From a phage, in sequence record PZ452582.1: 64,000 nt of DNA; one strand, written 5' to 3'. Below the pieces are notes generated by a model. That model did not search any database. It was not told the origin of the DNA and saw nothing but the letters and a program-made list of their open reading frames with translations. The stretch's first letter is position 1; the number at the start of each line of letters is the position of its first letter. The position numbers were made by a program, and so were the translations under genes. This document shows, piece after piece, positions 1 through 64,000 of this stretch.

Positions 1-20
1 ACTTAGATAACTGATATCCT

Positions 21-60
21 CTATGCTTTAAGATAGATCTTCAAATATTATGATATAATA
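21..60 (+). promoter_or_regulatory. MotA-box middle promoter candidate upstream of gene 55
   Basis: TGCTTTA at 24-30 followed about 12 nt later by A/T-rich -10-like hexamers (44-60). Confidence 0.4.
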
Positions 61-88
61 GATCTATGAATTGAGCTAAGAGGTGAAA

Positions 89-646
89 ATGTCAGAAACT
101 AAGCCTAAATATAATTACGTAAACAATAAAGAGCTTTTACAAGCTATTATTGATTGGAAAACAGAATTAGCAAATAATAAAGACCCAAATAAAGTAGTTC
201 GTCAGAATGATACTATCGGATTAGCCATTATGCTTATTGCAGAAGGCTTATCTAAACGTTTCAACTTTTCAGGATACACCCAGTCTTGGAAACAAGAAAT
301 GATTGCAGATGGTATAGAAGCTTCTATTAAGGGGCTTCACAATTTTGATGAAACGAAATATAAAAACCCGCATGCATATATAACTCAAGCTTGTTTTAAT
401 GCATTCGTCCAGCGTATTAAAAAAGAACGTAAGGAAGTTGCAAAGAAATATAGTTACTTCGTTCACAATGTCTATGACAGTCGTGACGACGATATGGTTG
501 CGTTAGTAGATGAAACTTTTATTCAAGACATCTATGATAAAATGACGCATTACGAAGAATCAACCTATAGAACACCGGGGGCTGAAAAGAAAAGTGTTGT
601 AGACGATTCTCCTAGTTTGGATTTTTTATATGAGGCTAACGATTAA
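89..646 (+). CDS. 55: gp55 late-transcription sigma factor
   Basis: Protein [21 protein letters not shown]..., 185 aa from ATG 89 (track uses GTG 83); matches T4 gp55 by recall and length. Confidence 0.93.
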
Positions 647-848
647 CCTCTCCGGATTCTTGGAAGAAATACCTGAAGTTGAAGCTATTCCCTATTTACT
701 TAAAATGTATCTCAGGGAAGTTTTAGCTCTTGACATTGATATTGATCCAGAAAATCCGTATGATACCGCTTTTAAATCTAATGGTGTAGAATTAAACTAT
801 CGGTATCATTTAACAGATGATGATTTTTATTTTATATTAGAGAAATAA
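630..848 (+). CDS. hypothetical small protein
   Basis: 72-aa ORF, ATG at 630 overlapping gene 55 end; position of the T4 alpha-gt.x ORFs. Confidence 0.5.
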
Positions 849-849
849 T

Positions 850-1167
850 ATGACTGATAAACCCGAAATTAATGATGAAGTGGAAAAGCTTATTTCTTCT
901 ATTGAAGAAAAGAACCGTCTTGAAGCAGAAAGAAAAGCAAATAAGTTATTGTCTAAAAACAAACGCGAACTGAATCGTCTTTATAAGCACGCTCAGATCG
1001 CAGCTGAAAATAATAATTTTGCTCAATACGAATATGCTATCAAGAAAAGTCGGGATATTCTAAAACAGCCATATAACGATGAACTCATCAGTATTCTTTG
1101 GAAGACTACTAGATCGCAAATTGAGGATATGATTGATGCTTACACACGTAAAATTCAAGCGTCTTAA
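850..1167 (+). CDS. hypothetical protein, coiled-coil-like
   Basis: 105-aa ORF, abuts previous ORF, charged K/E-rich sequence. Confidence 0.55.
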   Translation: MTDKPEINDEVEKLISSIEEKNRLEAERKANKLLSKNKRELNRLYKHAQIAAENNNFAQYEYAIKKSRDILKQPYNDELISILWKTTRSQIEDMIDAYTRKIQAS

Positions 1168-1339
1168 AATTAATGCAGGATTTACTGAATCTTTGAATGG
1201 TCATCTTTGTGTGAAAATTTCTGAAAAAGAATACCATGATAGTTCAATTAAAGAAGTTAATCCTCCTATTGTAAGAGCAGACCCTAATATGAAAGTGTGG
1301 GTTGATTCTTATCAAGTCAAAAAATGGTGGCAGTTATGA
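1133..1339 (+). CDS. hypothetical small protein
   Basis: 68-aa ORF overlapping previous ORF by 35 nt; weak. Confidence 0.3.
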   Translation: MMLTHVKFKRLKINAGFTESLNGHLCVKISEKEYHDSSIKEVNPPIVRADPNMKVWVDSYQVKKWWQL

Positions 1340-1512
1340 AAGATGAACACCCAGACTTCTGAAATAGATTATAATAAAATTCGTTCCTCTAAAGAGGAAA
1401 TGATGAGACTCTTTAAAGCGTCTCATGATAAAGCTAAAGCAGAAGGAACTATAAAATATAAGCGCATAAAATTTAAAAGTTCTAACGAGCCTCTGTATGG
1501 CGTATTATGTGG

Positions 1513-1540
1513 ATAGGAGCTTCGGCTCCTATATTGCTTT
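1513..1540 (+). terminator. stem-loop ATAGGAGC-TTCG-GCTCCTAT
   Basis: 8-bp perfect stem with UUCG tetraloop; weak U-tail. Confidence 0.3.
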
Positions 1541-1582
1541 ATAAATTTTTGGTAAAATAAACCAAAACAAAGAGGATATTAA

Positions 1583-2785
1583 ATGAAAGTATGTATTTTT
1601 ATGGCTCGAGGTCTTGAAGGTTGTGGTGTAACTAAATTTTCTCTTGAGCAACGTGATTGGTTTATTAAGAATGGTCATGAAGTAACTTTGGTTTATGCTA
1701 AAGATAAATCATTTACTCGTAATTGCGCGCATGATTATAAATCATTTTCAATTCCGGTTTTATTGGCAAAAGAATATGATAAAACACTTAAGCTGGTAAA
1801 TGATTGTGATATTCTAATTATCAATTCAGTTCCTGCTACTTCGGTTGAAGAAGACACTATTAATAACTATAAAAAAATTATTGATAACATTAAACCTTCT
1901 GTTCGTGTTGTAGTTTATCAACATGACCATTCTTCTCTTTCTTTGCGCCGAAATTTGGGATTAGAAGAAACTGTTCGTCGAGCTGATGTTATTTTTAGCC
2001 ATTCTGATAATGGTGATTTTAATAAAGTTCTGATGAAAGAATGGTATCCTGAAACAGTTTCTCTGTTTGATGATATTGAAGAAGCACCGACAGTATATAA
2101 CTTTCAGCCTCCTATGGATATTGCGAAGGTTCGGTCAACCTACTGGAAAGATGTTTCTGAAATTAACATGAATATCAACCGTTGGATTGGTCGTACGACT
2201 ACATGGAAAGGTTTTTATCAGATGTTTGATTTTCATGAAAAACATCTTAAACCTGCAGGACTAAGTACTATTATGGAAGGTCTGGAACGTTCTCCAGCGT
2301 TCATTCCTATTAAAGAAAAAGGAATTCCATACGAGTATTATCGTCTTCATCAAGTAGACCAAATTAAAATTGCTCCTAATTTGCCAACGCAAATTCTTGA
2401 CCGTTATGTAAATAGCGAAATGCTTGAACGCATGAGTAAATCCGGTTTTGGTTATCAGCTGAGTAAGTTGGACAAAAAATATCTACAGCGTTCTTTAGAA
2501 TATACTCATCTCGAGCTTGGTGCATGCGGAACAATTCCGGTATTTTGGAAATCTACTGGCGAAAATTTAAAATTCCGTGTTGATAATACTCCTTTGACCT
2601 CGCATGATAGCGGTATCATTTGGTTTGATGAAAATGATATGGAATCAACATTTGAACGTATTAAAGAACTGTCATCTGACCGAACTCTTTATGACCGCGA
2701 ACGTGAAAAAGCTTATGAATTTTTGTATCAGCATCAAGATTCAAGCTTCTGCTTTAAAGAACAGTTTGACATTATTACAAAATAA
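1583..2785 (+). CDS. agt: DNA alpha-glucosyltransferase
   Basis: 400-aa ORF MKVCIFMARGLEGCGVTKFSLEQRDWFIKNGHEV...; length and sequence recall of T4 alpha-gt; sits between 55 and 47. Confidence 0.92.
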   Translation: MKVCIFMARGLEGCGVTKFSLEQRDWFIKNGHEVTLVYAKDKSFTRNCAHDYKSFSIPVLLAKEYDKTLKLVNDCDILIINSVPATSVEEDTINNYKKIIDNIKPSVRVVVYQHDHSSLSLRRNLGLEETVRRADVIFSHSDNGDFNKVLMKEWYPETVSLFDDIEEAPTVYNFQPPMDIAKVRSTYWKDVSEINMNINRWIGRTTTWKGFYQMFDFHEKHLKPAGLSTIMEGLERSPAFIPIKEKGIPYEYYRLHQVDQIKIAPNLPTQILDRYVNSEMLERMSKSGFGYQLSKLDKKYLQRSLEYTHLELGACGTIPVFWKSTGENLKFRVDNTPLTSHDSGIIWFDENDMESTFERIKELSSDRTLYDREREKAYEFLYQHQDSSFCFKEQFDIITK

Positions 2786-2802
2786 AGGGCTTCGGCCCTT
2801 TA
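2784..2802 (+). terminator. intrinsic terminator hairpin AAGGGC-TTCG-GCCCTT
   Basis: GC stem, UUCG loop, immediately after alpha-gt stop. Confidence 0.6.
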
Positions 2803-2826
2803 GCTTTATACGGAGTTTGATATAAT
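2801..2826 (+). promoter_or_regulatory. MotA-like middle promoter candidate
   Basis: tAGCTTTA box 2801-2808, 12-nt spacer, TATAAT 2821-2826; same cassette recurs at 36636-36658. Confidence 0.35.
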
Positions 2827-2965
2827 GATATTTCTTGGATATGTGATACTTTTTCTAGCGTTTTATCTGTTCACCAGAGCATGTTGGATTGGGTTCTTTA
2901 GCACTCCGGACGGATTTATTTCAATAATTTTATTTTGCATTTCAATGACGGTTCTTGATATATGA
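2825..2965 (+). CDS. small hydrophobic protein (not in ORF track)
   Basis: 46-aa ORF MIFLGYVILFLAFYLF...; stop overlaps gp47 ATG (ATATGA). Confidence 0.3.
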   Translation: MIFLGYVILFLAFYLFTRACWIGFFSTPDGFISIILFCISMTVLDI

Positions 2966-3981
2966 AAATTTTAAATTTAGGTGATTGGCATTTAGGTGTT
3001 AAAGCCGATGATGAGTGGGTTCAATCCATTCAGTTGGATGGAATTAAACAAGCAATAGAATATTCTAAGAAAAATGGAATTACTACATGGATTCAATACG
3101 GCGATATTTTTGATGTGCGAAAAGCAATCACACATAAAACTATGGAGTTCGCTCGTGAAATAGTTCAAATGCTTGATGATGCTGGTATTACCCTACATAC
3201 TGTTGTAGGAAACCATGATATGCACTTTAAAAATACTTTAACTCCAAATGCTTCTACTGAGCTTTTGGCTAAATATCCTAATGTTAAAGTATATGATAAG
3301 CCTACTACAGTAGATTTTGACGGATGTTTGATTGATTTAATTCCTTGGATGTGTGAAGAAAATACTGGTGAAATTCTTGAACATATTAAAACTTCATCCG
3401 CTTCTTTTTGTGTTGGTCACTGGGAACTGAATGGGTTTTATTTTTATAAAGGAATGAAATCTCACGGTCTTGAACCTGATTTCCTTAAGACTTATAAAGA
3501 GGTGTGGTCTGGTCACTTCCATACTATCTCTGAGGCTGCTAACGTCAGATATATTGGGACACCATGGACACTAACTGCAGGTGACGAGAATGACCCTCGT
3601 GGGTTCTGGATGTTTGATACAGAAACAGAACGAATGGAATTTATTCCAAACAATACTACCTGGCATCGTAGAATTCATTATCCATTTAAAGGAAAAATTG
3701 ACTATAAAGATTTTACAAATCTATCAGTACGTGTTATAGTAACTGAAGTAGACAAAAATCTAACGAAGTTCGAATCTGAACTAGAAAAAGTTGTGCATTC
3801 ATTACGAGTTGTGTCAAAAATTGATAACTCTGTCGAGTCAGATGACAGTGAAGAAGTTGAAGTTCAATCTCTTCAGACGTTAATGGAAGAATACATTAAT
3901 GCAATTCCAGACATCACTGATTCTGACCGTGAAGCACTTATTCAATATGCGAATCAGCTATATGTAGAGGCAACACAATGA
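2962..3981 (+). CDS. 47: gp47 recombination endonuclease subunit (Mre11-like)
   Basis: 339 aa, MKILNLGDWHLG phosphoesterase N-terminus, GNHDMH motif; T4 gp47 length. Confidence 0.93.
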   Translation: MKILNLGDWHLGVKADDEWVQSIQLDGIKQAIEYSKKNGITTWIQYGDIFDVRKAITHKTMEFAREIVQMLDDAGITLHTVVGNHDMHFKNTLTPNASTELLAKYPNVKVYDKPTTVDFDGCLIDLIPWMCEENTGEILEHIKTSSASFCVGHWELNGFYFYKGMKSHGLEPDFLKTYKEVWSGHFHTISEAANVRYIGTPWTLTAGDENDPRGFWMFDTETERMEFIPNNTTWHRRIHYPFKGKIDYKDFTNLSVRVIVTEVDKNLTKFESELEKVVHSLRVVSKIDNSVESDDSEEVEVQSLQTLMEEYINAIPDITDSDREALIQYANQLYVEATQ

Positions 3982-4241
3982 CTTTTGATGAATTTAAAAA
4001 TGTTATGATGAGTCAGCATTTTGAATGCGAAGTAAAAGATGATATTGGTCATAAAGAAATTATTGAATATTGGTTTGAACCGCTAGAGGTTGAACATAAT
4101 TGTATTAAAAAGGTTACGGTCTGCACTGACTGGGCTGTATCCTTTAACTTCAACATTTTAGATAATGACACACCTAAATCATTGCGAGATATGGCCGTAT
4201 CTTGTATTAAGGATGCATACTGTGAAGTTTTCGACATTTGA
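3978..4241 (+). CDS. hypothetical protein
   Basis: 87-aa ORF, start overlaps gp47 stop. Confidence 0.45.
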   Translation: MTFDEFKNVMMSQHFECEVKDDIGHKEIIEYWFEPLEVEHNCIKKVTVCTDWAVSFNFNILDNDTPKSLRDMAVSCIKDAYCEVFDI

Positions 4242-4428
4242 CATTAATGATGAATTCATAGCAAACATTGATTATACCGAAGAAGATTCTAGATATGTTG
4301 GAATAATTTATATTACATCAAAAACAGCACAAGGCGTTGTTTGCATGGCTGAATTTGATGAATACTTTTTAGATTATGATGATATGATAGAATGGTCTAA
4401 AAGATACATTAAAAGGAATCTTTTGTGA
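4213..4428 (+). CDS. hypothetical protein; N-terminus MHTVKFSTFDINDEF
   Basis: ATG at 4213 within track ORF 4165-4428; shares a 19-bp repeat with the start of the next gene. Confidence 0.35.
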   Translation: MHTVKFSTFDINDEFIANIDYTEEDSRYVGIIYITSKTAQGVVCMAEFDEYFLDYDDMIEWSKRYIKRNLL

Positions 4429-5279
4429 AGAATTTTAAACTTGACATTAATGATGAATTTTTAATAAAGGAATTAGTTGAAAAATTAGCGTTGAGTGAAG
4501 AAGACGCCAAGTCTTACATTAATTTTATTTCTATGAATTCAACTGTTAAAACTCCAGGTAAAACGGAAGCACATCACGTGCTTCCTAAATCAATATTTCC
4601 TGAATATTTAAAATCTACATGGAATTTAGTTAATTTAAGTCATTTTAATCATTTTAAAGCACATTTCTTATTAGCAAAAGGTAAAAATGGAAAAATGCTA
4701 AATGCTTTAAATAGAATGATGTCAGGAAAAACATATAAAAATTTATCTTTAGCCGAAGTTGATTTAATAGCTGCTGAATATAGTTTTATAAAACAAGATG
4801 TAAGTGACACAATATCAAAAAGGCTTCAACAATATTATTCAAATCCGCAAAATAGAAATGCTGCTAGAGAAAGGGCATTAAAATATTTTTCAGTAGCAAA
4901 AAATAGGAAAGATAACAAAGAAAGATTAAATAATTTTAAAACAAAACAAAAAATTTCAATGGCTTCAAGGGAATGGTTTAATAACGAAGAAAATAAAATT
5001 AAACACCAAAAGGCTGTTCGTGCTGCTTTATCAAAACCTGAATATAAAATAGCTATATCAAATTCAGTAGCTGCTAGTTGGAAAAATCCGGAGATTAGAA
5101 AAGCTCATATAGCATCTCGACGAAAAGGCTATCATTGGGATAATAAAGATAAATTGTATGAATTGTGGATATCATATAATCGTCCTAAACATGTGATGTT
5201 TAGGAAAATGTTAGTTAAGAATGGATATCCAATAGAGGCTTCATTACAGGCTTTAGTTAAAGAATTTTCTTCATTGTGA
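4425..5279 (+). CDS. HNH-family homing endonuclease-like protein
   Basis: 284 aa; EAHHVLPKS...N...HFNHFKAH His-Me finger pattern; basic C-terminal tail; GTG start at 4425 or ATG near 4530. Confidence 0.65.
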   Translation: MKNFKLDINDEFLIKELVEKLALSEEDAKSYINFISMNSTVKTPGKTEAHHVLPKSIFPEYLKSTWNLVNLSHFNHFKAHFLLAKGKNGKMLNALNRMMSGKTYKNLSLAEVDLIAAEYSFIKQDVSDTISKRLQQYYSNPQNRNAARERALKYFSVAKNRKDNKERLNNFKTKQKISMASREWFNNEENKIKHQKAVRAALSKPEYKIAISNSVAASWKNPEIRKAHIASRRKGYHWDNKDKLYELWISYNRPKHVMFRKMLVKNGYPIEASLQALVKEFSSL

Positions 5280-5294
5280 ACAATTGGATACAAA

Positions 5295-6977
5295 ATGAAA
5301 TCATTTAAACTTAATAGAGTAAAATATAAAAATATAATGTCAGTTGGTCAAAATGGAGTTGACATTCAATTAGATAAGGTTCAAAAAACTCTTATTACTG
5401 GACGAAATGGCGGTGGTAAGTCTACTATGTTAGAAGCCATCACATTTGGGCTTTTTGGCAAGCCATTTCGTGATGTAAAGAAAGGCCAATTAATAAACAG
5501 CACAAATAAGAAAGAACTTTTAGTTGAACTGTGGATGGAATATGATGAGAAAAAGTACTATATCAAAAGAGGACAAAAACCAAACGTTTTCGAAATCACC
5601 GTTAACGGTACACGTCTTAATGAATCTGCCAGCAGTAAAGATTTCCAAGCAGAATTTGAACAGCTTATCGGAATGTCATATGCCAGTTTCAAGCAGATTG
5701 TTGTCCTTGGTACAGCAGGGTATACCCCTTTCATGGGTTTGTCGACCCCTGCACGAAGAAAGCTTGTGGAAGACCTGCTTGAGGTAGGAACATTAGCTGA
5801 AATGGATAAGCTTAATAAAGCACTAATACGTGAATTAAATTCACAAAACCAAGTGCTTGATGTTAAAAAAGATAGTATTATCCAACAAATTAAAATATAT
5901 AATGATAATGTTGAACGCCAGAAAAAATTGTCTGGTGACAACCTTACTCGTCTTCAAAATATGTATGATGATTTGGCAAAAGAAGCTAGAACGCTAAAAT
6001 CAGAAATAGAAGAAGTTAATGAAAGATTAGTTAATATTGTTTTAGATGAAGACCCGACTGATGCATTTAATAAAATCGGTCAAGAAGCAGTTTTAATTAA
6101 ATCAAAAATTGACTCGTATAATAAAGTCATTAATATGTATCACGAAGGCGGATTATGCCCAACCTGCTTGTCACAATTAAGTTCAGGTGATAAAGTTGTT
6201 TCTAAAATTAAAGATAAAGTTTCTGAATGTACGCATTCGTTTGAACAGCTTTCAACACATCGTGATAATTTAAAAGTTCTTGTTGATGAATACCGAGATA
6301 ATATTAAAACCCAACAGTCGTTGGCAAATGATATTCGCAATAAAAAGCAATCTCTAATCACGACGGTAGATAAAGCTAAAAAAGTTAAAGCAGCTATAGA
6401 AAAAGCATCTTCTGAGTTTATTGACCATGCTGATGAAATAGCACTGCTTCAAGAAGAACTTGATAAAATTGTTAAGACAAAAACTAATTTAGTAATGGAA
6501 AAATACCACCGAGGAATTTTGACTGATATGCTCAAAGATTCTGGTATTAAAGGTGCTATTATTAAAAAGTACATTCCATTATTTAATAAGCAGATTAACC
6601 ATTATCTTAAAATAATGGAAGCGGATTATGTGTTTACATTAGATGAAGAATTTAATGAGACAATTAAATCCCGTGGTCGTGAAGATTTTAGTTATGCTTC
6701 ATTCAGTCAAGGTGAAAAAGCACGAATTGATATTGCTCTTTTATTTACTTGGCGTGATATTGCTGAAAAAGTTTCAGGTGTTAAAATAAACACACTAATT
6801 CTTGATGAAGTTTTTGATTCAGCGACCGATGTTGAAGGTGTAAAAGCTATTTCAACTATTTTAGATAGTTTAAAAAATACTAATGTTTTTGTTATTTCGC
6901 ATAGAGACCATGACCCACAAGCATATGGTCAGCACCTTCAAATGAAGAAAGTTGGTCGATTTACTGTAATGGTTTAA
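5295..6977 (+). CDS. 46: gp46 recombination endonuclease subunit (Rad50/SbcC-like ATPase)
   Basis: 560 aa; Walker A GRNGGGKST; central coiled coil; ILDEVFDS Walker B. Confidence 0.93.
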   Translation: MKSFKLNRVKYKNIMSVGQNGVDIQLDKVQKTLITGRNGGGKSTMLEAITFGLFGKPFRDVKKGQLINSTNKKELLVELWMEYDEKKYYIKRGQKPNVFEITVNGTRLNESASSKDFQAEFEQLIGMSYASFKQIVVLGTAGYTPFMGLSTPARRKLVEDLLEVGTLAEMDKLNKALIRELNSQNQVLDVKKDSIIQQIKIYNDNVERQKKLSGDNLTRLQNMYDDLAKEARTLKSEIEEVNERLVNIVLDEDPTDAFNKIGQEAVLIKSKIDSYNKVINMYHEGGLCPTCLSQLSSGDKVVSKIKDKVSECTHSFEQLSTHRDNLKVLVDEYRDNIKTQQSLANDIRNKKQSLITTVDKAKKVKAAIEKASSEFIDHADEIALLQEELDKIVKTKTNLVMEKYHRGILTDMLKDSGIKGAIIKKYIPLFNKQINHYLKIMEADYVFTLDEEFNETIKSRGREDFSYASFSQGEKARIDIALLFTWRDIAEKVSGVKINTLILDEVFDSATDVEGVKAISTILDSLKNTNVFVISHRDHDPQAYGQHLQMKKVGRFTVMV

Positions 6978-6989
6978 TTTATAAGAGAT

Positions 6990-7015
6990 TATGCTTTAAT
7001 TTATTAGAGTATAAT
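6990..7015 (+). promoter_or_regulatory. MotA-dependent middle promoter candidate
   Basis: TGCTTTA 6992-6998, 11-nt spacer, TATAAT 7010-7015. Confidence 0.5.
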
Positions 7016-7032
7016 CTCTGTGGAGGAAAAAC

Positions 7033-7221
7033 ATGGAATATTCAACTGGACAACATCTATTAACTATTCCTGAAATAAAACGATATATTCTGAGAAATAA
7101 TTTTTCTAATGAAGAGCATATAGTTACTGAATCTATGCTTAGGAATGCATTTAAAGCAGAATATACAAAAATAATGTCCAATAGAAATGAAGCTTGGACT
7201 GTTACTGATTATTATGACTAA
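7033..7221 (+). CDS. hypothetical protein
   Basis: 62-aa ORF between gene 46 and rpbA. Confidence 0.45.
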   Translation: MEYSTGQHLLTIPEIKRYILRNNFSNEEHIVTESMLRNAFKAEYTKIMSNRNEAWTVTDYYD

Positions 7222-7230
7222 AGGTGTATT

Positions 7231-7620
7231 ATGACTAAAATTACTGTGAATTATACTGTTGATGTAAAAGATATTCAGCCAAAACACGTGCGTTCTGAAT
7301 CAAATCCACAAAACCAAAATAAAATTCGTCGAGCATGGGTTTTGTCTCTTTCTGATAACGCAATGGAAGTTATTCAGAACAAAATTAAATCTGCACCTGC
7401 TCGTCATGCGTATTATGAAGCTATCGATCGTGAAGTAAGTAATAAATGGATTGAACTAATGCGCAAACATACTACAGAATCCCTAAATGCCGGTGCTAAA
7501 TTTATTATGACTTCATGTGGTGAACGCCTTGAAGATGAATATTGCGGTAATGCAGATGAACGTCTAATTGTTGCTGCTCAAATTGTTGCCGAAACAATTG
7601 TGGCCGAGTTTAATAAATGA
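7231..7620 (+). CDS. rpbA: RNA polymerase-binding protein RpbA (putative)
   Basis: 129 aa, immediately upstream of the gene 45 region as in T4; assigned by position and length. Confidence 0.7.
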
Positions 7621-8504
7621 ATTTAGTATATCTTATTAGCTTTCCAGAGCGGGAAGCTAAAAATATTTTTCCGTGTTATTATATAGGTTCAAAAATTAAC
7701 GCAATTTTCGATGGAACAAATATAATTGATTCAGCTGGAAAGATTTATACTGGAAGCGTGTCATCGAGTTATAGCGATGAATATTTTGAACTTATTAAAA
7801 CCACTAAATATACCGTCAAAATTTTAGCTGAAACTATATTAGATCCAAGAAAATTGGAGAGATTTTTTCAATTAAAAGTTAAAGCAAAAAGTAATATAAA
7901 ATATTTTAATAAAGCATACGCAGATGAAAATACTTTAATTGGTGCTAAAGGATATGGAACATATAAAAATGTTTTAACTGGAAAAATTGTAAAGCTTTCG
8001 CAATCTGAAATTACGCCTGAGTATGTCGGTATTCGTAAAGGTTACAAACATAGTTCTGAAGTAAAATACAAAATATCTAATTCAATGAAGAATCACTGGA
8101 CCGATGAGAAAAAGCTTAAACTCTCAAATAAGATGAAATTGAAATATCTTGATTGTAGTTATGCTAAAAAGTTTAGTGATATAATGAATTCAGAAAGTGT
8201 AAGATCAAAAATTTCTAAATCTCAAAAAGAATTATGGAATAATGCTGAAAGAAGACAGAGAGCTTCAATTCAAGCAACTGTTAGAAATAATTTACCGGAA
8301 TTCAAATCAAAATTTAGAAAATCTAAAGCTAGAGGAACTTGGATTGAACATGAAGATGAATTAAAATCTTTATGGCATGCTTACGGAAAACCAAGTTATA
8401 ATAAATTTCGTAAAATTGCAGTAGCTAATGGGTTTAACGACGAATCTTATCAGGGTGCTGTACGGTCCTGGTCTAACTATTATGTAAATAGGAAATTGAA
8501 ATGA
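7617..8504 (+). CDS. GIY-YIG-family homing endonuclease-like protein (Seg-like)
   Basis: 295 aa; N-terminal VYLIS...YYIGSK motif; basic repeat-containing C-terminal tail. Confidence 0.6.
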
Positions 8505-9187
8505 AATTATCTAAAGACACACTGAATATTTTGAAAAATTTCGCTACTATTAACTCCGGTATTATGCTTAAATCCGGTCAATTTATTATGACTCGTGCAG
8601 TTAATGGTACAACTTATGCGGAAGCAAATATTTCTGACGTTATTGATTTTGATGTAGCAATTTACGATTTGAACGGTTTTCTCGGTATTCTGTCTCTAGT
8701 TAATGATGATGCAGAAATTTCCCAGTCAGAAGATGGAAATATTAAAATTGCTGATGCCCGCTCAACAATTTTTTGGCCAGCAGCCGATCCGAGTACAGTA
8801 GTTGCTCCTAATAAACCAATTCCATTCCCGGTAGCATCTGTTGTTACTGAAATTAAAGCTGAAGACCTTCAACAACTGTTGCGTGTATCTCGTGGTCTGC
8901 AAATTGATACAATTGCTATCACGGTAAAAGAAGGTAAAATCGTAATTAATGGTTTTAATAAAGTAGAAGATTCTGCTCTTACCCGTGTTAAATATTCTTT
9001 GACTCTTGGTGATTATGATGGTGAAAATACATTTAATTTCATTATCAATATGGCAAATATGAAAATGCAACCAGGAAATTATAAACTTCTGCTTTGGGCA
9101 AAAGGTAAACAAGGTGCTGCTAAATTTGAAGGTGAACACGCGAATTATGTAGTAGCTCTTGAAGCTGATTCTACCCACGATTTTTAA
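8501..9187 (+). CDS. 45: gp45 sliding clamp
   Basis: 228 aa [27 protein letters not shown]...; T4 gp45 length and sequence recall. Confidence 0.95.
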   Translation: MKLSKDTLNILKNFATINSGIMLKSGQFIMTRAVNGTTYAEANISDVIDFDVAIYDLNGFLGILSLVNDDAEISQSEDGNIKIADARSTIFWPAADPSTVVAPNKPIPFPVASVVTEIKAEDLQQLLRVSRGLQIDTIAITVKEGKIVINGFNKVEDSALTRVKYSLTLGDYDGENTFNFIINMANMKMQPGNYKLLLWAKGKQGAAKFEGEHANYVVALEADSTHDF

Positions 9188-9188
9188 T

Positions 9189-9207
9189 AGAGGGCTTCGG
9201 CCCTTTA
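9189..9207 (+). terminator. hairpin AGGGC-TTCG-GCCCT after gene 45
   Basis: GC stem with UUCG loop followed by T-rich tract. Confidence 0.5.
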
Positions 9208-9238
9208 TAATTTACACTAAAACTTGAATGAGGAAATT

Positions 9239-10198
9239 ATGATTACCGTAAATGAAAAAGAACACATTCTTGAACAGAAATATCGTCCATCTACTATCGA
9301 TGAATGTATTCTTCCCGCCTTTGATAAAGAAACCTTTAAATCTATTACAAGTAAAGGTAAGATTCCACATATTATTCTTCATTCTCCTTCTCCAGGAACA
9401 GGTAAAACAACTGTAGCAAAAGCATTGTGTCATGATGTAAATGCTGATATGATGTTTGTGAATGGATCAGATTGTAAAATTGATTTCGTTCGTGGTCCTT
9501 TGACTAATTTTGCCAGTGCAGCTTCATTTGATGGTCGTCAAAAAGTAATCGTTATTGATGAATTTGACCGCTCAGGGTTAGCAGAGTCTCAGCGACATCT
9601 TCGTTCCTTTATGGAAGCTTATAGTTCAAACTGTAGTATTATTATTACTGCTAACAATATTGATGGTATTATTAAACCGCTTCAGTCACGCTGCCGAGTT
9701 ATTACGTTCGGTCAACCGACCGATGAAGATAAAATTGAAATGATGAAGCAGATGATTCGTCGATTGACTGAAATCTGCAAGCATGAAGGAATTGCTATAG
9801 CTGATATGAAAGTTGTAGCAGCTTTGGTTAAAAAGAATTTTCCTGATTTTCGTAAAACTATTGGCGAGCTCGATAGTTATTCATCTAAAGGTGTTTTGGA
9901 TGCTGGTATTTTATCACTGGTTACTAACGATCGTGGTGCTATTGATGATGTTCTTGAGTCTCTCAAAAATAAAGATGTTAAACAACTCAGAGCTTTAGCA
10001 CCAAAATATGCAGCCGATTATTCGTGGTTCGTGGGTAAACTTGCCGAAGAAATCTATTCACGTGTAACTCCACAGAGTATTATTCGTATGTACGAAATTG
10101 TCGGCGAAAATAATCAGTATCATGGTATTGCAGCTAATACTGAATTGCATCTAGCTTATCTTTTCATTCAATTAGCATGCGAAATGCAGTGGAAGTGA
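9239..10198 (+). CDS. 44: gp44 clamp-loader large subunit
   Basis: 319 aa from ATG 9239 ([17 protein letters not shown]...); Walker [10 protein letters not shown]; track start 9224 is TTG. Confidence 0.95.
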
Positions 10199-10199
10199 T

Positions 10200-10763
10200 A
10201 TGAGCTTATTTGAAGATGATATTCAATTAAACGAGCATCAAGTTGCTTGGTATTCTAAAGATTGGACAGCTGTCCAATCTGCTGCTGATACTTTTAAAGA
10301 AAAAGCTGAAAATGAATTTTTTGAAATAATTGGAGCTATTAATAATAAAACTAAATGCTCTATTGCTCAAAAAGATTATTCAAAATTCATGGTTGAAAAT
10401 GCATTATCACAATTTCCAGAGTGCATGCCAGCTGTATATGCTATGAATTTAATTGGATCAGGCTTAAGTGATGAAGCTCATTTTAATTATCTAATGGCTG
10501 CAGTTCCTCGTGGTAAAAGATATGGTAAATGGGCAAAACTAGTTGAAGATTCCACCGAAGTATTGATTATTAAGTTACTTGCTAAGCGGTATCAAGTTAA
10601 TACAAATGATGCAATTAACTATAAATCAATTCTTACTAAAAATGGAAAACTACCTTTAGTATTAAAAGAACTTAAAGGATTAGTCACGGATGATTTTTTA
10701 AAAGAAGTGACTAAGAACGTAAAAGAACAGAAACAACTCAAAAAACTAGCATTGGAATGGTAA
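10200..10763 (+). CDS. 62: gp62 clamp-loader small subunit
   Basis: 187 aa, abuts gp44; T4 order 44-62-regA. Confidence 0.9.
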
Positions 10764-10764
10764 A

Positions 10765-11133
10765 ATGATTGAAATTACTCTTAAAAAACCTGAAGATTTT
10801 CTGAAAGTAAAAGAAACTTTGACTCGTATGGGAATTGCTAATAATAAAGATAAAGTTCTGTATCAGTCCTGTCATATTCTTCAGAAAAAAGGACTATACT
10901 ATATCGTTCATTTTAAAGAAATGCTTCGTATGGATGGTCGCCAAGTTGAAATGACAGAAGAAGATGAAGTTCGTCGTGATTCGATTGCATGGCTGTTAGA
11001 AGATTGGGGACTGATTGAAATCGTTCCTGGTCAAAGAACTTTTATGAAAGATTTAACTAATAACTTCCGAGTTATTTCTTTTAAACAAAAACATGAATGG
11101 AAACTCGTTCCTAAATATACGATTGGTAATTAA
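10765..11133 (+). CDS. regA: RegA translational repressor
   Basis: 122 aa MIEITLKKPEDFLKVKETLTRMGI...; T4 RegA length and position. Confidence 0.9.
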   Translation: MIEITLKKPEDFLKVKETLTRMGIANNKDKVLYQSCHILQKKGLYYIVHFKEMLRMDGRQVEMTEEDEVRRDSIAWLLEDWGLIEIVPGQRTFMKDLTNNFRVISFKQKHEWKLVPKYTIGN

Positions 11134-11134
11134 T

Positions 11135-11356
11135 ATGACTGCTATAACTCCACAAGAATACATGGCGTCTCTTAAAGAAAAATATAATCTTTCTGCGACA
11201 GAAACACTTTTTGATTTACCAGAAAACCTCCAACTAAAATTTCAAGTAGAATTTCAAAAACTAGTTCACCCAGAACAAAAACATTTTACTGCAGTCATTA
11301 AGTCAATTAATGCAGATGGATTGACAATTTTCACCCGGCAAATAGTACTAATTTAA
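11135..11356 (+). CDS. hypothetical protein between regA and gene 43
   Basis: 73-aa ORF from ATG 11135 (MTAITPQEY...), followed by a terminator. Confidence 0.45.
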   Translation: MTAITPQEYMASLKEKYNLSATETLFDLPENLQLKFQVEFQKLVHPEQKHFTAVIKSINADGLTIFTRQIVLI

Positions 11357-11358
11357 GC

Positions 11359-11379
11359 AGGGGCTTCGGCCCCTTATTT
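11359..11379 (+). terminator. intrinsic terminator AGGGGC-TTCG-GCCCCT
   Basis: 6-bp GC stem, UUCG loop, T-rich tail. Confidence 0.6.
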
Positions 11380-11395
11380 GGAGTATAATATATCA

Positions 11396-11433
11396 AGAGC
11401 CTAATAACTCGGGCTATAAACTAAGGAATATCT
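11396..11433 (+). promoter_or_regulatory. gene 43 translational operator hairpin plus SD
   Basis: AGCCU/GGGCU stem with 8-nt loop AAUAACUC (11403-11410), then AAGGAA SD and ATG 11434; matches the gp43 autoregulation operator. Confidence 0.65.
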
Positions 11434-14130
11434 ATGAAAGAATTTTATATCTCTATTGAAACAGTCGGAAATAACATTGTTGAACGTTATATTGATGAAA
11501 ACGGAAAGGAACGTACTCGTGAAGTAGAATATCTTCCGACTATGTTTAGGCATTGTAAGGAAGAGTCAAAATACAAAGACATCTATGGTAAAAACTGCGC
11601 TCCTCAAAAATTTCCATCAATGAAAGATGCTCGAGATTGGATGAAGCGAATGGAAGACATCGGTCTCGAAGCTCTCGGTATGAACGATTTTAAACTCGCT
11701 TATATCAGTGATACATATGGTTCAGAAATTGTTTATGACCGAAAATTTGTTCGTGTAGCTAACTGTGACATTGAGGTTACTGGTGATAAATTTCCTGACC
11801 CAATGAAAGCTGAATATGAAATTGATGCTATCACTCATTACGATTCAATTGATGATCGTTTTTATGTTTTCGACCTTTTGAATTCAATGTATGGTTCAGT
11901 ATCAAAATGGGATGCAAAGTTAGCTGCTAAGCTTGACTGTGAAGGTGGTGATGAAGTTCCTCAAGAAATTCTTGACCGAGTAATTTATATGCCATTCGAT
12001 AACGAGCGTGATATGCTCATGGAATATATCAATCTCTGGGAACAGAAACGACCTGCTATTTTTACTGGTTGGAATATTGAGGGATTTGACGTTCCGTATA
12101 TCATGAATCGCGTTAAAATGGTTCTCGGTGAACGTAGTATGAAACGCTTCTCTCCAATCGGTCGAGTAAAATCTAAACTAATTCAAAATATGTACGGTAG
12201 CAAAGAAATTTATTCTATTGATGGCGTATCTATTCTTGATTATTTAGATTTGTACAAGAAATTCGCTTTTACTAATTTGCCGTCATTCTCTTTGGAATCA
12301 GTTGCTCAACATGAAACCAAAAAAGGTAAATTACCATATGATGGCCCTATTAATAAACTTCGTGAGACTAATCATCAACGATACATTAGTTATAACATCA
12401 TTGACGTAGAATCAGTTCAAGCAATTGATAAAATTCGCGGGTTTATCGATCTAGTTTTAAGTATGTCTTATTATGCTAAAATGCCTTTTTCTGGTGTAAT
12501 GAGTCCTATTAAAACTTGGGATGCTATTATTTTTAACTCATTGAAAGGTGAACATAAGGTTATTCCTCAACAAGGTTCGCATGTTAAACAGAGTTTTCCG
12601 GGTGCATTTGTGTTTGAACCTAAACCAATTGCTCGTCGATATATTATGAGTTTTGACTTGACGTCTCTGTATCCGAGCATTATTCGTCAGGTTAACATTA
12701 GTCCTGAGACTATTCGTGGTCAGTTTAAAGTTCATCCAATTCATGAATATATCGCAGGAACAGCTCCTAAACCAAGTGATGAATATTCTTGTTCTCCGAA
12801 TGGATGGATGTATGATAAGCATCAAGAAGGTATCATTCCAAAGGAAATCGCTAAAGTATTTTTCCAGCGTAAAGATTGGAAAAAGAAAATGTTCGCTGAA
12901 GAAATGAATGCCGAAGCTATTAAAAAGATTATTATGAAAGGCGCAGGGTCTTGTTCAACTAAACCTGAAGTTGAACGATATGTTAAGTTCAGTGATGATT
13001 TCTTAAATGAATTATCGAATTACACTGAATCTGTTCTTAATAGTCTGATCGAAGAATGTGAAAAAGCAGCTACACTTGCTAACACAAATCAGCTGAACCG
13101 TAAAATTCTTATTAACAGTCTTTATGGTGCTCTTGGTAATATTCATTTCCGTTACTATGATTTGCGAAATGCTACTGCTATCACAATTTTCGGCCAAGTT
13201 GGTATTCAGTGGATTGCTCGTAAAATTAATGAATATCTGAATAAAGTATGCGGAACTAATGGCGAAGATTTCATTGCAGCAGGTGATACTGATTCGGTAT
13301 ATGTTTGTGTAGATAAAGTTATTGAAAAAGTTGGTCTTGACCGATTCAAAGAGCAGAACGATTTAGTTGAATTCATGAATCAGTTCGGTAAGAAAAAAAT
13401 GGAACCGATGATTGATGTTGCATATCGTGAGTTATGTGATTATATGAATAACCGCGAGCATCTGATGCATATGGACCGTGAAGCTATTTCTTGCCCTCCG
13501 CTTGGTTCAAAGGGTGTCGGTGGATTTTGGAAAGCGAAAAAGCGTTATGCTCTGAACGTTTATGATATGGAAGATAAGCGATTTGCTGAACCGCATCTAA
13601 AAATCATGGGTATGGAAACTCAGCAAAGTTCAACGCCTAAAGCGGTTCAAGAAGCTCTCGAAGAAAGTATTCGTCGTATTCTTCAGGAAGGTGAAGAGTC
13701 TGTCCAAGAATATTACAAAAACTTCGAGAAAGAATATCGTCAACTTGACTATAAAGTTATTGCTGAAGTAAAAACTGCGAACGATATAGCGAAATATGAT
13801 GATAAAGGTTGGCCAGGATTTAAATGCCCGTTCCATATTCGTGGGGTGCTAACTTATCGTCGAGCTGTTAGCGGTTTAGGTGTAGCTCCAATTTTGGATG
13901 GAAATAAAGTAATGGTTCTTCCATTGCGTGAAGGAAATCCATTTGGTGACAAGTGCATTGCTTGGCCGTCGGGTACAGAACTTCCAAAAGAAATTCGTTC
14001 TGACGTACTGTCTTGGATTGACTACTCAACTTTGTTCCAAAAATCGTTTGTTAAACCGCTTGCAGGCATGTGTGAATCGGCTGGTATGGACTATGAAGAA
14101 AAAGCTTCGTTAGACTTCCTGTTTGGCTGA
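11434..14130 (+). CDS. 43: gp43 DNA polymerase (family B)
   Basis: 898 aa; exonuclease and polymerase motifs (YGG-like, DTDS); T4 gp43 length. Confidence 0.96.
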   Translation: MKEFYISIETVGNNIVERYIDENGKERTREVEYLPTMFRHCKEESKYKDIYGKNCAPQKFPSMKDARDWMKRMEDIGLEALGMNDFKLAYISDTYGSEIVYDRKFVRVANCDIEVTGDKFPDPMKAEYEIDAITHYDSIDDRFYVFDLLNSMYGSVSKWDAKLAAKLDCEGGDEVPQEILDRVIYMPFDNERDMLMEYINLWEQKRPAIFTGWNIEGFDVPYIMNRVKMVLGERSMKRFSPIGRVKSKLIQNMYGSKEIYSIDGVSILDYLDLYKKFAFTNLPSFSLESVAQHETKKGKLPYDGPINKLRETNHQRYISYNIIDVESVQAIDKIRGFIDLVLSMSYYAKMPFSGVMSPIKTWDAIIFNSLKGEHKVIPQQGSHVKQSFPGAFVFEPKPIARRYIMSFDLTSLYPSIIRQVNISPETIRGQFKVHPIHEYIAGTAPKPSDEYSCSPNGWMYDKHQEGIIPKEIAKVFFQRKDWKKKMFAEEMNAEAIKKIIMKGAGSCSTKPEVERYVKFSDDFLNELSNYTESVLNSLIEECEKAATLANTNQLNRKILINSLYGALGNIHFRYYDLRNATAITIFGQVGIQWIARKINEYLNKVCGTNGEDFIAAGDTDSVYVCVDKVIEKVGLDRFKEQNDLVEFMNQFGKKKMEPMIDVAYRELCDYMNNREHLMHMDREAISCPPLGSKGVGGFWKAKKRYALNVYDMEDKRFAEPHLKIMGMETQQSSTPKAVQEALEESIRRILQEGEESVQEYYKNFEKEYRQLDYKVIAEVKTANDIAKYDDKGWPGFKCPFHIRGVLTYRRAVSGLGVAPILDGNKVMVLPLREGNPFGDKCIAWPSGTELPKEIRSDVLSWIDYSTLFQKSFVKPLAGMCESAGMDYEEKASLDFLFG

Positions 14131-14143
14131 TAGAATAAATCTA

Positions 14144-14164
14144 GGGACCTCCGGGTCCCTTTTT
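14144..14164 (+). terminator. intrinsic terminator GGGACC-TCCG-GGTCCC-TTTTT
   Basis: 6-bp GC stem followed by 5 T, just after gene 43 stop. Confidence 0.75.
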
Positions 14165-14233
14165 CATACAAGTAATATAAATCTATACTTATGAAAAACA
14201 GATGATTCTGGACCTTTAGAATTCCCTAAAAAA

Positions 14234-14299
14234 TTTTCACAAAACTGTTTACAAGACTGTTCTTCCATGGTACTATACAACTATCAACTACTGATACAG
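14234..14299 (+). promoter_or_regulatory. early promoter cassette (PeSL-type)
   Basis: GTTTAC 14247-14252, 17-nt spacer, TACTAT 14271-14276, then conserved leader ATCAACTACTGATACAG. Confidence 0.6.
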
Positions 14300-14313
14300 A
14301 TTTGGAGAATAAA

Positions 14314-14550
14314 ATGAAAATTGTTATGGGATGCTTAGCAGTTTGTTTAGTTGCATTAGCAGCAGTTCCATTTGTTAGTGTTGAAAATGATACTCAACCT
14401 GCGATTGAATCTAGCACCGTTATTCACACTAATGGTAAAATATCAGTTAAAATTGATGATAATCTTCATGTGAATACAAATGGATCTTTAGGTGTGCAAA
14501 TGGGTAATACCTGCATAAGCACTACTGGAGTAATTACTACTTGCATTTGA
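14314..14550 (+). CDS. small secreted or membrane protein
   Basis: 78 aa from ATG 14314; hydrophobic N-terminus MKIVMGCLAVCLVALAAVPFVS. Confidence 0.5.
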   Translation: MKIVMGCLAVCLVALAAVPFVSVENDTQPAIESSTVIHTNGKISVKIDDNLHVNTNGSLGVQMGNTCISTTGVITTCI

Positions 14551-14560
14551 GGAAATTATT

Positions 14561-14941
14561 ATGAAAATCGCTATTTTGGTTATTGCATTAGGTCTTACTG
14601 GTTGTGTAGCTCAAGGACCGGTAGTAAATCAGTCTGATGTAGGAAAAATTGTAAACTGTTCAAGCAAATTTTATAATCCTAATGTCAAGTGTTATAAAGA
14701 AGCTCCAAAGCAAACAGTAGAACAAATGCAGGCGAATTTTGACGAAGCTATTCGTCCAGATGAATCTGCTCAAGCATATCGTAATTCGGATGTAATTACA
14801 CGCGAAGAAAAAATTGAAAATTACTGCGCCGAGCTTTGGGCTAATTGGGCTAATAATTACCAATGGCGTACTGGTAAAAATGCTCCGATGGAGTATGTAG
14901 TGAATTCTTATAATTCATGTGTAAAAAATTTGACTAAGTGA
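14561..14941 (+). CDS. putative lipoprotein
   Basis: 126 aa; signal peptide with lipobox LTGC (MKIAILVIALGLTGCVAQ). Confidence 0.5.
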   Translation: MKIAILVIALGLTGCVAQGPVVNQSDVGKIVNCSSKFYNPNVKCYKEAPKQTVEQMQANFDEAIRPDESAQAYRNSDVITREEKIENYCAELWANWANNYQWRTGKNAPMEYVVNSYNSCVKNLTK

Positions 14942-14948
14942 GGAAAAT

Positions 14949-15263
14949 ATGGAAACTTTAGTAGCAGGTTCAATTTTTATGGTTTTAGTTTCAGGTGTGT
15001 TGGCTATTATTATATACATGCTTCCATGGTTTATTGCTTTGATGCGTGGGTCAAAATCGACAGTAGGAATCTTTTTCACATCTTTACTGTTTAACTGGTC
15101 AATTATTGGTTGGTTTATTACATTTATTTGGTCAATTGCGGGTGAAACTAAAAAGTCTGCACAACCAAATCAGGTAATTATCATCAGAGAGAGAAGGAAT
15201 GAAAAGCAAAATTATAGCAGTGTTGCTTTTAATCTTGATGATTATAATAAGTATATACTATAG
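14949..15263 (+). CDS. small integral membrane protein (possible Imm-like exclusion protein)
   Basis: 104 aa with two hydrophobic helices; lies between genes 43 and 42 where T4 imm sits. Confidence 0.5.
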   Translation: METLVAGSIFMVLVSGVLAIIIYMLPWFIALMRGSKSTVGIFFTSLLFNWSIIGWFITFIWSIAGETKKSAQPNQVIIIRERRNEKQNYSSVAFNLDDYNKYIL

Positions 15264-15355
15264 TGTAACGGTTCCTCTTATGATTCCGACTATTATTTTA
15301 GGTTGGAGCTTATTACTGTTACAAGTTAAATATGAATGTATCAATTGAGGTTTAA

Positions 15356-16096
15356 ATGATTAGTGACTCTATGACAGTTGAAGAAATCCGTCTTCATTTG
15401 GGGCTTGCATTAAAAGAAAAAGATTTCGTAGTTGATAAAACCGGTGTTAAAACTATTGAAATTATTGGCGCATCATTTGTAGCAGATGAACCGTTTATTT
15501 TTGGTGCTCTTAATGATGAATACATTCAGCGTGAACTTGAATGGTATAAATCTAAGAGCTTGTTCGTTAAAGATATTCCAGGTGAAACACCGAAGATTTG
15601 GCAACAAGTAGCATCTTCTAAAGGCGAAATTAACTCGAACTATGGTTGGGCTATTTGGTCAGAAGATAACTATGCCCAGTATGATATGTGTTTAGCTGAA
15701 CTTGGTCAAAATCCTGATTCTCGACGTGGTATCATGATTTATACTCGTCCATCCATGCAATTTGACTACAATAAAGATGGTATGTCAGATTTCATGTGTA
15801 CTAATACAGTACAGTACCTGATTCGTGATAAGAAAGTCAATGCAGTAGTAAGCATGCGCTCAAATGACGTGGTCTTCGGATTCCGTAATGATTATGCATG
15901 GCAAAAATACGTATTAGATAAATTAGTATCTGATTTGAATGCCGGCGATTCATCTCGTCAGTATAAAGCAGGTTCTATTATATGGAATGTCGGAAGTCTT
16001 CATGTATATTCTCGTCATTTTTACTTGGTTGATCATTGGTGGAATACTGGCGAAACTCATATTGTGAAAAAAGACTATAAAGGTGAGTGGAAATGA
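15356..16096 (+). CDS. 42: gp42 dCMP hydroxymethylase
   Basis: 246 aa MISDSMTVEEIRLHLGLALKEKDF...; T4 gp42 length; thymidylate-synthase-like fold. Confidence 0.93.
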   Translation: MISDSMTVEEIRLHLGLALKEKDFVVDKTGVKTIEIIGASFVADEPFIFGALNDEYIQRELEWYKSKSLFVKDIPGETPKIWQQVASSKGEINSNYGWAIWSEDNYAQYDMCLAELGQNPDSRRGIMIYTRPSMQFDYNKDGMSDFMCTNTVQYLIRDKKVNAVVSMRSNDVVFGFRNDYAWQKYVLDKLVSDLNAGDSSRQYKAGSIIWNVGSLHVYSRHFYLVDHWWNTGETHIVKKDYKGEWK

Positions 16097-16935
16097 TTCA
16101 ATTCGTAATTCCAAGTTATCAGCGTGTCAGGGCAGTTTCTGCCCTTGATATGTTTCCGACTGATTATGAACCGCATATTGTAGTGCGTGAACATGAAGAA
16201 AAAGCTTATCATGACGCTTATGGGTCTAGAGCTAAAATTATAACTATTCCTGATGATGTAAACGGAATTGCCGGTACTCGTAAAGCAATTACCGATATAT
16301 ATGCAGGTCAACGAATCTGGATGATTGACGATGATACTACTATTCGTATGAGTTCAATGCGAAAAAGAGATGATCGTCGTTGCGTAGATAAAGTCAATCA
16401 ATTGACTCGTGAACAGTTCTATGAATTGATTCAATATGTTGAGGATGCCATGGATTGCGGGTATTATCATGGCCATGCTCGTCTACCTATTTTTAAAATT
16501 ACTTCATCTTGGGGTAATTATCGTGAAAATTCATATGGATTCACGAATACATGGTATGACCTCGGAAAACTTACGACAGAACAAATTGGGTATGGAAAAA
16601 TTGATTTATGCGAAGATATGTATGCATTTCTCAATTTAATTAATCAAGGTTATCCGCATTTGGCCTTGTTCAAATATCTAGTTGTATCTGGAAAAGCACA
16701 AGCTCCTGGCGGGTGCAGTTCAATTCGTAGTAATTCTAAACATAATAGAGCGCTTGAGCAGATTAATAGAGAGTTTCCAGAGCAAGCTCGTTGGAAAACT
16801 TCTAATATTGAAAAACGAAAATCGTTGGGTGAAGAAGACGAACCATTAAAGGTTCTTCGCATGTGCGTTTCACGTAAAGAAAAATCAGAAGCATTTCATA
16901 AGTTTAATGCTATTCATCCAATAGCAGTTGATTAA
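16093..16935 (+). CDS. putative glycosyltransferase (DXD motif) in the beta-gt locus
   Basis: 280 aa from ATG 16093 (ATGA overlap with gene 42 stop); RIWMIDDDTTIR DXD-like motif; not the 351-aa T4 beta-gt. Confidence 0.6.
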   Translation: MIQFVIPSYQRVRAVSALDMFPTDYEPHIVVREHEEKAYHDAYGSRAKIITIPDDVNGIAGTRKAITDIYAGQRIWMIDDDTTIRMSSMRKRDDRRCVDKVNQLTREQFYELIQYVEDAMDCGYYHGHARLPIFKITSSWGNYRENSYGFTNTWYDLGKLTTEQIGYGKIDLCEDMYAFLNLINQGYPHLALFKYLVVSGKAQAPGGCSSIRSNSKHNRALEQINREFPEQARWKTSNIEKRKSLGEEDEPLKVLRMCVSRKEKSEAFHKFNAIHPIAVD

Positions 16936-17012
16936 TGCCTAAATTTATTGTGTTATAATTACTCTATCTTTAACCAGTGAGGAAAATATAATGATGCCTA
17001 TGGAAAAAATGA

Positions 17013-18194
17013 ATGTCTATTGCAGATTTAAAATCCCGTTTGATTAAAGCTTCCACTTCTAAAATGACTGCTGAACTGACTACATCTAAATTCTTTAATG
17101 AAAAGGATGTAATTCGTACAAAAATTCCAATGCTTAATATTGCTATTTCTGGTGCGATTGATGGCGGCATGCAGTCTGGTTTAACTATTTTCGCAGGGCC
17201 TTCTAAACACTTTAAATCAAATATGTCTTTGACTATGGTTGCGGCATATTTGAACAAATATCCTGACGCGGTTTGTCTATTCTATGATAGTGAATTTGGT
17301 ATTACTCCAGCTTATTTGCGATCCATGGGAGTTGACCCGGAACGAGTAATTCATACGCCGATTCAGTCAGTTGAACAGCTGAAAATTGATATGGTGAACC
17401 AGCTTGAAGCTATTGAGCGTGGTGAAAAGGTTATTGTATTCATCGACTCAATTGGTAATATGGCTTCTAAGAAAGAAACGGAAGATGCCTTGAATGAAAA
17501 ATCTGTGGCAGATATGACTCGTGCTAAATCACTGAAGTCATTATTCCGTATTGTTACTCCTTACTTTAGCATTAAAAATATTCCATGTGTTGCGGTTAAC
17601 CATACAATTGAAACAATTGAAATGTTTAGTAAAACCGTGATGACAGGTGGTACAGGCGTAATGTATTCGGCTGATACTGTATTCATTATCGGTAAGCGTC
17701 AGATTAAAGATGGTTCTGATCTTCAGGGGTATCAATTTGTTCTAAATGTAGAAAAATCTCGTACCGTTAAAGAAAAAAGTAAATTCTTTATTGATGTTAA
17801 ATTTGACGGTGGTATCGATCCTTATTCTGGATTGTTAGATATGGCTCTAGAATTAGGATTTGTAGTAAAACCTAAAAATGGTTGGTATGCTCGTGAATTT
17901 CTTGACGAAGAAACCGGCGAGATGATTCGCGAAGAAAAATCTTGGCGTGCAAAAGATACTAACTGCACTACATTCTGGGGTCCTTTATTTAAGCATCAAC
18001 CATTCCGAGATGCTATTAAGCGTGCTTATCAGTTAGGTGCTATTGATAGTAATGAAATTGTTGAAGCGGAAGTTGATGAATTAATTAACTCAAAGGTTGA
18101 AAAATTTAAATCCTCAGAAAGTAAAAGTAAATCAGCAGCTGATTTAGAAACTGACCTCGAGCAGTTAAGTGATATGGAAGAATTTAATGAATAA
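17013..18194 (+). CDS. uvsX: UvsX recombinase (RecA-like)
   Basis: 393 aa MSIADLKSRLIKASTSK...; RecA-like Walker A GPSKHFKS; position between 42 locus and 40/41. Confidence 0.95.
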   Translation: MSIADLKSRLIKASTSKMTAELTTSKFFNEKDVIRTKIPMLNIAISGAIDGGMQSGLTIFAGPSKHFKSNMSLTMVAAYLNKYPDAVCLFYDSEFGITPAYLRSMGVDPERVIHTPIQSVEQLKIDMVNQLEAIERGEKVIVFIDSIGNMASKKETEDALNEKSVADMTRAKSLKSLFRIVTPYFSIKNIPCVAVNHTIETIEMFSKTVMTGGTGVMYSADTVFIIGKRQIKDGSDLQGYQFVLNVEKSRTVKEKSKFFIDVKFDGGIDPYSGLLDMALELGFVVKPKNGWYAREFLDEETGEMIREEKSWRAKDTNCTTFWGPLFKHQPFRDAIKRAYQLGAIDSNEIVEAEVDELINSKVEKFKSSESKSKSAADLETDLEQLSDMEEFNE

Positions 18195-18531
18195 AGATGA
18201 TTTAGATTTAGATCTAGAAATTATCGATGAATCCCCCTCTTCGGAGGGGGAAGAAGAAAGAAAAGAACGTCTTTTTAATGAATCTCTTAAGATAATTAAA
18301 TCTGCCATGGAAAATGTTATCCAGGAGATTGTCATTAAACTAGAAGATGGTTCTACACATATAGTGTATGTAACTAAACTGGATTGGGTTGATGGAAAGG
18401 TTGTAATGGACTTTGCTGTTCTTGACCAAGAAAGAAAAGCTGAGTTAGCTCCTCATGTAGAAAAATGTATTACAATGCAACTACAAGATGCATTTAATAA
18501 AAGGTCAAAGAAAAAGTTTAAATTCTTTTAA
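18187..18531 (+). CDS. 40: gp40 (putative)
   Basis: 114 aa from ATG 18187 (track GTG 18169), between uvsX and 41 as in T4. Confidence 0.6.
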   Translation: MNKDDLDLDLEIIDESPSSEGEEERKERLFNESLKIIKSAMENVIQEIVIKLEDGSTHIVYVTKLDWVDGKVVMDFAVLDQERKAELAPHVEKCITMQLQDAFNKRSKKKFKFF

Positions 18532-18540
18532 GGAGTAAGT

Positions 18541-19968
18541 GTGGTAGAAATTATTCTTTCTCATCTTATATTTGATCAAGCTTATTTTTCAAAAGTTTGG
18601 CCATATATGGATTCAGAATATTTTGAAAGTGGTCCAGCTAAAAATACATTCAAATTAATTAAATCTCATGTCAACGAGTACCATAGCGTTCCATCTATTA
18701 ATGCGTTAAATGTTGCATTAGAAAATAGTTCATTTACTGAAACAGAATATTCTGGTGTAAAAACACTTATTTCAAAACTGGCTGATTCTCCAGAAGACCA
18801 CAGCTGGTTAGTAAAAGAAACAGAAAAATATGTTCAGCAAAGGGCGATGTTTAATGCTACGTCTAAAATAATCGAAATTCAAACTAATGCTGAGCTTCCT
18901 CCGGAAAAACGAAATAAGAAAATGCCGGATGTTGGTGCTATTCCTGACATCATGCGGCAAGCATTATCTATTTCATTTGATAGTTACGTTGGTCATGATT
19001 GGATGGATGACTATGAAGCACGTTGGCTATCTTATATGAATAAAGCTCGTAAAGTTCCATTTAAACTCAGAATTCTAAACAAAATTACTAAAGGCGGAGC
19101 TGAAACAGGAACACTGAACGTTTTAATGGCTGGCGTTAACGTTGGTAAATCATTAGGATTGTGTTCATTAGCGGCAGATTATTTACAGCTCGGACATAAT
19201 GTTCTTTACATTTCCATGGAAATGGCAGAAGAAGTCTGTGCTAAGCGTATTGACGCTAACATGCTTGATGTTTCTCTTGATGACATTGATGATGGGCATA
19301 TTTCTTACGCTGAATATAAAGGAAAAATGGAAAAATGGCGTGAGAAATCTACCCTTGGTCGTTTAATCGTTAAGCAATATCCTACTGGTGGAGCAGACGC
19401 TAATACATTTCGATCACTTTTAAATGAATTAAAGCTCAAGAAGAATTTTGTTCCAACAATCATTATTGTCGACTATCTAGGTATTTGTAAATCTTGCCGC
19501 ATTAGAGTTTATTCAGAAAATAGTTACACAACTGTTAAAGCTATCGCAGAGGAATTGCGTGCTCTGGCTGTTGAAACCGAAACTGTTCTTTGGACTGCAG
19601 CACAGGTTGGTAAACAAGCTTGGGACTCTTCCGATGTTAACATGAGCGATATTGCAGAATCTGCTGGTCTTCCAGCAACAGCTGATTTTATGCTTGCGGT
19701 CATTGAAACCGAGGAGCTAGCAGCTGCTGAACAACAACTCATTAAGCAAATCAAATCACGATATGGTGATAAGAATAAGTGGAATAAGTTTTTGATGGGT
19801 GTTCAAAAAGGAAATCAAAAATGGGTAGAAATTGAACAAGATTCTACTCCAACTGAAGTGAGTGAAGTAGCAGGTTCACAACAGATTCAGGCTGAGCAGA
19901 ATCGCTATCAAAGAAATGAATCCACTCGAGCTCAGTTAGATGCTTTGGCAAATGAATTAAAATTTTAG
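18541..19968 (+). CDS. 41: gp41 replicative DNA helicase (DnaB-like)
   Basis: 475 aa MVEIILSHLIFDQAYF..., GTG start, Walker A GVNVGKS; T4 gp41 length. Confidence 0.95.
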   Translation: MVEIILSHLIFDQAYFSKVWPYMDSEYFESGPAKNTFKLIKSHVNEYHSVPSINALNVALENSSFTETEYSGVKTLISKLADSPEDHSWLVKETEKYVQQRAMFNATSKIIEIQTNAELPPEKRNKKMPDVGAIPDIMRQALSISFDSYVGHDWMDDYEARWLSYMNKARKVPFKLRILNKITKGGAETGTLNVLMAGVNVGKSLGLCSLAADYLQLGHNVLYISMEMAEEVCAKRIDANMLDVSLDDIDDGHISYAEYKGKMEKWREKSTLGRLIVKQYPTGGADANTFRSLLNELKLKKNFVPTIIIVDYLGICKSCRIRVYSENSYTTVKAIAEELRALAVETETVLWTAAQVGKQAWDSSDVNMSDIAESAGLPATADFMLAVIETEELAAAEQQLIKQIKSRYGDKNKWNKFLMGVQKGNQKWVEIEQDSTPTEVSEVAGSQQIQAEQNRYQRNESTRAQLDALANELKF

Positions 19969-19997
19969 TTTACAAGCTGACAAGACTATGGTATAGT
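19968..19997 (+). promoter_or_regulatory. early promoter
   Basis: GTTTAC 19968-19973, 17-nt spacer, TATAGT 19992-19997, upstream of dmd. Confidence 0.55.
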
Positions 19998-20026
19998 AGT
20001 CTTGTTGGTTAAATGAGGAGATTGTT

Positions 20027-20209
20027 ATGGAATTGGTAAAGGTAGTTTTTATGGGGTGGTTTAAGAATGAAAGCATGTTTACTAAAGAAACCACAATGAT
20101 GAAAGATGACGTTCAATGGGCTACTACTCAATATGCTGAAGTTAATAAAGCATTAGTTAAAGCTTTCATTGATGACAAGAAAGTATGTGAAGTAGATTGC
20201 CGAGGATAA
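20027..20209 (+). CDS. dmd: Dmd antitoxin (inhibitor of host RnlA/LsoA toxins)
   Basis: 60 aa MELVKVVFMGWFKNESMFTKE...; length and position next to gene 41 as T4 61.5/dmd; sequence recall not fully certain. Confidence 0.75.
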   Translation: MELVKVVFMGWFKNESMFTKETTMMKDDVQWATTQYAEVNKALVKAFIDDKKVCEVDCRG

Positions 20210-20210
20210 T

Positions 20211-20468
20211 ATGCATATTGTTTTATTTAAACCTACTCCGTATAACGTCAGGAAAAATACGCAATTCAAAGCACTTATTGCAGATACGTGGGAATTGGTG
20301 CTAGATATTCCAACAGAAGAAAGTCCTCCATTTGGTCGAGTGGAATTTATTAAGTTTGCTGTACGTCCTACGAAGAGGCAGATTCGTCAGTGTAAAAGGT
20401 ATTTTCGTAAAATCGTCAAGTTAGAGAAACAGTTTGTAACATGTGATTATGCAGAAGTTTTAAAATAG
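20211..20468 (+). CDS. hypothetical basic protein (61.4 position; possibly TifA-like)
   Basis: 85 aa; basic segment RPTKRQIRQCKRYFRK; adjacent to dmd. Confidence 0.5.
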   Translation: MHIVLFKPTPYNVRKNTQFKALIADTWELVLDIPTEESPPFGRVEFIKFAVRPTKRQIRQCKRYFRKIVKLEKQFVTCDYAEVLK

Positions 20469-20470
20469 CT

Positions 20471-20500
20471 GTTTACTTTTGTTGGAAATTGAGATACTAT
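20471..20500 (+). promoter_or_regulatory. early promoter
   Basis: GTTTAC 20471-20476, 17-nt spacer, TACTAT 20495-20500. Confidence 0.5.
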
Positions 20501-20528
20501 ATAAACATAAACTACTGAGGAGATTATC

Positions 20529-20822
20529 ATGAAAAAATTTATCTTTGCTGCAATTTTTGCTTTAGCTTCTTGTGCTGCTCAGCCTGCTATGGCAGGTTAT
20601 GATAAAGATTTGTGTGAATGGTCTATGACTGCGGATCAGACTGAAGTTGAAACTCAAATTGAAGCGGATATTATGAATATCGTTGAGCGCGATCGTCCTG
20701 AAATGAAAGCTGAAGTGCAAAAACAGCTTAAGTCTGGTGGTGTAATGCAGTATAATTATGTTCTGTATTGCGATAAAAACTTTAATAACAAAAATATCGT
20801 AACCGAAATCACAGGTGAATAA
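20529..20822 (+). CDS. sp: Spackle periplasmic superinfection-exclusion protein (putative)
   Basis: 97 aa with cleavable signal peptide MKKFIFAAIFALASCAAQPAMA; length and 61.3 position. Confidence 0.7.
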   Translation: MKKFIFAAIFALASCAAQPAMAGYDKDLCEWSMTADQTEVETQIEADIMNIVERDRPEMKAEVQKQLKSGGVMQYNYVLYCDKNFNNKNIVTEITGE

Positions 20823-20823
20823 T

Positions 20824-21456
20824 ATGATTTATTATATGCACAAAAATCCACCGTTTAAATACGGTAAATTTCCTGATGCACAATGTTATAATATAACGCC
20901 TGATGAAAATAACCGTGGATATCTTATTGGCACAATTTTTGTAATTGTTAAAGATAACGAAATCGTTGCCTGGGCAGATTTTAAAGGTACAACACATGAT
21001 GTTAATCCGGTGCCTTTCACATATTACAATATAATGGATTTGGCATATGATTATAATTGGTTTAATCATGACACGTTGGCTCATATTGAAGGTGTAGGAT
21101 TTGACATCTCTTATTCTAGCTACTCATTGTGTCCTATGAGTCGGGCTCATAAAGAACCTGAATATTTTTCATTTAGGAAACGTGTAAACTTTAAACGCAA
21201 CACAGAGTATGTCGGTGGAATATTTGTTAAAGATAATCGAATTATTCGTATTAATTATCCTTTGAGCGTTAGTCAAAAAGATATTGATGTTGATTTAGAT
21301 TTCACTGAAAATAATATTAATCATATTGCTTCTGTGTATTTTGGTATCGATCACAAAATTGTAATATGTGGATATGAATTACCGTTTGAAGAACAGCCTA
21401 AAGTAAATGTTTCTATTGATGACCAAATTTTTAATGCTTTTATGAATAAAGGTTAA
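20824..21456 (+). CDS. hypothetical protein (61.2 position)
   Basis: 210 aa from ATG 20824; C-terminal tail SIDDQIFNAFMNKG shared with the next ORF. Confidence 0.55.
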   Translation: MIYYMHKNPPFKYGKFPDAQCYNITPDENNRGYLIGTIFVIVKDNEIVAWADFKGTTHDVNPVPFTYYNIMDLAYDYNWFNHDTLAHIEGVGFDISYSSYSLCPMSRAHKEPEYFSFRKRVNFKRNTEYVGGIFVKDNRIIRINYPLSVSQKDIDVDLDFTENNINHIASVYFGIDHKIVICGYELPFEEQPKVNVSIDDQIFNAFMNKG

Positions 21457-21460
21457 TATG
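21412..21460 (+). repeat. 49-bp direct repeat, copy 1
   Basis: tctattgatgaccaaatttttaatgcttttatgaataaaggttaatatg; near-identical copy at 21770-21818. Confidence 0.85.
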
Positions 21461-21814
21461 TATAGTTCTGAATTTTCATATTTAAAAATGGAAAAAATTT
21501 CATACGATTTTATAGATGAAAAGGTTTATTACAGTTTCCATGAACCACGTTTTAATAGTGAGGTTGGGTTTATTGTAGTAAAAGACAATTTTATTTTAAA
21601 AATATATTCAGCATTAAAGGATTTTCATTACGAAAATATTAACCTAAAATTTAATAAAGAAAACGTTCGTAATTGCGCAGTAACAATTACGGGAAATAAA
21701 GGTACATGTGTTATGCTATCTGATGAAATTAATGATTTGCTAAATGATGCAGAAAATATTACTGCACCATCTATTGATGACCAAATTTTTAATGCTTTTA
21801 TGAATAGAGGTTAA
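21458..21814 (+). CDS. hypothetical protein (61.1 position)
   Basis: 118-aa ORF bounded on both sides by the 49-bp direct repeat. Confidence 0.5.
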   Translation: MYSSEFSYLKMEKISYDFIDEKVYYSFHEPRFNSEVGFIVVKDNFILKIYSALKDFHYENINLKFNKENVRNCAVTITGNKGTCVMLSDEINDLLNDAENITAPSIDDQIFNAFMNRG

Positions 21815-21818
21815 TATG
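21770..21818 (+). repeat. 49-bp direct repeat, copy 2
   Basis: One mismatch to copy 1 (AGA versus AAA); spans the last 13 codons, the stop and the next start. Confidence 0.85.
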
Positions 21819-21980
21819 AAAACATATAAAGAATTTATCAAAGAAGATATGGTCGCTGGAGATTCAGGTGGTAGTCCTGAAAATATCTCTACTGGAACAA
21901 CGTCAGGCGCTGTAGTAAATAAAGGTCCTGAACAGATTCCTAAAAAGAAAAAAGAGGAATCTAAAGAAAAAGAAGAGTAA
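21816..21980 (+). CDS. small K/E-rich protein (not in ORF track)
   Basis: 54-aa ORF MKTYKEFIKEDMVAGDSGGSPEN..., ends 3 nt before primase ATG. Confidence 0.35.
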   Translation: MKTYKEFIKEDMVAGDSGGSPENISTGTTSGAVVNKGPEQIPKKKKEESKEKEE

Positions 21981-21983
21981 AGA

Positions 21984-23012
21984 ATGTCATCAATACCTTG
22001 GATTGATAATGAGTTTGCATACCGTGCATTAGCTCATTTACCTAAATTCACACAAGTAAATAATAGTTCAACTTTTAAATTACGGTTTAGATGCCCTGTT
22101 TGTGGAGATTCAAAAACCGACCAAAATAAAGCCCGTGGATGGTATTATGGTGATAATAATGAAGGAAATATTCATTGTTATAACTGTAACTATCATGCAC
22201 CAATCGGAATATATTTAAAGGAGTTTGAACCTGATTTATATCGTGAGTATATCTTTGAAATAAGAAAAGAAAAAGGTAAAAGTCGTCCAGTAGAAAAACC
22301 TAAAGAACTTCCTAAACAACTTGAGAAGAAAATAATTAAATCTCTTCCGTCATGTGTTAGATTAGATAAACTGGCGGAAGACCATCCAATTATAAAATAT
22401 GTAAAAGCTCGTTGTATTCCAAAGGATAAATGGAAATATCTTTGGTTTACAACCGAATGGCCTAAATTAGTTAATAGCATAGCACCGGGAACATATAAAA
22501 AGGAAATACCTGAGCCTCGTCTTGTTATTCCAATTTATAATGCTAATGGAAAAGCTGAGTCTTTTCAAGGACGTGCATTAAAGAAAGATGCTCCCCAAAA
22601 ATATATCACCATCAAAGCTTATCCTGAAGCAACAAAAATCTATGGAGTCGAACGAGTTAAAGATGGTGATGTATATGTTCTAGAAGGACCTATAGATTCA
22701 CTTTTTATTGAAAATGGTATAGCTATTACGGGTGGTCAATTAGACCTAGAAGTTGTTCCATTTAAAGATAGACGTGTGTGGGTTTTAGATAATGAACCTC
22801 GTCATCCTGACACTATTAAGCGAATGACTAAATTAGTTGATGCAGGAGAAAGGGTTATGTTTTGGGATAAATCTCCCTGGAAATCAAAAGATGTTAATGA
22901 TATGATTAGAAAGGAAGGTGCAACCCCTGAACAAATTATGGAATATATGAAAAATAATATTGCACAGGGGTTGATGGCTAAAATGCGGCTATCTAAATAT
23001 GCCAAGATTTAA
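21984..23012 (+). CDS. 61: gp61 DNA primase
   Basis: 342 aa; zinc ribbon CPVCGDS...CYNC; TOPRIM region; T4 gp61 length. Confidence 0.93.
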   Translation: MSSIPWIDNEFAYRALAHLPKFTQVNNSSTFKLRFRCPVCGDSKTDQNKARGWYYGDNNEGNIHCYNCNYHAPIGIYLKEFEPDLYREYIFEIRKEKGKSRPVEKPKELPKQLEKKIIKSLPSCVRLDKLAEDHPIIKYVKARCIPKDKWKYLWFTTEWPKLVNSIAPGTYKKEIPEPRLVIPIYNANGKAESFQGRALKKDAPQKYITIKAYPEATKIYGVERVKDGDVYVLEGPIDSLFIENGIAITGGQLDLEVVPFKDRRVWVLDNEPRHPDTIKRMTKLVDAGERVMFWDKSPWKSKDVNDMIRKEGATPEQIMEYMKNNIAQGLMAKMRLSKYAKI

Positions 23013-23209
23013 ATTAACCCAACTAAAGCAAATGCTAGATCTACGAATGTATCAAGAGTAACCACTGGAATATTAATACCATGTGCAATTGCAATAGGTG
23101 ATAGAATAAAGTTCCAGAGTAAAATTCCTACCATAGCAGAAATAGTAAAAGCTATACGTTTTTTATTACCTTTTATGGCATTAACAAGTGCCATTAATTT
23201 TTGTACCAT
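23009..23209 (-). CDS. small membrane protein, antisense to the operon direction
   Basis: 66 aa, two hydrophobic segments; strong SD AAGGAGG 5 nt before ATG; convergent with primase, overlapping by 4 nt. Confidence 0.45.
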   Translation of the reverse strand: MVQKLMALVNAIKGNKKRIAFTISAMVGILLWNFILSPIAIAHGINIPVVTLDTFVDLAFALVGLI

Positions 23210-23253
23210 ATGTCCTCCTTTAAATTAATATTTATCACAAATTTCATAAATTT

Positions 23254-23283
23254 GTTTACTTTCTCAGCTTGTTATGGTATTAT
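23254..23283 (+). promoter_or_regulatory. early promoter
   Basis: GTTTAC 23254-23259, 17-nt spacer, TATTAT 23278-23283; palindrome ACAAATTT-cat-AAATTTGT (23239-23257) overlaps the -35. Confidence 0.55.
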
Positions 23284-23308
23284 AAAATAAATTGCTGAGG
23301 ATGATATA

Positions 23309-24648
<1,340 letters not shown>

Positions 24649-24708
24649 CTGCTTACATATTCAAATGATATAATTATTTAACTTATTAATGAATTGAAAG
24701 GAAAAATA

Positions 24709-25227
24709 ATGGCTCACTTTAATGAATGTGCTCATTTGATCGAAGGTGTTGATAAAGCAAATCGTGCATATGCTGAGAATATTATGCACAATATTGACCC
24801 ACTGCAGGTTATGCTTGACATGCAGCGGCATTTACAGATTCGTTTGGCTAATGATAAACCAGAAACAAATCGTCATCCTGATTCACTTGAAACTGCAGGA
24901 GAAGTTCTTGCTTGGTTGCGAAACCAAGACGATTATATCGCAGATGAAACCCGCGAGTTATATACTTCTCTTGGTGGTATGAGTAATGGCGAAAAAGAAG
25001 CTTCTGCTGTATGGAAACCTTGGAAGAAACGTTATTCTGAAATGCAATCCAAGAAAATTCAAGATTTATCTCCCGAAGATCAGCTTGAAATTAAATTTGA
25101 ACTTATTGACCAATTTCATTTTTTCATGAATAAATTTATTGCTCTTGGAATGTCAGCTGAAGAAATCTTTAAACTTTATTACCTGAAAAATGCTGAAAAC
25201 TTCGCTCGTCAAGACCGAGGTTATTAA
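24709..25227 (+). CDS. 56: gp56 dCTPase/dUTPase (MazG-like)
   Basis: 172 aa from ATG 24709 (MAHFNECAHLIEGV...); position after dam as in T4. Confidence 0.9.
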   Translation: MAHFNECAHLIEGVDKANRAYAENIMHNIDPLQVMLDMQRHLQIRLANDKPETNRHPDSLETAGEVLAWLRNQDDYIADETRELYTSLGGMSNGEKEASAVWKPWKKRYSEMQSKKIQDLSPEDQLEIKFELIDQFHFFMNKFIALGMSAEEIFKLYYLKNAENFARQDRGY

Positions 25228-25421
25228 TGGCTCGTTTAAATAAGCGTCAGCTTAAGAAAGCCCATAAGAAACGTATTGACCAGCTATTTAAAGATTATAA
25301 CAAAGAGCTCGTGTGTGAGCTCTTAACTAATCAACTTCGTATGGTTGAAATTATAGAAGGTCCTGACGAAATTTTTGTCAGTGAAGAAGCTTTAAAATTA
25401 ATTATAGAGCATTCAAAATGA
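25227..25421 (+). CDS. hypothetical protein
   Basis: 64-aa basic ORF, start overlaps gene 56 stop. Confidence 0.4.
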   Translation: MARLNKRQLKKAHKKRIDQLFKDYNKELVCELLTNQLRMVEIIEGPDEIFVSEEALKLIIEHSK

Positions 25422-25627
25422 AATTTGATTTTTATGCATGGCAAAAAGCTGGGAGACCAGCTACTCGAGCATTTGGTTCTGATGGATATAATATTAGAGC
25501 CCATTGGAAATTTAATGCTCCAGAAGATTATTCTCCGGTAATTATTAACGGCGATGTTGTTATATTAACTAAAATCGGGTATTTTAACGTTCCGCGAGAA
25601 TTTATTATAAATAATCATGTAATTTAA
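25418..25627 (+). CDS. hypothetical protein
   Basis: 69-aa ORF. Confidence 0.4.
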   Translation: MKFDFYAWQKAGRPATRAFGSDGYNIRAHWKFNAPEDYSPVIINGDVVILTKIGYFNVPREFIINNHVI

Positions 25628-25643
25628 ATAAAAGGAGAATTAC

Positions 25644-25889
25644 ATGGCTAGTACTCGCGGTTATGTTAATATTAAAACATTTGAGCAGAAATTAGATGGA
25701 AATAAGAAAATTGAAGGAAAGGAAATTTCTGTAGCTTTCCCTCTTTATTCTGACGTTCACAAAATTTCTGGTGCTCATTACCAGACGTTCCCTTCAGAAA
25801 AAGCAGCATATTCTACAGTATATGAAGAAAATCAACGTACTGAATGGATTGCTGCAAATGAAGATTTGTGGAAAGTAACTGGTGAATAA
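25644..25889 (+). CDS. soc: Soc small outer capsid protein
   Basis: 81 aa MASTRGYVNIKTFEQKLDGNKKIEGKEISVAFPLYSD...; sequence recall of T4 Soc. Confidence 0.9.
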   Translation: MASTRGYVNIKTFEQKLDGNKKIEGKEISVAFPLYSDVHKISGAHYQTFPSEKAAYSTVYEENQRTEWIAANEDLWKVTGE

Positions 25890-25895
25890 ATGCAA

Positions 25896-25918
25896 GGACT
25901 CCTTCGGGAGTCCTTTTT
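25896..25918 (+). terminator. intrinsic terminator GGACTCC-TTCG-GGAGTCC-TTTTT
   Basis: 7-bp stem, UUCG loop, T5 tail right after soc. Confidence 0.75.
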
Positions 25919-25928
25919 CATTTAAACG

Positions 25929-25958
25929 GTTTACATATCAAAATGAGTATGGTATAAT
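25929..25958 (+). promoter_or_regulatory. early promoter
   Basis: GTTTAC 25929-25934, 17-nt spacer, TATAAT 25953-25958. Confidence 0.55.
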
Positions 25959-25984
25959 AGAATTATCTTATAGAGGAGAGCACT

Positions 25985-26191
25985 ATGTTAAATCGCTGGA
26001 TTAAACCAAATGAAGATTTAGATATTATCATTTCACGACATGTAATGAAGAAATATGAACTACAGCCATGGTCTACAGAAGTTGTTGTGCATTCATTTAT
26101 GATGTACGCAGATGGTTCTGTTGAATTTAATGCAGAGATTCGATATGATTATGGCGAGAAGCAAGTCGAATTTAAGAGAGGCTTTTTGTAA
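25985..26191 (+). CDS. hypothetical protein
   Basis: 68-aa ORF. Confidence 0.4.
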   Translation: MLNRWIKPNEDLDIIISRHVMKKYELQPWSTEVVVHSFMMYADGSVEFNAEIRYDYGEKQVEFKRGFL

Positions 26192-26523
26192 TGTTTATCT
26201 TTAATTGGTTTAAAAGTTTCTTTACAGATTTTTTCTCTACGACTCCTGGAGAAGGTGTAGTTCCTATTTCAAATGACTACCTTCCTTTAACTGTAGTTGA
26301 GTATGTTTATATGGGAGATGGAACAGTAGAAGCAGTCACTATGACTTATGAAGAAGCCCAAGAATATTATAAAAATCCTTGGCGCTGGTCAACACCTACT
26401 ACATCATCTAATACACAGTCTAGTTCTGATTCATATGATACAAATGTCCCTGTTCATGTATGGGCAGGTGATTCATGCGGAAGTTCTTGTGATTCTAGCT
26501 GTTCATCTACATCTTGTGATTGA
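26191..26523 (+). CDS. hypothetical protein with Ser/Cys-rich C-terminal tail
   Basis: 110 aa; tail [13 protein letters not shown]...[18 protein letters not shown]. Confidence 0.45.
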
Positions 26524-26531
26524 GGAAAATT

Positions 26532-27017
26532 ATGGAAGCAATTTTGTTTGAAATGTATATTAGCAGTAATAGCATGTCGTTTGCTAAAGATGTTCCAATT
26601 ACTGTAGCCGTAGTGATTGATAAGGGTTATTGTAACCCTATGTATCTCGTAGAAAATTTCGTTTCAATGCCAGTTCCAGAAGATGTTGAAATAAAACTTA
26701 AAAAGATCGGAATTATTGAAACTGTGCCAAATAGTCCGTTTAGAGCAATTGAAGCATTTACTAAATCCGAATACATTAATGTTAGCGCAGAACAATATAA
26801 TGGTAATCCTTTATCTTTTTATTCGTACGATTCAGTATATGACTGGAAAATAAATGAAGGAAATAAATTTATAATTGCGAGTGAAGATGCTTTATCATAC
26901 TTTATTTATTATGTATGGAATAATTTAAATCCAAAATTGCTAAAAATTCATGAATTTGACGATGCTCCTACTATTGTTTTAGGTAAAACAAATGAAAGTT
27001 CTGAAGAAAATGCTTGA
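26532..27017 (+). CDS. hypothetical protein (position and 161-aa length consistent with T4 Mrh)
   Basis: ATG 26532 (MEAILFEMY...); assignment by location only. Confidence 0.5.
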
Positions 27018-27348
27018 ATGGTTCAATAGACCAAACTCAATGTATATTGACGATGGTTGGGTTGAACAAGCAAATAAAGAAATGCAGAACGAATCGGAAG
27101 AATGGATGAAATCAATGATTAGTGCTGAGAAAGAAAAGAAATTAGAACGCTCAGCGCTTAAATTGATGAGAGACATCTATGGTGATAAATCATGAGCAAA
27201 GATATGACATTGGAAGAGGCTAAAGCAAAAGCAAATGAAGCAATGGATTTGCTTCTTAAAATTGGTAGTAAAATGATGGAAGAAAATGAGAAATATATCC
27301 AGGAAAATAAAATTCCTGACGGTCCATTAGTAGGCAAAAGGAAATCAC

Positions 27349-27819
27349 ATGATTGAAGTAGCAAAACTATATTCAATAGAATTTATGTCTAAAGAAGGTA
27401 AATCAGTAAATACACTTGATAAAAAATGCTCATTAATTATTCCTTTGGCAGAAAATCCGGATTTTTTAATTAAAGATATAAAAGAAAGAAAATATCCAGA
27501 AAATATTATTCTAATTATAAAGCATACTGAAGATATTTTGCAGAATACTGATTCGCCGTTTTCTTCTTCTGAAGCTTTAACTATTAAAGGCTATAAAAGA
27601 GCCCATGAATATGGTCTTTTTGACATGTTTGAAGACGATAAAGTTAAATTAGTGAGTCAACCTTCTAAAAGTAAAACATTCATTATTGAAGATATTAAAG
27701 ATATAAATGCATTTGTTAAGATGGTCTGGGCTCATTTTGATGTTGGACTACGTTGGAGAATGTCCGAAGAAGAAAGAAAGATTATTGAAGCTAATCGTCA
27801 ATTTGGTTTTTATCGCTAG
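27349..27819 (+). CDS. hypothetical protein
   Basis: 156-aa ORF. Confidence 0.45.
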
Positions 27820-27827
27820 GAATTAGT

Positions 27828-28010
27828 ATGGATTTATTTGAGATGTTAGAAGATAATCATTCTACGAATATCCAGAATGATTCTAGTGATTATAAGAAAG
27901 AATACCGTATAGTATTACAGAATTATGGAATTGAAGCCCCAGATGCTCTTCTAGAAGAACTAGCTTCATACCATCTTGACCCTCCGCCTTGGGCTCCCTG
28001 GGCAAAATAA
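27828..28010 (+). CDS. hypothetical small acidic protein
   Basis: 60-aa ORF. Confidence 0.35.
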   Translation: MDLFEMLEDNHSTNIQNDSSDYKKEYRIVLQNYGIEAPDALLEELASYHLDPPPWAPWAK

Positions 28011-28021
28011 TTCAAAAAGTT

Positions 28022-28051
28022 GTTTACTTTCCTTTCTAACGATGATATGAT
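28022..28051 (+). promoter_or_regulatory. early promoter
   Basis: GTTTAC 28022-28027, 17-nt spacer, TATGAT 28046-28051. Confidence 0.5.
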
Positions 28052-28077
28052 AGCTTCTGAAGTATACGGAGGCTATC

Positions 28078-28701
28078 ATGATTATTAATCCTGCAGATGT
28101 TGAACAGTTATCTATAAAAGCTGAAAGCGTTGATTTTCAATATGATATGTATAAAAAAGTCTGTGAAAAATTTACTGACTTCGAGCAGTCTGTTCTTTGG
28201 CAATGTATGGAAGCCAAAAAGAATGAAGCTCTTCACAGACAGTTGAATAAAATCATTAAAAAGCATTTAACTAAATCGCCTTATCAATTATATCGTGGTA
28301 TATCAAAATCGACAAAAGAACTTATTAAAGATTTACAGGTTGGAGAAGTGTTTTCAACGAACAGGGTAGATTCATTTACTACTAGTTTACACACAGCGTG
28401 TTCTTTTTCTTATGCTGAATATTTCACTGAAACAATACTTCATTTAAAAACTGATAAAGCTTTTAATTATTCTGACCATATCAGCGATATTATACTTTCT
28501 TCTCCTAATACTGAGTTTAAGTATACATATGAAGATACTGATGGATTAGATTCAGAGCGTACTGATAACTTAATGATGATTGTGCATGAACAAGAATGGA
28601 TGATTCCAATTGGAAAGTATAAAATAACTTCTATTTCAAAAGAAAAATTACACGATTCATTTGGAACATTTAAAGTTTATGATATTGAGGTAATTGAATG
28701 A
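28078..28701 (+). CDS. modB: ModB-like ADP-ribosyltransferase
   Basis: 207 aa; R-S-EXE pattern (YRG ... STN ... EQEWMIP); tandem with modA-like paralog. Confidence 0.75.
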   Translation: MIINPADVEQLSIKAESVDFQYDMYKKVCEKFTDFEQSVLWQCMEAKKNEALHRQLNKIIKKHLTKSPYQLYRGISKSTKELIKDLQVGEVFSTNRVDSFTTSLHTACSFSYAEYFTETILHLKTDKAFNYSDHISDIILSSPNTEFKYTYEDTDGLDSERTDNLMMIVHEQEWMIPIGKYKITSISKEKLHDSFGTFKVYDIEVIE

Positions 28702-29300
28702 AATACTCAGTAATGCAACTAAAAGATTTTAAAATAAAATCAATGGATGCATCGGTGCGTGCTTCTATTCGTGAAGAATTACTTTCTGAAGGGTTTAATT
28801 TATCTGAAATTGAACTTTTAATTCATTGTATTACCAACAAACCAGATGACCATACTTGGTTAAATGAAATAATCAAATCTCGTTTGGTTCCAAACGATAA
28901 ACCTCTTTGGAGAGGTGTTCCAGCTGAGACTAAGCAGGTGTTAAATCAAGGAATTGATATTATTACATTTGATAAAGTCGTATCAGCTTCATATGATAAA
29001 AATATAGCTCTACATTTTGCTTCCGGTTTAGAGTATAACACACAAGTTATTTTTGAATTCAAAGCTCCTATGGTATTCAATTTCCAGGAGTATGCTATAA
29101 AAGCTCTACGCTGTAAAGAATACAATCCAAACTTTAAGTTTCCGGATAGCCATCGTTATCGTAATATGGAATTAGTTTCAGATGAACAAGAAGTAATGAT
29201 ACCAGCTGGAAGTGTATTTAGAATTGCAGATAGATATGAGTATAAAAAGTATTCAACATACACTATCTATACTCTTGATTTTGAAGGATTTAATCTATAA
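28698..29300 (+). CDS. modA: ModA-like ADP-ribosyltransferase
   Basis: 200 aa; WRG ... SAS ... EQEVMIP; overlaps modB stop. Confidence 0.75.
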   Translation: MKYSVMQLKDFKIKSMDASVRASIREELLSEGFNLSEIELLIHCITNKPDDHTWLNEIIKSRLVPNDKPLWRGVPAETKQVLNQGIDIITFDKVVSASYDKNIALHFASGLEYNTQVIFEFKAPMVFNFQEYAIKALRCKEYNPNFKFPDSHRYRNMELVSDEQEVMIPAGSVFRIADRYEYKKYSTYTIYTLDFEGFNL

Positions 29301-29356
29301 TGGAAGGACTTAGATTCATTATACCATGAAATTTTTGAAGCATTTTTCATAAAATT

Positions 29357-29386
29357 GTTTACAAGCCAAGGTAAAAATGTTATAGT
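29357..29386 (+). promoter_or_regulatory. early promoter
   Basis: GTTTAC 29357-29362, 17-nt spacer, TATAGT 29381-29386. Confidence 0.5.
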
Positions 29387-29421
29387 ATAGTAGTCAATCG
29401 TCCGTAAGATGTGAGAAAAAT

Positions 29422-30168
29422 ATGAAACTGTCTAATAATCAAATTCGTAAAATTAAACGTCGTTTAGAGCACACTCAGGCATCTGCAAAAAGACGTTCTA
29501 AAGATTTTAACTTAGACTTCAATTACATTAAGAACATTTTAGACCAAAAAGTTTGCGCTTACTCGGGAGAACCTTTTGATAATCGTATTGAAGGAGAGAA
29601 ATTATCATTAGAACGTTTTGATAATAACGTTGGATACATTAAAGGGAATGTTATTGCAGTAAAGAAAAAGTATAATACATTTCGTTCTGATTATACTTTA
29701 GAGGAGTTGATTGAAAAACGTGATTTGTTTGCTTTGCGAATTGGTCGTTCATCTGCGAAAAAAGTTCATAAACTAAATTTAGATGAAAAGAAATGGGCTA
29801 AAATCAAAAAGACTTATAATCAAATTAAAGCTATACAGAAAAAACGTGAAAACCGAATTGAACACATTTCTCAGCTTTCTAAATCAAAACAGACCTCTGA
29901 CATTAAGCTAAGAATTATAGCACTTAAAGCTCGTATTGATGGTTCTCGTATAGCAGAAGGCGCTGAAGTTGTTAAATTGAACGTTCTTCTTAAAGGCTCG
30001 GATTGGAAAACTGTGAAAAAGTTGTCAGAAGCAGAAATGCAATATGATATGTGTGATAAAATTATTCAAGGTGTAGAGCGGTATCAAAACTTGTCTTTTA
30101 TTGATAAACTTAAACTGAAAAGAGGATATCCGCTGAATTGTTCAATTTTTAAACTTATCCGAGGATAA
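29422..30168 (+). CDS. srd: Srd-like protein (putative)
   Basis: 248-aa basic protein between modA and dda as in T4; assignment by position. Confidence 0.55.
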   Translation: MKLSNNQIRKIKRRLEHTQASAKRRSKDFNLDFNYIKNILDQKVCAYSGEPFDNRIEGEKLSLERFDNNVGYIKGNVIAVKKKYNTFRSDYTLEELIEKRDLFALRIGRSSAKKVHKLNLDEKKWAKIKKTYNQIKAIQKKRENRIEHISQLSKSKQTSDIKLRIIALKARIDGSRIAEGAEVVKLNVLLKGSDWKTVKKLSEAEMQYDMCDKIIQGVERYQNLSFIDKLKLKRGYPLNCSIFKLIRG

Positions 30169-30169
30169 T

Positions 30170-30481
30170 ATGGTTTATGTATATGCGATAGTTTACCGAG
30201 ACAAAGACGGATTTACGGCGCCAGTTCCACTTGATGAACATCGTCCTGCTGTGTTTTTTGAAAGAGAGATTGCTGATAGAGTTTTTACTACTCTCAAAGA
30301 CCAATATAAATTAGCTTTAGGTATGGGAATTCCAAGATTAGTTGAGACTCCACGCAAGTTTTGGTTTAATAAAATAGAAGTTAAACATGTTAAGCCTGAC
30401 GTAGACACACAAAGATTATATCAGCGAATTTTAGATACTGGGCGTATTGTTAGTATACCAATTGCAGGGACTTTCCGATGA
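30170..30481 (+). CDS. hypothetical protein (dda.1 position)
   Basis: 103-aa ORF, overlaps dda start. Confidence 0.5.
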   Translation: MVYVYAIVYRDKDGFTAPVPLDEHRPAVFFEREIADRVFTTLKDQYKLALGMGIPRLVETPRKFWFNKIEVKHVKPDVDTQRLYQRILDTGRIVSIPIAGTFR

Positions 30482-31797
30482 CATTTGATGATTTGACCGA
30501 AGGCCAGAAAAATGCCTTTAACATTGTTATGAAGGCTATTAAAGAAAAGAAACATCATGTAACTATTAATGGACCTGCTGGTACTGGTAAGACTACTCTT
30601 ACTAAGTTCATCATTGAAGCTTTAATATCTACGGGTGAAACTGGTATTATTTTAGCAGCTCCTACTCATGCAGCTAAAAAGATTCTTTCAAAACTATCAG
30701 GGAAAGAAGCGAGTACTATTCATAGTATTCTTAAAATTAACCCAGTAACATATGAAGAAAACGTTCTTTTTGAACAGAAGGAAGTACCAGATTTAGCTAA
30801 ATGCAGGGTATTAATCTGCGACGAAGTGTCAATGTATGATAGAAAGCTATTTAAAATTCTGCTTTCAACTATCCCGCCATGGTGTACTATAATTGGAATA
30901 GGTGATAATAAGCAAATTAGACCTGTTGACCCAGGAGAAAATACTGCTTATATCAGTCCATTCTTTACACACAAAGATTTTTATCAGTGTGAACTTACTG
31001 AAGTTAAACGCAGTAATGCTCCTATTATTGATGTAGCTACTGATGTTCGTAATGGTAAGTGGATTTATGATAAAGTTGTTGACGGGCATGGAGTACGTGG
31101 ATTTACTGGTGATACCGCTTTACGCGATTTTATGGTAAATTATTTTTCAATCGTCAAATCACTAGATGATTTGTTTGAAAATCGCGTAATGGCATTTACG
31201 AATAAATCTGTTGACAAGTTAAACAATATTATTCGTAAAAAGATTTTTGAAACTGATAAAGATTTTATTGTTGGTGAAATTATTGTAATGCAGGAACCAT
31301 TAATTAAAACATATAAAATTGATGGAAAGCCTGTATCAGAAATTATTTTTAATAATGGACAATTAGTTCGTATTATAGAAGCAGAGTATACATCAACATT
31401 TGTTAAAGCTCGTGGTGTTCCTGGAGAATACTTAATTCGTCATTGGGATTTAACAGTAGAAACTTACGGCGATGATGAATATTATCGTGAAAAGATTAAA
31501 ATAATTTCATCTGATGAAGAGCTGTATAAGTTTAACTTATTTTTAGGTAAAACGGCAGAAACATATAAAAATTGGAATAAAGGCGGAAAAGCTCCATGGA
31601 GTGATTTTTGGGATGCTAAATCACAGTTCAGTAAAGTGAAAGCACTTCCTGCATCAACATTCCATAAAGCTCAGGGTATGTCTGTAGACCGTGCTTTCAT
31701 TTATACGCCTTGTATTCATTATGCAGATGCTGAATTGGCCCAACAACTTCTTTATGTTGGTGTAACACGTGGTCGTTATGATGTGTTTTATGTGTGA
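30478..31797 (+). CDS. dda: Dda DNA helicase (SF1B)
   Basis: 439 aa; Walker A GPAGTGKTT, DEVSM Walker B; T4 Dda length. Confidence 0.93.
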   Translation: MTFDDLTEGQKNAFNIVMKAIKEKKHHVTINGPAGTGKTTLTKFIIEALISTGETGIILAAPTHAAKKILSKLSGKEASTIHSILKINPVTYEENVLFEQKEVPDLAKCRVLICDEVSMYDRKLFKILLSTIPPWCTIIGIGDNKQIRPVDPGENTAYISPFFTHKDFYQCELTEVKRSNAPIIDVATDVRNGKWIYDKVVDGHGVRGFTGDTALRDFMVNYFSIVKSLDDLFENRVMAFTNKSVDKLNNIIRKKIFETDKDFIVGEIIVMQEPLIKTYKIDGKPVSEIIFNNGQLVRIIEAEYTSTFVKARGVPGEYLIRHWDLTVETYGDDEYYREKIKIISSDEELYKFNLFLGKTAETYKNWNKGGKAPWSDFWDAKSQFSKVKALPASTFHKAQGMSVDRAFIYTPCIHYADAELAQQLLYVGVTRGRYDVFYV

Positions 31798-31803
31798 GGC
31801 TAT

Positions 31804-32064
31804 ATGATTAACATCAATTCAAAATATTTAAATCGTCTAATAGATGGTATAAGGAAGCATACTAATAAGCAAGATAATCTCGATGTTATGGTAACAGGAG
31901 CTGAGCTCCTTCATAAGCTTTATCTTATAAGTGATACTATATTAGCAATTAAACGAATTGAAAAACAATCATATCACAGTAATACAGATACGGTAATTAC
32001 ACTAGATGAAAGTGTCTGTAAATTACTAATTAAATTTGAGGAAGCTATTCGTGGAAATAACTAA
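31804..32064 (+). CDS. hypothetical protein, paralog 1 of 3
   Basis: 86-aa ORF; similar size and composition to the next two ORFs. Confidence 0.45.
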   Translation: MININSKYLNRLIDGIRKHTNKQDNLDVMVTGAELLHKLYLISDTILAIKRIEKQSYHSNTDTVITLDESVCKLLIKFEEAIRGNN

Positions 32065-32296
32065 AGACCAGTTTTATCTGCTTCAAGATAAAGTGAGCGA
32101 AATTTATGAAATAGCTTATAGTAAAAATCGTAGAAATGTAAAAATTGAATCTGGCAAGTTAATGCTTCAATTAGAAGAAATTGAACGAGATTTAATTGCG
32201 TTAGAATTCTTTTGTGGTGAAGTGAAAACTGTCACAATCAGTGATTATGTTTTAGGTGAAATTAGCCATCTTTATAAGGCGGTTATTAATGATTGA
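32036..32296 (+). CDS. hypothetical protein, paralog 2 of 3
   Basis: 86-aa ORF with non-ATG start (TTG 32036 or GTG 32051). Confidence 0.4.
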   Translation: MRKLFVEITKDQFYLLQDKVSEIYEIAYSKNRRNVKIESGKLMLQLEEIERDLIALEFFCGEVKTVTISDYVLGEISHLYKAVIND

Positions 32297-32531
32297 ATTA
32301 AGTTTGCATCAGTTTAAATCTCTTATGACAAATGTTAAAGCTGTCATTGAGGAAAATTCTAGTCCTGAAAATATTACTATTCGCGAAAAAGCTTTAAAGA
32401 TAGTATACAGTCTTGAAGAGATGCAAAAAGATATTGAATCTATGGCAAAATTTATGGATGAGCCTATTAATAAAGTTTATATTCAAGATTATACTGTAGG
32501 TCAAATTCGTGATTTAGCGAGGAAAATTTAA
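32289..32531 (+). CDS. hypothetical protein, paralog 3 of 3
   Basis: 80 aa from ATG 32289 (MIELSLHQFKSLMTNVKAV...). Confidence 0.45.
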   Translation: MIELSLHQFKSLMTNVKAVIEENSSPENITIREKALKIVYSLEEMQKDIESMAKFMDEPINKVYIQDYTVGQIRDLARKI

Positions 32532-33214
32532 TGTTTGATTTTATTATAGATTTTGAAACAATGGGAAGCGGTGAAAAAGCAGCTGTTATTGATTTGGCTG
32601 CAATTGCTTTTGACCCTAACCCAGAAGTAGTTGAAACGTTTGATGAATTAGTTTCACGTGGCATTAAAATCAAATTTGATTTAAAAAGCCAAAAAGGACA
32701 TCGTCTTTTTACTAAAAGCACTATCGAATGGTGGAAGAATCAATCTCCTGAAGCTCGAAAAAATATTGCACCATCCGATGAAGATGTAAGCACTATCGAT
32801 GGTATTGCAAAATTTAATGATTACATCAATGCACATAATATCGATCCTTGGAAATCTCAAGGCTGGTGCCGTGGAATGTCGTTTGATTTTCCAATTTTAG
32901 TCGATCTCATTCGTGATATTCAACGTCTTAATGGTGTTTCTGAGAATGAACTTGACACATTTAAGTTAGAACCATGTAAATTCTGGAATCAGCGTGATAT
33001 TCGTACCAGAATTGAAGCACTTCTCCTTGTTCGTGATATGACCACGTGTCCTCTTCCAAAAGGAACTTTAGATGGATTCGTTGCGCATGATTCTATTCAT
33101 GACTGTGCGAAAGACATCCTGATGATGAAGTATGCTTTGCGCTATGCTATGGGTCTTGAAGATGCTCCGTCAGAGGAAGAGTGCGATCCTCTATCTCTTC
33201 CAACAAAACGATAA
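32531..33214 (+). CDS. dexA: DexA 3-prime to 5-prime exonuclease (DEDD family)
   Basis: 227 aa; MFDFIIDFETMG exo I motif and HD motif; T4 DexA length. Confidence 0.9.
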   Translation: MFDFIIDFETMGSGEKAAVIDLAAIAFDPNPEVVETFDELVSRGIKIKFDLKSQKGHRLFTKSTIEWWKNQSPEARKNIAPSDEDVSTIDGIAKFNDYINAHNIDPWKSQGWCRGMSFDFPILVDLIRDIQRLNGVSENELDTFKLEPCKFWNQRDIRTRIEALLLVRDMTTCPLPKGTLDGFVAHDSIHDCAKDILMMKYALRYAMGLEDAPSEEECDPLSLPTKR

Positions 33215-33220
33215 AAAGTT

Positions 33221-33250
33221 GTTTACTTCCTCGGTTAGTTGTGGTATTAT
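33221..33250 (+). promoter_or_regulatory. early promoter
   Basis: GTTTAC 33221-33226, 17-nt spacer, TATTAT 33245-33250. Confidence 0.5.
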
Positions 33251-33277
33251 AACACCATAGCTACTGAGGATAATAAA

Positions 33278-33781
33278 ATGAAAATTTATCGTGTTGAATC
33301 ATCATTTAGTATTCTTAATTATGAAGATGCTATAACAATACGTCGAGATCTTTGTGTTCAAATAACGCCATACAGGAGTATAATGGATTCATGGAGCGAA
33401 GAGTGGTTATTACACGTAGGTTATGACAGACCTAATTTTATGCATCATAGTAATGATAATAAAAGAATTCCTCTTCCGCACGAAGACAAACTATTAGTTA
33501 AAAATGCTAATATAGCAATTAATACTAATTTTGAGAAAGAAGAATATGTAGGCGTAGATCACTATATTCCAGGATGGTTTATAGCTCTTTATCATTTTGC
33601 TTTTGCTAGTGAATATGATATGATGAGATGGTTCACACGAGAAGAGCGTGAAGAATTAGCTTCTAAAGGATTTTATCTCGCTGTATACGAAGTACCTGAA
33701 GATAAAGTTATCATTGGTGGGCATCAAGTAATGTTCCGCAAGTCACATGCCGAATTAAAAGGCTTTATTACCTTAGATTAA
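33278..33781 (+). CDS. hypothetical protein (MotB position)
   Basis: 167 aa from ATG 33278; follows dexA as motB does in T4; identity not confirmed. Confidence 0.5.
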   Translation: MKIYRVESSFSILNYEDAITIRRDLCVQITPYRSIMDSWSEEWLLHVGYDRPNFMHHSNDNKRIPLPHEDKLLVKNANIAINTNFEKEEYVGVDHYIPGWFIALYHFAFASEYDMMRWFTREEREELASKGFYLAVYEVPEDKVIIGGHQVMFRKSHAELKGFITLD

Positions 33782-33791
33782 AGAGAAAATT

Positions 33792-34229
33792 ATGATTAAA
33801 AATAATGCTGTTTATCAATTGAAAAAATTTGATGAAATTAAGAATTTTTCGGTACTGTCTAATACAGCTCATAATAAGTTTTGTGAACTTCTTGGTTTAA
33901 CTGGCGGATATCCTTTTACTGTTATTAGTGTTAATAGCGGAATTCTTATCGGTATGATGTATATTGAAATTAGAAACTATTATGGAATGGTATCACCGCT
34001 TATTATTTATGAAAAAGATTTTAGTCTATTGATAGAAATTGAAAAACCTGAAGATCCAACTGATCTACTGTGTAAGGCAGTTTATATTCGTCGTCCATTC
34101 GCGAATCCTGTGGGTGGATGGGTGACTGATCAGTGGATTGAAGATGGTGTTGAACTTCTGAACGTAGTTCATGCTGGAGAGTACTCTGTAGTTCCTCGCA
34201 GCGCAGTGATTAATGTTCGTGTAAGCTAG
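33792..34229 (+). CDS. hypothetical protein with shared C-terminal domain
   Basis: 145 aa; C-terminal TDQWIEDGVELLNVV...Y.VVP shared with 34303-34794. Confidence 0.5.
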   Translation: MIKNNAVYQLKKFDEIKNFSVLSNTAHNKFCELLGLTGGYPFTVISVNSGILIGMMYIEIRNYYGMVSPLIIYEKDFSLLIEIEKPEDPTDLLCKAVYIRRPFANPVGGWVTDQWIEDGVELLNVVHAGEYSVVPRSAVINVRVS

Positions 34230-34264
34230 TTTACAAACTCTTGGGACCAGAGTATAATGGTCCC
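34229..34264 (+). promoter_or_regulatory. early promoter with overlapping hairpin
   Basis: GTTTAC 34229-34234, TATAAT 34254-34259; inverted repeat GGGACCA/TGGTCCC (34243-34264) encloses the -10. Confidence 0.5.
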
Positions 34265-34302
34265 GTGGAGTATAAAATCTTTTTAACAAGTGAGAGATAA
34301 CT

Positions 34303-34794
34303 ATGATTATTAATATTGGTGAATTAGCTCGTGTATCTGATAAATCCCGCTCTAAAGCAGCAGGAAAATTGGTCGAAGTTGTAAGCATTCAGCTTAAACA
34401 CGGTGTTAAAGATGAAGATTCTGAAGTAAAAGTGCGTATCATTCCTAAAGATGGAAAGTCTAAACCTCAGTTTGGCTATGTTCGTGCGAAATTTCTTGAA
34501 TCTGCGTTTTTGAAAGCTGTTCCTGCTAAAGGAATTGAAACGATTGATACTTCGCATGTAGGTGTAGACTTTAAGTGGAAACTCGGTCAGGCTATTAAGT
34601 TCGTTGCTCCTTATGAGTTTGAATTTACTGAAGGTGAGGAAGGTGTTGTTAACCGTACTCGCGCTATGTGTGCATACATTACTGATCAATGGGTAGAAGA
34701 TGGCGTTAAGTTATACAACGCGGTATTTTTAGGAACATACAAAGTCATTCCTGAAAGTTGGATTAAACACTATAGCAAAGCTCGCTATGCATAA
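34303..34794 (+). CDS. hypothetical protein, paralog of 33792-34229 in C-terminal domain
   Basis: 163 aa; ...ITDQWVEDGVKLYNAVFLGTYKVIPES... Confidence 0.5.
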   Translation: MIINIGELARVSDKSRSKAAGKLVEVVSIQLKHGVKDEDSEVKVRIIPKDGKSKPQFGYVRAKFLESAFLKAVPAKGIETIDTSHVGVDFKWKLGQAIKFVAPYEFEFTEGEEGVVNRTRAMCAYITDQWVEDGVKLYNAVFLGTYKVIPESWIKHYSKARYA

Positions 34795-34891
34795 AGTTTA
34801 AAATTTTTTCATAAAACTATATACATCAGTAGTTGATTATGGTACTATATCAATATCAACTACTGATACAGAAAATAACTTGGAGAATAAA

Positions 34892-35161
34892 ATGGAAAAT
34901 TTAATTATCATCGAGCAATCTTTCAATGATTATGGTATGGCTTACGGTTATCGTGTGATAATGGAAGATTCTCGTGGATGTGTTATCGATATTGCTGAAT
35001 GTAAAGATTTACTGCAGCTTTTGAAGATTGTTCGCAAAAATTGGGATTGCGAAAATATTAAAGTTCGAGTTGTTACAGAAGAAGAAACTGTTTTTCATGA
35101 TGTAAAATTCGCTAAAGGTGCTGCTACTCTTCTGAAACGTATCGCTCCAATGTTTAATTAA
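34892..35161 (+). CDS. hypothetical protein
   Basis: 89 aa from ATG 34892; shares the leader and GGAGAATAAAATG start context with the ORF at 14314. Confidence 0.45.
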   Translation: MENLIIIEQSFNDYGMAYGYRVIMEDSRGCVIDIAECKDLLQLLKIVRKNWDCENIKVRVVTEEETVFHDVKFAKGAATLLKRIAPMFN

Positions 35162-35174
35162 TGAGGAAATTGTA

Positions 35175-35390
35175 ATGAAACGTAAAATTGTTCAGAACTG
35201 CACTAATGACGAATTTGAAGATGTATTATTCGATCCAGATTTGGTAGTAGTTCAAAAGGAACACACCATCAAGTTTACTCACTTGACTTCGGTTTATGTG
35301 TATGAAAAGGTTGGTGATAAACAACCAATTTACGGTGTATTTCGTGAAATTACTGAAGATGGCACAACTTACTGGAAGGAAATTTATTAA
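35175..35390 (+). CDS. hypothetical protein
   Basis: 71-aa ORF. Confidence 0.4.
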
Positions 35391-35809
35391 TGGCTATTAA
35401 ATTTGAAGTTAATAAATGGTATCAATTTAAAAATAAACAAGCTCAAGAAAAATTTATTAAATATCATACTGAAAACGGAATTTATGCACGACGTTTAGGT
35501 ATGGAACCTTTTAGAGTTACAGATATTGACTATCTTGGTCGTCCTACTAAACTTGTGACATCTAGTGGAAAATTGGCGTTATCTTCTGGTAAAGATATTT
35601 TGGATGAAGATTTTATCTGGCTTTCAGCGAGCGAAGCTGAGTTCTTTAATGAAGTGGAAAATCCATACCAGGCAGCCGAAGAGCAAGAGCAGGAAGAGCA
35701 AGAACAAATAGAAGATTTCACAGAATTTCCTGTCATGAAAGTTACTATTGAAAATAATGAACAGGCATGGTCCTTGTATCAGATGCTGAAAGCTCATTTT
35801 AAGGAATAA
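35390..35809 (+). CDS. hypothetical protein with acidic EQ-rich segment
   Basis: 139 aa; [14 protein letters not shown] low-complexity tract. Confidence 0.45.
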
Positions 35810-35811
35810 TT

Positions 35812-35988
35812 ATGCCAATGTATGATTATAAATGCCAATCCGAAGATTGCGGGCATGAATATGAAAAAATTAAAAAGATTTCTGAACGAGAAAATGATGT
35901 TTGCCCTAAATGTCATCGTTTGTCTACTCGTCGGCCTTCTGCTCCTAAGCATGTGAATGGTGGTTTTTACGATTTACTTAAAGGGTGA
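35812..35988 (+). CDS. FmdB-type zinc-ribbon protein (not in ORF track)
   Basis: 58 aa MPMYDYKCQSEDCGHEYEK...CPKCH; CxxC-(17)-CxxC. Confidence 0.4.
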   Translation: MPMYDYKCQSEDCGHEYEKIKKISERENDVCPKCHRLSTRRPSAPKHVNGGFYDLLKG

Positions 35989-35990
35989 TT

Positions 35991-36362
35991 ATGTTTAAAA
36001 TCGGTAAGAAATATCGTATTCGCGAAGGCGAAGAAAAGAAATATCTAATGTCTGCTATTTATAGGAATGGTTCTATTAATGCTGTAATATCTACAAGCGA
36101 ATTTATCGTTGAAGATATGAAAGGTCATAATGTTACGATGATTAGTACAGCGTCTGGAAATAACGGAAAAATTCTTCACAGTATGCAGAGTAATGTTCTA
36201 ATTTATGCTGAAGAATTTGACTTCTTCGAAGAAGTCACAGAAGATTTTGATTTTGAATGCACCATCACTATGAAATCTGGTGACCCTCTTTCTTTTACAG
36301 TTAAAGATGAAAGAAGTCGCTTGAGAATTATTAGTCTTCTTCAAGCCATTAAATTTGAGTGA
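35991..36362 (+). CDS. hypothetical protein
   Basis: 123 aa from ATG 35991. Confidence 0.45.
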   Translation: MFKIGKKYRIREGEEKKYLMSAIYRNGSINAVISTSEFIVEDMKGHNVTMISTASGNNGKILHSMQSNVLIYAEEFDFFEEVTEDFDFECTITMKSGDPLSFTVKDERSRLRIISLLQAIKFE

Positions 36363-36366
36363 AATT

Positions 36367-36627
36367 ATGAAATATATTAATCGTTCTATCGCAGCATTAG
36401 TATTAGCAGTGTCTTTAGCAGGATGTACTGATGCTGATAATGCAACCAAAATTTTGTCATCAAGCGGTTTTACTAATATTGAAATCACTGGATACAATTG
36501 GTTCGGTTGCTCTGAAAATGATTTCCAACATACTGGATTTCGCGCTATTGGACCTACCGGGCAGAAAGTAGAAGGAACCGTATGTTCTGGTCTATTCTTC
36601 AAGGATTCGACTATCCGTTTTAAATAA
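36367..36627 (+). CDS. putative lipoprotein
   Basis: 86 aa; signal peptide with lipobox LAGC (MKYINRSIAALVLAVSLAGCTD). Confidence 0.5.
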   Translation: MKYINRSIAALVLAVSLAGCTDADNATKILSSSGFTNIEITGYNWFGCSENDFQHTGFRAIGPTGQKVEGTVCSGLFFKDSTIRFK

Positions 36628-36644
36628 AAGGCCTTCGGGCCTTT
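36628..36644 (+). terminator. terminator hairpin AAGGCC-TTCG-GGCCTT
   Basis: GC stem with UUCG loop; followed by the AGCTTTA ... TATAAT cassette also seen at 2801-2826. Confidence 0.6.
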
Positions 36645-36696
36645 AGCTTTATGATTACCGGAGTATAATATTCCCGAAACCAAACGAGGATAAGTG

Positions 36697-38514
36697 ATGA
36701 TTAAGAATGAAATTAAAATTCTGAGCGATATTGAACATATCAAAAAGCGTAGCGGCATGTACATTGGCTCTTCTGCTAATGAAATGCATGAGCGCTTTCT
36801 GTTTGGTAAATGGGAAAGTGTTCAGTATGTACCTGGTCTTGTTAAGCTTATTGATGAAATTATCGATAACTCAGTAGATGAAGGTATTCGTACTAAGTTT
36901 AAATTCGCAAATAAAATTAATGTTACTATCAAAAACAATCAAGTAACAGTTGAAGATAACGGTCGTGGTATTCCACAAGCGATGGTTAAAACACCTACTG
37001 GTGAAGAAATTCCTGGTCCTGTTGCTGCCTGGACTATTCCAAAAGCAGGTGGTAATTTCGGTGATGATAAAGAACGTGTCACTGGCGGTATGAACGGTGT
37101 TGGTTCTAGTTTAACTAACATTTTTTCTGTGATGTTTGTCGGTGAAACTGGCGACGGTCAAAATAATATTGTAGTTCGTTGTTCAAATGGCATGGAAAAT
37201 AAATCATGGGAAACTATTCCTGGAAAATGGAAAGGAACTCGTGTTACTTTCATTCCTGATTTTATGTCATTTGAAACTAATGAGCTATCTCAAGTTTATC
37301 TTGACATTACGCTAGATCGTCTCCAGACACTTGCAGTAGTTTATCCTGATATTCAATTTACCTTTAATGGTAAAAAGGTTCAGGGCAATTTTAAGAAATA
37401 TGCACGCCAATATGATGAGCATGCTATTGTTCAAGAACAAGAAAATTGTTCTATTGCGGTTGGTCGTTCACCGGATGGTTTTCGTCAATTAACTTATGTG
37501 AATAACATTCACACTAAGAATGGTGGCCATCACATTGACTGTGTTATGGATGATATTTGTGAAGACCTTATTCCACAAATCAAACGTAAGTTCAAAATTG
37601 ATGTAACTAAAGCACGTGTTAAAGAATGTTTGACTATCGTTATGTTTGTTCGTGATATGAAAAACATGCGATTTGATTCTCAAACTAAAGAGCGTTTGAC
37701 TTCTCCATTTGGCGAAATTCGTAGTCATATTCAACTTGACGCTAAAAAGATTTCACGCGCTATTCTAAATAATGAAGCAATTCTGATGCCGATTATTGAA
37801 GCTGCTTTGGCTCGTAAATTGGCGGCAGAAAAAGCAGCAGAAACTAAAGCAGCTAAAAAGGCTTCTAAAGCTAAGGTTCATAAACATATTAAAGCGAATC
37901 TTTGCGGTAAAGATGCTGACACTACATTGTTTTTGACTGAGGGTGATTCTGCTATCGGATATCTTATTGATGTTCGTGATAAAGAACTTCATGGTGGTTA
38001 TCCATTGCGTGGTAAAGTTCTCAACAGTTGGGGTATGTCATATGCTGATATGCTTAAAAACAAAGAACTGTTTGATATTTGCGCAATCACTGGATTAGTT
38101 CTTGGTGAAAAAGCTGAAAACTTGAATTATCATAATATTGCTATTATGACCGATGCTGACCATGATGGTCTAGGAAGCATTTATCCTTCTCTGCTCGGGT
38201 TTTTTAGTAATTGGCCAGAATTGTTTGAGCAAGGACGAATTCGCTTTGTCAAAACTCCTGTAATCATCGCTCAGGTCGGTAAAAAACAAGAATGGTTTTA
38301 TACAGTCGCTGAATATGAGAGTGCCAAAGATGCTCTACCTAAACATAGCATCCGTTATATTAAGGGACTTGGCTCTTTGGAAAAATCTGAATATCGTGAG
38401 ATGATTCAAAATCCAGTATATGATGTTGTTAAACTTCCTGAGAACTGGAAAGAGCTTTTTGAAATGCTCATGGGAGATAATGCTGACCTTCGTAAAGAAT
38501 GGATGAGCCAGTAG
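36697..38514 (+). CDS. 39: gp39 topoisomerase II large (ATPase) subunit, unsplit
   Basis: 605 aa from ATG 36697; GyrB-like GHKL and TOPRIM regions in one ORF (T4 splits this into 39 plus 60). Confidence 0.93.
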   Translation: MIKNEIKILSDIEHIKKRSGMYIGSSANEMHERFLFGKWESVQYVPGLVKLIDEIIDNSVDEGIRTKFKFANKINVTIKNNQVTVEDNGRGIPQAMVKTPTGEEIPGPVAAWTIPKAGGNFGDDKERVTGGMNGVGSSLTNIFSVMFVGETGDGQNNIVVRCSNGMENKSWETIPGKWKGTRVTFIPDFMSFETNELSQVYLDITLDRLQTLAVVYPDIQFTFNGKKVQGNFKKYARQYDEHAIVQEQENCSIAVGRSPDGFRQLTYVNNIHTKNGGHHIDCVMDDICEDLIPQIKRKFKIDVTKARVKECLTIVMFVRDMKNMRFDSQTKERLTSPFGEIRSHIQLDAKKISRAILNNEAILMPIIEAALARKLAAEKAAETKAAKKASKAKVHKHIKANLCGKDADTTLFLTEGDSAIGYLIDVRDKELHGGYPLRGKVLNSWGMSYADMLKNKELFDICAITGLVLGEKAENLNYHNIAIMTDADHDGLGSIYPSLLGFFSNWPELFEQGRIRFVKTPVIIAQVGKKQEWFYTVAEYESAKDALPKHSIRYIKGLGSLEKSEYREMIQNPVYDVVKLPENWKELFEMLMGDNADLRKEWMSQ

Positions 38515-38543
38515 TTTACTTTACCACAAGGATGTGGTATAAT
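38514..38543 (+). promoter_or_regulatory. early promoter
   Basis: GTTTAC 38514-38519, 17-nt spacer, TATAAT 38538-38543; overlaps gene 39 stop. Confidence 0.5.
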
Positions 38544-38568
38544 TAATTGGGCAAATGAGGATATTGAA

Positions 38569-38772
38569 ATGAAATCATATAGAGTAAATTTAGAACTTTT
38601 TGATAAAGCAGTTCATCGAGAATATAGAATCATTCAACGCTTTTTCGATATGGGAGAAGCCGAAGAATTTAAAAACCGCTTTAAGGATATTAGAGATAAA
38701 ATTCAATCCGACACCGCAACTAAAGATGAATTACTAGAAGTTGCTGAAGTTATTAAGCGTAATATGAATTAA
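38569..38772 (+). CDS. hypothetical protein
   Basis: 67-aa ORF between 39 and rIIA. Confidence 0.4.
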
Positions 38773-38782
38773 TGAGGAAATT

Positions 38783-40960
38783 ATGATTATCACCACTGAA
38801 AAAGAAACAATTCTTGGTAATGGTTCTAAATCAAAAGCATTTAGCATCACAGCATCTCCTAAAGTATTTAAAATTCTGTCATCTGATTTGTATACAAACA
38901 AAATTCGCGCAGTAGTCCGTGAATTGATTACCAACATGATTGATGCCCATGCTCTCAATGGAAATCCTGAAAAATTTATCATCCAAGTTCCTGGACGTTT
39001 AGATCCACGATTTGTTTGCCGAGATTTTGGTCCCGGTATGAGTGATTTTGATATTCAGGGTGATGATAATTCTCCTGGTTTGTATAATTCATACTTCAGT
39101 TCATCTAAGGCTGAATCTAACGATTTCATTGGCGGATTTGGTTTAGGTTCTAAATCTCCGTTTAGTTATACTGATACGTTTAGTATTACTTCATACCATA
39201 AAGGTGAAATTCGTGGTTATGTAGCTTACATGGATGGTGATGGCCCACAGATTAAACCTACATTCGTAAAAGAAATGGGTCCAGATGATAAAACTGGTAT
39301 TGAAATCGTAGTTCCAGTTGAAGAAAAAGACTTTAGAAACTTTGCTTATGAAGTTTCTTATATCATGCGACCATTCAAAGATTTGGCTATCATTAATGGT
39401 CTTGACCGCGAAATTGATTATTTTCCGGATTTTGATGATTATTACGGTGTAAATCCAGAAAGATACTGGCCAGATCGTGGTGGATTATATGCTATCTACG
39501 GCGGTATCGTTTATCCTATCGATGGTGTTATTAGAGACCGTAACTGGCTAAGCATTCGCAATGAAGTGAATTACATTAAGTTTCCAATGGGTTCACTGGA
39601 TATTGCTCCATCTCGCGAGGCTCTTTCACTTGATGATCGTACTCGTAAAAATATTATTGAACGAGTTAAAGAACTCAGTGAGAAAGCATTTAATGAAGAT
39701 GTAAAACGATTTAAAGAATCTACATCTCCTCGTCATACATATCGTGAATTGATGAAGATGGGGTATTCTGCTCGAGATTATATGATTAGTAATTCAGTCA
39801 AATTCACGACTAAAAATCTGTCATATAAGAAAATGCAGAGCATGTTTGAACCTGACAGTAAGCTATGCAATGCAGGGGTTGTGTATGAAGTAAATCTTGA
39901 CCCTCGACTGAAGCGTATTAAGCAAAGTCATGAAACTTCAGCCGTTGCATCAAGTTATCGTCTGTTTGGTATTAATACAACAAAAATTAATATCGTTATT
40001 GATAATATTAAAAATCGTGTTAATATTGTCCGTGGATTAGCACATGCGTTAGATGATAGTGAATTTAATAACACTTTAAATATTCATCACAATGAGCGTC
40101 TTCTGTTTATTAATCCGGAAGTAGAATCGCAGATTGATTTACTCCCTGATATTATGGCGATGTTTGAAAGTGATGAAGTTAACATTCACTATTTGTCAGA
40201 AATTGAAGCTTTAGTAAAAAGTTATATTCCAAAGGTAGTTAAAAGTAAAGCTCCTCGTCCTAAAGCTGCTACAGCATTTAAGTTTGAAATTAAAGACGGG
40301 CGCTGGGAAAAAGAGGAATTATTTACGCTCACATCAGAAGCAGATGAAATTACTGGTTATGTAGCGTATATGCATCGTTCTGATATTTTCTCTATGGATG
40401 GTACTACATCGCTTTGTCATCCATCTATGAATATTTTGATTCGTATGGCTAATCTTATTGGCATTAATGAATTTTATGTTATTCGTCCGCTTTTGCAGAA
40501 AAAGGTAAAAGAACTCGGTCAGTGCCAATGTATTTTTGAAGCTTTGCGTGATTTATATGTAGATGCTTTTGATGATGTAGATTATGATAAGTACGTAGGT
40601 TATTCAAGTTCAGCTCAACGATATATTGATAAAATTATCAAGCATCCTGAACTAGATTTTATGATGAAGTACTTCAGTACAGATGAAGTTTCTGAAGAAT
40701 ATACACGACTCGCTAATATAGTTAGTTCATTGCGGGGCGTATATTTCAACGGTGGAAAAGGTACCATCGGTCATGACATCTGGACAGTAACTAATCTTTT
40801 TGATGTATTATCAAATAATGCTTCAAAAAACAGCGATAAAATGGTTGCTGAGTTTACCAAGAAATTCCGTATTGTTTCCGACTTCATCGGTTATCGCAAC
40901 TCTTTAAGTGATGATGAAGTTTCTCAAATCGCTAAAACTATGAAGGCCCTTGCGGCCTAA
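38783..40960 (+). CDS. rIIA: rIIA membrane-associated protein
   Basis: 725 aa [32 protein letters not shown]...; T4 rIIA length and recall. Confidence 0.95.
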
Positions 40961-40971
40961 TAAGGAAAATT

Positions 40972-41910
40972 ATGTACAATATTAAATGCCTGACCAAAAA
41001 CGAACAAGCTGAAATTGTTAAACTGTATTCAAGCGGTAATTACACCCAACAGGAATTGGCTTATTGGAAGGATGTATCGGTTGACACAATCCGTCGTGTT
41101 TTGAAAAATGCTGAAGAAGCTAAACGCCCTAAAGTTACTATTAGCGGTGATATTACAGTTAAAGTTAATAGCGATGCAGTTATTGCTCCAGTTGCTAAAT
41201 CTGACATTATTTGGAATGCATCTAAAAAATTCATTTCAATTACTGTTGATGGTGTAACTTATAACGCAACTCCTAATACTCATTCAAACTTCCAGGAAAT
41301 TCTTAATCTGCTTGTTGCAGATAAATTGGAAGAAGCGGCGCAAAAAATTAATGTTCGTCGCGCTGTTGAAAAATATATTTCCGGTGATGTTCGAATTGAA
41401 GGTGGAAGCTTGTTCTATCAAAATATTGAATTGCGGTCTGGTTTAGTTGATCGTATTCTCGATTCGATGGAAAAAGGTGAAAACTTTGAATTTTATTTTC
41501 CGTTCTTGGAAAATCTGCTGGAAAACCCGAGCCAAAAAGCGGTATCTCGACTCTTTGATTTCTTGGTAGCAAACGATATTGAAATTACAGAAGATGGCTA
41601 CTTCTATGCTTGGAAAGTAGTTCGTAGTAATTACTTTGACTGCCATTCAAATACTTTTGATAACAGTCCCGGTAAAGTAGTTAAAATGCCACGTACTCGT
41701 GTGAATGACGATGATACACAAACTTGTTCTCGTGGTCTGCATGTGTGTTCTAAATCTTATATTCGTCACTTTGGTAGTTCAACCAGCCGAGTTGTAAAAG
41801 TTAAAGTACATCCTCGCGATGTAGTATCAATTCCGATTGATTACAACGATGCTAAAATGCGTACCTGCCAATACGAAGTAGTTGAAGACGTTACTGAACA
41901 ATTTAAATAA
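40972..41910 (+). CDS. rIIB: rIIB protein
   Basis: 312 aa MYNIKCLTKNEQAEIVKLYSSGNYTQQELA...; T4 rIIB length. Confidence 0.93.
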   Translation: MYNIKCLTKNEQAEIVKLYSSGNYTQQELAYWKDVSVDTIRRVLKNAEEAKRPKVTISGDITVKVNSDAVIAPVAKSDIIWNASKKFISITVDGVTYNATPNTHSNFQEILNLLVADKLEEAAQKINVRRAVEKYISGDVRIEGGSLFYQNIELRSGLVDRILDSMEKGENFEFYFPFLENLLENPSQKAVSRLFDFLVANDIEITEDGYFYAWKVVRSNYFDCHSNTFDNSPGKVVKMPRTRVNDDDTQTCSRGLHVCSKSYIRHFGSSTSRVVKVKVHPRDVVSIPIDYNDAKMRTCQYEVVEDVTEQFK

Positions 41911-41938
41911 GGGCTTCGACCCTTAACTAAGGAAAATT

Positions 41939-42133
41939 ATGTTAGGTTATCAAGCACGAGTAAAAGAAGAATACGATCAATTAATGCTCAAAATTAATGC
42001 ACTGAGCAAATTTTTAGAAAGTACAAAGTTTCTAACGATTAATGAAGTTGAGCAAGAATTACTGCTTTCACAGTTCATCTCAATGAAATCTTACGCAGAT
42101 TGTTTAGAAAAAAGAATTGCACAATTCAAATAA
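41939..42133 (+). CDS. hypothetical protein
   Basis: 64-aa ORF after rIIB. Confidence 0.4.
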   Translation: MLGYQARVKEEYDQLMLKINALSKFLESTKFLTINEVEQELLLSQFISMKSYADCLEKRIAQFK

Positions 42134-42136
42134 AAT

Positions 42137-42160
42137 AAGGGGCTTCGGCCCTTTTGTTTT
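42137..42160 (+). terminator. intrinsic terminator GGGGC-TTCG-GCCC-TTTTGTTTT
   Basis: GC stem, UUCG loop, T-rich tail. Confidence 0.65.
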
Positions 42161-42171
42161 AAGGAAAAATT

Positions 42172-42501
42172 ATGATTTATTGTATGAATATCGGTGATTC
42201 CGACATAAAAGAGATTAAACTGCACGGAAACCATCACGCTAATATTGTGTACTGTAATAAATTTGAGTTTGGTCACGAAAAACTTGGGTTTCTTTACTGT
42301 AATGATGTTATAGTCATGGATAAAAAGGAGCTCGATGAACTTGACCGCGAGTCTTTAGATGAAAATGACCGAATTTATTACGGCACTCTTAAAGTATATA
42401 ACGCTTATCTCAGTGGTAAAAAGGAAAGTCTAAATGCAGAAAACGAATCCGGGTTTACAGAGACTATTTCAGATTCCGACATTTACCCTATCGAACGGTG
42501 A
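42172..42501 (+). CDS. hypothetical protein
   Basis: 109-aa ORF, overlaps next ORF by 68 nt. Confidence 0.4.
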   Translation: MIYCMNIGDSDIKEIKLHGNHHANIVYCNKFEFGHEKLGFLYCNDVIVMDKKELDELDRESLDENDRIYYGTLKVYNAYLSGKKESLNAENESGFTETISDSDIYPIER

Positions 42502-42991
42502 CTTGACTAGTGAAATGAAGGTCAAAATTGCTGATACAGCAAGATACTCTTTAAAACAAAACCCGAACCAGGATAAAGCAGAAGTTATTGAAAGATGTCG
42601 TATCGCTGTGTACGCAGAATTTTTTGTAGCAGATTGGTTAAGCGGGTATGTTAATAAAGGCCAAGAGGATGTTAATGACCCGTATACATACGCATGGGAT
42701 GTATTGGCGCATCCAAGATACTGCGGGCTTCGTGTAGAAGTTAAGACACACCAAACTGACTCACGTTGGATTTCTGTAACAACAGGATGCAGCGGAGAGT
42801 ATCCATACGGTTCTGGAATAAATCTAGGGCCCATTCTAAATCATCAAGTCGCTGACTGTATAATTATATTCAACACTAAAGAAATTCATCCAGGTGTCAT
42901 CCAGTACACTCCGAAGTTCATCGGTGACAGAGAAGACCTTCGTAAGGTTGTAAGAAAAAGCAACTACAACGGATGGTATCTTTCCATTTAA
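42434..42991 (+). CDS. denB: DenB endonuclease IV (putative)
   Basis: 185 aa, T4 DenB length; lies between rIIB and ndd; true start may be internal. Confidence 0.65.
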   Translation: MQKTNPGLQRLFQIPTFTLSNGDLTSEMKVKIADTARYSLKQNPNQDKAEVIERCRIAVYAEFFVADWLSGYVNKGQEDVNDPYTYAWDVLAHPRYCGLRVEVKTHQTDSRWISVTTGCSGEYPYGSGINLGPILNHQVADCIIIFNTKEIHPGVIQYTPKFIGDREDLRKVVRKSNYNGWYLSI

Positions 42992-43008
42992 AAAATTTTC
43001 ACAAAACG

Positions 43009-43038
43009 GTTTACATACCACAAGGACTGTGGTACTAT
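43009..43038 (+). promoter_or_regulatory. early promoter cassette
   Basis: GTTTAC 43009-43014, 17-nt spacer, TACTAT 43033-43038; near-identical to the cassettes at 14247, 46823 and 63857. Confidence 0.55.
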
Positions 43039-43065
43039 ACAACTATCGGCTACGGAGGAGTAAAA

Positions 43066-43329
43066 ATGAAATTTAAATTTTATTACGCTAAACATAAAAT
43101 AACTGATGAGTTTGTGTCAGTTGAATATTCTAGCGATGATGAAGGCATGATTTATACTCGCTTGGGACTATCGCATTGGGAGTCTGATACGCCTTATTTT
43201 TCAACTCCCGAAGAAATTACACGCTTAGTTAATGGTCATATGAATGACCACTGGTGTGTAATTCTTTCAGATAGTCTTAAAGCGGCTATTAATAGTAATG
43301 AAATGAAAATCGCTGAGATTGAACTATGA
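43066..43329 (+). CDS. hypothetical protein
   Basis: 87 aa from ATG 43066 after GGAGG. Confidence 0.45.
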   Translation: MKFKFYYAKHKITDEFVSVEYSSDDEGMIYTRLGLSHWESDTPYFSTPEEITRLVNGHMNDHWCVILSDSLKAAINSNEMKIAEIEL

Positions 43330-43514
43330 GTTCATTGTGGTGGTGTTTTGTTTGGTTAATTAGTATTCCATTAATTTGTTTAACATTTACTTTTGTAATG
43401 AGGTTATTATGAAAATTTTGAATTCTGTACTTATTGCTTGTGCATGGTGGGTTGCGCAAGTTTCAGCGGTAGTAGTTGGTATTCACATTTATTACGAATA
43501 TTTTTAAAAAAGTT

Positions 43515-43544
43515 GTTTACAAGACTGTTCCTCTGTGGTATTAT
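43515..43544 (+). promoter_or_regulatory. early promoter
   Basis: GTTTAC 43515-43520, 17-nt spacer, TATTAT 43539-43544. Confidence 0.5.
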
Positions 43545-43572
43545 TACCCTATCAACTACGGAGGAACAGAAA

Positions 43573-43686
43573 ATGAAAAAGATTGTTAAAGCTATATGGA
43601 ATGTAGTTATAATATTAGTAGTTTTGAGTATATTCCCAATCGTTTTAATGATTGATGTATTAAACGCTTACTTTGGATTTATGTGA
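43573..43686 (+). CDS. small membrane protein
   Basis: 37 aa MKKIVKAIWNVVIILVVLSIFPIVLMIDVL..., GGAGG SD. Confidence 0.35.
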   Translation: MKKIVKAIWNVVIILVVLSIFPIVLMIDVLNAYFGFM

Positions 43687-43693
43687 GGAAAAT

Positions 43694-43891
43694 ATGAAGC
43701 GTAAACGCGGTGCTTTTACATTTATTGAATGGTTTTTCGATAATATTTTTCCGGCTTTATTCATTTTCATGCTGATTTTCGCCTTAGGTTCAGCTGTAGT
43801 TGGAATTTATTTGATGGCGGTTGTCGGAATGGACATTCATCAAAATGGCTTAAAATCTGTGGTTGAAACAATTTGGAATGGTGTAAAATAA
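43694..43891 (+). CDS. small membrane protein
   Basis: 65 aa from ATG 43694, two hydrophobic helices. Confidence 0.4.
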   Translation: MKRKRGAFTFIEWFFDNIFPALFIFMLIFALGSAVVGIYLMAVVGMDIHQNGLKSVVETIWNGVK

Positions 43892-43998
43892 TGAATTTAC
43901 TAAGCATTTGGTTTTATATTCTCATGTTTTACGTTGGTGCAAATTTTCCGTATTGGATGGGATGGTCAACAACTGCATTTGGATTTTATACTCCCTGA
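43891..43998 (+). CDS. small membrane protein (not in ORF track)
   Basis: 35 aa MNLLSIWFYILMFYVGANFPYW... Confidence 0.3.
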   Translation: MNLLSIWFYILMFYVGANFPYWMGWSTTAFGFYTP

Positions 43999-44006
43999 GG
44001 TGAATT

Positions 44007-44222
44007 ATGAAAATTTTTAAAGATGTAAAAGTTGGCGAAATTTTTTGCTTGGATAGTGGTGATCAGTTAATTCGTATTTCACCTCTTAAGAGCACTAGCG
44101 AGAAAATGACAGTTAACGCTACTTTAGTAAACAACAGTAATGAACGTTTCTGTATTGAAAATGATACTGAAACTTATACTGTAGAAGAGTTCTGGGAATT
44201 GAGCGTCGACTGCGACGATTAA
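44007..44222 (+). CDS. hypothetical protein
   Basis: 71-aa ORF. Confidence 0.4.
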   Translation: MKIFKDVKVGEIFCLDSGDQLIRISPLKSTSEKMTVNATLVNNSNERFCIENDTETYTVEEFWELSVDCDD

Positions 44223-44281
44223 TTTATCGGCCGTGTGTATTCATGCGGCCTTGGAGTAGAAAATAATTAGAGGAAATTAAT

Positions 44282-44737
44282 ATGAAATACATGACTGTTA
44301 CTGATCTGAATAATGCAGGTGCTACTGTTATTGGTACAATCAAGGGCGGTGAATGGTTTTTGGGAACTCCACACAAAGATATTTTATCTAAACCTGGATT
44401 TTACTTTTTAGTGAGTAAACTCGATGGTCCATTTGATAGTCCATGCGTATCTGCACGATTTTATGTAGGTAATCAGCGTTCTAAGCAAGGGTTCAGTGCA
44501 GTTCTAAGTCATATTCGTCAACGTCGGTCTCAGCTTGCGCGTACTATTGCAAATAACAATGTTCCATACACGGTATTTTATTTGCCTGCTTCTAAGATGA
44601 AACCTTTGACGACAGGATTTGGAAAAGGTCAGTTAGCTTTAGCGTTTACTCGTAATCATCATTCTGAGTATCAAACACTTGAAGAAATGAACCGTATGTT
44701 GGCTGATAACTTTAAATTTGTTTTGCAGGCATACTAA
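44282..44737 (+). CDS. ndd: Ndd nucleoid disruption protein
   Basis: 151 aa, T4 Ndd length; position between denB region and stp/52. Confidence 0.88.
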
Positions 44738-44910
44738 TGAAAGCTCTATTTGTAATGGGTTACCTATTAGTTTTAGCCTTATTCACATTGACTGGAATCT
44801 TTACAGCTTTAGGTCTACCTCTTAATGATAATGTGGCTGTCGTGATGTGTGTAGGTGGCGGATTTATCTGTTTTGAACGTTTATGCAAAATGTGTGGTGT
44901 GTATGAGTAA
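44737..44910 (+). CDS. small membrane protein (possibly ac-like)
   Basis: 57-aa hydrophobic ORF; stop overlaps stp start. Confidence 0.35.
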
Positions 44911-44983
44911 TTTCCATAACGAACATGTGATGCAGTTCTATCGTAACAATCTTAAAACCAAAGGCGTCTTCGGACGCCAGTGA
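44903..44983 (+). CDS. stp: Stp peptide (activator of host PrrC anticodon nuclease)
   Basis: 26-codon [29 protein letters not shown], matching recalled T4 Stp; not in the ORF track. Confidence 0.8.
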
Positions 44984-44990
44984 GGAAAAT

Positions 44991-45149
44991 ATGAATATCG
45001 CAAAATTATTAGGAGTTATTTCATTTATTTGTTGGATAGTAGCATGTGTTTTAACTATCTGTATCGATGCTAGCAGTGTGTTTTCACAAGCTTTAGCCCA
45101 GGGTATGTGTGCATATTTAACATTTGTGTTGTTATCTACTAATGATTAA
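44991..45149 (+). CDS. small membrane protein
   Basis: 52-aa ORF MNIAKLLGVISFICWIVACVL... Confidence 0.35.
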   Translation: MNIAKLLGVISFICWIVACVLTICIDASSVFSQALAQGMCAYLTFVLLSTND

Positions 45150-45282
45150 GAAAATCTTGGGCTATTCATTAGCCCTTGCTACTTTATTGGTAGCACTATA
45201 TTATGGAGTAATGTTCGGATTAATTCAAGTCGTGCTTTTCATTTCTGATGTTATTATGGCACTACATTCACTAGTATGGTAA
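45142..45282 (+). CDS. small membrane protein
   Basis: 46-aa ORF MIKKILGYSLALATLLVALYYGV... Confidence 0.3.
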   Translation: MIKKILGYSLALATLLVALYYGVMFGLIQVVLFISDVIMALHSLVW

Positions 45283-45286
45283 ATTT

Positions 45287-46615
45287 ATGCAACTGAATAA
45301 TCGCGATTTAAAAAGTATCATTGATAATGAAGCATTGGCTTATGCTATGTACACGGTTGAAAATCGTGCTATTCCAAATATGATTGATGGATTTAAGCCA
45401 GTTCAACGATTTGTTATTGCTCGAGCTCTTGATTTGGCACGAGGAAATAAAGATAAGTTTCACAAACTCGCTTCTATTGCAGGTGGTGTAGCGGACCTTG
45501 GATATCACCATGGTGAAAACTCTGCACAAGATGCGGGGGCTTTGATGGCTAACACTTGGAATAATAACTTTCCTTTGTTAGATGGTCAAGGAAACTTTGG
45601 TTCTCGTACCGTTCAAAAAGCAGCAGCAAGTCGTTATATTTTTGCTCGTGTAAGTAAAAATTTCTATAACGTATATAAAGATACTGAATATGCTCCGGTA
45701 CATCAAGATAAAGAACACATTCCGCCTGCTTTCTATTTGCCTATTATTCCTACTGTTCTTCTTAATGGCGTTTCCGGTATTGCAACTGGTTATGCAACTT
45801 ACATTCTTCCTCATAGTGTTTCTTCTGTCAAGAAAGCTGTACTGCAAGCTCTTCAAGGAAAGAAAGTAACTAAACCGAAGGTAGAATTCCCAGAATTTCG
45901 TGGTGAAGTCGTTGAGATTGACGGTCAATATGAAATTCGTGGAACGTACAAGTTTACTTCACGAACTCAAATGAATATCACTGAGATTCCGTATAAGTAT
46001 GATCGTGAAACTTATGTGAGTAAAATCTTAGACCCACTTGAAGATAAAGGCTTCATTACATGGGATGATGCTTGTGGTGAGCATGGCTTTGGCTTCAAAG
46101 TTAAATTCCGTAAAGAATATTCTTTGAGCGATAACGAAGAAGAACGCCATGCAAAAATTATGAAAGACTTCGGGTTGATTGAGCGTCGTTCTCAGAATAT
46201 TACGGTTATTAATGAAAAAGGAAAACTACAAGTTTACGATAACGTAGTCGATTTAATTAAAGACTTTGTTGAAGTTCGTAAAACTTATGTCCAAAAACGA
46301 ATTGATAATAAAATTAAAGAAACTGAGTCAGCTTTTCGTTTAGCCTTTGCCAAGGCGCATTTCATTAAGAAAGTAATTTCAGGTGAAATTGTTGTTCAAG
46401 GTAAAACTCGTAAAGAACTGACCGAAGAACTTTCGAAAATTGAGATGTATTCTTCTTATGTTGATAAACTAGTCGGAATGAATATTTTTCATATGACTTC
46501 CGACGAAGCAAAGAAACTTGCTGAAGAAGCTAAAGCTAAGAAAGAAGAAAACGAATATTGGAAAACTACTGATGTAGTTACAGAATACACCAAAGATTTA
46601 GAGGAAATCAAATGA
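45287..46615 (+). CDS. 52: gp52 topoisomerase II medium subunit (GyrA-like)
   Basis: 442 aa MQLNNRDLKSIIDNEALAYAMYTVENRAIP...; T4 gp52 length. Confidence 0.93.
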   Translation: MQLNNRDLKSIIDNEALAYAMYTVENRAIPNMIDGFKPVQRFVIARALDLARGNKDKFHKLASIAGGVADLGYHHGENSAQDAGALMANTWNNNFPLLDGQGNFGSRTVQKAAASRYIFARVSKNFYNVYKDTEYAPVHQDKEHIPPAFYLPIIPTVLLNGVSGIATGYATYILPHSVSSVKKAVLQALQGKKVTKPKVEFPEFRGEVVEIDGQYEIRGTYKFTSRTQMNITEIPYKYDRETYVSKILDPLEDKGFITWDDACGEHGFGFKVKFRKEYSLSDNEEERHAKIMKDFGLIERRSQNITVINEKGKLQVYDNVVDLIKDFVEVRKTYVQKRIDNKIKETESAFRLAFAKAHFIKKVISGEIVVQGKTRKELTEELSKIEMYSSYVDKLVGMNIFHMTSDEAKKLAEEAKAKKEENEYWKTTDVVTEYTKDLEEIK

Positions 46616-46761
46616 GTCCATTCATAGGTATTACAAGCGCTGCATTAGTATCCGGTAGCATTTTACTGGCGGGTTTAGGTGTTGTTCCAGCCGTAGCAGG
46701 AGGTCTTCTTGCGTTCGGAATTCAACGTGTTATCATGACAGTTATCACAGTCATGCAGTAA
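46612..46761 (+). CDS. small membrane protein
   Basis: about 49 aa MSPFIGITSALVSGSILLAGLGVVPAV..., overlaps gene 52 stop. Confidence 0.35.
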   Translation: MSPFIGITSAALVSGSILLAGLGVVPAVAGGLLAFGIQRVIMTVITVMQ

Positions 46762-46766
46762 TTTTA

Positions 46767-46792
46767 GGGAGAGCCTCGGCTCTCCCTTTTTT
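46767..46792 (+). terminator. intrinsic terminator GGGAGAGC-CTCG-GCTCTCCC-TTTTTT
   Basis: 8-bp GC-rich stem followed by T6. Confidence 0.75.
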
Positions 46793-46822
46793 ATTTCAAA
46801 AAAAAAAAAAATTCACAAAACG

Positions 46823-46852
46823 GTTTACAACCAAAGCATACTGTGGTACTAT
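46823..46852 (+). promoter_or_regulatory. early promoter cassette upstream of motA
   Basis: GTTTAC 46823-46828, TACTAT 46847-46852; preceded by a 14-nt A tract (46798-46811). Confidence 0.55.
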
Positions 46853-46893
46853 ACAACTATCAACTGCTGATACAGAATTACGGAGATTAGAAA

Positions 46894-47529
46894 ATGTCTA
46901 AAGTAACTTACATCATCAAAGCTTCTAACGATGTTCTGAATGAAAAAACCGCTGCGATTTTAATTACTATTGCTAAGAAAGATTTCATTACAGCCGCAGA
47001 AGTTCGTGAGGTGCATCCAGATTTAGGTAACGCAGTAGTTAATAGTAATATTGGGGTATTGATTAAAAAAGGCCTGGTGGAGAAATCTGGTGATGGATTA
47101 ATCATTACTGGTGAAGCTCAGGATATTATTTCAAACGCAGCAACTTTATATGCACAGGAAAATGCTCCGGAACTTCTGAAAAAACGTGCTACTCGTAAAG
47201 CTCGCGAGATTACTTCCGATATGGAAGAAGATAAAGATCTCATGTTAAAACTTTTAGATGAAAATGGATTTGTTCTTAAAAAGGTTGAAACTTATCGTAG
47301 TAATTATCTTGCTATTTTAGAAAAACGCACTCACGGAATTCGCAATTTTGAAATTAACAACAATGGAAACATGCGAATTTTTGGATACAAAATGATGGAA
47401 CATCATATTCAGAAATTTACTGACATCGGAATGTCATGTAAAATCGCTAAAAACGGTAATGTGTATCTTGACATTAAACGCTCGGCAGAAAACATTGAAG
47501 CAGTAATCACTGTAGCATCTGAACTGTGA
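46894..47529 (+). CDS. motA: MotA middle-transcription activator
   Basis: 211 aa MSKVTYIIKASNDVLNEKTAAILITIAKKDF...; T4 MotA length. Confidence 0.92.
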   Translation: MSKVTYIIKASNDVLNEKTAAILITIAKKDFITAAEVREVHPDLGNAVVNSNIGVLIKKGLVEKSGDGLIITGEAQDIISNAATLYAQENAPELLKKRATRKAREITSDMEEDKDLMLKLLDENGFVLKKVETYRSNYLAILEKRTHGIRNFEINNNGNMRIFGYKMMEHHIQKFTDIGMSCKIAKNGNVYLDIKRSAENIEAVITVASEL

Positions 47530-47539
47530 GGAATAAATA

Positions 47540-47869
47540 ATGAACAAGTTAGAAATTGTCAATGAACTTCGTCGTTGCGCAGAACCCACTCAAGAGGGGT
47601 GGGACATCTGGTATCATGGAGCTTATCTTGGAACTATTGTAAAGATTAAGACTGGTAAATACATGATTATTCGTGAAAGTAAAGATGCTCCAGTAGGTAT
47701 TCGCAATAATTTCATGGCAGCGATAAGTTCCTTTACAGATGCAGCTTACGAAATTTACCTTGCCGATTATAAAGAATTCCAGGAATCTCAACCGGTTATT
47801 CGTTCAATTGGTGTTAACAAAGCTCAGCAGAAAACTTTGTGGCAACGTATTAAAGGATGGTTTAAATGA
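47540..47869 (+). CDS. hypothetical protein
   Basis: 109-aa ORF. Confidence 0.45.
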
Positions 47870-48327
47870 ACCCATTTATTAATCGTTTAAAAATGTTAAA
47901 TGTTCCTTTATCTCGTGAAACTCCAGAAAGTCTTGTTGAAAAATTTAAAGCGCATGGTTATAAATGCACAGAAGAAGATATTCTGAAAGAAGTTCCTGAA
48001 ATCTGTTGGCAGACTGCATATTGGGATAAAAACCAAAAGTATCAACGACGAATTGTCTGTGCAGCCAACCGTTTTAAATTAAAAGATGGACGAACTCTTA
48101 TTATTCCAGGTGCTCGTCATTATTCTAAAGATATGGCAGAAGTTTTAGATGTAGTTAAACCTCAATTAGTTACTCAACAAGTTTGTGATGATGACCAAGG
48201 GTTTATTGACCAATATAGTAATTATTGGACACGTGAAGAAGCAATGATTATTGCAACTTACGCTGGACAAGTACGTATTGAACGTGGTGGTAGTGAAAAA
48301 GAACTTTACTCTGAGGACCTTTACTAA
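47866..48327 (+). CDS. hypothetical protein
   Basis: 153-aa ORF. Confidence 0.45.
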
Positions 48328-48623
48328 TGAATATTAAAAAGTTTCAAATTGATGGAATTATGAATCAAATCCAGGCACTAGAATATGCCAATAAAATGAT
48401 GTCAACTAATTGGGGAATTTATACCAATGAGCCGGGATTTAAGTTCTGTGATATGGAATTCACCAAAAAGCTCGTAGGAAAAGATTATGTATGTCCATTT
48501 AGTTCTATAATAAATGACATGCTAAAACCTGCTTTACGCGATCTTTATATTGCGATGAACGAAGAAATGATAAAAGAATTAAAACGTCAACTGAAGGTGA
48601 TTCAATTTGGCCAGGGAAATTAA
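48327..48623 (+). CDS. hypothetical protein
   Basis: 98-aa ORF. Confidence 0.45.
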   Translation: MNIKKFQIDGIMNQIQALEYANKMMSTNWGIYTNEPGFKFCDMEFTKKLVGKDYVCPFSSIINDMLKPALRDLYIAMNEEMIKELKRQLKVIQFGQGN

Positions 48624-48908
48624 TTCAAAATCTGATTATTTTAATTCTCTCAATGATAAAGATAAAAATCTAATACGGCATTTTATTGTTGAGATGGGAT
48701 ATACGGATACACACGATTTAAGAGAACATATATTTGAATGTGGTGTAGCTAAAAAGTTTTCATTCACATGCAAATGTTTGAGAGAGGTAATTCAGCACTA
48801 TGAACAATTTAGTCGCAAAACATAATTTTAATAAAGCTTCTGTTCATAAGGATAAGAAGAAAGCGTTTAAAGAATCTAATCGCAAACAGAAACATAAGGG
48901 GAAGGTCT

Positions 48909-49187
48909 ATGATTATTGATTCTCAATCCGTGGTTCAATACACAATCAAAATTGATATTCTAGAAAAGCTATATAAGTTTCTACCAAACCTATACCATTC
49001 AATTGTTAATGAATTAGTTGAAGAACTACATCTTGAGAATAATGATTTCTTGATTGGAACTTATAAAGACCTCTCAAAAGCAGGATATTTCTACGTAATT
49101 CCAGCTCCAGGAAAAAGTATTGATGATGTATTAAAAACTATAATGATTTACGTCCATGATTATGAAATTGAAGATTATTTCGAATGA
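48909..49187 (+). CDS. arn: Arn anti-restriction (McrBC inhibitor) candidate
   Basis: 92 aa, acidic, immediately upstream of asiA as in T4; assignment by length and position. Confidence 0.6.
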   Translation: MIIDSQSVVQYTIKIDILEKLYKFLPNLYHSIVNELVEELHLENNDFLIGTYKDLSKAGYFYVIPAPGKSIDDVLKTIMIYVHDYEIEDYFE

Positions 49188-49348
49188 GTCATAATCTTGA
49201 AAAAGTAATCGAGCATAATGTAGCTCAGGAACGTAAGTCGTTCAAGGAATTCGTAGAAAAAATTTTTGAAGAAAATAACACAGACCAGTTTACAAATCAA
49301 GCGTCTGATGATATTATAACAAAGTCAACTAATTGAGTGGTATAGTTA

Positions 49349-49621
49349 ATGAATAAAAACATTGATACAGTTCGTGAAATTATTACTGTTGCGTCTATTT
49401 TGATTAAATTTTCCAGAGAAGATATTGTTGAGAATCGTGCTAATTTTATTGCATTTCTGAATGAGATTGGAGTAACGCATGAAGGTAGAAAATTAAATCA
49501 GAATTCATTCCGTAAAATTGTTTCTGAATTAACTCAAGAAGATAAGAAAACCCTCATCGACGAATTCAACGAGGGTTTTGAGGGTGTATATCGATATCTA
49601 GAGATGTATACGAACAAATAA
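49349..49621 (+). CDS. asiA: AsiA anti-sigma-70 factor
   Basis: 90 aa MNKNIDTVREIITVASILIKFSREDIVENRANF...; recall of T4 AsiA. Confidence 0.92.
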   Translation: MNKNIDTVREIITVASILIKFSREDIVENRANFIAFLNEIGVTHEGRKLNQNSFRKIVSELTQEDKKTLIDEFNEGFEGVYRYLEMYTNK

Positions 49622-50278
49622 TTATTTAGCCCTTCCTAATATTCTGGCCGCCTGAGCACATATTGATTCAAGGCGGTCATTACTTATATGATCATTTCTA
49701 TACCAGTACATGGTTATCGTTCCAGCATAGATATTATCCAAATTAAAATATGGACAACTGTACATGTAGTTTATTTCGGGAGTAGGCTTTTTAGTTGGTA
49801 AAAAAGCAAATTTTGAGTCAGAATAATAATGACGTCCATTTAAATGAACTGCATATTCATCCATAGTTTTATCAACAGGATATCCTCCAAGTGATTTTTC
49901 AGTTATTGTTGAAGGTAATCTTCCTTCGTATGCTATAATATCAACAAAATAGTTTAAGTTTTTAGGGCGGAAAGAATACACCGCACTAAAGTCTGCCTCA
50001 GATGATATATGAACTATCTGGAGTTGTTCCAGGGCGACAGATTCAAAGCGTGCATTTCTTTCCTTTTCAATAATTTCACTGTATGTTTCATACTTTGATT
50101 GCTTATAGTACTCAAAGAAACTATCTCCCCTATACCAAACAATCGCCATCATAAATAAAAGAATTACGACAGCTACCCGGGAAGCAAGAACTTTCCCGGT
50201 AGCGTTATCTTTGAACAAGCGATCTAGAACACCAAATAGAATATCAGAGGGCGAAAATGATATTCTAGGTGCTGCCAT
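49622..50278 (-). CDS. t: holin T
   Basis: 218 aa MAAPRISFSPSDILFGVLDRLFKD..., one TM segment, large periplasmic domain; convergent with asiA. Confidence 0.92.
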   Translation of the reverse strand: MAAPRISFSPSDILFGVLDRLFKDNATGKVLASRVAVVILLFMMAIVWYRGDSFFEYYKQSKYETYSEIIEKERNARFESVALEQLQIVHISSEADFSAVYSFRPKNLNYFVDIIAYEGRLPSTITEKSLGGYPVDKTMDEYAVHLNGRHYYSDSKFAFLPTKKPTPEINYMYSCPYFNLDNIYAGTITMYWYRNDHISNDRLESICAQAARILGRAK

Positions 50279-50310
50279 AGACCCTCCTTTTAAGGATATT
50301 TATTCAAAAA

Positions 50311-51096
50311 TTATACTCTTGAACCATATATTGTACCAACCTTAGTCCAAGTTGGAGCATTACCAGTAACAGCTTTACCGGCCGCACCGCCGTTATATTC
50401 TGATCCTTGCCCACGAATATTACATTTACCACCTGCGGCACCAGCATCACCGCCATTACCGCCATTATAGATACCATTGACAGACCCTTTACCAGGTGCA
50501 GAAATAGTACCAGCAGTAGCGCCCTGTTCCATATTAGCAGACCCGCCAGCAGCACCAAATGGACGACCGCCGCCACCGCCAAAAGTCAATTTCATTTGTG
50601 AAAAAGGAGAATAATATCCGCCTCCACCGCCGCCACCGCCTCCTGCGATAACACCATTGTTGTTAATACGCAATCTAGTTCCAATTCCATTATTTATTGC
50701 AGTTCCTCCTGCTCCACCGGCAGAGTTATTTCCGCCATTCCCGCCACGGCCCCAAACATGCACGCCTGAATTGATATTAAGTGTCACGTATGCATTAGTT
50801 AATGAGCTAGGAAAATCTAAGCATGGAACACCAGTAGATTGAGAAACAATATTTCCTGTAATAGTAATAACAACAGGCGTGGACCCTTGTGCTTTTATCC
50901 AGTTTATTAATGTATCTTTATTATAAGAATTACTAGCACCAATGCTATAATATACTTCTTTAGATTGTCCGGCCATTGAGCTCATCCAACCGGGAACTGA
51001 AACACGGACTGCTCTCATTGCAGCATCCATCCAACGTTGTCCAGTTTCATTCACGGCAGATTCACCAATCCAGCCAGGAACACCTACAATTGCCAT
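50311..51096 (-). CDS. 38: gp38 tail-fibre adhesin, T2 type (glycine-rich motifs)
   Basis: 261 aa; conserved N-terminus MAIVGVPGWIGESAVNETGQRWMD; poly-Gly motifs GGGGGGGGGYY, GGNGGNN. Confidence 0.85.
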   Translation of the reverse strand: MAIVGVPGWIGESAVNETGQRWMDAAMRAVRVSVPGWMSSMAGQSKEVYYSIGASNSYNKDTLINWIKAQGSTPVVITITGNIVSQSTGVPCLDFPSSLTNAYVTLNINSGVHVWGRGGNGGNNSAGGAGGTAINNGIGTRLRINNNGVIAGGGGGGGGGYYSPFSQMKLTFGGGGGRPFGAAGGSANMEQGATAGTISAPGKGSVNGIYNGGNGGDAGAAGGKCNIRGQGSEYNGGAAGKAVTGNAPTWTKVGTIYGSRV

Positions 51097-51108
51097 TAAA
51101 AATCCTTA

Positions 51109-51124
51109 GAGGGCCGAAGCCCTC
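51109..51124 (-). other. intergenic stem-loop between genes 37 and 38
   Basis: GAGGGC-UUCG-GCCCUC on the minus-strand transcript; no U tail, so attenuator or stability element rather than a full terminator. Confidence 0.45.
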
Positions 51125-51126
51125 TT

Positions 51127-54100
51127 TTACATAAGTTTAGATTCAAGTTCTTTTACACGAGAAGAAAGCGTTTTCACAGCTTCAACCAGAAGAGCAATCT
51201 GGGCTTGAGAAGAAACAGTGAGTATTTTATTACCCTTGCTGTCTTCTGTTTCACGGACGGCTTCTGGTAAAACGTCTTGTAGCGTTTGAGCTACAATACC
51301 CGCTTCAGTTTCAATTGCCTCTCCACCGATGTATTCAGCTTTATCATAAATGACACCATTGAGTTTTTCAACTTTATCAAGTGCATTTTCGATAGGTTTG
51401 AAATTAGATTTTAAGCGAATATCAGAACGAATATAAACGTTTGGGGCATTTATATTTTTATATGAGTACAAATCACCATTTTGGAAACGGAAAGTCTGTA
51501 CACCATTCGCATATATGTCTAATAATCCATCGCCATTTTGCTTAATACCAGTGTCATTATCGCCAAACGCTATACTATTTCCACCAAGTGCGTTATTGAT
51601 GTTAATACCAAATGAATTCATTTGATTAACACCAGCTACAGTAGCATTATTTACTACAAAGCGATTAGCTCCACCTGGTGTTTTTTCAAAGTAAGCAATA
51701 TAGTTAGTTTCATCGGCAATTTCAATACGGTTACCGCGAGAAGCATCGCCAGCATGAAATATTCTCATATTTCTCGGGTTAGCACCTGATTTATCAAAGT
51801 TAATAGAACCATTATCTTTGACGTTTATGCTATTATAGAATAAAGCAGCGCTGCGAACAGCTATGCCATTATTCATCATCACTTCGCCGGTTGTTAAGTT
51901 AATTGCGAAAGGACGTTTACTATTCCAATCGCCATTAACAGTTGCTGCGCCATCGGTGGCATTTTTATCTGTAAACAGAATATAAAAACTACCGCCATCA
52001 TTTCGTAGCATTGTAGCAACAGAACCAGTTTTATCGCTGTTGCTTCTGATACGAATACCGGTTTGGTTATTAATAGCTATTTCAGAATCGGCTTCATAAC
52101 GCTTAACTTTACCGCGATCAACTAAGTTATTAAGAACATTAGCAACTTGACCATTAACTGCTGTATCTGGAAGAGCATCTACAGGTGATTGTGTAGATGA
52201 GTTAATACCAATAACACTAACAGTAGCATTTTCGGTACATGACCACTCACAAGCTAATTGATTACAATATGTTCCAGCAGAAACATAAATGTCATATGTA
52301 TCTCCAGAGACGTTATTAACTGCAATATCTTTAAATGCAGCTCCAATTGTTCTTGTGTATAATGCAGCATTTAAGTCAGCAGGTCTTTCATTACTAGTAC
52401 GTAAAACAATTTCAGCAATATTACATTGTGTGAATAATCCGCTATTAAATCCAGAACCTCCAACTATTTTAAAGAAGACCGTTGAAGTGGATTGTGGCAT
52501 TGTTACTGTTGCAAACTTATACCATCCAGCGGTTGCTCCATAAGTAATAAATCCAGAATTAACTTTACGGTTTAACGTGGTATTTAAATTGGCAAAGTTT
52601 CCTGAACCACTGGTAATATTACCGTCAGTTCCTAGTTGGGCATTTCCGACTTTAAGAGGCTTAGTAATATCGACAGTATCAGAGTTTAATGCAATACCAT
52701 GGGAGTGAGTGTAACTATGCATACGAACGACGTTTCCGCCATCGCCAATACCTAAATACCATTTCGGAACATCTGCTTTACGTCCTTGGATGAAGTTAGA
52801 AGACTCTTGCGTTGGAGCATTTATTCTAATAGCATCTGATGCCATATTTAGTGTTATACGTTGATTAGAAGTAGTTCCAGCCACTTCTACTTTAAATCTA
52901 CCGCCGCCAATATCTACATCATGATCCATGGAAACTTTACCATTACTTAATGTAATATAGAACGGACGTAAATTAGAAATGCCGCCTGATTCACCCGCAT
53001 TCTGTGGGGTTGGAATAATATAAAACTTATCTTCAGAACGACGGAAAATAGCACCGTATTCAGCATTCCAAATTCTTAATGCATCAGCAGTTCCGCCGAT
53101 TTTAACTTGTCCATTTACAGACAATCCATTATCAGCATTCAGGGAAGATCTTGTTGTAATAGAACCAGAAGTTAATAAACTACCGGCCATCGCAAATTCA
53201 ACAGAACCGGCAGTAGAACCTGCTGCAGGAGCAACGCGCTGTGAATAAAAATGCCAACCCTGTCCATCGCCTAATTCAAATACAGTTTCTCTGTTTTTAT
53301 TAGTGTTATCCTCAAATGCATTGCCCCATGCTTTCATGGTCACATAGCTTTTGTTCTGACCCGGGCGGGTGCCTGCGTTCCATTGTATTGTCTTAGTTCC
53401 ATTTATAGAAGAAGAAGCGCCAAATTTAAGACCGGCGTTAGAAGAACTACTATTAAAGAATAACCCATTATTAAGCTTAACTTCTTGAGTAGATGCAACA
53501 GTACCATCAGCACGCAAATTTAATGAATTTGAACCAGTTTTAATATCTAAAATGCCAGGCTCAACAAGAAGTCCATCGCCCATACTAACGGACATACGAC
53601 CTGTACCACGGAAATAGTGATACATTTTAGAATTACTGCTATAACCGATATGAGTTTGACCATCACCGTTATTATTACCATCAACATCGGTACGCGCAGT
53701 AAACATTGCTTGGTTGTTATTTGGGAAATCCCAAGTAGTACCAGAATCGCGGCTATAACCGACCATCAATTTTTTAGTACTATTAATACCATTATTAATA
53801 ATAGTCGCCGCAGAAATACCGTTAGCCATTAAGTCAATAACGCCAGTACGAACCCATTTAAGTCCAGAAGCATTATCGCCAAGAGCTAAATACCTATCTC
53901 CCATTACCCCGGTATTTCCATAATCGCTTGACGGGTATCCTTCAGTCACAGTACCAATGGCCAAGCTATTGCGGATAATCATTCTACCGTCGTTACGAAT
54001 ACCGTATAGTTTAAATAACGGTATATTACCAGTCCACCAAGAAACTTCATCAGCTAGCCCAGTCTGAGCTGTACAAATTTCATGGTAAATAGTTCCACCT

Positions 54101-54786
54101 GATTTAGCTCGAACTTTACGAAGATAGTTTACACCATTTGTTTCGCCTGTGCCAGGATAAACATACTGAACTAATGACTGCGAATCATAGGTCCCAAAAG
54201 ATTTAGAATCATGATTAATTAAATTAACACTAATAGTTGGTGTACTAATAGAAGTTAAAGCAGTTAATTTGCGTGCCTGGAAGATACCGCCATCAGTAGA
54301 AATGAAATGAAATTCTGAATTTTGAGCTCCCGCAGCGGTTCCTTGACGAACACGCATTGTAATTACGCCTTCATTTTCAGACTGCGGTTTTGAATATAAA
54401 ACGCCACGTTCTGAGCCATTTGTATTTTCAAACCAAAGATGGGCATTTGCAGTATCATTTATTGCTCTTGTATAAAATGAACCGGATGTTGATCTGAATA
54501 CTGTAGCAGAAACAATATTACTTGCCGTAATAGTACCACTTGTAGAAAAATTTCCAAAGTTGTTTATTGGTCCATTGACGCGTAAAGTTCCATCAATAGT
54601 TACATTTCCATTAATTTGACCGCCTTTAGCAATACCTAGATCAATGATATTTCCTGAATCATCTTTAGTAAAAATTGTTCTATCTTTTAAGTTTATAGCC
54701 AATTCACCTTCGGCTAATACTGAAGCAGCAGGACGTGCACCTGCGGTTTTGCTTCTTTTAAATTGTATTTGTTTTAAAGTAGCCAT
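51127..54786 (-). CDS. 37: gp37 long tail fibre distal subunit with C-terminal chaperone-like domain
   Basis: 1219 aa; N-terminus MATLKQIQFKRSKTAGARPAASVLAEGELAINL; last ~98 aa (IRS/DIRLKSNF...) resemble a self-cleaving intramolecular chaperone. Confidence 0.88.
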   Translation of the reverse strand: MATLKQIQFKRSKTAGARPAASVLAEGELAINLKDRTIFTKDDSGNIIDLGIAKGGQINGNVTIDGTLRVNGPINNFGNFSTSGTITASNIVSATVFRSTSGSFYTRAINDTANAHLWFENTNGSERGVLYSKPQSENEGVITMRVRQGTAAGAQNSEFHFISTDGGIFQARKLTALTSISTPTISVNLINHDSKSFGTYDSQSLVQYVYPGTGETNGVNYLRKVRAKSGGTIYHEICTAQTGLADEVSWWTGNIPLFKLYGIRNDGRMIIRNSLAIGTVTEGYPSSDYGNTGVMGDRYLALGDNASGLKWVRTGVIDLMANGISAATIINNGINSTKKLMVGYSRDSGTTWDFPNNNQAMFTARTDVDGNNNGDGQTHIGYSSNSKMYHYFRGTGRMSVSMGDGLLVEPGILDIKTGSNSLNLRADGTVASTQEVKLNNGLFFNSSSSNAGLKFGASSSINGTKTIQWNAGTRPGQNKSYVTMKAWGNAFEDNTNKNRETVFELGDGQGWHFYSQRVAPAAGSTAGSVEFAMAGSLLTSGSITTRSSLNADNGLSVNGQVKIGGTADALRIWNAEYGAIFRRSEDKFYIIPTPQNAGESGGISNLRPFYITLSNGKVSMDHDVDIGGGRFKVEVAGTTSNQRITLNMASDAIRINAPTQESSNFIQGRKADVPKWYLGIGDGGNVVRMHSYTHSHGIALNSDTVDITKPLKVGNAQLGTDGNITSGSGNFANLNTTLNRKVNSGFITYGATAGWYKFATVTMPQSTSTVFFKIVGGSGFNSGLFTQCNIAEIVLRTSNERPADLNAALYTRTIGAAFKDIAVNNVSGDTYDIYVSAGTYCNQLACEWSCTENATVSVIGINSSTQSPVDALPDTAVNGQVANVLNNLVDRGKVKRYEADSEIAINNQTGIRIRSNSDKTGSVATMLRNDGGSFYILFTDKNATDGAATVNGDWNSKRPFAINLTTGEVMMNNGIAVRSAALFYNSINVKDNGSINFDKSGANPRNMRIFHAGDASRGNRIEIADETNYIAYFEKTPGGANRFVVNNATVAGVNQMNSFGININNALGGNSIAFGDNDTGIKQNGDGLLDIYANGVQTFRFQNGDLYSYKNINAPNVYIRSDIRLKSNFKPIENALDKVEKLNGVIYDKAEYIGGEAIETEAGIVAQTLQDVLPEAVRETEDSKGNKILTVSSQAQIALLVEAVKTLSSRVKELESKLM

Positions 54787-54794
54787 AAGTCCTC

Positions 54795-55454
54795 TTAATA
54801 ATAGCCGAAATCTTGAACAGAATCCTTAATTACGATTTGGTCAAATCGTGGAACGTGTGAAGGTTGAGATGCAGGATTCTGCGAGAAAAAGTTTGGTGCG
54901 GTTAAGTTTCCAGTCATAGTGTCTCCTTTACGGAAAACTCTAGAATCCGCATTTGCCGTAACAGTATTTATTGCTCCATCAACATAATCTTTTCGAGTAA
55001 GGTCATTCACTGCTATAGGAGCAGCCGCATCACTTCTTACTTGACCTGATGCTGATACAACACCTTTTGTGCTAATATCACCATTACGTGTATTAATTAC
55101 AACAGTTCGGGCTGCTGAACCTTGTGATGATTTAAAACCAATACCGTACCACGAAACAATATCCATATTTGTAGTATCATACGTGGCATTATCACCAGGA
55201 CCAGCAAAAATACCATTGTCACCTGATCCTGCGCCAGGGACAGTCATCCCTTTATTAAAAATTACCTTATTTAAATAAGTACCGCCATTAGCTTTAGAAA
55301 CGAAATCGTTATCAGCCGCTTGCGGTTTATTGTATTCTGAATATATTTTAAATGATTTATAGAGTACATCGTCACCGGCTGGATTCAATGGAAAATTTCC
55401 TTGATGCCAAATGACAGAGCCTCCAGTTGTTGAACCTACTTTTAAATCAGCCAT
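54795..55454 (-). CDS. 36: gp36 tail fibre hinge-connector
   Basis: 219 aa, directly upstream of 37. Confidence 0.85.
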   Translation of the reverse strand: MADLKVGSTTGGSVIWHQGNFPLNPAGDDVLYKSFKIYSEYNKPQAADNDFVSKANGGTYLNKVIFNKGMTVPGAGSGDNGIFAGPGDNATYDTTNMDIVSWYGIGFKSSQGSAARTVVINTRNGDISTKGVVSASGQVRSDAAAPIAVNDLTRKDYVDGAINTVTANADSRVFRKGDTMTGNLTAPNFFSQNPASQPSHVPRFDQIVIKDSVQDFGYY

Positions 55455-55477
55455 TGTATGCCCCTTTATTTTAATAG

Positions 55478-55485
55478 TATTTATA
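55478..55485 (-). promoter_or_regulatory. late promoter TATAAATA for gene 36
   Basis: Exact TATAAATA on the minus strand about 25 nt upstream of gene 36 ATG. Confidence 0.6.
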
Positions 55486-55486
55486 A

Positions 55487-55510
55487 AGAAAAAGGGAACC
55501 CGAAGGCTCC
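55487..55510 (-). terminator. hairpin GGGAGCC-UUCG-GGUUCCC plus U5 after gene 35
   Basis: Stem with one G-U pair then UUUUU on the minus-strand RNA. Confidence 0.5.
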
Positions 55511-55516
55511 CTCAGT

Positions 55517-56632
55517 TTAAACTTCTCTAAATTCTTGCCCAAACACTTTACCAGTTTTAGACGATGCTTGTGTAGGAAGTACCATTATATCCGGAGGTGA
55601 AGCAGATTCACAGATATAATTAACACGAATACCATTGACGCCAAATTCAGCAGGTTTTGAAATGCCGCCGTTTCTTGATACTTCAGAAAAGCTTAAATTT
55701 CGCATACCGCCTTGTCCAGCTTGAGCAGTTCTTTGCGCATATATCGTAAATCCAACTGCATTTTCTGGAACAACTACATAGTCTTCCTTTAATTCCCAAG
55801 ACCCAGCCTGTCCAGTAAACTCAGCTTGTGTCGAGGAAATATATCCATTAGATGCATTATAAAAACGGATAGATATATTTGTAGTTCCAAGCGCAAGTAA
55901 ATCAGCATCGGCATATAACTGGGCTTTAAGATAAAGAACGTCACCAGGAATTAAATTATAATCAGAGAGTTTACTTATAGCAGCTGAAGTTGGTAATCTT
56001 GCAATTTCGTTATTAGTTCCACCAACCGCTGACATAAATTGCTCAACGCTTTCATACGTTCTTCTTGGAAACCCGGTAGCTCCGACGTCTTCTAAACTGT
56101 CAAATACAACATCTAAAATAGTTTGATAATCATCTGTGCTTTTTCTATTACTCAGTTTAACATGCTCTAATGCAATAGCTCTTTTAGAAGAAGTATAAAA
56201 AGCAGCATATGATACGTCGAATCTTGACAATACAGAGTCAGATGGAAAAGCAGACGTTCCTGCTGTTCTTAACCAAGATACTACTTCAGGAGGAAAATTA
56301 ACCTTTCCGTTAGTTAATATAGCAACAATTCGATTATTCGTCAAAGAATTCATGAAACTAACAAAGGCAGCTGATGTAGTATCATTTGAAGTCGAAAAAG
56401 CATATGATTTACTATCAACTAATGCTCCGGTGGAAGGGTCAAAAACTCTTAAATGAAGACCTGCGCTAAATGTTTGATTTCCTACAGGATTATCCTGAAA
56501 TTTAACGTATGGTCCTGCTGTAGAAAGCGGGCAAGAACCCGCTATGCTTATTTTATATCTTACTGAATTGCTTTCCGATAAAAATGGCGTTTGGACATAT
56601 CCTTGTCCAAACTCTGCCATAAATTTTTCCAT
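55517..56632 (-). CDS. 35: gp35 tail fibre hinge protein
   Basis: 371 aa, between genes 34 and 36. Confidence 0.85.
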   Translation of the reverse strand: MEKFMAEFGQGYVQTPFLSESNSVRYKISIAGSCPLSTAGPYVKFQDNPVGNQTFSAGLHLRVFDPSTGALVDSKSYAFSTSNDTTSAAFVSFMNSLTNNRIVAILTNGKVNFPPEVVSWLRTAGTSAFPSDSVLSRFDVSYAAFYTSSKRAIALEHVKLSNRKSTDDYQTILDVVFDSLEDVGATGFPRRTYESVEQFMSAVGGTNNEIARLPTSAAISKLSDYNLIPGDVLYLKAQLYADADLLALGTTNISIRFYNASNGYISSTQAEFTGQAGSWELKEDYVVVPENAVGFTIYAQRTAQAGQGGMRNLSFSEVSRNGGISKPAEFGVNGIRVNYICESASPPDIMVLPTQASSKTGKVFGQEFREV

Positions 56633-56640
56633 AATACCTC

Positions 56641-59600
56641 TTATTCAACCCATTCAAATTTAACCGTTTTATTCACTGGGTCAGGAATAATGCGAACATT
56701 ACCAATTCGTAAGAAATCACGAATAGTAAGATTCCCCATTGTAGCATTATCAGATGGTAAAGCACCGATATCAGACGGCTGAGGAGGGTTACCTCCGTCA
56801 AATACCTGAACAAAACTTGACCAAGAGTTTTTGGTTTTCTGCCATGTACGTGTCCAGCGAGTGGTACGCGCTTCTGGCGTCGTTGGATAAGTAATCCAAT
56901 CTTGGTAAAGCGAATCAAGTGTGTTACCAAACTGAGTCAGTGTACCAGGAGATTTAACTTCTTCGCCACGTTCTAAGTATGGAAGCCCAGTCACTTCGTT
57001 AGTTTTTTCAACCATTTTAAAATAACCCGGGAATTGGTTATAAGTAGCTGAATCGTTAATATCAATTGACCAGAATCCTACCGTATCAGATGTTGGTGCA
57101 CGGGTATATAAATCAGATGTTTTAGTACCCTGAGAACGAATTCTCGAGTTAACAGTCAAACCACCTGAATTTATAGTAGCACCTTTAGCAATGATTAAGC
57201 TTTCACCGATCGTTACTTGACCAGATGCATTATTAATAGCTAAAGGACGTAATCCATTAAATCCGCCAGTCTGATCACCCGATGCAGTAAGCATAAAATA
57301 TGTGTTAGCAGCATCATTGCGAATAAAGAATCCATAGTCGCCATTTATTGCTCTGAAAGCATTTGCAGACTTGCTGATGAATTCGCCATTGGCTGTAACT
57401 GAACTACCAAATGTTGCTACGCCATTCGCATTCAATGAACCGGAAGCGTTAACATTTATTGGCATCACAGTACCATTAATGCTAAACGTAATATTACCAG
57501 CTTTATTACGTTGAGAATAAAAGTGATTAGATGTTTCATCACCAACTTCAAATACAGTAGAACGCGTTGTATCTGATCCGCCACCAAACTGATTTCCCCA
57601 AACTCTGATAGTCATCGTCTGCGCTGGGTTAGTTCCAGTTTGAGGTCCTTTCTCAAAAATCAGACGAGTTGCCGTTCCAGTATTAGAAATAGTTAATGTA
57701 CTATTTGCCGAAACTGATCCACCAAACGTAGCAGTACTAGATGATACAAGAGGGGCACTCAGATTCGTTTGTTGGGTTAAGGTTAGTGAACCATTAACCG
57801 TCTGTGCGATATCCCTACGAATGAACTGAGATGAATCTAGACCATCCAATAAATTTGTATCAGCAGCTTTTGCTTTTAATGGCAAATAATTTGCTAATAC
57901 ACGGTTTAATTCATATGGTGATACCGCATAGCTATTTTTCTCATACAGTTCTAAATCTTGGGTAGAACCGACTGTATCATTACCAACGAATGTAATTGAA
58001 CCAGATGAAGTTTTAACAAAACCTCTTATTGCAGTAGTAGCTGCCCAAGTAGGTTCACTCTGCACAATCCATTTTAAATTTTTTGGAGATACAGCAGTGT
58101 TCGCTGACGTTCCAGTCACAGTTTCAGACTGAGTTGCAACTTTAATAACACCTTCTTGCGATTCGGTAGATTTAGTACCTAAAAGCTTTTTAGGAGTTAT
58201 TAAAACATTATCTAATGTTCCTGCAGCAGCTTCAACTTGTGTAGCTACACGAAGTGTACCACGTTGCGTCTCATTTGCTTCAAGAATATTAAGGGTATAA
58301 TGGTCCCAGAGAGTTCCTGATTCAACTAATCCAGATAGAGCAACAACAGAAGTACGATCAGTACTATTAAATCTGGTTTTAATTTTTAATGGTGTAGAGA
58401 TACGAGTATCGTCGACGCCTGCGTCGAATTCAACTTGTGTAGCAATTTCAGCTATACCACTTAAACTTTCAGTTGCTCTACGGTCATTTAAAGTTTTAGG
58501 AGTGACTGCACGAGTATAATCAGTTCCTGTATTAACTTCACTTTGCGTAGCAATTTCAATTAAACCAATTCTTCCATCAGTTGATGTCTTTTTATGTAAC
58601 GTTTCTGGCGTTACAACAGCATTTGCCCATCCTTCTTGACTTTGACCAGCAATTACTTCACTTTCAACTGCTAAAATTACTGCACCTTGCTGTGTTGGAG
58701 TAGCTTTATACTGATCCAAAGCTTTTGGCGAAACAACTAAATTATTAGTGTTTTTATTATAAACATTCGTACCATTTAATTCACGGCTAGAAGCTGGAGT
58801 AGCACCTGCAGTAGATACAAAAGTTACAATACCAGATAATGATTCAGAACCTTGACGAGCTTGAAGCTTTTTAGGAGTAATGATGGTTGTATCATCTGTT
58901 CCTGCGTTTGTTTCTTGCTGAGTAGCAATTTCTGCAACACCTCTGCGAGTTTCTGTAGCAGTTCTTTCATTCAGCTTTTTAGGAGTGATGATAATATCAT
59001 CAGCAAAAGAGAATGTGGTGTTCTGATTCACTTGAGCAGTAGTTGCTATTCTTGCAATACCTCTGCGAGTTTCAGTAGCAGTACGGTTAGCTAATGTTTC
59101 TGGAGTAATTGCTAATTCTTTTTGTGGAGAATTTTCTAAATCGACGTTAGCTTGAGCTTGTGTAGCTAAAGCAATTACGCCTAATCTTGCTCTAGTAGAA
59201 TCATTTAAAGAATCTACTCTTTCGACAGTTGGAACGTTTTGCTGTACAACCCAATATTTTCCATCAGAATCTTCAATATAAGCAAGTTGTAAAACTGGAA
59301 CATAATTAGTTTCACCGTTAAAAACTAATTCTTGAACAGTCACCCATTCAGCTTCAGGCGGATATTCTGAACGTTTTGGGAATTGCAGCAATTGAACTGA
59401 AGAAGCAATTTTATCTTCACCTGCAGCTTTGATTTTAACTGTTTGTCCTTTTCTCATGTAATTCATGGAAATTTTAACAGTATCACCAACAGAAATATTA
59501 GTTGGAAGCTGAAGCTCAATCGTTTGAGTTGTTCCGTTATTTGCACCAAATACCATAACTTCTTCGTTTGGACGAATATTTGAATTAGTCGTTATGATAC

Positions 59601-60510
59601 GTAAACGTGCTTTACTGTCCCCGTCAAACAATCTCCATAATTTCTCATTATCATCAAACATCAAGAAACCGTCAATCGATGTACGGCCTTCAATGGAATG
59701 AGTTCCATCTTCTTGTACTGATGTTGTTTCATCATATGTCGTAACAATTGTATGATAAAGTGGATTTAGTTTATCCAAATCAACGAAATTAATAATATCG
59801 CCATGATTAGCAAATCTTGGAAGTTTAATATTTATCGGTGCAGCAGAAGTAAATCTACGTACGATAAAATCGTTGGATTGCGCTTGATAAGTATTCGCTG
59901 GTGTTACAACTACAGCTTCTCTACTATAATCAGCTACATACATTTGCCACAGACGATTACTAAAAATTAAAACTAGCTGTGACTTTGGATGAGTCATTAG
60001 TACTGAACGTACTTGTTCACCTCTGAAGTTTACAATACTTTGCACCGGAGCTACAATTAAAACTTGGTTAACTCCAGGTTTTCCTCCAATATCTTGGAGA
60101 ACGATAGTATCACCATCAATTGGAGAAGATGGTAAAGTAAATGTAATATCATTACCAGCTGCGGTGTTAACCGAAATAGCTTCACCGGATTTTAATTGAT
60201 ATGAACCAGATGAAACCGTAATCCAGTTAGCATCGGTACGTAATGCTCTCCAGCGTCCGCTATTAAAAGCTCCTGCCGGTTTTGGAATATCATTTATAGC
60301 AGCCCAAAAGCGGTTATCATAAATGATTACAAAATCTTTTAAATATCCACGAGTTGGATCATATTGTTGAACTGTGTTTTCTTGAATTAAGTAATCAACG
60401 TTAACACCGTCAGTTCCTACGGTACGATCAGCTAAAGCTACGTTGATTATTTTATCACCACCTGCGTCCAGACCATCTTCTGCTCTGAACTTTCTTTTAA
60501 TCTCGGCCAT
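56641..60510 (-). CDS. 34: gp34 long tail fibre proximal subunit
   Basis: 1289 aa (T4 gp34 length); repetitive beta-rich sequence. Confidence 0.92.
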   Translation of the reverse strand: MAEIKRKFRAEDGLDAGGDKIINVALADRTVGTDGVNVDYLIQENTVQQYDPTRGYLKDFVIIYDNRFWAAINDIPKPAGAFNSGRWRALRTDANWITVSSGSYQLKSGEAISVNTAAGNDITFTLPSSPIDGDTIVLQDIGGKPGVNQVLIVAPVQSIVNFRGEQVRSVLMTHPKSQLVLIFSNRLWQMYVADYSREAVVVTPANTYQAQSNDFIVRRFTSAAPINIKLPRFANHGDIINFVDLDKLNPLYHTIVTTYDETTSVQEDGTHSIEGRTSIDGFLMFDDNEKLWRLFDGDSKARLRIITTNSNIRPNEEVMVFGANNGTTQTIELQLPTNISVGDTVKISMNYMRKGQTVKIKAAGEDKIASSVQLLQFPKRSEYPPEAEWVTVQELVFNGETNYVPVLQLAYIEDSDGKYWVVQQNVPTVERVDSLNDSTRARLGVIALATQAQANVDLENSPQKELAITPETLANRTATETRRGIARIATTAQVNQNTTFSFADDIIITPKKLNERTATETRRGVAEIATQQETNAGTDDTTIITPKKLQARQGSESLSGIVTFVSTAGATPASSRELNGTNVYNKNTNNLVVSPKALDQYKATPTQQGAVILAVESEVIAGQSQEGWANAVVTPETLHKKTSTDGRIGLIEIATQSEVNTGTDYTRAVTPKTLNDRRATESLSGIAEIATQVEFDAGVDDTRISTPLKIKTRFNSTDRTSVVALSGLVESGTLWDHYTLNILEANETQRGTLRVATQVEAAAGTLDNVLITPKKLLGTKSTESQEGVIKVATQSETVTGTSANTAVSPKNLKWIVQSEPTWAATTAIRGFVKTSSGSITFVGNDTVGSTQDLELYEKNSYAVSPYELNRVLANYLPLKAKAADTNLLDGLDSSQFIRRDIAQTVNGSLTLTQQTNLSAPLVSSSTATFGGSVSANSTLTISNTGTATRLIFEKGPQTGTNPAQTMTIRVWGNQFGGGSDTTRSTVFEVGDETSNHFYSQRNKAGNITFSINGTVMPINVNASGSLNANGVATFGSSVTANGEFISKSANAFRAINGDYGFFIRNDAANTYFMLTASGDQTGGFNGLRPLAINNASGQVTIGESLIIAKGATINSGGLTVNSRIRSQGTKTSDLYTRAPTSDTVGFWSIDINDSATYNQFPGYFKMVEKTNEVTGLPYLERGEEVKSPGTLTQFGNTLDSLYQDWITYPTTPEARTTRWTRTWQKTKNSWSSFVQVFDGGNPPQPSDIGALPSDNATMGNLTIRDFLRIGNVRIIPDPVNKTVKFEWVE

Positions 60511-60544
60511 TCTCCCGGGCTCCTATTGTGTTTTCAATAATAAG

Positions 60545-60552
60545 TATTTATA
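60545..60552 (-). promoter_or_regulatory. late promoter TATAAATA for gene 34
   Basis: Exact TATAAATA on the minus strand about 35 nt upstream of gene 34 ATG. Confidence 0.6.
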
Positions 60553-60555
60553 CTT

Positions 60556-60585
60556 GTTTACTTTAAGATTTGGATGGTATATAAT
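60556..60585 (+). promoter_or_regulatory. early-type promoter upstream of rnh
   Basis: GTTTAC 60556-60561 and TATATAAT 60578-60585; divergent from the gene 34 late promoter. Confidence 0.45.
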
Positions 60586-60614
60586 AGAAATCTCACTAAT
60601 TGAACGAGGTTCAT

Positions 60615-61532
60615 ATGGATTTAGAAATGATGCTGGATGAAGACTACAAAGAAGGAATTTGCTTTATTGACTTTAGTCAAATTGCGCTTTCAACTGCTTT
60701 AGTAAACTTCCCAGATAAAGAAAAAATTAATTTATCAATGGTTCGTCATTTGATATTGAACTCAATTAAGTTTAATGTCAAAAAAGCAAAAACTCTTGGA
60801 TACACTAAAATTGTATTGTGTATTGATAACGCGAAATCTGGATACTGGCGTCGTGATTTCGCGTATTATTATAAGAAAAACCGTGGAAAAGCACGAGAAG
60901 AATCTACTTGGGACTGGGAAGGTTATTTTGAATCTAGCCATAAAGTTATAGATGAATTGAAAGCTTATATGCCATACATTGTTATGGATATTGATAAGTA
61001 TGAAGCAGATGACCACATTGCTGTTCTTGTTAAAAAGTTCTCTTTAGAAGGACACAAGATTTTAATCATTTCATCGGATGGTGACTTTACACAGCTTCAT
61101 AAATATCCAAATGTTAAGCAATGGTCCCCGATGCATAAGAAATGGGTTAAAATTAAAAGCGGTTCTGCTGAAATTGACTGTATGACTAAAATCCTTAAAG
61201 GCGACAAAAAGGATAACGTTGCTTCAGTTAAAGTACGATCTGACTTTTGGTTTACCAGAGTTGAAGGTGAACGAACTCCTTCAATGAAAACTTCAATCGT
61301 TGAAGCTATTGCTAATGACCGTGAGCAAGCTAAGGTGCTTCTCACAGAATCTGAATATAATCGTTATAAAGAAAATTTAGTTCTAATTGATTTTGATTAT
61401 ATTCCTGATAATATTGCTTCAAACATTGTGAATTACTATAATTCATATAAATTACCACCGCGTGGCAAAATTTATTCATATTTTGTAAAAGCGGGTCTTT
61501 CTAAATTAACTAATAGCATTAATGAATTTTGA
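60615..61532 (+). CDS. rnh: RNase H (FEN-1-like 5-prime nuclease)
   Basis: 305 aa from ATG 60615 (MDLEMMLDEDYKEGICFIDFSQIAL...); T4 RNase H length. Confidence 0.92.
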   Translation: MDLEMMLDEDYKEGICFIDFSQIALSTALVNFPDKEKINLSMVRHLILNSIKFNVKKAKTLGYTKIVLCIDNAKSGYWRRDFAYYYKKNRGKAREESTWDWEGYFESSHKVIDELKAYMPYIVMDIDKYEADDHIAVLVKKFSLEGHKILIISSDGDFTQLHKYPNVKQWSPMHKKWVKIKSGSAEIDCMTKILKGDKKDNVASVKVRSDFWFTRVEGERTPSMKTSIVEAIANDREQAKVLLTESEYNRYKENLVLIDFDYIPDNIASNIVNYYNSYKLPPRGKIYSYFVKAGLSKLTNSINEF

Positions 61533-61540
61533 GGTGAATA

Positions 61541-61810
61541 ATGGCTAAAAAAGAAATGGTTGAATTTGATGAAGCTATCCATGGCGAAGACTTGGCTAAA
61601 TTTATTAAAGAAGCATCTGATCATAAACTGAAAATTTCCGGTTATAATGAACTGATTAAAGATATTCGAATTCGTGCCAAAGATGAACTTGGCGTTGATG
61701 GTAAGATGTTTAATCGTCTATTAGCTTTGTATCATAAAGATAACCGTGATGTGTTTGAAGCTGAAACTGAAGAGGTAGTTGAACTTTATGACACAGTTTT
61801 CTCTAAATGA
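61541..61810 (+). CDS. dsbA: DsbA double-stranded DNA-binding protein (putative)
   Basis: 89 aa, between rnh and 33; T4 DsbA length. Confidence 0.75.
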   Translation: MAKKEMVEFDEAIHGEDLAKFIKEASDHKLKISGYNELIKDIRIRAKDELGVDGKMFNRLLALYHKDNRDVFEAETEEVVELYDTVFSK

Positions 61811-62126
61811 TATTCGTCCGGTCGATGAGACCGGTCTTTCAGAAAAAGAACTTTCAATCAAGAAAGAAAAGGATGAAATAGCAAAGCTTCTTGATCGTCA
61901 AGAAAATGGATTTATTATTGAAAAAATGGTAGAAGAGTTTGGAATGAGTTATCTTGAAGCTACGACAGCATTCTTAGAAGAAAACTCTATTCCTGAAACT
62001 CAATTTGCTAAATTTATTCCTTCGGGTATAATTGAAAAAATTCAGTCAGAAGCTATTGACGAAAATCTTTTACGTCCTTCTGTTGTTCGTTGTGAAAAAA
62101 CTAATACATTAGATTTTCTACTATGA
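61788..62126 (+). CDS. 33: gp33 late-transcription co-activator
   Basis: 112 aa from ATG 61788 (MTQFSLNDIRPVDETGLSEKEL...). Confidence 0.85.
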   Translation: MTQFSLNDIRPVDETGLSEKELSIKKEKDEIAKLLDRQENGFIIEKMVEEFGMSYLEATTAFLEENSIPETQFAKFIPSGIIEKIQSEAIDENLLRPSVVRCEKTNTLDFLL

Positions 62127-62776
62127 TTAAACTCCGCATGCCTGCTGGTGGTGAAAGATACATTGATGGTAAATCAGTTTATAAATTATACTTAATGATA
62201 AAACAACATATGAATGGAAAGTATGATGTTATTAAGTATAATTGGTGCATGCGGGTGTCTGATGCCGCTTATCAAAAGCGAAGGGATAAGTATTTTTTCC
62301 AGAAGTTATCAGAAAAATATAAATTAAAGGAACTTGCTTTAATCTTTATAAGCAATTTGGTTGCTAACCAAGATGCTTGGATTGGTGACATCTCTGACGC
62401 TGATGCACTTGTGTTTTATCGTGAATATATCGGACGTTTAAAGCAAATTAAATTTAAGTTTGAAGAAGATATTCGCAACATTTATTATTTTAGTAAAAAA
62501 GTTGAAGTTTCTGCTTTTAAAGAAATCTTTGAGTATAATCCAAAAGTTCAATCAAGTTATATTTTTAAACTACTTCAATCGAATATAATTTCGTTTGAGA
62601 CGTTTATCTTGCTTGATTCGTTTTTAAATATAATTGATAAACATGATGAACAAACTGATAATTTAGTTTGGAACAATTATTCTATAAAGTTAAAAGCTTA
62701 TAGAAAAATTTTAAATATCGATTCACAGGAAGCTAAAAAAGTTTTTATTGAAACTGTGAAATCTTGTAAGTATTAA
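62123..62776 (+). CDS. 59: gp59 helicase loader
   Basis: 217 aa MIKLRMPAGGERYIDGKSVYKLYLMIKQHM...; T4 gp59 length. Confidence 0.92.
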   Translation: MIKLRMPAGGERYIDGKSVYKLYLMIKQHMNGKYDVIKYNWCMRVSDAAYQKRRDKYFFQKLSEKYKLKELALIFISNLVANQDAWIGDISDADALVFYREYIGRLKQIKFKFEEDIRNIYYFSKKVEVSAFKEIFEYNPKVQSSYIFKLLQSNIISFETFILLDSFLNIIDKHDEQTDNLVWNNYSIKLKAYRKILNIDSQEAKKVFIETVKSCKY

Positions 62777-62784
62777 TTGCTTAT

Positions 62785-62792
62785 TATAAATA
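62785..62792 (+). promoter_or_regulatory. late-promoter consensus TATAAATA upstream of gene 32
   Basis: Exact TATAAATA 84 nt upstream of gene 32 ATG. Confidence 0.4.
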
Positions 62793-62809
62793 AATTATAA
62801 TTATCTCAC

Positions 62810-62875
62810 TGACCAGCTATGAGGTCATACATCGTCATAGCACCAACTGTTAATTAAATTAAAAAGGAAATAAAA
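62810..62875 (+). promoter_or_regulatory. gene 32 autoregulatory translational operator (pseudoknot plus AU-rich leader)
   Basis: Stem 1 TGACC/GGTCA (62810-14 with 62823-27), stem 2 CTATGA/TCATAG (62817-22 with 62835-40), then AU-rich tract to ATG 62876. Confidence 0.65.
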
Positions 62876-63784
62876 ATGTTTAAACGTAAATCTACTGCTG
62901 AACTCGCTGCACAAATGGCTAAACTGGCTGGAAATAAAGGTGGTTTTTCTTCTGAAGATAAAGGCGAGTGGAAACTGAAACTCGACAATGCGGGTAACGG
63001 TCAAGCAGTAATTCGTTTTCTTCCGTCTAAAAATGATGAACAAGCACCATTCGCAATTCTTGTAAATCACGGTTTCAAGAAAAATGGTAAATGGTATATT
63101 GAAAACTGTTCATCTACCCACGGTGATTACGATTCTTGCCCAGTATGTCAGTACATCAGTAAAAATGATTTATACAACACTGACAATAAAGAGTACGGTC
63201 TTGTTAAACGTAAAACTTCTTACTGGGCTAACATTCTTGTTGTAAAAGACCCAGCTGCTCCAGAAAACGAAGGTAAAGTATTTAAATATCGTTTCGGTAA
63301 GAAAATCTGGGATAAAATCAATGCAATGATTGCAGTTGATGTTGAAATGGGTGAAACTCCAGTTGATGTAACTTGTCCGTGGGAAGGTGCTAACTTTGTA
63401 CTGAAAGTTAAACAGGTTTCTGGATTTAGTAACTACGACGAATCTAAATTCCTGAATCAATCTGCGATTCCAAACATTGACGATGAATCTTTCCAGAAAG
63501 AACTGTTCGAACAAATGGTTGACCTTTCTGAAATGACTTCTAAAGATAAATTCAAATCGTTTGAAGAACTGAGCACTAAATTCGGTCAAGTCATGGGAAC
63601 TGCTGTGATGGGCGGTGCCGCTGCAACTGCTGCTAAGAAAGCTGATAAAGTTGCTGATGATTTGGATGCATTCAATGTTGATGACTTCAATACAAAAACT
63701 GAAGATGATTTTATGAGCTCAAGCTCTGGCAGTTCATCTAGTGCTGATGACACGGACCTAGATGACCTTTTGAATGACCTTTAA
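62876..63784 (+). CDS. 32: gp32 single-stranded DNA-binding protein
   Basis: 302 aa [37 protein letters not shown]...; zinc site and acidic Ser/Asp-rich C-terminus. Confidence 0.96.
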
Positions 63785-63806
63785 TAGATTATATTACTAA
63801 TTAATT

Positions 63807-63831
63807 GGGGACCTCTAGGGTCCCCTTTTTT
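63807..63831 (+). terminator. intrinsic terminator GGGGACC-TCTAG-GGTCCCC-TTTTTT
   Basis: 7-bp GC stem followed by T6 after gene 32. Confidence 0.75.
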
Positions 63832-63856
63832 ATTTCAAAAATTTTTTCACAAAACG

Positions 63857-63886
63857 GTTTACATCCTTGTTCTTCCGTGGTACTAT
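63857..63886 (+). promoter_or_regulatory. early promoter cassette
   Basis: GTTTAC 63857-63862, 17-nt spacer, TACTAT 63881-63886; same cassette as 14247, 43009 and 46823. Confidence 0.55.
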
Positions 63887-63929
63887 ACAACTATCGGCAA
63901 TACTGCTGATGATTAAAGAGGAAAATAAT

Positions 63930-64000
63930 ATGGCTAAAGTTGATATTGACATCGTTGATTTTGAATATATTGAAGAAATTATTCGTAATCGTTATCCTGA
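63930..64000 (+). CDS. hypothetical protein, truncated at window end
   Basis: ATG 63930 after AGAGGAAA SD; [23 protein letters not shown]... runs off the window. Confidence 0.4.

Follow-up and report, generated by a model that had tools for sequence, protein, structure and literature searches.

Two open reading frames of a T4-like phage, at positions 4425-5279 and 7617-8504, very probably represent homing endonuclease genes of the freestanding kind that are independent of each other. They were analyzed within a window of 64,000 nucleotides, the whole stretch of DNA considered here (sequence record PZ452582.1), which is a Tequatrovirus genome. Both, and the features placed around them below, lie on the plus strand. 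The two are previously uncharacterised members of a well-known class of mobile genes. An earlier note on this DNA had singled out both frames, and they are found where it placed them: the HNH-type frame begins with GTG at 4425 and encodes 284 amino acids, the GIY-YIG-type frame begins with ATG at 7617 and encodes 295, and the motifs it quoted are present (EAHHVLPKS...WNLVNL...NHFKAH and VYLIS...YYIGSK, respectively). Its location of the GIY-YIG gene between rpbA and gene 45 also stands. The HNH gene, described as lying between genes 47 and 46, lies more exactly between 46.1 and 46, because the frame at 4213 that the note treated as a small ORF corresponds to 46.1, a conserved gene (4222-4428; Pfam DUF5487, E 4.5e-49), annotated under that name in T4, T2 and EC121, with an annotated GTG start at 4222. 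Gene 46 (5295-6977), encoding an SbcC-like recombination nuclease subunit, has had its 5' end invaded by the insert, and its product is 560 amino acids long in the window and in T4 alike.

Neither protein has a significant HNH or GIY-YIG match in Pfam-A or NCBIfam; the assignment of their catalytic domains rests on other evidence. Homing-endonuclease families of the PHROG collection match both. For the HNH protein these are phrog_655 (E 7.8e-45) and the HNH family phrog_12434 (E 4.4e-15), and BLASTP aligns residues 47-281 with T4 MobD at 30% identity (E 1e-18). The protein is related to MobD over its full length, with all HNH signature residues kept. The nuclease motif region spans residues 46-98 (4560-4718; iterated HMM E 3e-24); aligned with 16 relatives including MobD, it conserves H50, H51, P54, N67, H76 and H80, and H50, H51, N67, H76 and H80 hold across 17 relatives. 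Its predicted secondary structure is two beta strands (47-51 and 68-72) and a helix (73-84). Beyond it, residues 125-237 (4797-5135) are basic, helical and made up of degenerate units of 17 residues that resemble NUMOD3/IENR2; a repeat-unit HMM totals 9.3 bits there, and shuffled sequences reach at most 2.6. Helices are predicted in the tail at 109-137, 141-168, 171-186, 188-202, 205-220 and 222-232. The protein closes with a three-helix module at residues 238-281 (5136-5267; module HMM E 2e-19) of the pattern HW..KDKLYELW....RPK...FRKMLVKNGYP......LVKEF, with helices predicted at 241-250, 256-265 and 272-283.

Turning to the GIY-YIG protein, its PHROG matches are phrog_655 (E 4.3e-33) and phrog_7504 (E 5e-18), and it combines a SegG-like GIY-YIG domain with a MobD-like DNA-binding region. 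Its nuclease domain, residues 1-103 (7617-7925), has conserved Y5, Y22-I23-G24, Y44-x-G46-S47, E81 and N98. The best structural match of this head is the catalytic domain of I-TevI, and no counterpart of the I-TevI catalytic arginine was identified in the GIY-YIG frame or in SegG. A phmmer search for solved relatives of the two proteins found none. The corresponding basic, helical stretch of degenerate units resembling NUMOD3/IENR2 spans residues 142-237 (8040-8327); Pfam NUMOD3 matches residues 142-158 below threshold (E 0.11), helices are predicted at 147-160, 163-178, 180-190, 193-208 and 210-224, and the repeat HMM totals 9.7 bits, shuffled sequences reaching 3.7 at most. The terminal three-helix module occupies residues 244-285 (8346-8471) and includes the sequence GKPS.

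Each protein consists of a nuclease head, MobD-type HNH or SegG-type GIY-YIG, followed by an extended basic tail that would bind DNA. The C-terminal likeness reported in the earlier note is borne out by BLASTP, which aligns residues 70-282 of one with 93-286 of the other at 26% identity (composition-adjusted E 9e-11), and by the basic character of both C-terminal halves (36 K+R against 15 D+E, pI about 10). The suggestion of NUMOD-like modules holds in part: the 17-residue helices weakly resemble NUMOD3, but the terminal module is unmatched by Pfam NUMOD1, NUMOD3 or NUMOD4, and indeed no Pfam model matches it. A profile search of the shared tail against 1.84 billion representatives returned 191 matches at E <= 0.001; among relatives, Pfam domains comprise NUMOD3 in 22, GIY-YIG in 18 and HNH in 11. 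The terminal module is found on 87 proteins and is equally frequent on HNH and GIY-YIG heads (35 of each), in keeping with the shuffling that the note had proposed. Judged from these comparisons, the two C-terminal halves are homologous and modular, the tail being a run of degenerate NUMOD3-like helices followed by a helix-turn-helix-like terminal module of about 45 residues. The common tail very probably reflects an exchange of DNA-binding modules between the HNH and GIY-YIG nuclease families, and the pair represents an ordinary but clean case of module swapping among homing endonucleases.

The junction of 46.1 and 46 carries the traces of insertion. The GTG start of the HNH gene overlaps the 46.1 stop codon (GTGA), and the 18 nucleotides with which the HNH gene opens (4425-4442; MKNFKL) are those that open gene 46 in T4, which has no endonuclease here, the upstream ribosome-binding region included, as seen in a three-way alignment of the window, T4 and T2. 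The insert ends at 5280-5312 in a surrogate start for gene 46, made up of a 15-nt spacer and ATGAAATCATTTAAACTT (MKSFKL); 14 of the 18 positions of the latter agree with the original GTGAAGAATTTTAAACTT. The HNH gene has taken over the ribosome-binding site, GTG and first six codons of gene 46, which restarts at the surrogate copy at 5295. The 19-mer to which the note drew attention, TTGACATTAATGATGAATT, is real and occurs exactly twice in the window (4238-4256 and 4441-4459); 0.10 matches are expected by chance even with three mismatches allowed, and at least two were found in none of 100 shuffles. It is the core of the region's best direct repeat, 45 nt at 78% identity (4221-4265, within gene 46.1, and 4424-4468), whose copies keep the same register relative to a pair of GTG start codons 203 nt apart. 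The note read the repeat as a duplicated N-terminal fragment or an insertion scar. It is not a duplicated endonuclease fragment, because 46.1 is intact and has the same sequence in endonuclease-free T4; a scar does exist, the clearer one being the duplicated 5' end of gene 46. Codons 7-12 of the HNH gene (4443-4459; DINDEF), the exact part of the second repeat copy, equal codons 7-12 of 46.1 and appear to have been copied from it. Homology to other HNH family members starts only at about residue 12-14.

At the other locus, the GIY-YIG gene occupies the place where T4 and T2 have a 55-bp spacer between rpbA and gene 45, its ATG overlapping the rpbA stop and its own stop overlapping the gene 45 ATG (ATGA in both cases). 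The flanks carry endonuclease-linked variants. The rpbA 3' end (7600-7620) reads ...VAEFNK* rather than the ...AADFNR* of endonuclease-free phages, and it is the only part of rpbA in which the window and EC121 differ from T4, T2, HY03, PD112 and Lutter; the first six codons of gene 45 (8501-8518) have three silent changes (AAATTATCTAAAGAC against AAACTGTCTAAAGAT). The 'TLNI' polymorphism of gene 45 adjoining the insert is also present in endonuclease-free phages, and therefore no target-site immunity changes are clearly identified. The T4 spacer lost on insertion contains TTGCTTTA...TATAAA, and a pattern search finds a MotA-type middle-promoter-like site, ATGCTTAC-N12-TATAAT, at 8377-8403, embedded in the 3'-terminal part of the GIY-YIG coding sequence and about 100 nt upstream of gene 45. 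Going by this consensus, 8377-8403 is a putative middle promoter; in displacing the spacer, the gene would also have removed its middle promoter, for which it may carry a replacement in its own 3' end. A consensus scan and folding also locate a putative terminator in codons 7-18 (7636-7670), a 10-bp stem followed by AAAATATTTTT; the fold at 7636-7660 does not differ significantly from shuffles (z -0.8), and no such hairpin is seen in the Mosigvirus homolog. A terminator role is suggested by analogy with mobE and segF. The junction arrangement and the promoter- and terminator-like sites parallel published features of segG, mobE and segF; in segF, a terminator lies early in the coding region, at its 5' end (PMC2988022). 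Both genes may be viewed as promoterless cassettes built into host expression signals, promoter function being suggested by consensus.

Endonuclease-free alleles exist: T4 is without both genes, and T2, HY03, PD112 and Lutter are without the GIY-YIG gene. Among about 658 related phage records containing the region, the HNH gene is present in 71 (11%) and the GIY-YIG gene in 25 (4%), each at a single location throughout. Mosigvirus phages have homologs at the same two loci with 44% and 57-60% identity. Between the window and EC121, the endonuclease genes are 99.2% and 99.9% identical and genes 47 and 46 are 94.5% and 95.1% identical; that the former are far less diverged than their flanks suggests recent active spread. 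In a mixed infection, the enzyme would nick or cut a co-infecting phage's endonuclease-free allele close to the place where the enzyme's own gene is inserted, with the 46.1/46 and rpbA-45 junctions as likely targets, and recombinational repair would then copy the gene and a short flanking stretch into the recipient. It is reasonable to infer putative marker exclusion by these genes.

Could both genes instead be inactive or domesticated relics? Such proteins would be nuclease-dead or bind DNA without cutting, passive or kept for the expression signals of 46 and 45, and their genes would owe their spread to ordinary recombination or to trans-homing that other endonucleases drive. Precise loss would need a rebuilt gene 46 start and gene 45 promoter, which favors retention without activity. 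Independently frameshifted copies persist in T2 (-2 bp), RB51 (-1 bp, as in RB68) and EC121 (+1 bp), the curated nuclease models score below threshold, and the catalytic arginine was not found in the GIY-YIG protein. Moreover, T4 MobD, the closest named relative of the HNH protein, has never been demonstrated to cut DNA (PMC2988022), and a defunct endonuclease gene has been shown to move by trans-homing in the case of I-TevIII and mobE (PMC2790892). However, both frames are intact and full length in the window, the signature residues are conserved across distant relatives, the genes are much less diverged than their flanks, which suggests recent active spread, and their distribution is sporadic. 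Relics are improbable.

The two remaining alternatives concern particular features. Instead of recording a past recombination, the 19-bp copy may function as a site for protein binding, either mimicking the homing site or serving as an operator for self-repression. Freestanding endonucleases such as SegF and SegG often cut a few hundred base pairs from their insertion sites, which would suit such a site, as would a repeat that is exact over 19 bp, far beyond chance, and in register with two start codons. I-TevI represses itself at its own promoter through an operator resembling its homing site (PMC2988022). Yet the identity is not kept: one mismatch affects the 46.1 copy of EC121 and another the endonuclease copy of T2. 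A 5' end of mosaic origin (codons 1-6 from gene 46, codons 7-12 from 46.1, the endonuclease proper from about codon 12) is the simplest account; a binding site is accordingly quite unlikely. As for the tails, convergence or compositional bias of lysine-rich helices might be invoked, given that both are strongly basic and helical, share just 26% identity, and contain 17-residue units that draw spurious Pfam matches (GerD, for example, in 35 of 150 relatives). This is hardly credible beside an alignment that survives composition adjustment, shuffled sequences that score much lower on the repeat HMM, and a terminal module conserved position by position (W, L-W, P, F-R-K, G-Y/F-P; HMM E about 1e-19 in both proteins) that recurs as a discrete unit, with two or three tandem copies in 18 of the 87 proteins.

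Among the closest known systems are three endonucleases of T4. MobD, a freestanding HNH 'mob' gene product encoded between nrdC.11 and mobD.1, a different locus, resembles the HNH protein in its HNH motif, 17-residue basic helices and terminal module (module HMM E 2e-18); the HNH protein has an additional N-terminal region of about 45 residues, the first 12 codons of which are borrowed from 46 and 46.1. SegG is a GIY-YIG endonuclease that promotes marker exclusion, its gene lying between 59 and 32. The nuclease domain of the GIY-YIG protein is 40% identical to that of SegG (E 1e-16), and both genes lie directly upstream of an essential replication gene, apparently carrying its displaced promoter in their coding regions; in contrast, the C-terminal half of SegG (210 amino acids) is unrelated and lacks the terminal module, whereas the GIY-YIG protein has a MobD-type tail. 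For this combination SegF, encoded between genes 56 and soc, provides a precedent, as it has been drawn as a hybrid (PMC2988022) and its C-terminus matches MobD by BLASTP (E 2e-5). Its head belongs to a different GIY-YIG subtype, the classical Seg one (profile E 7e-21); the module HMM does not reach its terminal region, which has diverged too far, and SegF matches the GIY-YIG protein at only E 0.009. I-TevI (GIY-YIG) and I-HmuI (HNH) follow the same design, a small nuclease domain tethered to small DNA-binding modules common to both families (PMC2988022, PMC1564403). They are intron-encoded and use NUMOD modules, unlike the freestanding genes described here, whose products are without a zinc finger, match NUMOD3 only below threshold and NUMOD1 and NUMOD4 not at all, and end in a module without a Pfam model. 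In base composition, both endonuclease genes have a GC content of 28-29%, compared with 33-36% in the flanking essential genes 47, 46, rpbA and 45, and the small ORFs 46.1 and 45.2 are just as GC-poor (27.5-29%).

By its sequence, the window is a T4-like genome, in which an ORF listing combined with family scans gives the gene order 55, a-gt, 47, 46.2, 46.1, ORF1, 46, 45.2, rpbA, ORF2, 45, 44, 62, regA and 43. Gene 47 (2962-3981), 46.2 (3978-4241) and 46.1, a DUF5487 gene starting with GTG (4222-4428), are followed by the first extra ORF, the HNH gene ORF1 (4425-5279), and then by gene 46 (5295-6977). The second extra ORF, the GIY-YIG gene ORF2 (7617-8504), lies between rpbA (7231-7620) and gene 45 (8501-9187). 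Both ORFs and the motifs quoted for them in the earlier note were found in the window, and the 19-bp direct repeat reported there (4238-4256 in 46.1 and 4441-4459 at the 5' end of ORF1) has exactly two occurrences in 64 kb, where 0.1 would be expected by chance. This 19-mer is the core of a 45-nt repeat (78%) whose onset lies one base ahead of two GTG starts that are 203 nt apart. The small ORF at 4213, which had been read as a duplicated endonuclease fragment, is instead gene 46.1, also present in T4.

Sequence and profile comparisons support ORF1 as a probable relative of the HNH homing endonucleases of the T4 Mob type. Residues H50, H51, N67, H76 and H80 occupy invariant columns in an alignment of 17 relatives including MobD, and secondary-structure prediction for the HNH region gives two strands (47-51, 68-72) and a helix (73-84), which would form a beta-beta-alpha context. 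ORF1 is matched by two PHROG families, phrog_655 and phrog_12434, the latter annotated as HNH endonuclease (E 4.4e-15); T4 MobD aligns to residues 47-281 with E 1e-18, and annotated mobD and mobE genes were matched by tblastn. No curated HNH profile in Pfam or NCBIfam matched ORF1 at E <= 1. T4 MobD also falls below the Pfam cutoff (PF01844, E 0.0029, 18.2 bits vs 21.4), and a Pfam scan of 150 relatives matched PF01844 in 11. A Foldseek comparison of the predicted ORF1 model, itself only moderate, with the PDB gave no match at E <= 0.001.

Turning to ORF2, its head is supported as a predicted Seg-type GIY-YIG domain. Over residues 1-103 it shares 40% identity with T4 SegG (E 1e-16), and the same stretch is matched by PHROG 7504, a homing endonuclease family (E 5e-18). 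When ORF2, SegG and the homologs of ORF2 were combined in a profile, hhalign aligned it with Seg-type GIY-YIG profiles at 91-96% probability (E 1e-6 to 3e-9); VY(5), YYIG(21-24), Y.GS(44-47), E81 and N98 of ORF2 are in register with the profile columns, and the head conforms to the GIY-YIG alpha/beta fold. In the profile alignment, neither ORF2 and its homologs nor SegG showed a conserved Arg in the segment that corresponds to catalytic R27 of I-TevI, and Seg-type profiles are likewise without an obvious Arg at this position. ORF2 had no match to a curated GIY-YIG profile in Pfam or NCBIfam, as is also true of the characterised SegG in Pfam. ORF2 also has one beta-hairpin-like segment (aa 112-138, window 7950-8030), placed after the nuclease domain and before the helical tail and absent from ORF1; some relatives (P0031, P0037) contain many copies of similar segments.

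The earlier assignment of the two heads was thus borne out by PHROG, MobD and SegG homology, but not by Pfam-A or NCBIfam, where neither protein has a significant match. Taken literally for Pfam, this is the lack of catalytic-domain homology that the earlier note named as refuting its reading, yet the objection is not upheld because SegG (no Pfam match) and MobD (below threshold) behave alike. A phmmer search of both proteins against all PDB sequences returned noise only. Word-indexed homolog searches gave 7 and 5 matches only, so the alignments were shallow and the structure models moderate.

The shared C-terminal architecture proposed for the two proteins was recovered, with ORF1 and ORF2 aligning over their C-terminal two thirds at E 9e-11. 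Both tails are basic (pI about 10), and AlphaFold models of the two proteins (pLDDT 69) predict five or six helices of ~15 residues with Pro-Glu-type breaks, followed by a three-helix unit. The helical region corresponds to the previously quoted S.K..W.NPE.RK motif and is a degenerate version of a 17-residue repeat (consensus NPEVREKISEAMKELWA) which relatives carry in abundance. An HMM of this unit scored 9.3 and 9.7 bits in total for the two proteins, where shuffles reached at most 2.6 and 3.7, each protein having only a single strong unit. Of the two proteins, only ORF2 shows a Pfam NUMOD3 match, and this is below threshold (E 0.11, 12.9 bits vs 20.4); among relatives, 22 of 150 match NUMOD3. 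The suggestion of NUMOD-like modules therefore holds in part: the helical region is weakly NUMOD3-like, above shuffles, but the terminal module has no NUMOD1 or NUMOD4 match. Elsewhere, long arrays of the 17-residue repeat were seen on proteins with Pfam matches to Vsr-like or DUF559 nucleases, the SET domain and the Mom family (P0029, P0046, P0051, P0054, P0055 and others), and the repeat draws apparently spurious Pfam GerD matches in 35 of 150 proteins.

The terminal module (residues 238-281 of ORF1 and 244-285 of ORF2) is sharply defined, with an HMM E of about 1e-19. A search with the tail profile recovered 191 cluster representatives from 1.84 billion. The module is present in 87 of the 161 proteins inspected, behind an HNH head in 35, behind a GIY-YIG head in 35 and on short fragments in 17; two to three tandem copies occur in 18 of the carriers. 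Neither isolated modules nor module-only proteins had a Pfam match at E <= 10, NUMOD1 and NUMOD4 included. By the module HMM, the module is present in T4 MobD. T4 SegF, called a hybrid in the literature, has a MobD-like tail (E 2e-5), yet it falls below the module HMM. Since ORF2 combines a SegG-type head with a MobD-type tail, it would be a second natural hybrid beside SegF. We advance only tentatively, and with some doubt, the view that this module of ~45 residues (roughly HW..YDELY.LW...GKP....FRKIAV.NGYPD..Y..MV..F) could be a distinct, autonomous and often tandem HTH-like DNA-binding unit, uncatalogued among the Pfam models (NUMOD1 and NUMOD4 included), that HNH and GIY-YIG nucleases have repeatedly traded with one another and that contributes to their target specificity. 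A "NUMOD 2" HTH motif of Sitbon and Pietrokovski, to which the terminal module might correspond, is mentioned in PMC3239194; a literature search for "NUMOD2" found nothing. If the terminal module is a distinct DNA-binding unit, it could serve engineered nucleases as I-TevI modules have.

Much is already known of freestanding endonuclease genes, including how they are embedded in host transcription units and the part they play in marker exclusion. Strings of small DNA-binding modules are likewise an established feature that GIY-YIG and HNH endonucleases of phages have in common (PMC2988022; PMC1564403). Current understanding of homing endonucleases is not changed by these findings. What is new here is a pair of particular genes of the T-even Mob and Seg families, the capture of a start codon at gene 46, and a module without a Pfam model that occurs equally often on HNH and on GIY-YIG proteins in public data. 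This one genome joins the same putative DNA-binding tail to two nuclease heads that are not related, a natural module-swap experiment. No paper naming ORF1 or ORF2 was found in the literature, and most database records label them as "hypothetical protein" or a generic "homing endonuclease". The earlier observation is confirmed and its main reading supported, the repeat being read differently; for both genes, enzymatic activity, targets and homing are inferred.

In T4, gene 46 starts as GTGAAGAATTTTAAACTT|AATAGAGTA (MKNFKL|NRV) after AAAAGGAATCTTTT. The HNH gene in the window opens with exactly this start and ribosome-binding region (MKNFKL|DINDEF...), and 3' of its stop a 15-nt spacer leads to a degenerate second copy, ATGAAATCATTTAAACTT (MKSFKL), from which gene 46 continues as in T4. 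These junctions place the insert inside the first codons of gene 46. On this comparison, a mobile gene within the first codons of an essential gene has taken its translation start, and the 3' end of the insert provides a predicted surrogate; with start signals taken and replaced in this manner, precise loss of the HNH gene should be difficult. At codons 7-12 the HNH gene is identical to 46.1, in register, and homology to other HNH family members begins only at about residue 12-14, so the 5' end is a mosaic of gene 46, gene 46.1 and endonuclease. A probable history of this three-part mosaic is one of two or more recombination events, illegitimate or through short homology. The 19-mer, earlier suggested to be a duplication or insertion scar, is therefore not an endonuclease fragment but a second layer of the junction between the HNH gene and gene 46. 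It was also considered as a conserved functional site, an idea weakened by a mismatch in one copy in both EC121 and T2; this loss of exactness argues against a selected binding site.

At the second site, the GIY-YIG gene has replaced the spacer between rpbA and gene 45. Endonuclease-linked substitutions are found only in the last ~20 nt of rpbA and as three silent changes in gene 45 codons 1-6. Changes in gene 45 codons 8-11 (TTAL to TLNI) were considered as endonuclease-linked immunity and rejected, since the TLNI allele of the window is also found in the endonuclease-free phages HY03, PD112 and Lutter. These codons (window 8519-8536) define two Tequatrovirus allele classes, with TTAL also in T2 as in T4, that differ by ~10 substitutions in a dense patch of an otherwise conserved 5' end, independently of the endonuclease.

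The T4 spacer lost on insertion holds TTGCTTTA...TATAAA, a MotA-type middle-promoter pattern by consensus. Inside the GIY-YIG gene, ~100 nt ahead of gene 45, a pattern search found ATGCTTAC-N12-TATAAT (8377-8403), a putative middle promoter for gene 45. Codons 7-18 of the same gene contain a 10-bp hairpin with a T-run, whose fold is not significant against shuffles, and each of the two endonuclease genes has a start codon overlapping the stop of the gene before it. It has been reported that segG embeds promoters for downstream genes, that mobE and segF have terminators in their 5' coding region, and that translational coupling occurs (PMC2988022); the promoter-like, terminator-like and start-overlap features of ORF1 and ORF2 appear to match these descriptions. 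RNA hairpins hiding the start sites were considered and set aside, as folds around both endonuclease starts were no better than shuffles.

Two further promoter-like sites were seen in the region. Within the 3' part of the HNH gene (5024-5056), ~240 nt before the position where gene 46 now starts, lies a middle-promoter-like GCTGCTTTA-N12-TATAAA in which the base ahead of TGCTT deviates from the MotA-box consensus. Just past the gene 46 stop, a 17-nt inverted repeat (6984-7019, 88% complementary, 2-nt gap) overlaps a MotA-type promoter-like site, ATGCTTTA-N12-TATAAT (6991-7017), upstream of 45.2, and is co-located with a near-tandem 19-nt repeat (6969-6987 and 6991-7009).

A megablast search with window 3900-8600 returned ~658 phage records, mostly Tequatrovirus, in which the HNH gene is present in 71 and the GIY-YIG gene in 25; the whole stretch is covered in four phages only (EC121, vB_Eco-B1.1, GRNsp7 and N2). 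The free alleles anticipated at the insertion sites do exist, T4 being without both genes and T2 without the GIY-YIG gene, and endonuclease-free alleles were also found in HY03, PD112 and Lutter. In the T4 free allele, 46.1 overlaps gene 46 by GTGA and a 55-bp spacer divides rpbA from 45. Classic phages carry the HNH gene, intact in T6 and decayed in T2, where a 2-bp deletion causes a frameshift (record L002, 2026-2878). The HNH gene is frameshifted by a 1-bp deletion in RB51 (L012, 301-1154) and RB68, and the GIY-YIG gene of EC121 (L001, 5218-6106) by a 1-bp insertion near codon 20. The T2, RB51/RB68 and EC121 frameshifts are predicted inactivations, independent of one another. Frameshifted copies are split or truncated in annotations and left out altogether in RB51.

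Between the window and EC121, identity is 99.2% for the HNH gene and 99.9% for the GIY-YIG gene vs 94.5% for gene 47 and 95.1% for gene 46. Both endonuclease genes have a GC content of 28-29% and the flanking essential genes 33-36%; 46.1 (29.0%) and 45.2 (27.5%) are as low as the endonuclease genes. Among the records compared, ORF1 and ORF2 each appear sporadically at a fixed site between conserved genes, and the combination of patchy distribution, near-identity between phages with diverged backbones and repeated decay is the pattern that homing endonuclease genes would be expected to show. Mosigvirus homologs occupy the same two slots, with 44% identity in PNJ-9 and 57-60% in AV109, FL18 and AV111. 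The PNJ-9 homolog of the HNH gene (L006, 2444-3304) lies between 46.2 and 46, without 46.1; its stop codon falls within the opening codons of gene 46 (GTGAAAACATTTAA), and a metagenomic relative (P0014) ends alike in ...NENI. Escherichia phage N2 (L014) carries both genes studied and, between gene 46 and 45.2, a third gene annotated as an HNH endonuclease (3277-3993, minus strand), giving at least three separate endonuclease slots in this 4.5-kb stretch.

Follow-up and report, generated by a model that had tools for sequence, protein, structure and literature searches.

The window analysed here comprises 64,000 nucleotides of a phage genome (PZ452582.1) that, judging by its sequence, is a T2/T6-like Tequatrovirus, a group of T4-like coliphages. 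It is 97-98% identical to Tequatrovirus genomes, and it is collinear with T4 once the T4 map is reverse-complemented. A first-pass annotation had reported about 16 near-identical early-promoter cassettes in this window and listed 15 -35 coordinates. GTTTAC is present at every one of these coordinates, and after it come a 17-nt spacer and TG-n-TAnnnT, save at P34229 and P60556, which have no extended -10 TG (cassettes are named after the position of the -35 element). The addition of 34819, an ATATAC variant, and 49288, both missed previously, brings the total to 17. In a weight-matrix scan of the window, every cassette copy fell on the plus strand, the strand of the early genes, and none on the minus strand. 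An independent repeat search returned the cassettes as the top direct-repeat families, D1 and D3, and the longer shared stretches noted earlier at 14234, 42997, 46811 and 63845 are real members of family D1. The copies are not near-identical, however: identity to the reference copy ranges from 61 to 79% over 67 nt, and most cassettes differ from one another in the spacer between -35 and -10.

In each cassette, 55 to 74 nt separate the -35 G from the start codon of the gene that follows. P14247 (14225-14316) consists of a UP tract, GTTTAC, TGG-TACTAT, a leader with GGAGAATAAAA and an ATG; it is predicted to drive a 78-aa ORF, imm.1 and imm, and its T4 orthologue lies at 27080. P19968 (19946-20029), whose GTTTAC overlaps the stop codon of gene 41, precedes dmd (T4 orthologue at 20612), and P20471 (20449-20531) precedes sp, or spackle (20109). 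P23254 (23232-23311) lies upstream of a 186-aa ORF and dam and is predicted to drive both; T4 has neither this cassette nor its ORF. Further along are P25929 (25907-25987) upstream of mrh.2 (T4 15288), P28022 (28000-28080) upstream of modB (13186), P29357 (29335-29424) upstream of srd (11851) and P33221 (33199-33280) upstream of motB.2, whose T4 orthologue at 8218 is presumably the studied promoter P8.1. P34229 (34207-34305) precedes motB (7215), and P34819 (34797-34894), with its non-consensus -35, precedes an 89-aa ORF and cef (6630). P38514 (38492-38571) lies upstream of rIIA.1 (2458), and its GTTTAC shares bases with the stop codon of the fused gene 39+60. P43009 (42987-43068) is followed by an 87-aa ORF in the ndd-denB variable region (167086), P43515 (43493-43575) by a 37-aa ORF (166807) and P46823 (46801-46896) by motA (163673). 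P49288 (49266-49351) sits within the asiA.1 coding region, upstream of asiA (161211); P60556 (60534-60617) precedes rnh (150763) and is divergent from tail-fibre gene 34; and P63857 (63835-63932) lies between the gene 32 terminator and frd.3 (146875).

Known early genes downstream of the cassettes thus include motA, asiA, modB, srd, motB, dmd and sp. The motif, with its GTTTAC, A/T-rich UP-like tract, TGn and -10 box, is the published consensus of T4 early promoters, which have GTTTAC at -36 to -31 and an A-rich segment at -40 to -44 (PMC1524935) and are of the "UP/-35/TGn/-10" type (PMC2988021). Since 16 of the 17 cassettes are also positional orthologues of matching T4 sites, the earlier reading of the motif as an early promoter is supported, and this identity was already known. 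Very probably, the cassettes are the strong early promoters (Pe) of a Tequatrovirus, sigma-70-dependent and built as composite units, with activity predicted from T4 orthology and consensus. Alternatively, the motif could turn up by chance in AT-rich DNA, or the sites could be middle promoters that depend on MotA. The early-gene regions do have only 31-37% GC, and generic promoter-like matches are common. Yet a search with GTTTACW-N14-TGGTAYTAT, allowing up to two mismatches, found 15 matches (those at 9643 and 34819 without an exact GTTTAC), about 90 times the 0.17 predicted by shuffling, and none of 100 shuffles reached 15. Matches to the generic sigma-70 pattern show no enrichment in the window; therefore, the signal is that of the extended T4-type consensus. 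All copies are on one strand and at a fixed distance from a start codon, and GTTTAC is unlike the MotA box, which is TGCTT centred at -30 (PMC2988021). The shuffle counts and the one-strand distribution refute this alternative, to which we give practically no credence. A separate MotA-box promoter is visible upstream of gene 56.

As early promoters, the cassettes would each combine several elements: an A/T-rich UP-like tract as a site for the alpha C-terminal domains of RNA polymerase, the GTTTAC(A/T) -35 element, the 17-nt spacer, the extended -10 (TGn) and TAnnnT, then a short leader in which a GGAG/GAGG Shine-Dalgarno (SD) sequence precedes an early gene's start codon. They would be fired by host RNA polymerase immediately after infection without the need for phage proteins, and the extra recognition elements would let them outcompete host promoters. 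We infer this mechanism here from orthology with T4, where its experimental proof was obtained.

Likeness between cassettes beyond the promoter core may come partly from common leader signals, namely the SD and the RegB/S1 cleavage consensus; GGAGAATAAAA, found in the leaders of P14247 and P34819, fits the RegB consensus GGAGRAYARAA (PMC3014915). Sequence exchange between cassettes may account for another part. Pure functional convergence would instead have the likeness arise only from selection for maximal promoter strength, without common descent or exchange. Consistent with this view, the most conserved columns of the information profile are known RNA polymerase contact elements, the spacers are mostly unlike one another, and positions are stable across genomes. 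Nevertheless, different loci share spacers above chance (12/15 and 11/15 matches; p about 0.002), the T4 cassettes at 27.08 and 167.09 kb have 56 nt in common over the 57 nt that run from the -10 region to the end of the fourth codon, and the same spacer and leader types occur at two loci, both of which are polymorphic for them. Convergence alone is therefore a rather improbable explanation.

Terminator-like hairpins on the plus strand directly precede only four of the 17 cassettes, fewer than the "often" of the first-pass annotation suggests. The one after gene 43 (14143-14168; hairpin 14143-14160, AGGGACC-UCCG-GGUCCCU, then a U-run) is 86 nt away from the -35 of P14247, on its upstream side. 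Those after motA.1 (46766-46795; hairpin 46766-46787, loop CUCG, U-run) and gene 32 (63807-63833; hairpin 63807-63825, GGGGACCU-CUA-GGGUCCCC, U-run) lie upstream of P46823 and P63857, respectively. These three had been described as UUCG-loop terminators at 14144, 46767 and 63807; the hairpins and T-runs are there, but the loops are UCCG, CUCG and CUA. A true C(UUCG)G loop belongs to a hairpin that had gone unlisted, the one after soc (25894-25923; hairpin 25894-25915, U-run), which precedes the -35 of P25929 by 14 nt. Because these four cassettes directly follow intrinsic terminators, one transcription unit would stop there and the next restart. Overall, the first-pass annotation was partly confirmed: its sites, motif and longer shared stretches stand, while near-identity, UUCG loops and terminator frequency do not.

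The stem-loops to which it had pointed were upstream terminators; it had overlooked a second class of structure. Strong predicted hairpins spanning the -10 box occur in six cassettes. P19968 has a 14-bp hairpin around the box (19976-19989 with 19996-20009; z = -4.3). P28022 has one of 14 bp at 28046-28080 that joins the -10 region to the SD and AUG (z = -3.7). At P33221, 17 pairs at 33228-33270 join the spacer to the leader and SD (z = -5.3), and at P43515, 15 bp at 43525-43569 join the spacer to the SD (GGAGGAACAG; z = -5.4). The hairpins of P34229 (34237-34271, GGGACC...GGUCCC; z = -3.8) and P34819 (18 pairs at 34825-34867; z = -6.0) also enclose the -10 box. On re-computation, z <= -3 was reached in 6/17 cassettes and in 0/64 corresponding regions in front of other genes (Fisher p = 4e-5), and for the six hairpins, with z from -3.7 to -6.0, none of 200 shuffles attained the native energy. 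P38514 has a small spacer hairpin, ACCACA...UGUGGU.

The predicted transcription start falls within the hairpin. In a subset of cassettes with the promoter inside such a hairpin, the leader and SD would be bound by pre-start sequence, either the spacer or, at P28022, the -10 region. In folding predictions, pre-start sequence takes up the whole SD at P33221, P43515 and P23254, and both SD and AUG at P28022; this involves three of the six strong hairpins and one weaker hairpin. Such an arrangement may gate translation by transcript origin: RNA from the cassette's own promoter would lack the 5' arm and be translated, whereas in RNA reading through from upstream the ribosome-binding site would be masked, or the transcript would be attenuated. 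Two precedents favour this proposal, namely the RBS-sequestering hairpins with a promoter inside at T4 e, soc, 49 and I-TevI (PMC3014915) and the PeSL stem-loops overlapping the -10 box in RB49/phi1 (PMC2839356). In addition, the P43515 hairpin is 96.7% paired over eight distinct sequences, and changes in its 14 internal pairs are, with one exception, C-G/U-G switches. On the other hand, compensatory changes on both sides of a pair are absent from these eight sequences, and covariation is no higher than in shuffles. In the other hairpins, stem substitutions in close relatives are split about evenly between stem-preserving and weakening ones; the SD lies outside the hairpin in three of the six strong cases; hairpin-forming and non-forming haplotypes coexist at the P14247 locus; and four pattern-matched RB69 promoters have no such hairpins. 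Alternatively, the dyads could function in the DNA itself or be a side effect of how the cassettes evolved. On balance, we regard gating as tentative and somewhat unlikely.

It had further been suggested that the cassettes serve as portable homology for gene shuffling. Comparison with eight relatives revealed five or six cassette-bounded events. The slot downstream of P14247 is either empty or occupied by ORF-A or ORF-B, and that after P43009 holds zero, one or two alternative ORFs. A module made of a promoter and a 255-nt ORF, flanked by AAAATAG..GTTTAC repeats, lies directly upstream of P20471 in ECO78, CJY920 and SYGD1. P23254 and its ORF come and go as one unit, missing together with dam in PYps47T, SYGD1 and ECO78. 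An ORF with a second cassette, flanked by a 23-nt repeat, occurs between P46823 and motA; this module is found in 138 database phages and the P20471-upstream module in 71 records, and both are polymorphic. A T2 deletion ends exactly at the -35 of P34229. At the P14247 locus, all four spacer/leader combinations were found, implying crossovers inside the core of about 25 nt.

These cases, the spacer sharing between loci and a model already published for T4/PST (PMC4122927) could mean that a main role of the cassettes is that of mobile regulatory modules, their common sequence being a principal driver of small-ORF turnover in hyperplastic regions. The statistics are less favourable. Indel breakpoints scored against the eight relatives fell at 9/15 promoter junctions and 23/64 others (OR 2.7, one-sided p = 0.08), a modest enrichment that is not significant, and the first gene after a cassette was variable in 4/15 cases, compared with 12/65 other genes (p = 0.35), which is no significant excess of variability. 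Two of the nine promoter-adjacent events had nothing to do with the cassette, being an in-ORF microhomology deletion and a homing-endonuclease insertion. For most indels, a homing endonuclease or a repeat other than the cassette is involved; many are seg/mob genes or use, for example, the 49-nt repeat at 21412/21770. Moreover, no first-ORF family occurs at two cassette loci, each mapping to a single one, and cassette positions are conserved in all genomes examined. Portable homology is thus supported in individual cases, including the flanked modules and the four-haplotype mosaic, and not supported as a general statement, and a main role in turnover is conceivable, if doubtful. We favour early promoters whose conserved core may, as a by-product, act as an occasional recombination joint through which small promoter-ORF modules are gained, lost or swapped. 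Both the promoters and their proposed role as recombination cassettes have been published already, and the latter is only partly borne out here.

Lambdoid morons are insertions of a promoter, an ORF and a terminator. The modules here resemble them as small ORFs with their own promoter inserted between conserved genes, but they occupy fixed slots and mostly have no terminator of their own. Novel ORFs of T4-like phages have been argued not to be moron-like (Nolan et al. 2006, PMC1524935). The first-pass label "PeSL-like", after the promoter-early stem-loops of T4-type phages (Arbiol et al. 2010, PMC2839356; Comeau et al. 2014, PMC4122927), is apt. As in PeSLs, an AT-rich tract, an early promoter, an SD/ATG and often a stem-loop form a composite in variable early regions, adjoining some indels and replacements; the T4/PST consensus TTTACW-N17-TAYWAT, published in 2014 (PMC4122927), fits; and the ndd-denB exchange of T4/PST PeSLs corresponds to the P43009 slot. 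Unlike in PeSLs, only about 10-12 of the 17 cassettes have a stem-loop (four upstream terminators, six -10-spanning hairpins and two small spacer hairpins), and the association with indels is modest in the eight-relative sample. The T4 e, soc, 49 and I-TevI leaders (PMC3014915) appear to have the same architecture as P33221, P43515, P28022 and P23254: the start is inside the hairpin and the SD on the 3' arm, so only read-through RNA can form it. In T4, however, the internal promoter is late and the read-through RNA early, whereas both would be early here. From T4 early promoters themselves (Hinton 2010, PMC2988021; Nolan et al. 2006, PMC1524935), the cassettes are essentially no different. Apart from P23254 and its ORF, which have no T4 counterpart, and an activity that is here predicted, they share with them GTTTAC at -36 to -31, the 17-nt spacer, TGn, TAnnnT, the UP-like tract, and the orientation and place upstream of early genes.

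We examined whether the recurrent GTTTAC module of the window is an early promoter, as the first-pass annotation had proposed. GTTTAC is present at all 15 coordinates listed there, and a motif search with GTTTACW-N14-TGGTAYTAT, allowing up to two mismatches, returned 15 matches against 0.17 expected, with no shuffle coming near. A weight matrix built from the sites brought the number of strong copies to 17, all on the + strand, with no copy on the - strand or in the first 14 kb of the window. The listed sites are all real, and two more, at 34819 and 49288, had been missed. We name each cassette after the window position of its -35 G: P14247, P19968, P20471, P23254, P25929, P28022, P29357, P33221, P34229, P34819, P38514, P43009, P43515, P46823, P49288, P60556, and P63857. 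The -35 element is an exact GTTTAC in 16 of them (P34819 has ATATAC and is typical otherwise), and the 17-nt spacing is the same in all 17, the 15 listed sites included. TG precedes the -10 box in 14 copies, the exceptions being P20471, P34229, and P60556; the box itself reads TA(C/T)(T/A/G)AT or TATAGT. Upstream of GTTTAC, a UP-like tract with the consensus AAAAAATTTTCAAAAAATT has an information content above background; it is weaker at P19968, P34229, P38514, and P49288, all of which overlap coding sequence. At every cassette, a start codon lies 55 to 74 nt downstream of the -35 G.

A generic sigma-70 scan of the window gave no enrichment over shuffles; therefore, the signal resides in the extended, phage-specific consensus. 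In an independent repeat search, the cassettes emerged as the top direct-repeat families, D1 (7 copies, 67 nt) and D3 (6 copies, 42 nt), and the repeated unit in families D1, D3, and D10 comprises the early promoter, an AT-rich tract, the Shine-Dalgarno sequence (SD), and the start codon together. The earlier description of the copies as near-identical is too strong, as they share 61 to 79% identity with the reference copy over 67 nt and their spacers are mostly unlike. When viral contigs were scanned with the core pattern, the matches listed were mostly single, probably chance occurrences in unrelated contigs.

The cassette consensus is the published consensus of T4 early promoters, which have GTTTAC at -36 to -31, an A-rich, UP element-like tract at -40 to -44, a GT-rich stretch ahead of the -10 box, and conserved A-11 and T-7 (PMC1524935). 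These promoters have been reviewed by Hinton as the 'UP/-35/TGn/-10' type; they beat host promoters, need no phage proteins to fire, and are in part stimulated through ADP-ribosylation by Alt (PMC2988021). The window is 97 to 98% identical to many T2/T6-type Tequatrovirus genomes with beta-glucosyl-HMC-alpha-glucosyltransferase, and it aligns collinearly with the T4 map once that map is reverse-complemented. From gene 55 (T4 about 40.2 kb), the window runs through gene 43, uvsX, 41, 61, dam, modA/B, dda, dexA, motB, 39, and rIIA/B, then, past the T4 map origin, through ndd, 52, motA, asiA, the tail-fibre genes (on the opposite strand), rnh, and gene 32, with the early genes on the + strand. 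Because the T4 GenBank and RefSeq records have no promoter features, T4 sites were located by scanning with the window-derived matrix. For 16 of the 17 cassettes, the scan gave a match at the syntenic position in T4, namely, in window order, 27080, 20612, 20109, 15288, 13186, 11851, 8218, 7215, 6630, 2458, 167086, 166807, 163673, 161211, 150763, and 146875. Of these, the one at 8.2 kb is presumably, judging by its name, the much-studied promoter P8.1. Downstream of the cassettes are classic early genes (names taken from the T4 annotation): imm.1/imm, dmd, sp, mrh.2, modB, srd, motB.2, motB, cef, rIIA.1, ndd-region ORFs, motA, asiA, rnh, and frd.3. The shared consensus, the 16 orthologous sites, and the early genes downstream together argue, with high confidence, that the promoter reading is correct, and we infer that transcription initiates at the cassettes in the window phage. 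No genome-wide map of T4 start sites was found in the literature searched. The result is a correct recognition, in unlabelled sequence, of textbook T4 biology that is already known, and it leaves understanding unchanged. The gain is one of annotation, 17 predicted early transcription starts and four putative terminators, for a sequence whose database relatives have no promoter features.

These four terminator-like hairpins, all on the + strand, have a GC-rich stem followed by a T-run and precede cassettes at 14143-14160 (upstream of P14247), 25894-25915, 46766-46787, and 63807-63825. Each lies downstream of a gene and close to the cassette that follows. With 7 to 9 pairs, 5 or 6 of them GC, they match putative intrinsic (Rho-independent) terminators; of such strong hairpins on the + strand, the window has six or seven, and these four make up most of them. 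The placement of a promoter right after a terminator is real, but it concerns a minority of only four cassettes and so is less frequent than had been claimed. Nor do any of the three hairpins listed earlier have the UUCG loop ascribed to them: the loops are UCCG at 14143, CUCG at 46766, and CUA at 63807. The hairpin at 25894-25915, absent from that list, has a true C(UUCG)G loop. A second repeat family unrelated to the cassettes, D4, consists of a 30-nt element, AAAATAAAGGGC-UUCG-GCCCUUUAGCUUUA, that forms a C(UUCG)G hairpin at gene ends (2779-2808, 9184-9213, 36622-36651, and 42132-42161); its four copies are 77 to 90% identical to one another, and some are terminator-like on both strands. 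Rfam gave no match at gathering thresholds anywhere in the window.

Promoter-early stem-loop cassettes (PeSLs) were first defined in RB49/phi1 (PMC2839356) and later described for the T4/PST pair, where their consensus is TTTACW-N17-TAYWAT (PMC4122927). The PeSL label given to the window cassettes fits but has already been published for this very group, and the idea that they promote gene shuffling is not new. To evaluate it here, we chained BLAST alignments of window positions 7000-49600 against eight relatives (T4, T2, AV119, YUEEL01, CJY920, PYps47T, SYGD1, and ECO78), which yielded 33 distinct indel or replacement events. Several of these are bounded by cassettes. The slot after P14247 holds no ORF (T4 and SYGD1), a 78-amino-acid (aa) ORF (the window and others), or an unrelated 83-aa ORF (T2 and ECO78). 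At this locus, each of the two spacer types is combined with either leader type in different phages (the pairings of window/T4, AV119, ECO78, and T2), a four-haplotype pattern that implies either crossovers inside the conserved core of about 25 nt or repeated conversion. Upstream of P20471, ECO78, CJY920, and SYGD1 have a module of a promoter and a 255-nt ORF between AAAATAG..GTTTAC repeats; AV119, YUEEL01, and PYps47T have an extra ORF and a second, diverged cassette between P46823 and motA, with a 23-nt flanking repeat. Both modules have direct cassette repeats at both sides, which, together with the four haplotypes at P14247, is indirect evidence that cassettes may recombine with one another to give deletions or mini-circles. 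The motA module is found in 138 database records and the sp module (the one upstream of P20471) in 71, always at one place per record. A deletion in T2 ends exactly at the -35 element of P34229. P23254 is missing from T4 together with a 186-aa ORF, and from three other phages together with this ORF and dam. Finally, phages differ in whether zero, one, or two alternative ORFs occupy the slot after P43009, a variation that corresponds to the ndd-denB exchange depicted in Comeau et al. 2014.

Some of these loci have features of their own. The slot downstream of the P43009 orthologue is occupied in T4 by an 8-codon mini-ORF (MKIAEIEL; 167025-166997) whose end overlaps the next gene at ATGA. This mini-ORF is identical to the final 8 codons of the 87-aa ORF in the window (window 43297-43330) and looks like a deletion remnant that keeps translational coupling. 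The 186-aa ORF (23309-23869, +; phrog_8706), which is driven by P23254 and adjoins dam (23869-24648), has a weak Pfam match to the family of the restriction endonuclease DpnII, which at 16.9 bits (E = 0.004) falls below the cut-off of 23. GATC is the site that Dam methylates and that DpnII cuts when it is unmethylated; T4 keeps dam without the ORF. The ORF has no sequence match in the PDB, and its single-sequence AlphaFold model has a pLDDT of 53.8 and is therefore too poor for a fold search. Elsewhere, a 49-nt direct repeat made of two gene ends (21412-21460 and 21770-21818, 98% identical) brackets a variable 118-aa ORF (21458-21814) that is missing in T4, CJY920, and PYps47T, with an alignment overlap of 49 nt exactly; the indel is a clean case of repeat mediation and involves no promoter cassette. 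A 57-aa ORF between ndd and the stp/ac genes (44737-44910, +; phrog_5941) is missing in all eight comparator genomes, with the same breakpoints each time.

As a general rule, the shuffling role is not supported by our data. Breakpoints fall at 9 of 15 promoter junctions, defined as -40 to +90 of the -35 G, versus 23 of 64 other gene junctions (odds ratio, 2.7; one-sided Fisher P = 0.08), and among the genes that come first after a cassette, 4 of 15 are variable, versus 12 of 65 others (P = 0.35), so that the statistical association between cassettes and variability is a weak one in this sample. Of the nine promoter-adjacent events, two are unrelated to the cassette: one is a deletion within an ORF at a GAAAATT microhomology, and the other is the insertion of a homing endonuclease, its target duplicated. 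Many other indel events are seg/mob endonuclease genes, and still others rely on non-cassette repeats, the 49-nt direct repeat at 21412/21770 being an example. The number and position of the cassettes are conserved in all genomes compared, and no first-ORF family occurs at two different cassette loci among the nine genomes. What stands of the proposed role are five or six cassette-bounded events. The cassettes are occasional recombination joints at fixed slots; they are not demonstrably mobile, and variation in the compared region comes mainly from other sources. The published PeSL model holds for individual events without being the dominant source of gene-content differences there, which tempers an often-repeated claim.

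Two homing-endonuclease genes (phrog_655, both +) lie between 47 and 46 (4425-5279, E = 8e-45) and between rpbA and 45 (7617-8504, E = 4e-33); T4 has neither, and its mobB, segA, segF, mobA, and segG are missing in the window. The topoisomerase large subunit is encoded by one fused 606-aa gene (39+60; 36694-38514, +), with neither T4's mobA insertion nor its bypass arrangement at gene 60. A different endonuclease-like insertion is present in CJY920 at the 3' end of the fused gene, with its target duplicated.

Similarity among the cassettes extends beyond the promoter core. Leader segments such as CAACTATCAACTAC(T/G)GA are common among them, and the leaders of P14247 and P34819 both contain GGAGAATAAAATG, which fits the RegB/S1 cleavage consensus GG*AGRAYARAA; this cleavage inactivates early mRNAs (PMC3014915). 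Spacers are shared between loci at 12 of 15 positions for P14247 and P43515 and at 11 of 15 for P38514 and P43009, which exceeds shuffles (P of about 0.002). The T4 cassettes at 27.08 and 167.09 kb share 56 of the 57 nt that extend from the -10 region to the end of the fourth codon. Part of the similarity between cassettes has no functional requirement.

We also folded 70 nt of each cassette, starting 10 nt before the -35 G. Six cassettes (P19968, P28022, P33221, P34229, P34819, and P43515) have a strong hairpin across the -10 box that the first-pass annotation had missed, with z scores of -3.7 to -6.0 and none of 200 shuffles folding as well. A z score of -3 or lower was obtained for 6 of 17 cassettes versus 0 of 64 matched regions upstream of other genes (Fisher P = 4e-5). 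Overall, four cassettes have an upstream terminator hairpin, six a -10-spanning hairpin, two a small spacer hairpin, and about five none. In most of the six, the promoter spacer forms the 5' arm and the leader the 3' arm; at P28022, where both the SD and the AUG are paired, the 5' arm is formed by the -10 region instead. At P33221, P43515, and, in a weaker hairpin, P23254, the entire SD pairs with sequence upstream of the predicted start. The -10-spanning hairpins in which pre-start sequence pairs with the ribosome-binding site are statistically clear. The P43515 hairpin is 96.7% paired across eight distinct sequences, and all changes but one in its 14 internal pairs are C-G/U-G switches; a covariation test on these sequences found no two-sided compensation and no excess over shuffles; the structure is conserved but unproven. 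For the other hairpins, with relatives' sequences extracted by BLAST, the substitutions are mixed, and evidence for selection on structure is limited. RB69, from a different genus, has two sites by the Tequatrovirus matrix and four by a looser pattern, none with a strong hairpin, in a sample too small to be informative.

How might such hairpins act? Read-through RNA from upstream would form the hairpin, while RNA begun at the cassette's own promoter would be without the 5' arm. Gating of translation by transcript origin is plausible but unproven, and we propose it only tentatively. More doubtful still is the full model, in which about one-third of Tequatrovirus early promoters would lie inside a hairpin whose 5' arm is pre-start sequence and whose 3' arm is mostly their own ribosome-binding site, so that the promoter's own transcript would be translated, read-through RNA would be silenced or attenuated, and cassettes would be exchanged whole. 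Since spacer-leader complementarity must hold, whole cassettes would move between loci as units, which would account for the spacer sharing and the mosaic haplotypes.

To our knowledge, hairpins that span the -10 box and pair with the ribosome-binding site have not been described for the T-even group, and this promoter-embedded class in a T-even-type genome is the only mildly new element of our analysis. If functional, the cassette hairpins would carry a known principle of T4 translational control from late to early genes. In the T4/PST pair, the stem-loops of PeSLs were placed upstream of the promoter (PMC4122927); the -10-spanning hairpins of the window match the RB49/phi1 subclass described as a 'stem-loop overlapping the -10 box' (PMC2839356). 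The gating logic proposed for them is the same as that of the T4 genes e, soc, 49, and I-TevI (PMC3014915).

Follow-up and report, generated by a model that had tools for sequence, protein, structure and literature searches.

The window, a 64,000-nt (64-kb) stretch of phage DNA (PZ452582.1), comes from a T2/T6-like Tequatrovirus and carries one leader in front of three unrelated plus-strand genes, as the initial annotation had claimed. The 17-mer ATCAACTACTGATACAG at its core is exact at site 1 (14283–14299) and site 2 (34855–34871) and recurs with a single mismatch (A to G) at site 3 (ATCAACTGCTGATACAG, 46859–46875). Four matches at three or fewer mismatches are seen in the window against 0.23 expected, a number reached in 0 of 100 shuffles; the fourth is an inverted partial copy on the minus strand (34821–34837). 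The translation-initiation context said to be identical in two of the copies, GGAGAATAAAATG, is indeed exact at 14304 and 34882. Downstream lie the genes first described as a small secreted protein, an 89-aa ORF and motA: a 78-aa ORF with a hydrophobic N-terminus (phrog_4189, 14314–14550, ATG 14314–14316), an 89-aa ORF (phrog_3720, 34892–35161, ATG 34892–34894) and motA itself (211 aa, 46894–47529).

Each copy begins 7 nt past the −10 element of a T4-type early promoter, on the early strand and directly upstream of an early gene. Synteny makes all three orthologous to T4 early promoters, the T4 counterparts lying before imm.1, upstream of cef and before motA. The consensus of the T4 early promoter (Pe) was reportedly set out by Wilkens and Rueger in 1994 and by Miller et al. 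in 2003. Sites 1 (14248–14276) and 3 (46824–46852; the T4 ortholog is nearly identical) have every element of it, namely GTTTAC(A/T), a 17-bp spacer, TGn with TAYWAT and an A/T-rich tract upstream, and both read TTTACA, 17 bp, TGG-TACTAT as an extended −10. Terminator-like stem-loops precede both, one at 14143–14160 (a 7-bp stem with five G-C pairs, followed by TTTTT) and one between gene 52/motA.1 and the motA promoter, close to the latter (46766–46787). At site 2 the UP tract and TGG-TACTAT (−10 at 34843–34848) are accompanied by a degenerate −35 (TATACA, 34820–34825), which leaves the site one match short in a simple promoter scan. A 13-bp perfect inverted repeat on the plus strand, ATCAGTAGTTGAT / ATCAACTACTGAT (34825–34867), brackets this −10; read through into RNA it would form a hairpin of −20.2 kcal/mol (z −4.7), and it is identical in T4, ELT1, FJ1, JE01 and two metagenome contigs. 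We infer the transcription start from its spacing after the −10, which at site 1 makes the A at 14283 the probable +1. The first ~6 nt of the intervals originally quoted as leader (for example, 14277–14282) therefore belong to the promoter, between the −10 and the probable start. The long form is carried by only 3 of the ~14 early promoters in the window; the remaining ones have shorter relatives such as ATCGGCTACGGAGGAG or AACTACTGAGGAG.

Each leader is very probably the three-layered, transcribed 3′ end of one of three paralogous T-even immediate-early promoter cassettes, spread by recombination. Such a cassette would run from a terminator stem-loop through an UP-like A/T tract, GTTTACA, 17 bp, TGG-TACTAT and a start region to a Shine-Dalgarno sequence and ATG. 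The start region, ATCAACTA (+1 to ~+8), is an element of the consensus of T4 early promoters at large: in a set of 30, each position from −3 to +8 carries 0.5–1.0 bit, conservation on a par with the UP region. At motA, ATCA(A) directly follows the −10 in four of six other genera (Dhaka-, Gelderland-, Karam- and Mosigvirus), with ATCAG only in Winklervirus and ATACCAA in Jiaodavirus, and everything beyond it has diverged in all six. The window promoters share the reviewed consensus (UP-like tract, GTTTAC, TGn and a TAnnAT −10; PMC2988021). The published descriptions consulted are silent past the start; the conservation from +1 to +8 was measured here. The same review mentions 'additional regions of consensus' of unknown role in early promoters, and an early-promoter logo places the putative start at nucleotide 0 in a text that covers nothing past position −1 (PMC1524935). 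Host sigma-70 RNA polymerase probably makes use of this layer when choosing the start site or during initial transcription.

The 3′ end of the leader has a documented counterpart. At sites 1 (14304–14314) and 2 (34882–34892), the Shine-Dalgarno sequence abuts the ATG and is at the same time an exact RegB/S1 consensus, GGAGAATAAAA, and these are the only two exact matches to GGAGRAYARAA (GGA(G) plus an A-rich 7-mer) in the 64-kb window. The motA equivalent (GGAGATTAGAA, 46882–46892) has 10 of the 11 consensus letters and reproduces exactly the Shine-Dalgarno sequence of T4 motA, a documented target that RegB cuts. Durand et al. (2006, PMC1702504) identified GGAGAAUAAAA as the optimal RegB/S1 site in T4, and sites 1 and 2 resemble that system in using this exact optimum as a Shine-Dalgarno sequence on early transcripts whose RNA is unstructured there; in our minimum-free-energy structures the site is unpaired and the leaders are unstructured. 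The regB gene itself is expected to lie beyond the window; 502 phage records carry it at ≥95% identity, among them that of NBEco003, a 98% relative of the window. Placed right before AUG, GGAGAAUAAAA would act both as Shine-Dalgarno sequence and as optimal target of the endoribonuclease RegB with ribosomal protein S1. According to published work, T4 mRNAs with this site are translated strongly at early times and then, a few minutes later, turned off by a cut inside GGAG; the same switch-off presumably operates in the window phage. The site spans only the last 11 nt of the leader, and it leaves the 17-mer unexplained because no requirement or consensus 5′ of GGAG was found (PMC1702504). A common post-transcriptional control site, as initially proposed, is accordingly upheld for the 3′ half of the leader in the form of RNase cleavage, and not for an sRNA or protein site at the inverted repeat.

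Between these two layers lies CTGATAC(A/G)G with a variable A/C-rich linker, which is found only in a single sub-family of paralogous cassettes. Six such long-leader copies occur in T4, five before ndd.6, motA, e.8, nrdC.10 and imm.1 and one upstream of cef. When paralogous copies are compared, the 17-bp spacer between −35 and −10 is wholly different while the block from −10 through +17 is identical, and the block is kept in orthologous copies from T4, the window and metagenome contigs. Among the few unique variants sampled, the 17-mer is less variable than the linker next to it and than some positions of the RegB site, and this low variation could, within the limits of that sample, reflect an extra constraint outside the best explanation. 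The literature searched yielded neither mapped T4 start sites nor a function for the 17-mer. The segment appears to be a marker of one cassette lineage with no demonstrable structure, most likely an unstructured spacer that would keep the ribosome-binding site single-stranded. An IHF site (WATCAANNNNTTR) was also considered here and rejected, judged by sequence alone, as TATCAACTACTGA fails the TTR part.

The inverted repeat TATCA-ACTAC-TGATA had suggested an RNA structure or a site for an sRNA or protein, and it could be read as a 5′-terminal hairpin (AUCA/UGAU, loop ACUAC) that stabilizes mRNA against 5′-end-dependent decay or is a target for a regulator or sRNA. All three copies in the window have both arms, as do five of the six T4 long leaders (that of nrdC.10 has a 3-nt deletion), and two of the substitutions seen fall in the loop: T to C in L018, and the A to G of the window motA 17-mer, which is also its one-base difference from T4 motA. 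A 7-bp 5′ hairpin of −7.6 kcal/mol is conceivable for a distinct early leader, that of frd.3 (63894). Folded alone and together with the coding start, however, the leaders give a TATCA-N5-TGATA hairpin of only −0.6 kcal/mol, and whole leaders do no better than shuffles (z +0.3 to +0.6). Pair counts over 22 aligned leaders give 0 compensatory changes, the C-G pair no longer forms in 7 of 19 aligned leaders, and natural variants at the same loci break the repeat (ATCAACTACTAATACGG, ATCAACTAATACGG and a widespread 3-nt deletion, ATCAACTGATACGG). The structure prediction and covariation analysis proposed for the leader thus speak against a fold, and a scan of the whole window with Rfam gave no match at gathering score. 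Conservation in related phages, which had also been proposed as a check, holds for the start region ATCA(A) (four of six genera at motA) and breaks down for the inverted repeat, whose 3′ arm is absent from the motA leaders of all six other genera and of Tequatrovirus ELT1. The E. coli ompA leader is one example of a 5′-terminal stabilizing stem-loop. The repeat here shares its location at the extreme 5′ end of the transcript, but its stem is four A/U-rich pairs, without stability, covariation or conservation. We regard the hairpin as largely refuted and hardly credible.

The same letters might instead act as DNA, the start region with its palindrome TATCA-N5-TGATA going beyond ordinary promoter recognition, either as an initial-transcribed sequence tuned so that polymerase can escape from very strong promoters or as an operator through which a phage or host factor shuts off early transcription. 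Conservation from −3 to +8 as strong as that of the UP region, its persistence across genera, the lower variation of the 17-mer relative to its flanks, and reviews that describe extra consensus of unknown role and an incompletely understood shut-off all agree with such a function. The full palindrome, however, occurs in only a minority of early promoters, the common 3-nt deletion leaves 2 instead of 5 positions between the arms, a change incompatible with a dimeric binder, and descent with recombination explains the sharing without an extra function; we consider this reading unlikely. A broader version, in which −3 to +17 (a general cTATCAACTA, with the palindrome in the sub-family) forms a T-even immediate-early DNA or nascent-RNA element for promoter escape or as a target of a shut-off factor, seems to us very doubtful. 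At the other extreme, the similarity could be the remnant of recent duplication, pure hitch-hiking with no constraint, and the cassettes have clearly spread through recombination. This is highly improbable, given that the spacers of paralogs differ wholly where −10 through +17 is identical, that the block is kept in the orthologs of T4, the window and the metagenome contigs, and that the RegB/Shine-Dalgarno part is functionally documented.

The leader is best placed among promoter cassettes: it is no new RNA control element but the transcribed tail of a known T4-type early-promoter cassette, ending in a published RegB target. Three documented T4 features, the extended early-promoter consensus, the RegB/S1 switch-off site and cassette recombination, explain its repetition before unrelated genes. 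Little in this is new; it adds clean cases of cassette-mediated gene gain and loss and of the swapping of promoter halves in T2/T6-like phages. Unrelated genes have a leader in common because cassette copies recombine and ORFs are inserted or deleted there, the mechanism of PeSL cassettes, as comparative mosaicism shows. For PeSL (promoter-early stem-loop) cassettes of T4-like phages, mapping put the crossovers in the stretch from the −10 to the Shine-Dalgarno sequence or ATG, and a stem-loop may extend over the −10 (Arbiol et al. 2010, PMC2839356; Comeau et al. 2014, PMC4122927). The window cassettes match them in architecture (a stem-loop or terminator followed by an A/T-rich tract and TTTACW-N17-TAYWAT, with Shine-Dalgarno sequence and ATG closing the 3′ end), in being repeated before unrelated small early genes, and in the gain, loss and replacement of ORFs between close relatives. 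The crossover zone of PeSL cassettes corresponds to the leader. A stem-loop adjoins the promoter at 14143–14160 and 46766–46787 and overlaps it at site 2, where the repeat encloses the −10; the conserved block ends, on its 3′ side, in the Shine-Dalgarno sequence and start codon; and the junctions of indels and replacements between close relatives lie inside the cassette. The 17-mer sub-family with its inverted repeat differs in not having been singled out in the PeSL papers.

A recombination footprint, the other origin initially suggested for the leader, is borne out by comparison with T4 and other Tequatroviruses, in which crossovers and indels fall exactly at the cassettes and ORF gains and losses exactly at the leader. 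At site 1, the 78-aa ORF is present or absent among relatives with a junction at ATGAAAAT, and in T4, which is without it, the same leader is joined directly to imm.1. The 89-aa ORF of site 2 is likewise present or absent, T4 keeping the promoter and leader with only an 11-codon remnant after them. ELT1 has an extra ORF between two cassettes, with a crossover at CTATCAA, and its motA leader has been replaced wholesale. A pattern scan of IMG/VR gave only 11 loci; a separate metagenome scan was the source of useful variation. Strong concerted evolution within a genome was considered and rejected: contig ULRM01008302.1 has four different leader variants at four loci, and therefore no strong homogenization. 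Promoter halves are exchanged as well, the frd.3 leader being found behind at least six different −35/−10 spacers across phages and one type of −35/−10 spacer occurring with three different leaders.

The 17-mer ATCAACTACTGATACAG occurs exactly at 14283 (site 1) and 34855 (site 2) and with one mismatch at 46859 (site 3), ahead of an ORF of 78 amino acids, an ORF of 89 amino acids and motA, respectively. At up to three mismatches the window holds four matches against 0.23 expected, the fourth being an inverted partial copy at 34821–34837. Exact copies of GGAGAATAAAATG lie at 14304 and 34882, and the exact 17-mer is also found in T4's own motA leader. The shared leader reported in the initial annotation is present as given in all three stretches, and the repeat is real and non-random. 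Judged from sequence, it is the already described early promoter cassette of T-even phages, which has a ribosome-binding site sensitive to RegB (a phage endoribonuclease) and ribosomal protein S1 and has spread by cassette recombination.

Gene 43 and imm.1 flank site 1, motB and cef flank site 2, and gene 52/motA.1 and motA flank site 3; the early-gene strand is the plus strand of the window. Over 4 kb around site 1 the sequence is 98–99% identical to T2/T6-like Tequatroviruses (for example, JK1 and teqdroes), and collinearity with T4 extends over the whole window (T4 ~40 kb down through 0 to ~147 kb). Positions 50303–53876, the tail-fibre adhesin region (genes 37/38), align poorly with T4 at the nucleotide level, leaving a gap that contains a single 65% match, as expected for an adhesin of T2 rather than T4 type.

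Every leader copy follows a T4-type early promoter (GTTTACA, 17 bp, TGG-TACTAT), starting 7 nt past its −10. A terminator stem-loop closely precedes the promoter at sites 1 and 3; at site 2 the −35 is degenerate (TATACA), with the UP-like tract and extended −10 retained. The long leader is found on 3 of the roughly 14 such promoters in the window; some others have shorter relatives in which ATC(A/G)(A/G)CTAC leads directly into the Shine-Dalgarno sequence (for example, ATCGGCTACGGAGGAG or AACTACTGAGGAG). With 30 T4 early promoters aligned at their −10, each position from −3 to +8 (cTATCAACTA) has an information content of 0.5–1.0 bit, similar to the UP region, with decay beyond. Upstream of motA in six other genera (Dhaka-, Gelderland-, Jiaoda-, Karam-, Winkler- and Mosigvirus), ATCAA directly follows the −10 in four, with ATCAG in Winklervirus and ATACCAA in Jiaodavirus; CTACTGATACAG is not kept there in any of the six. 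GGAG precedes the motA AUG in all six; the tail behind it is A-rich in five, the Winklervirus sequence being GGAGUUACAAA. Conservation to +8 in T4, together with ATCAA at motA of other genera, assigns the first half of the 17-mer to the general early-promoter consensus, in keeping with the 'additional regions of consensus' of unknown role noted in review (PMC2988021). Among collected variants, low variation extends over +1 to +8 in general and, in this sub-family, over +9 to +17; the region may act at the DNA level in initiation, promoter escape or promoter shut-off, a role to which our analysis lends no support.

The end of the leader carries the putative RNase signal. RegB cuts have been mapped across T4 (Durand et al. 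2006), the efficient target with S1 being a single-stranded 11-mer, GGAGAAUAAAA (general form GGAGRAYARAA), that needs no information 5′ of GGAG (PMC1702504). This optimum is present without any change at sites 1 and 2, where it ends at the AUG, and the 64-kb window has no other exact match to GGAGRAYARAA. The motA version, GGAGAUUAGAA, does not differ between the window and T4, where the motA Shine-Dalgarno sequence is a documented RegB target, restricting synthesis of MotA to the first minutes after infection. GGATAATAAAATG (33268–33280), ahead of the motB.2 ortholog, corresponds to a site that RegB cuts in T4, where just two intergenic GGAU sites are listed as cut (PMC1702504). The regB gene, expected to lie outside the window, is present at no less than 95% identity in 502 phage records, one of them a 98% relative of the window. 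The suggestion of RNase cleavage was thus well placed: the ribosome-binding site appears to be of the RegB/S1-sensitive type, at its published optimum at sites 1 and 2.

The inverted repeat TATCA-N5-TGATA had also been proposed as an RNA control element, which both structure prediction and covariation contradict. As RNA the leaders are essentially unfolded, with −0.6 kcal/mol predicted for the AUCA/UGAU hairpin and z-scores of +0.3 to +0.6 for whole leaders against dinucleotide shuffles. In variants drawn from T4, three further Tequatrovirus genomes, IMG/VR and a metagenome scan, the 5′ arm is invariant, most copies having been found by a pattern fixing its first three bases, and it overlaps the general promoter consensus. 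Natural variants at the same loci disrupt the 3′ arm (ATCAACTACTAATACGG and ATCAACTAATACGG), as does a widespread 3-nt deletion (ATCAACTGATACGG). The C-G pair is missing in 7 of 19 aligned leaders, a pair count over 22 aligned leaders gave no compensatory changes and Rfam returned no match; on these grounds we reject a structured hairpin. Leaders are A/C-rich and G/U-poor across genera, which would fit a need to remain unstructured for S1, the ribosome and RegB.

The alternative suggestion, a recombination footprint, explains why unrelated genes share the leader, as cassettes are mosaic between phages. T4 has six long-leader copies, before ndd.6, motA, e.8, nrdC.10 and imm.1 and upstream of cef. 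The frd.3 leader is found behind at least six different −35/−10 spacers, indicating that upstream promoter halves were swapped repeatedly, and spacer accaaagcatactgt is paired with three leaders (motA, frd.3 and a third). The locus downstream of denB carries the long leader and ndd.6 in T4; in the window, that upstream half is joined to another leader and gene. In ELT1 (L023, 18160–18640) and several metagenome contigs, two early-promoter cassettes enclose an extra 75-aa ORF between motA.1 and motA: the upstream cassette matches the T4-type motA promoter as far as the crossover at cTATCAA, and the downstream one, with the motA leader, is Dhakavirus-like; this reads as a clear cassette-mediated insertion. 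The site 1 ORF (phrog_4189; 14314–14550), with a signal-peptide-like N-terminus, sits between the early promoter and imm.1; T4 lacks it and joins the leader directly to imm.1, the junction being 8 nt (ATGAAAAT) common to both start regions. The site 2 ORF (phrog_3720; 34892–35161) is intact here and deleted between AAAAT microhomologies in T4 (6483–6560), ELT1, FJ1 and JE01, so that only a short remnant (in T4, 11 codons with the AAAAT junction) still follows this promoter and leader; FJ1 has in addition a decayed Shine-Dalgarno sequence, GAAG. The same mosaic behaviour is described for promoter-early stem-loop (PeSL) cassettes of T4-like phages, whose definition takes in the Shine-Dalgarno sequence and ATG, whose stem-loops can overlap the −10 and whose experimentally mapped crossovers fall between the −10 and the Shine-Dalgarno sequence or ATG (PMC2839356, PMC4122927).

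Three promoters show further features. The frd.3 promoter (63857–63930; orthologs at T4 146846 and in comparison sequences L024, L025, L029, L030, L034, L041, L054, L056 and L064) retains its leader, ATCGGCAATACTGCTGATGA, which could fold into a 7-bp 5′ hairpin (window, −7.6 kcal/mol; weaker in T4). The motA UP-element region (46799–46813), contacted by the RNA polymerase alpha subunit, reads 13 A in a run and then ATTCAC, against AAAAATTTTTTCAC in T4, a difference that is either length variation of the homopolymer or an artefact of assembly. The −10 of site 2 is surrounded by a perfect 13-bp inverted repeat (ATCAGTAGTTGAT ... ATCAACTACTGAT; 34825–34867); in read-through RNA from motB the repeat is predicted to form a hairpin (−20.2 kcal/mol, z −4.7) with no U-tract behind, and on the minus strand, owing to the near-symmetry, TGATATAGT, 6 nt and ATCAACTACTGAT give an extended −10 promoter geometry directed back into motB. 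This repeat is unchanged in T4, ELT1, FJ1, JE01 and two metagenome contigs.

Follow-up and report, generated by a model that had tools for sequence, protein, structure and literature searches.

The beta-glucosyl-HMC-alpha-glucosyltransferase of the T2/T6 type, which we take to be EC 2.4.1.28, is encoded by a gene named ba-gt, with ggt and g-gt as its other names. The T2 and T6 enzymes (Q06717 and Q06718 in UniProt, according to PMC6024577) add glucose to alpha-glucosyl-hmC, giving the gentiobiosyl base, as described in PMC13216743, in which the T6 enzyme, modelled with AF3, is presented as GT-A and sister to GT2. The DNA of a T6 delta-g-gt mutant is reported to carry about 75% alpha-glucosyl-hmC (PMC13160076), and in Tequatrovirus phages having both alpha-gt and the enzyme under its other label, TAGT, the bases hmdC, alpha-glc-hmdC and alpha-gentiobiosyl-hmdC were identified by HPLC/MS (PMC13390438, AEM 2026). 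The same source describes the position of TAGT as syntenic with the T4 beta-GT and gives about two-thirds gentiobiosyl for TB37, whose closest relative is the phage teqdroes (PMC13390438). The T4 enzyme, b-gt (PF09198), resembles the T2/T6-type enzyme in occupying the slot downstream of gene 42 and, according to the literature, in being an inverting enzyme with UDP-glucose as donor that forms a beta linkage. It differs in its fold, which is GT-B as opposed to GT-A, in its length of 351 aa versus 280 aa for the protein studied here, and in its acceptor, which is hmC itself and not alpha-glucosyl-hmC; no sequence similarity between ba-gt and T4 b-gt was found by blastp (E > 2). Published work already covers the ba-gt gene, the class of its fold, the way it replaces T4 beta-gt in a syntenic position and the chemistry that results; the gene is annotated in hundreds of T4-like phages, and its context is an ordinary one.

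The window analysed here, a 64,000-nt stretch of phage DNA (PZ452582.1), carries a ba-gt (ggt, TAGT) gene at 16093..16935 on the plus strand, identified from the ORF listing and by homology, which encodes 280 aa and reads directly from an ATG at 16093 to a TAA at 16933-16935. As the original prediction had stated, this ORF lies between gene 42 (15356-16096) and uvsX (17013-18194), and the ATGA shared with gene 42 proves on direct reading to be a real start/stop overlap (16093..16096, plus strand), the TGA stop of gene 42 falling at 16094-16096. The overlap is also present in T2 and RB51 and suggests that translation of ba-gt is coupled to that of gene 42, with which it is probably co-transcribed. 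A Shine-Dalgarno-like GGTGAG at 16082..16087 (plus strand), read from the sequence, is located 5 nt upstream of the ATG within the final codons of gene 42 and may guide initiation at ba-gt. The ATG at 16093 is favoured as the start because the relatives open with MIQF; an alternative GTG at 16087, which would yield 282 aa, was rejected on that ground and also because the Shine-Dalgarno-like site is spaced correctly for the ATG. Just inside the gene, 36 nt past the start codon, a perfect 7-bp hairpin (AGGGCAG-TTT-CTGCCCT, 16129-16145, plus strand) covers codons 13-18; it was flagged by a scan as the one terminator-like hairpin inside the ORF, a role set aside since a proper T-run is lacking in its context, and it may influence translation or mRNA stability or be meaningless.

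When the 843 nt of the gene were compared by megablast with 50,697 phage records, 475 of these spanned it fully at an identity of at least 90%, which rules against a chance ORF. The best DNA matches are RB51, RB68 and Ac3, each at 99.9%, and the RB51 gene carries the RefSeq name "beta-glucosyl-HMC-alpha-glucosyltransferase" with the note "similar to T2, T6 b-gluc-a-gluc transferases"; the RB51 orthologue is given as 99% identical to the T2 enzyme in PMC6024577. The protein of the window is identical to YP_010073979.1 of phage teqdroes, a member of a 485-member cluster at 90%, and the comparison with the T2/T6 beta-alpha-glucosyltransferase gives 98% protein identity to each, with 5 substitutions over 280 aa relative to T2 (from window to T2: R11H, R13G, H40Y, I69M and P251S) and 4 differences in the 261 comparable positions relative to T6. 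In relation to RB51 and RB68, which are 99.9% identical in DNA, the sole protein difference from RB51 is I69M, the window protein having Ile69 where RB51, T2 and T6 have Met; an effect of this residue on function is unlikely, judged from the alignment, because column 69 varies across the family. The likeness to the T2 and T6 loci extends to the slot between gene 42 and uvsX and to the partners alpha-gt, 42 and 56.

At the level of families, PHROG 842 matches the protein at 1e-87, and the Pfam family PF20691 (TET-associated glycosyltransferase, TAGT) matches it with 42.6 bits against a gathering cut-off of 27.5, the alignment running from residue 3 to 207 and covering positions 2-205 of the 205 in the profile. 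The ORF is accordingly related to glycosyltransferases. When 1.84 billion representative proteins were searched exhaustively with HMMER, 317 family clusters were retrieved at E <= 1e-3, mostly far from T-even phages, and conservation was counted over 96 aligned full-length members with identity down to about 20%; TAGT was matched by all 96 of these relatives, and GT2 (PF00535) weakly by 5. Arg11, Asp80, Asp175 and Gly207 are invariant in 96 of 96, Asp79 is found in 94 and Asp81 in 95, and P7, R63, G186, G206 and R212 are also near-invariant. The window protein thus has in common with the 96 divergent members of TAGT, beyond the full profile match, the residue R11, the DDD triplet, D175 and the GG motif. 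It differs from TAGT systems in that its gene is accompanied by alpha-gt and the hydroxymethylase route of gp42 instead of a TET/JBP dioxygenase, and in that the predicted acceptor is the sugar on hmC and not hmC itself.

This last point bears on the idea that the enzyme attaches its sugar straight to bare hmC, as is thought for the TET-associated TAGTs, with alpha-glucosyl-hmC not being its acceptor. Membership of the protein in TAGT by Pfam would agree with this, as would the many TAGT members that are described as having neither alpha-gt nor beta-gt (PMC13216743) and the distance of most of the 317 clusters from T-even phages. It has to be noted, however, that T2 and T6 DNAs lack beta-glucosyl-hmC and retain hmC without glucose at about 25%, that deletion of g-gt in T6 converts gentiobiosyl residues to alpha-glucosyl residues and not to hmC (PMC13160076), and that the Durham phages carrying the ba-gt gene are reported to be free of beta-5-glc-mdC (PMC13390438), so that direct transfer to hmC is highly improbable and alpha-glucosyl-hmC is retained here as the acceptor.

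Neither phmmer with the protein nor hmmsearch with the 96-sequence profile identified a PDB relative, both returning chance matches only (E >= 0.6), and the fold was therefore examined by prediction. The predicted model consists of a single Rossmann-like alpha/beta/alpha domain that can be superposed on known GT-A enzymes, with structural matches to B4GALNT1, the GT2 beta-1,3-glucosyltransferase AvpGT, GnT-I, GlfT2, the cellulose synthase BcsA, TarS and TarP that align 156-210 residues; a first model, built on a shallow alignment, pointed to the same fold class with lower scores. On this predicted structure ba-gt is a single-domain GT-A enzyme, and the GT-A-like DXD glycosyltransferase that had been proposed from the sequence is confirmed by the model and by conservation of the DDD triplet in 94-96 of the 96 relatives. 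The WMIDDDTTIR motif on which that proposal was built occupies residues 76-85 (nt 16318-16347) and contains the only D-x-D of the protein. Within it, the codons of D79-D80-D81 (16327..16335, plus strand), assigned from conservation and the model, correspond in the predicted structure to where strand 74-78 ends and to the turn that leads into strand 82-90, and by analogy would form the DXD motif that binds metal and nucleotide sugar. The E174-D175 codons (16612..16617, plus strand) encode an "ED" motif in which E174 is present in 78 of the 96 relatives and D175 in all of them; the analogy of GT2 enzymes points to D175 as candidate for the catalytic base in an inverting GT-A reaction. The invariant Arg11 (codon 16123..16125, plus strand) belongs to an IPSYQR motif that follows strand beta-1. 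The GT2-type inverting GT-A enzymes AvpGT (9jma), BcsA (4p00 and 9fmv), TarP (6h1j) and SpsA (1h7l) are similar in this architecture at 6-15% sequence identity; the window enzyme differs from them in acting on a DNA-borne acceptor, and it is not placed in GT2 on sequence grounds.

As had been stated, the window contains all the partner genes that a pathway of this kind would need: alpha-gt, gp42 and gp56. Gene 42 (15356..16096, plus strand), annotated as such in RB51, T2 and T6, encodes the dCMP hydroxymethylase that provides the hmC precursor and is recognized by PF00303 (thymidylate-synthase fold). The DNA alpha-glucosyltransferase alpha-gt, which makes the acceptor alpha-glucosyl-hmC, is found at 1583..2785 (plus strand; PF11440, E = 4.3e-237), syntenic with a-gt of T2 and T6, and gene 56 (24709..25227, plus strand) encodes the dCTPase/dUTPase that excludes cytosine from phage DNA, 170 of its 172 residues being identical to those of T6 gp56 (99%). 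The order 42 - ba-gt - uvsX is common to the window, RB51, T2 and T6. Gene 42 is 95% identical to that of T4 in DNA until about 15 nt before its end, where homology to T4 is lost, to be regained inside uvsX; between these points T4 has b-gt and the homing endonuclease segA, and the window has the 280-aa ba-gt. No T4-type beta-gt was found in the 64-kb window by tblastn with T4 b-gt (E > 1), nor was a ba-gt paralogue found there. The gene occupies the T4 beta-gt locus, as the sequence had been taken to indicate.

Downstream of ba-gt, the intergenic spacer before uvsX (16936..17012, plus strand) contains an extended -10 element, TGTTATAAT, at 16951-16959 and a MotA-box-like ATGCCTAAA near -30, which in the light of what is known of T4 middle promoters likely constitute a uvsX middle promoter outside the glycosyltransferase gene. 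This promoter was not listed by a sigma-70 consensus scan, in which promoter counts over 14100-17200 were near the shuffle expectation, and the window, scanned in full for Rfam families and tRNAs, gave no matches. The window as a whole is that of a mosaic Tequatrovirus, with no single record in the collection covering its first 25 kb at 99% or more. Among its other genes are two related to homing endonucleases. A 295-aa ORF at 7617-8504 (plus strand), between rpbA and gene 45 and overlapping the start of the latter by 4 nt, has its PHROG matches among homing endonucleases (phrog_655 at 4e-33) and is without a counterpart at that spot in T2, T6 or RB51; it is probably a mobile insertion of the mob/HNH type. 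Flanked by 46.1 and gene 46 is a 284-aa ORF (4425-5279, plus strand) with matches to PHROGs of homing endonucleases and HNH proteins (phrog_655 at 8e-45); it is intact in the window and in T6 (T6ORF054) and split into two ORFs in T2. A dam methyltransferase gene (PF02086, E = 6.5e-51) is located at 23869-24648 (plus strand), its start abutted by the stop of a 186-aa ORF of unknown function at 23309-23869 (plus strand; phrog_8706, T2_31 in T2). In the Durham collection, phages with a Dam-like gene and another that resembles one for a restriction enzyme are reported to have a lower ratio of gentiobiosyl to alpha-glucosyl residues (1:2:2) than those without (PMC13390438).

Taken with the described systems, these observations lead us to conclude with high confidence that the ORF encodes a T2/T6-type beta-glucosyl-HMC-alpha-glucosyltransferase of the GT-A class that makes gentiobiosyl-hmC by the following pathway. 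The identification is based on sequence identity, family membership, fold, motif conservation and gene context; what individual residues do in catalysis, the coupling to gene 42 and the gentiobiosylated fraction are added by inference. In this pathway, gp56 and gp42 would cause hmdC to replace dC in the phage DNA, and alpha-gt would place an alpha-linked glucose onto most hmC residues. The ba-gt enzyme would then transfer a second glucose from UDP-alpha-D-glucose to the 6-OH of the alpha-glucose through a beta-1,6 link, generating gentiobiosyl-hmC, with D79-D81 (the DXD motif) predicted to hold the divalent metal and the UDP diphosphate and D175 (the ED motif) to be the general base for the hydroxyl of the acceptor. 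Formation of a beta product from an alpha donor requires inversion at the anomeric carbon, as occurs in GT2 enzymes; this agrees with a GT-A enzyme of a GT2-like kind. DNA modified in this way should be like that of T6 or of the Tequatrovirus phages of the Durham collection, containing hmC, alpha-glucosyl-hmC and gentiobiosyl-hmC, and no beta-glucosyl-hmC.

The original prediction had proposed a second sugar transfer unlike that of T4, either gentiobiosylation of the T2/T6 type or addition of another sugar; at 98% identity to the T2 and T6 enzymes the first form of the proposal holds, and the second is very unlikely. Transfer of a sugar other than glucose, giving a chemistry unlike that of T2 and T6, has no specific support; donor specificity is not readable from sequence, and Mosigvirus relatives use arabinose, via other enzymes (PMC6024577). 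Not only the overall identity to the T2/T6 glucosyltransferases but also the conserved residues, all of which are unchanged, stand against it, as does the identity of the protein with that of teqdroes, whose close relative TB37 is reported to make gentiobiosyl-hmC (PMC13390438), and this reading is exceedingly improbable. Glucose thus remains the sugar assigned to the second transfer.

How far that transfer proceeds is a different matter, and the gentiobiosylated fraction is unpredictable from sequence because the T2 and T6 enzymes are 98% identical and their DNAs contain about 5% versus about 72% of gentiobiosyl residues. The same enzyme might be weak here, as it is in T2, leaving mostly mono-alpha-glucosyl-hmC and a few percent of gentiobiosyl-hmC. 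The T2 gene is 98% identical and yet yields only ~5% gentiobiosyl-hmC, as given in PMC6024577 and PMC13160076, and over its first 25 kb the window is matched about as closely by T2 (97.6%) as by any other record. The window protein nevertheless retains the family-invariant Arg11, which is His in T2 alone, and gentiobiosyl levels of 40-67% are reported for those phages with the R11 allele that were measured, the Tequatrovirus set from Durham (PMC13390438), so that weak activity seems unlikely, and an enzyme producing T6-like DNA is the reading carried forward.

The comparison of alleles brought out differences of some interest in the laboratory phages themselves, the allele of the window being intact, that of T2 having His11, and the two independent T6 records having, respectively, an amber codon and a deletion of one Asp. 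In T2 (MH751506, locus L003, 15036-15878), residue 11 is His (CAT), where the window and 96 of 96 aligned members have Arg. All eight T2-type (T2/SV76) records have His11, every other close relative inspected has Arg, and the eight are identical to T2 over a 111-nt stretch in which the next-best records are 1 base off; RB14, the one next-best record checked, has Arg11. The R11H change in T2 may represent a hypomorphic allele that explains its low gentiobiose content. In the T6 record MH550421 (locus L002, 7138-7980), Gln10 is replaced by a TAG amber codon and the CDS is annotated from Met20, with 261 aa. In the T6 record AP018814/NC_054907 (locus L004, 911-1750), one GAT codon is missing, which reduces DDD to DD in a protein of 279 aa (YP_010067197.1); this T6 sequence is the query used in PMC13216743. 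The lesions in the T6 records reflect either drifted stocks or sequencing errors. A broader suggestion, which we put forward as tentative and rather doubtful, is that the window allele, with R11, DDD and no stop codon, is the fully active wild type, that the gap between T2 and T6 stems from R11H, and that laboratory stocks of T6 have repeatedly acquired lesions in the gene. A connection of R11H with low gentiobiose was not found in those passages of the cited T-even papers that were searched by term. Were the suggestion true, the sixty-year-old difference in gentiobiosyl content between T2 (about 5%) and T6 (about 72%) would be traced to R11H, and the repeated lesions in T6 would suggest that laboratory hosts make the second glucosylation unnecessary or select against it.

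A further observation at this locus concerns T4 (NC_000866, locus L006), in which a stretch at about 3232-3256, between b-gt and segA and directly upstream of segA, matches 24 of 25 nt of the last codons and stop of ba-gt (window 16913-16937). The match was obtained by blastn with E = 2.7e-6 in a comparison of 2 kb by 2.9 kb and was also seen by direct reading. Directly after the b-gt stop, T4 also has another brief stretch, which matches the leader of uvsX (TATCTTTAACC.GTG). This looks like the relic of an arrangement of the ba-gt type and hints that a ba-gt gene was once present at or beside that spot in the T4 lineage.

Modest new leads come only from the laboratory alleles of T2 and T6 and from the relic in T4, and recognition of ba-gt in this phage, while offering no new biology, provides a prediction that is useful for annotation and for the choice of phages. 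The pattern of sugars on hmC decides which host defences detect T-even DNA, among them McrBC/McrA, enzymes of the GmrSD/BrxU type, DNA glycosylases of the Brig1 and Brig3 type and some CRISPR-Cas systems, and the presence of ba-gt predicts that this phage would meet them with T6-like gentiobiosyl-hmC DNA and not with the T4-like alpha/beta mono-glucosyl form.
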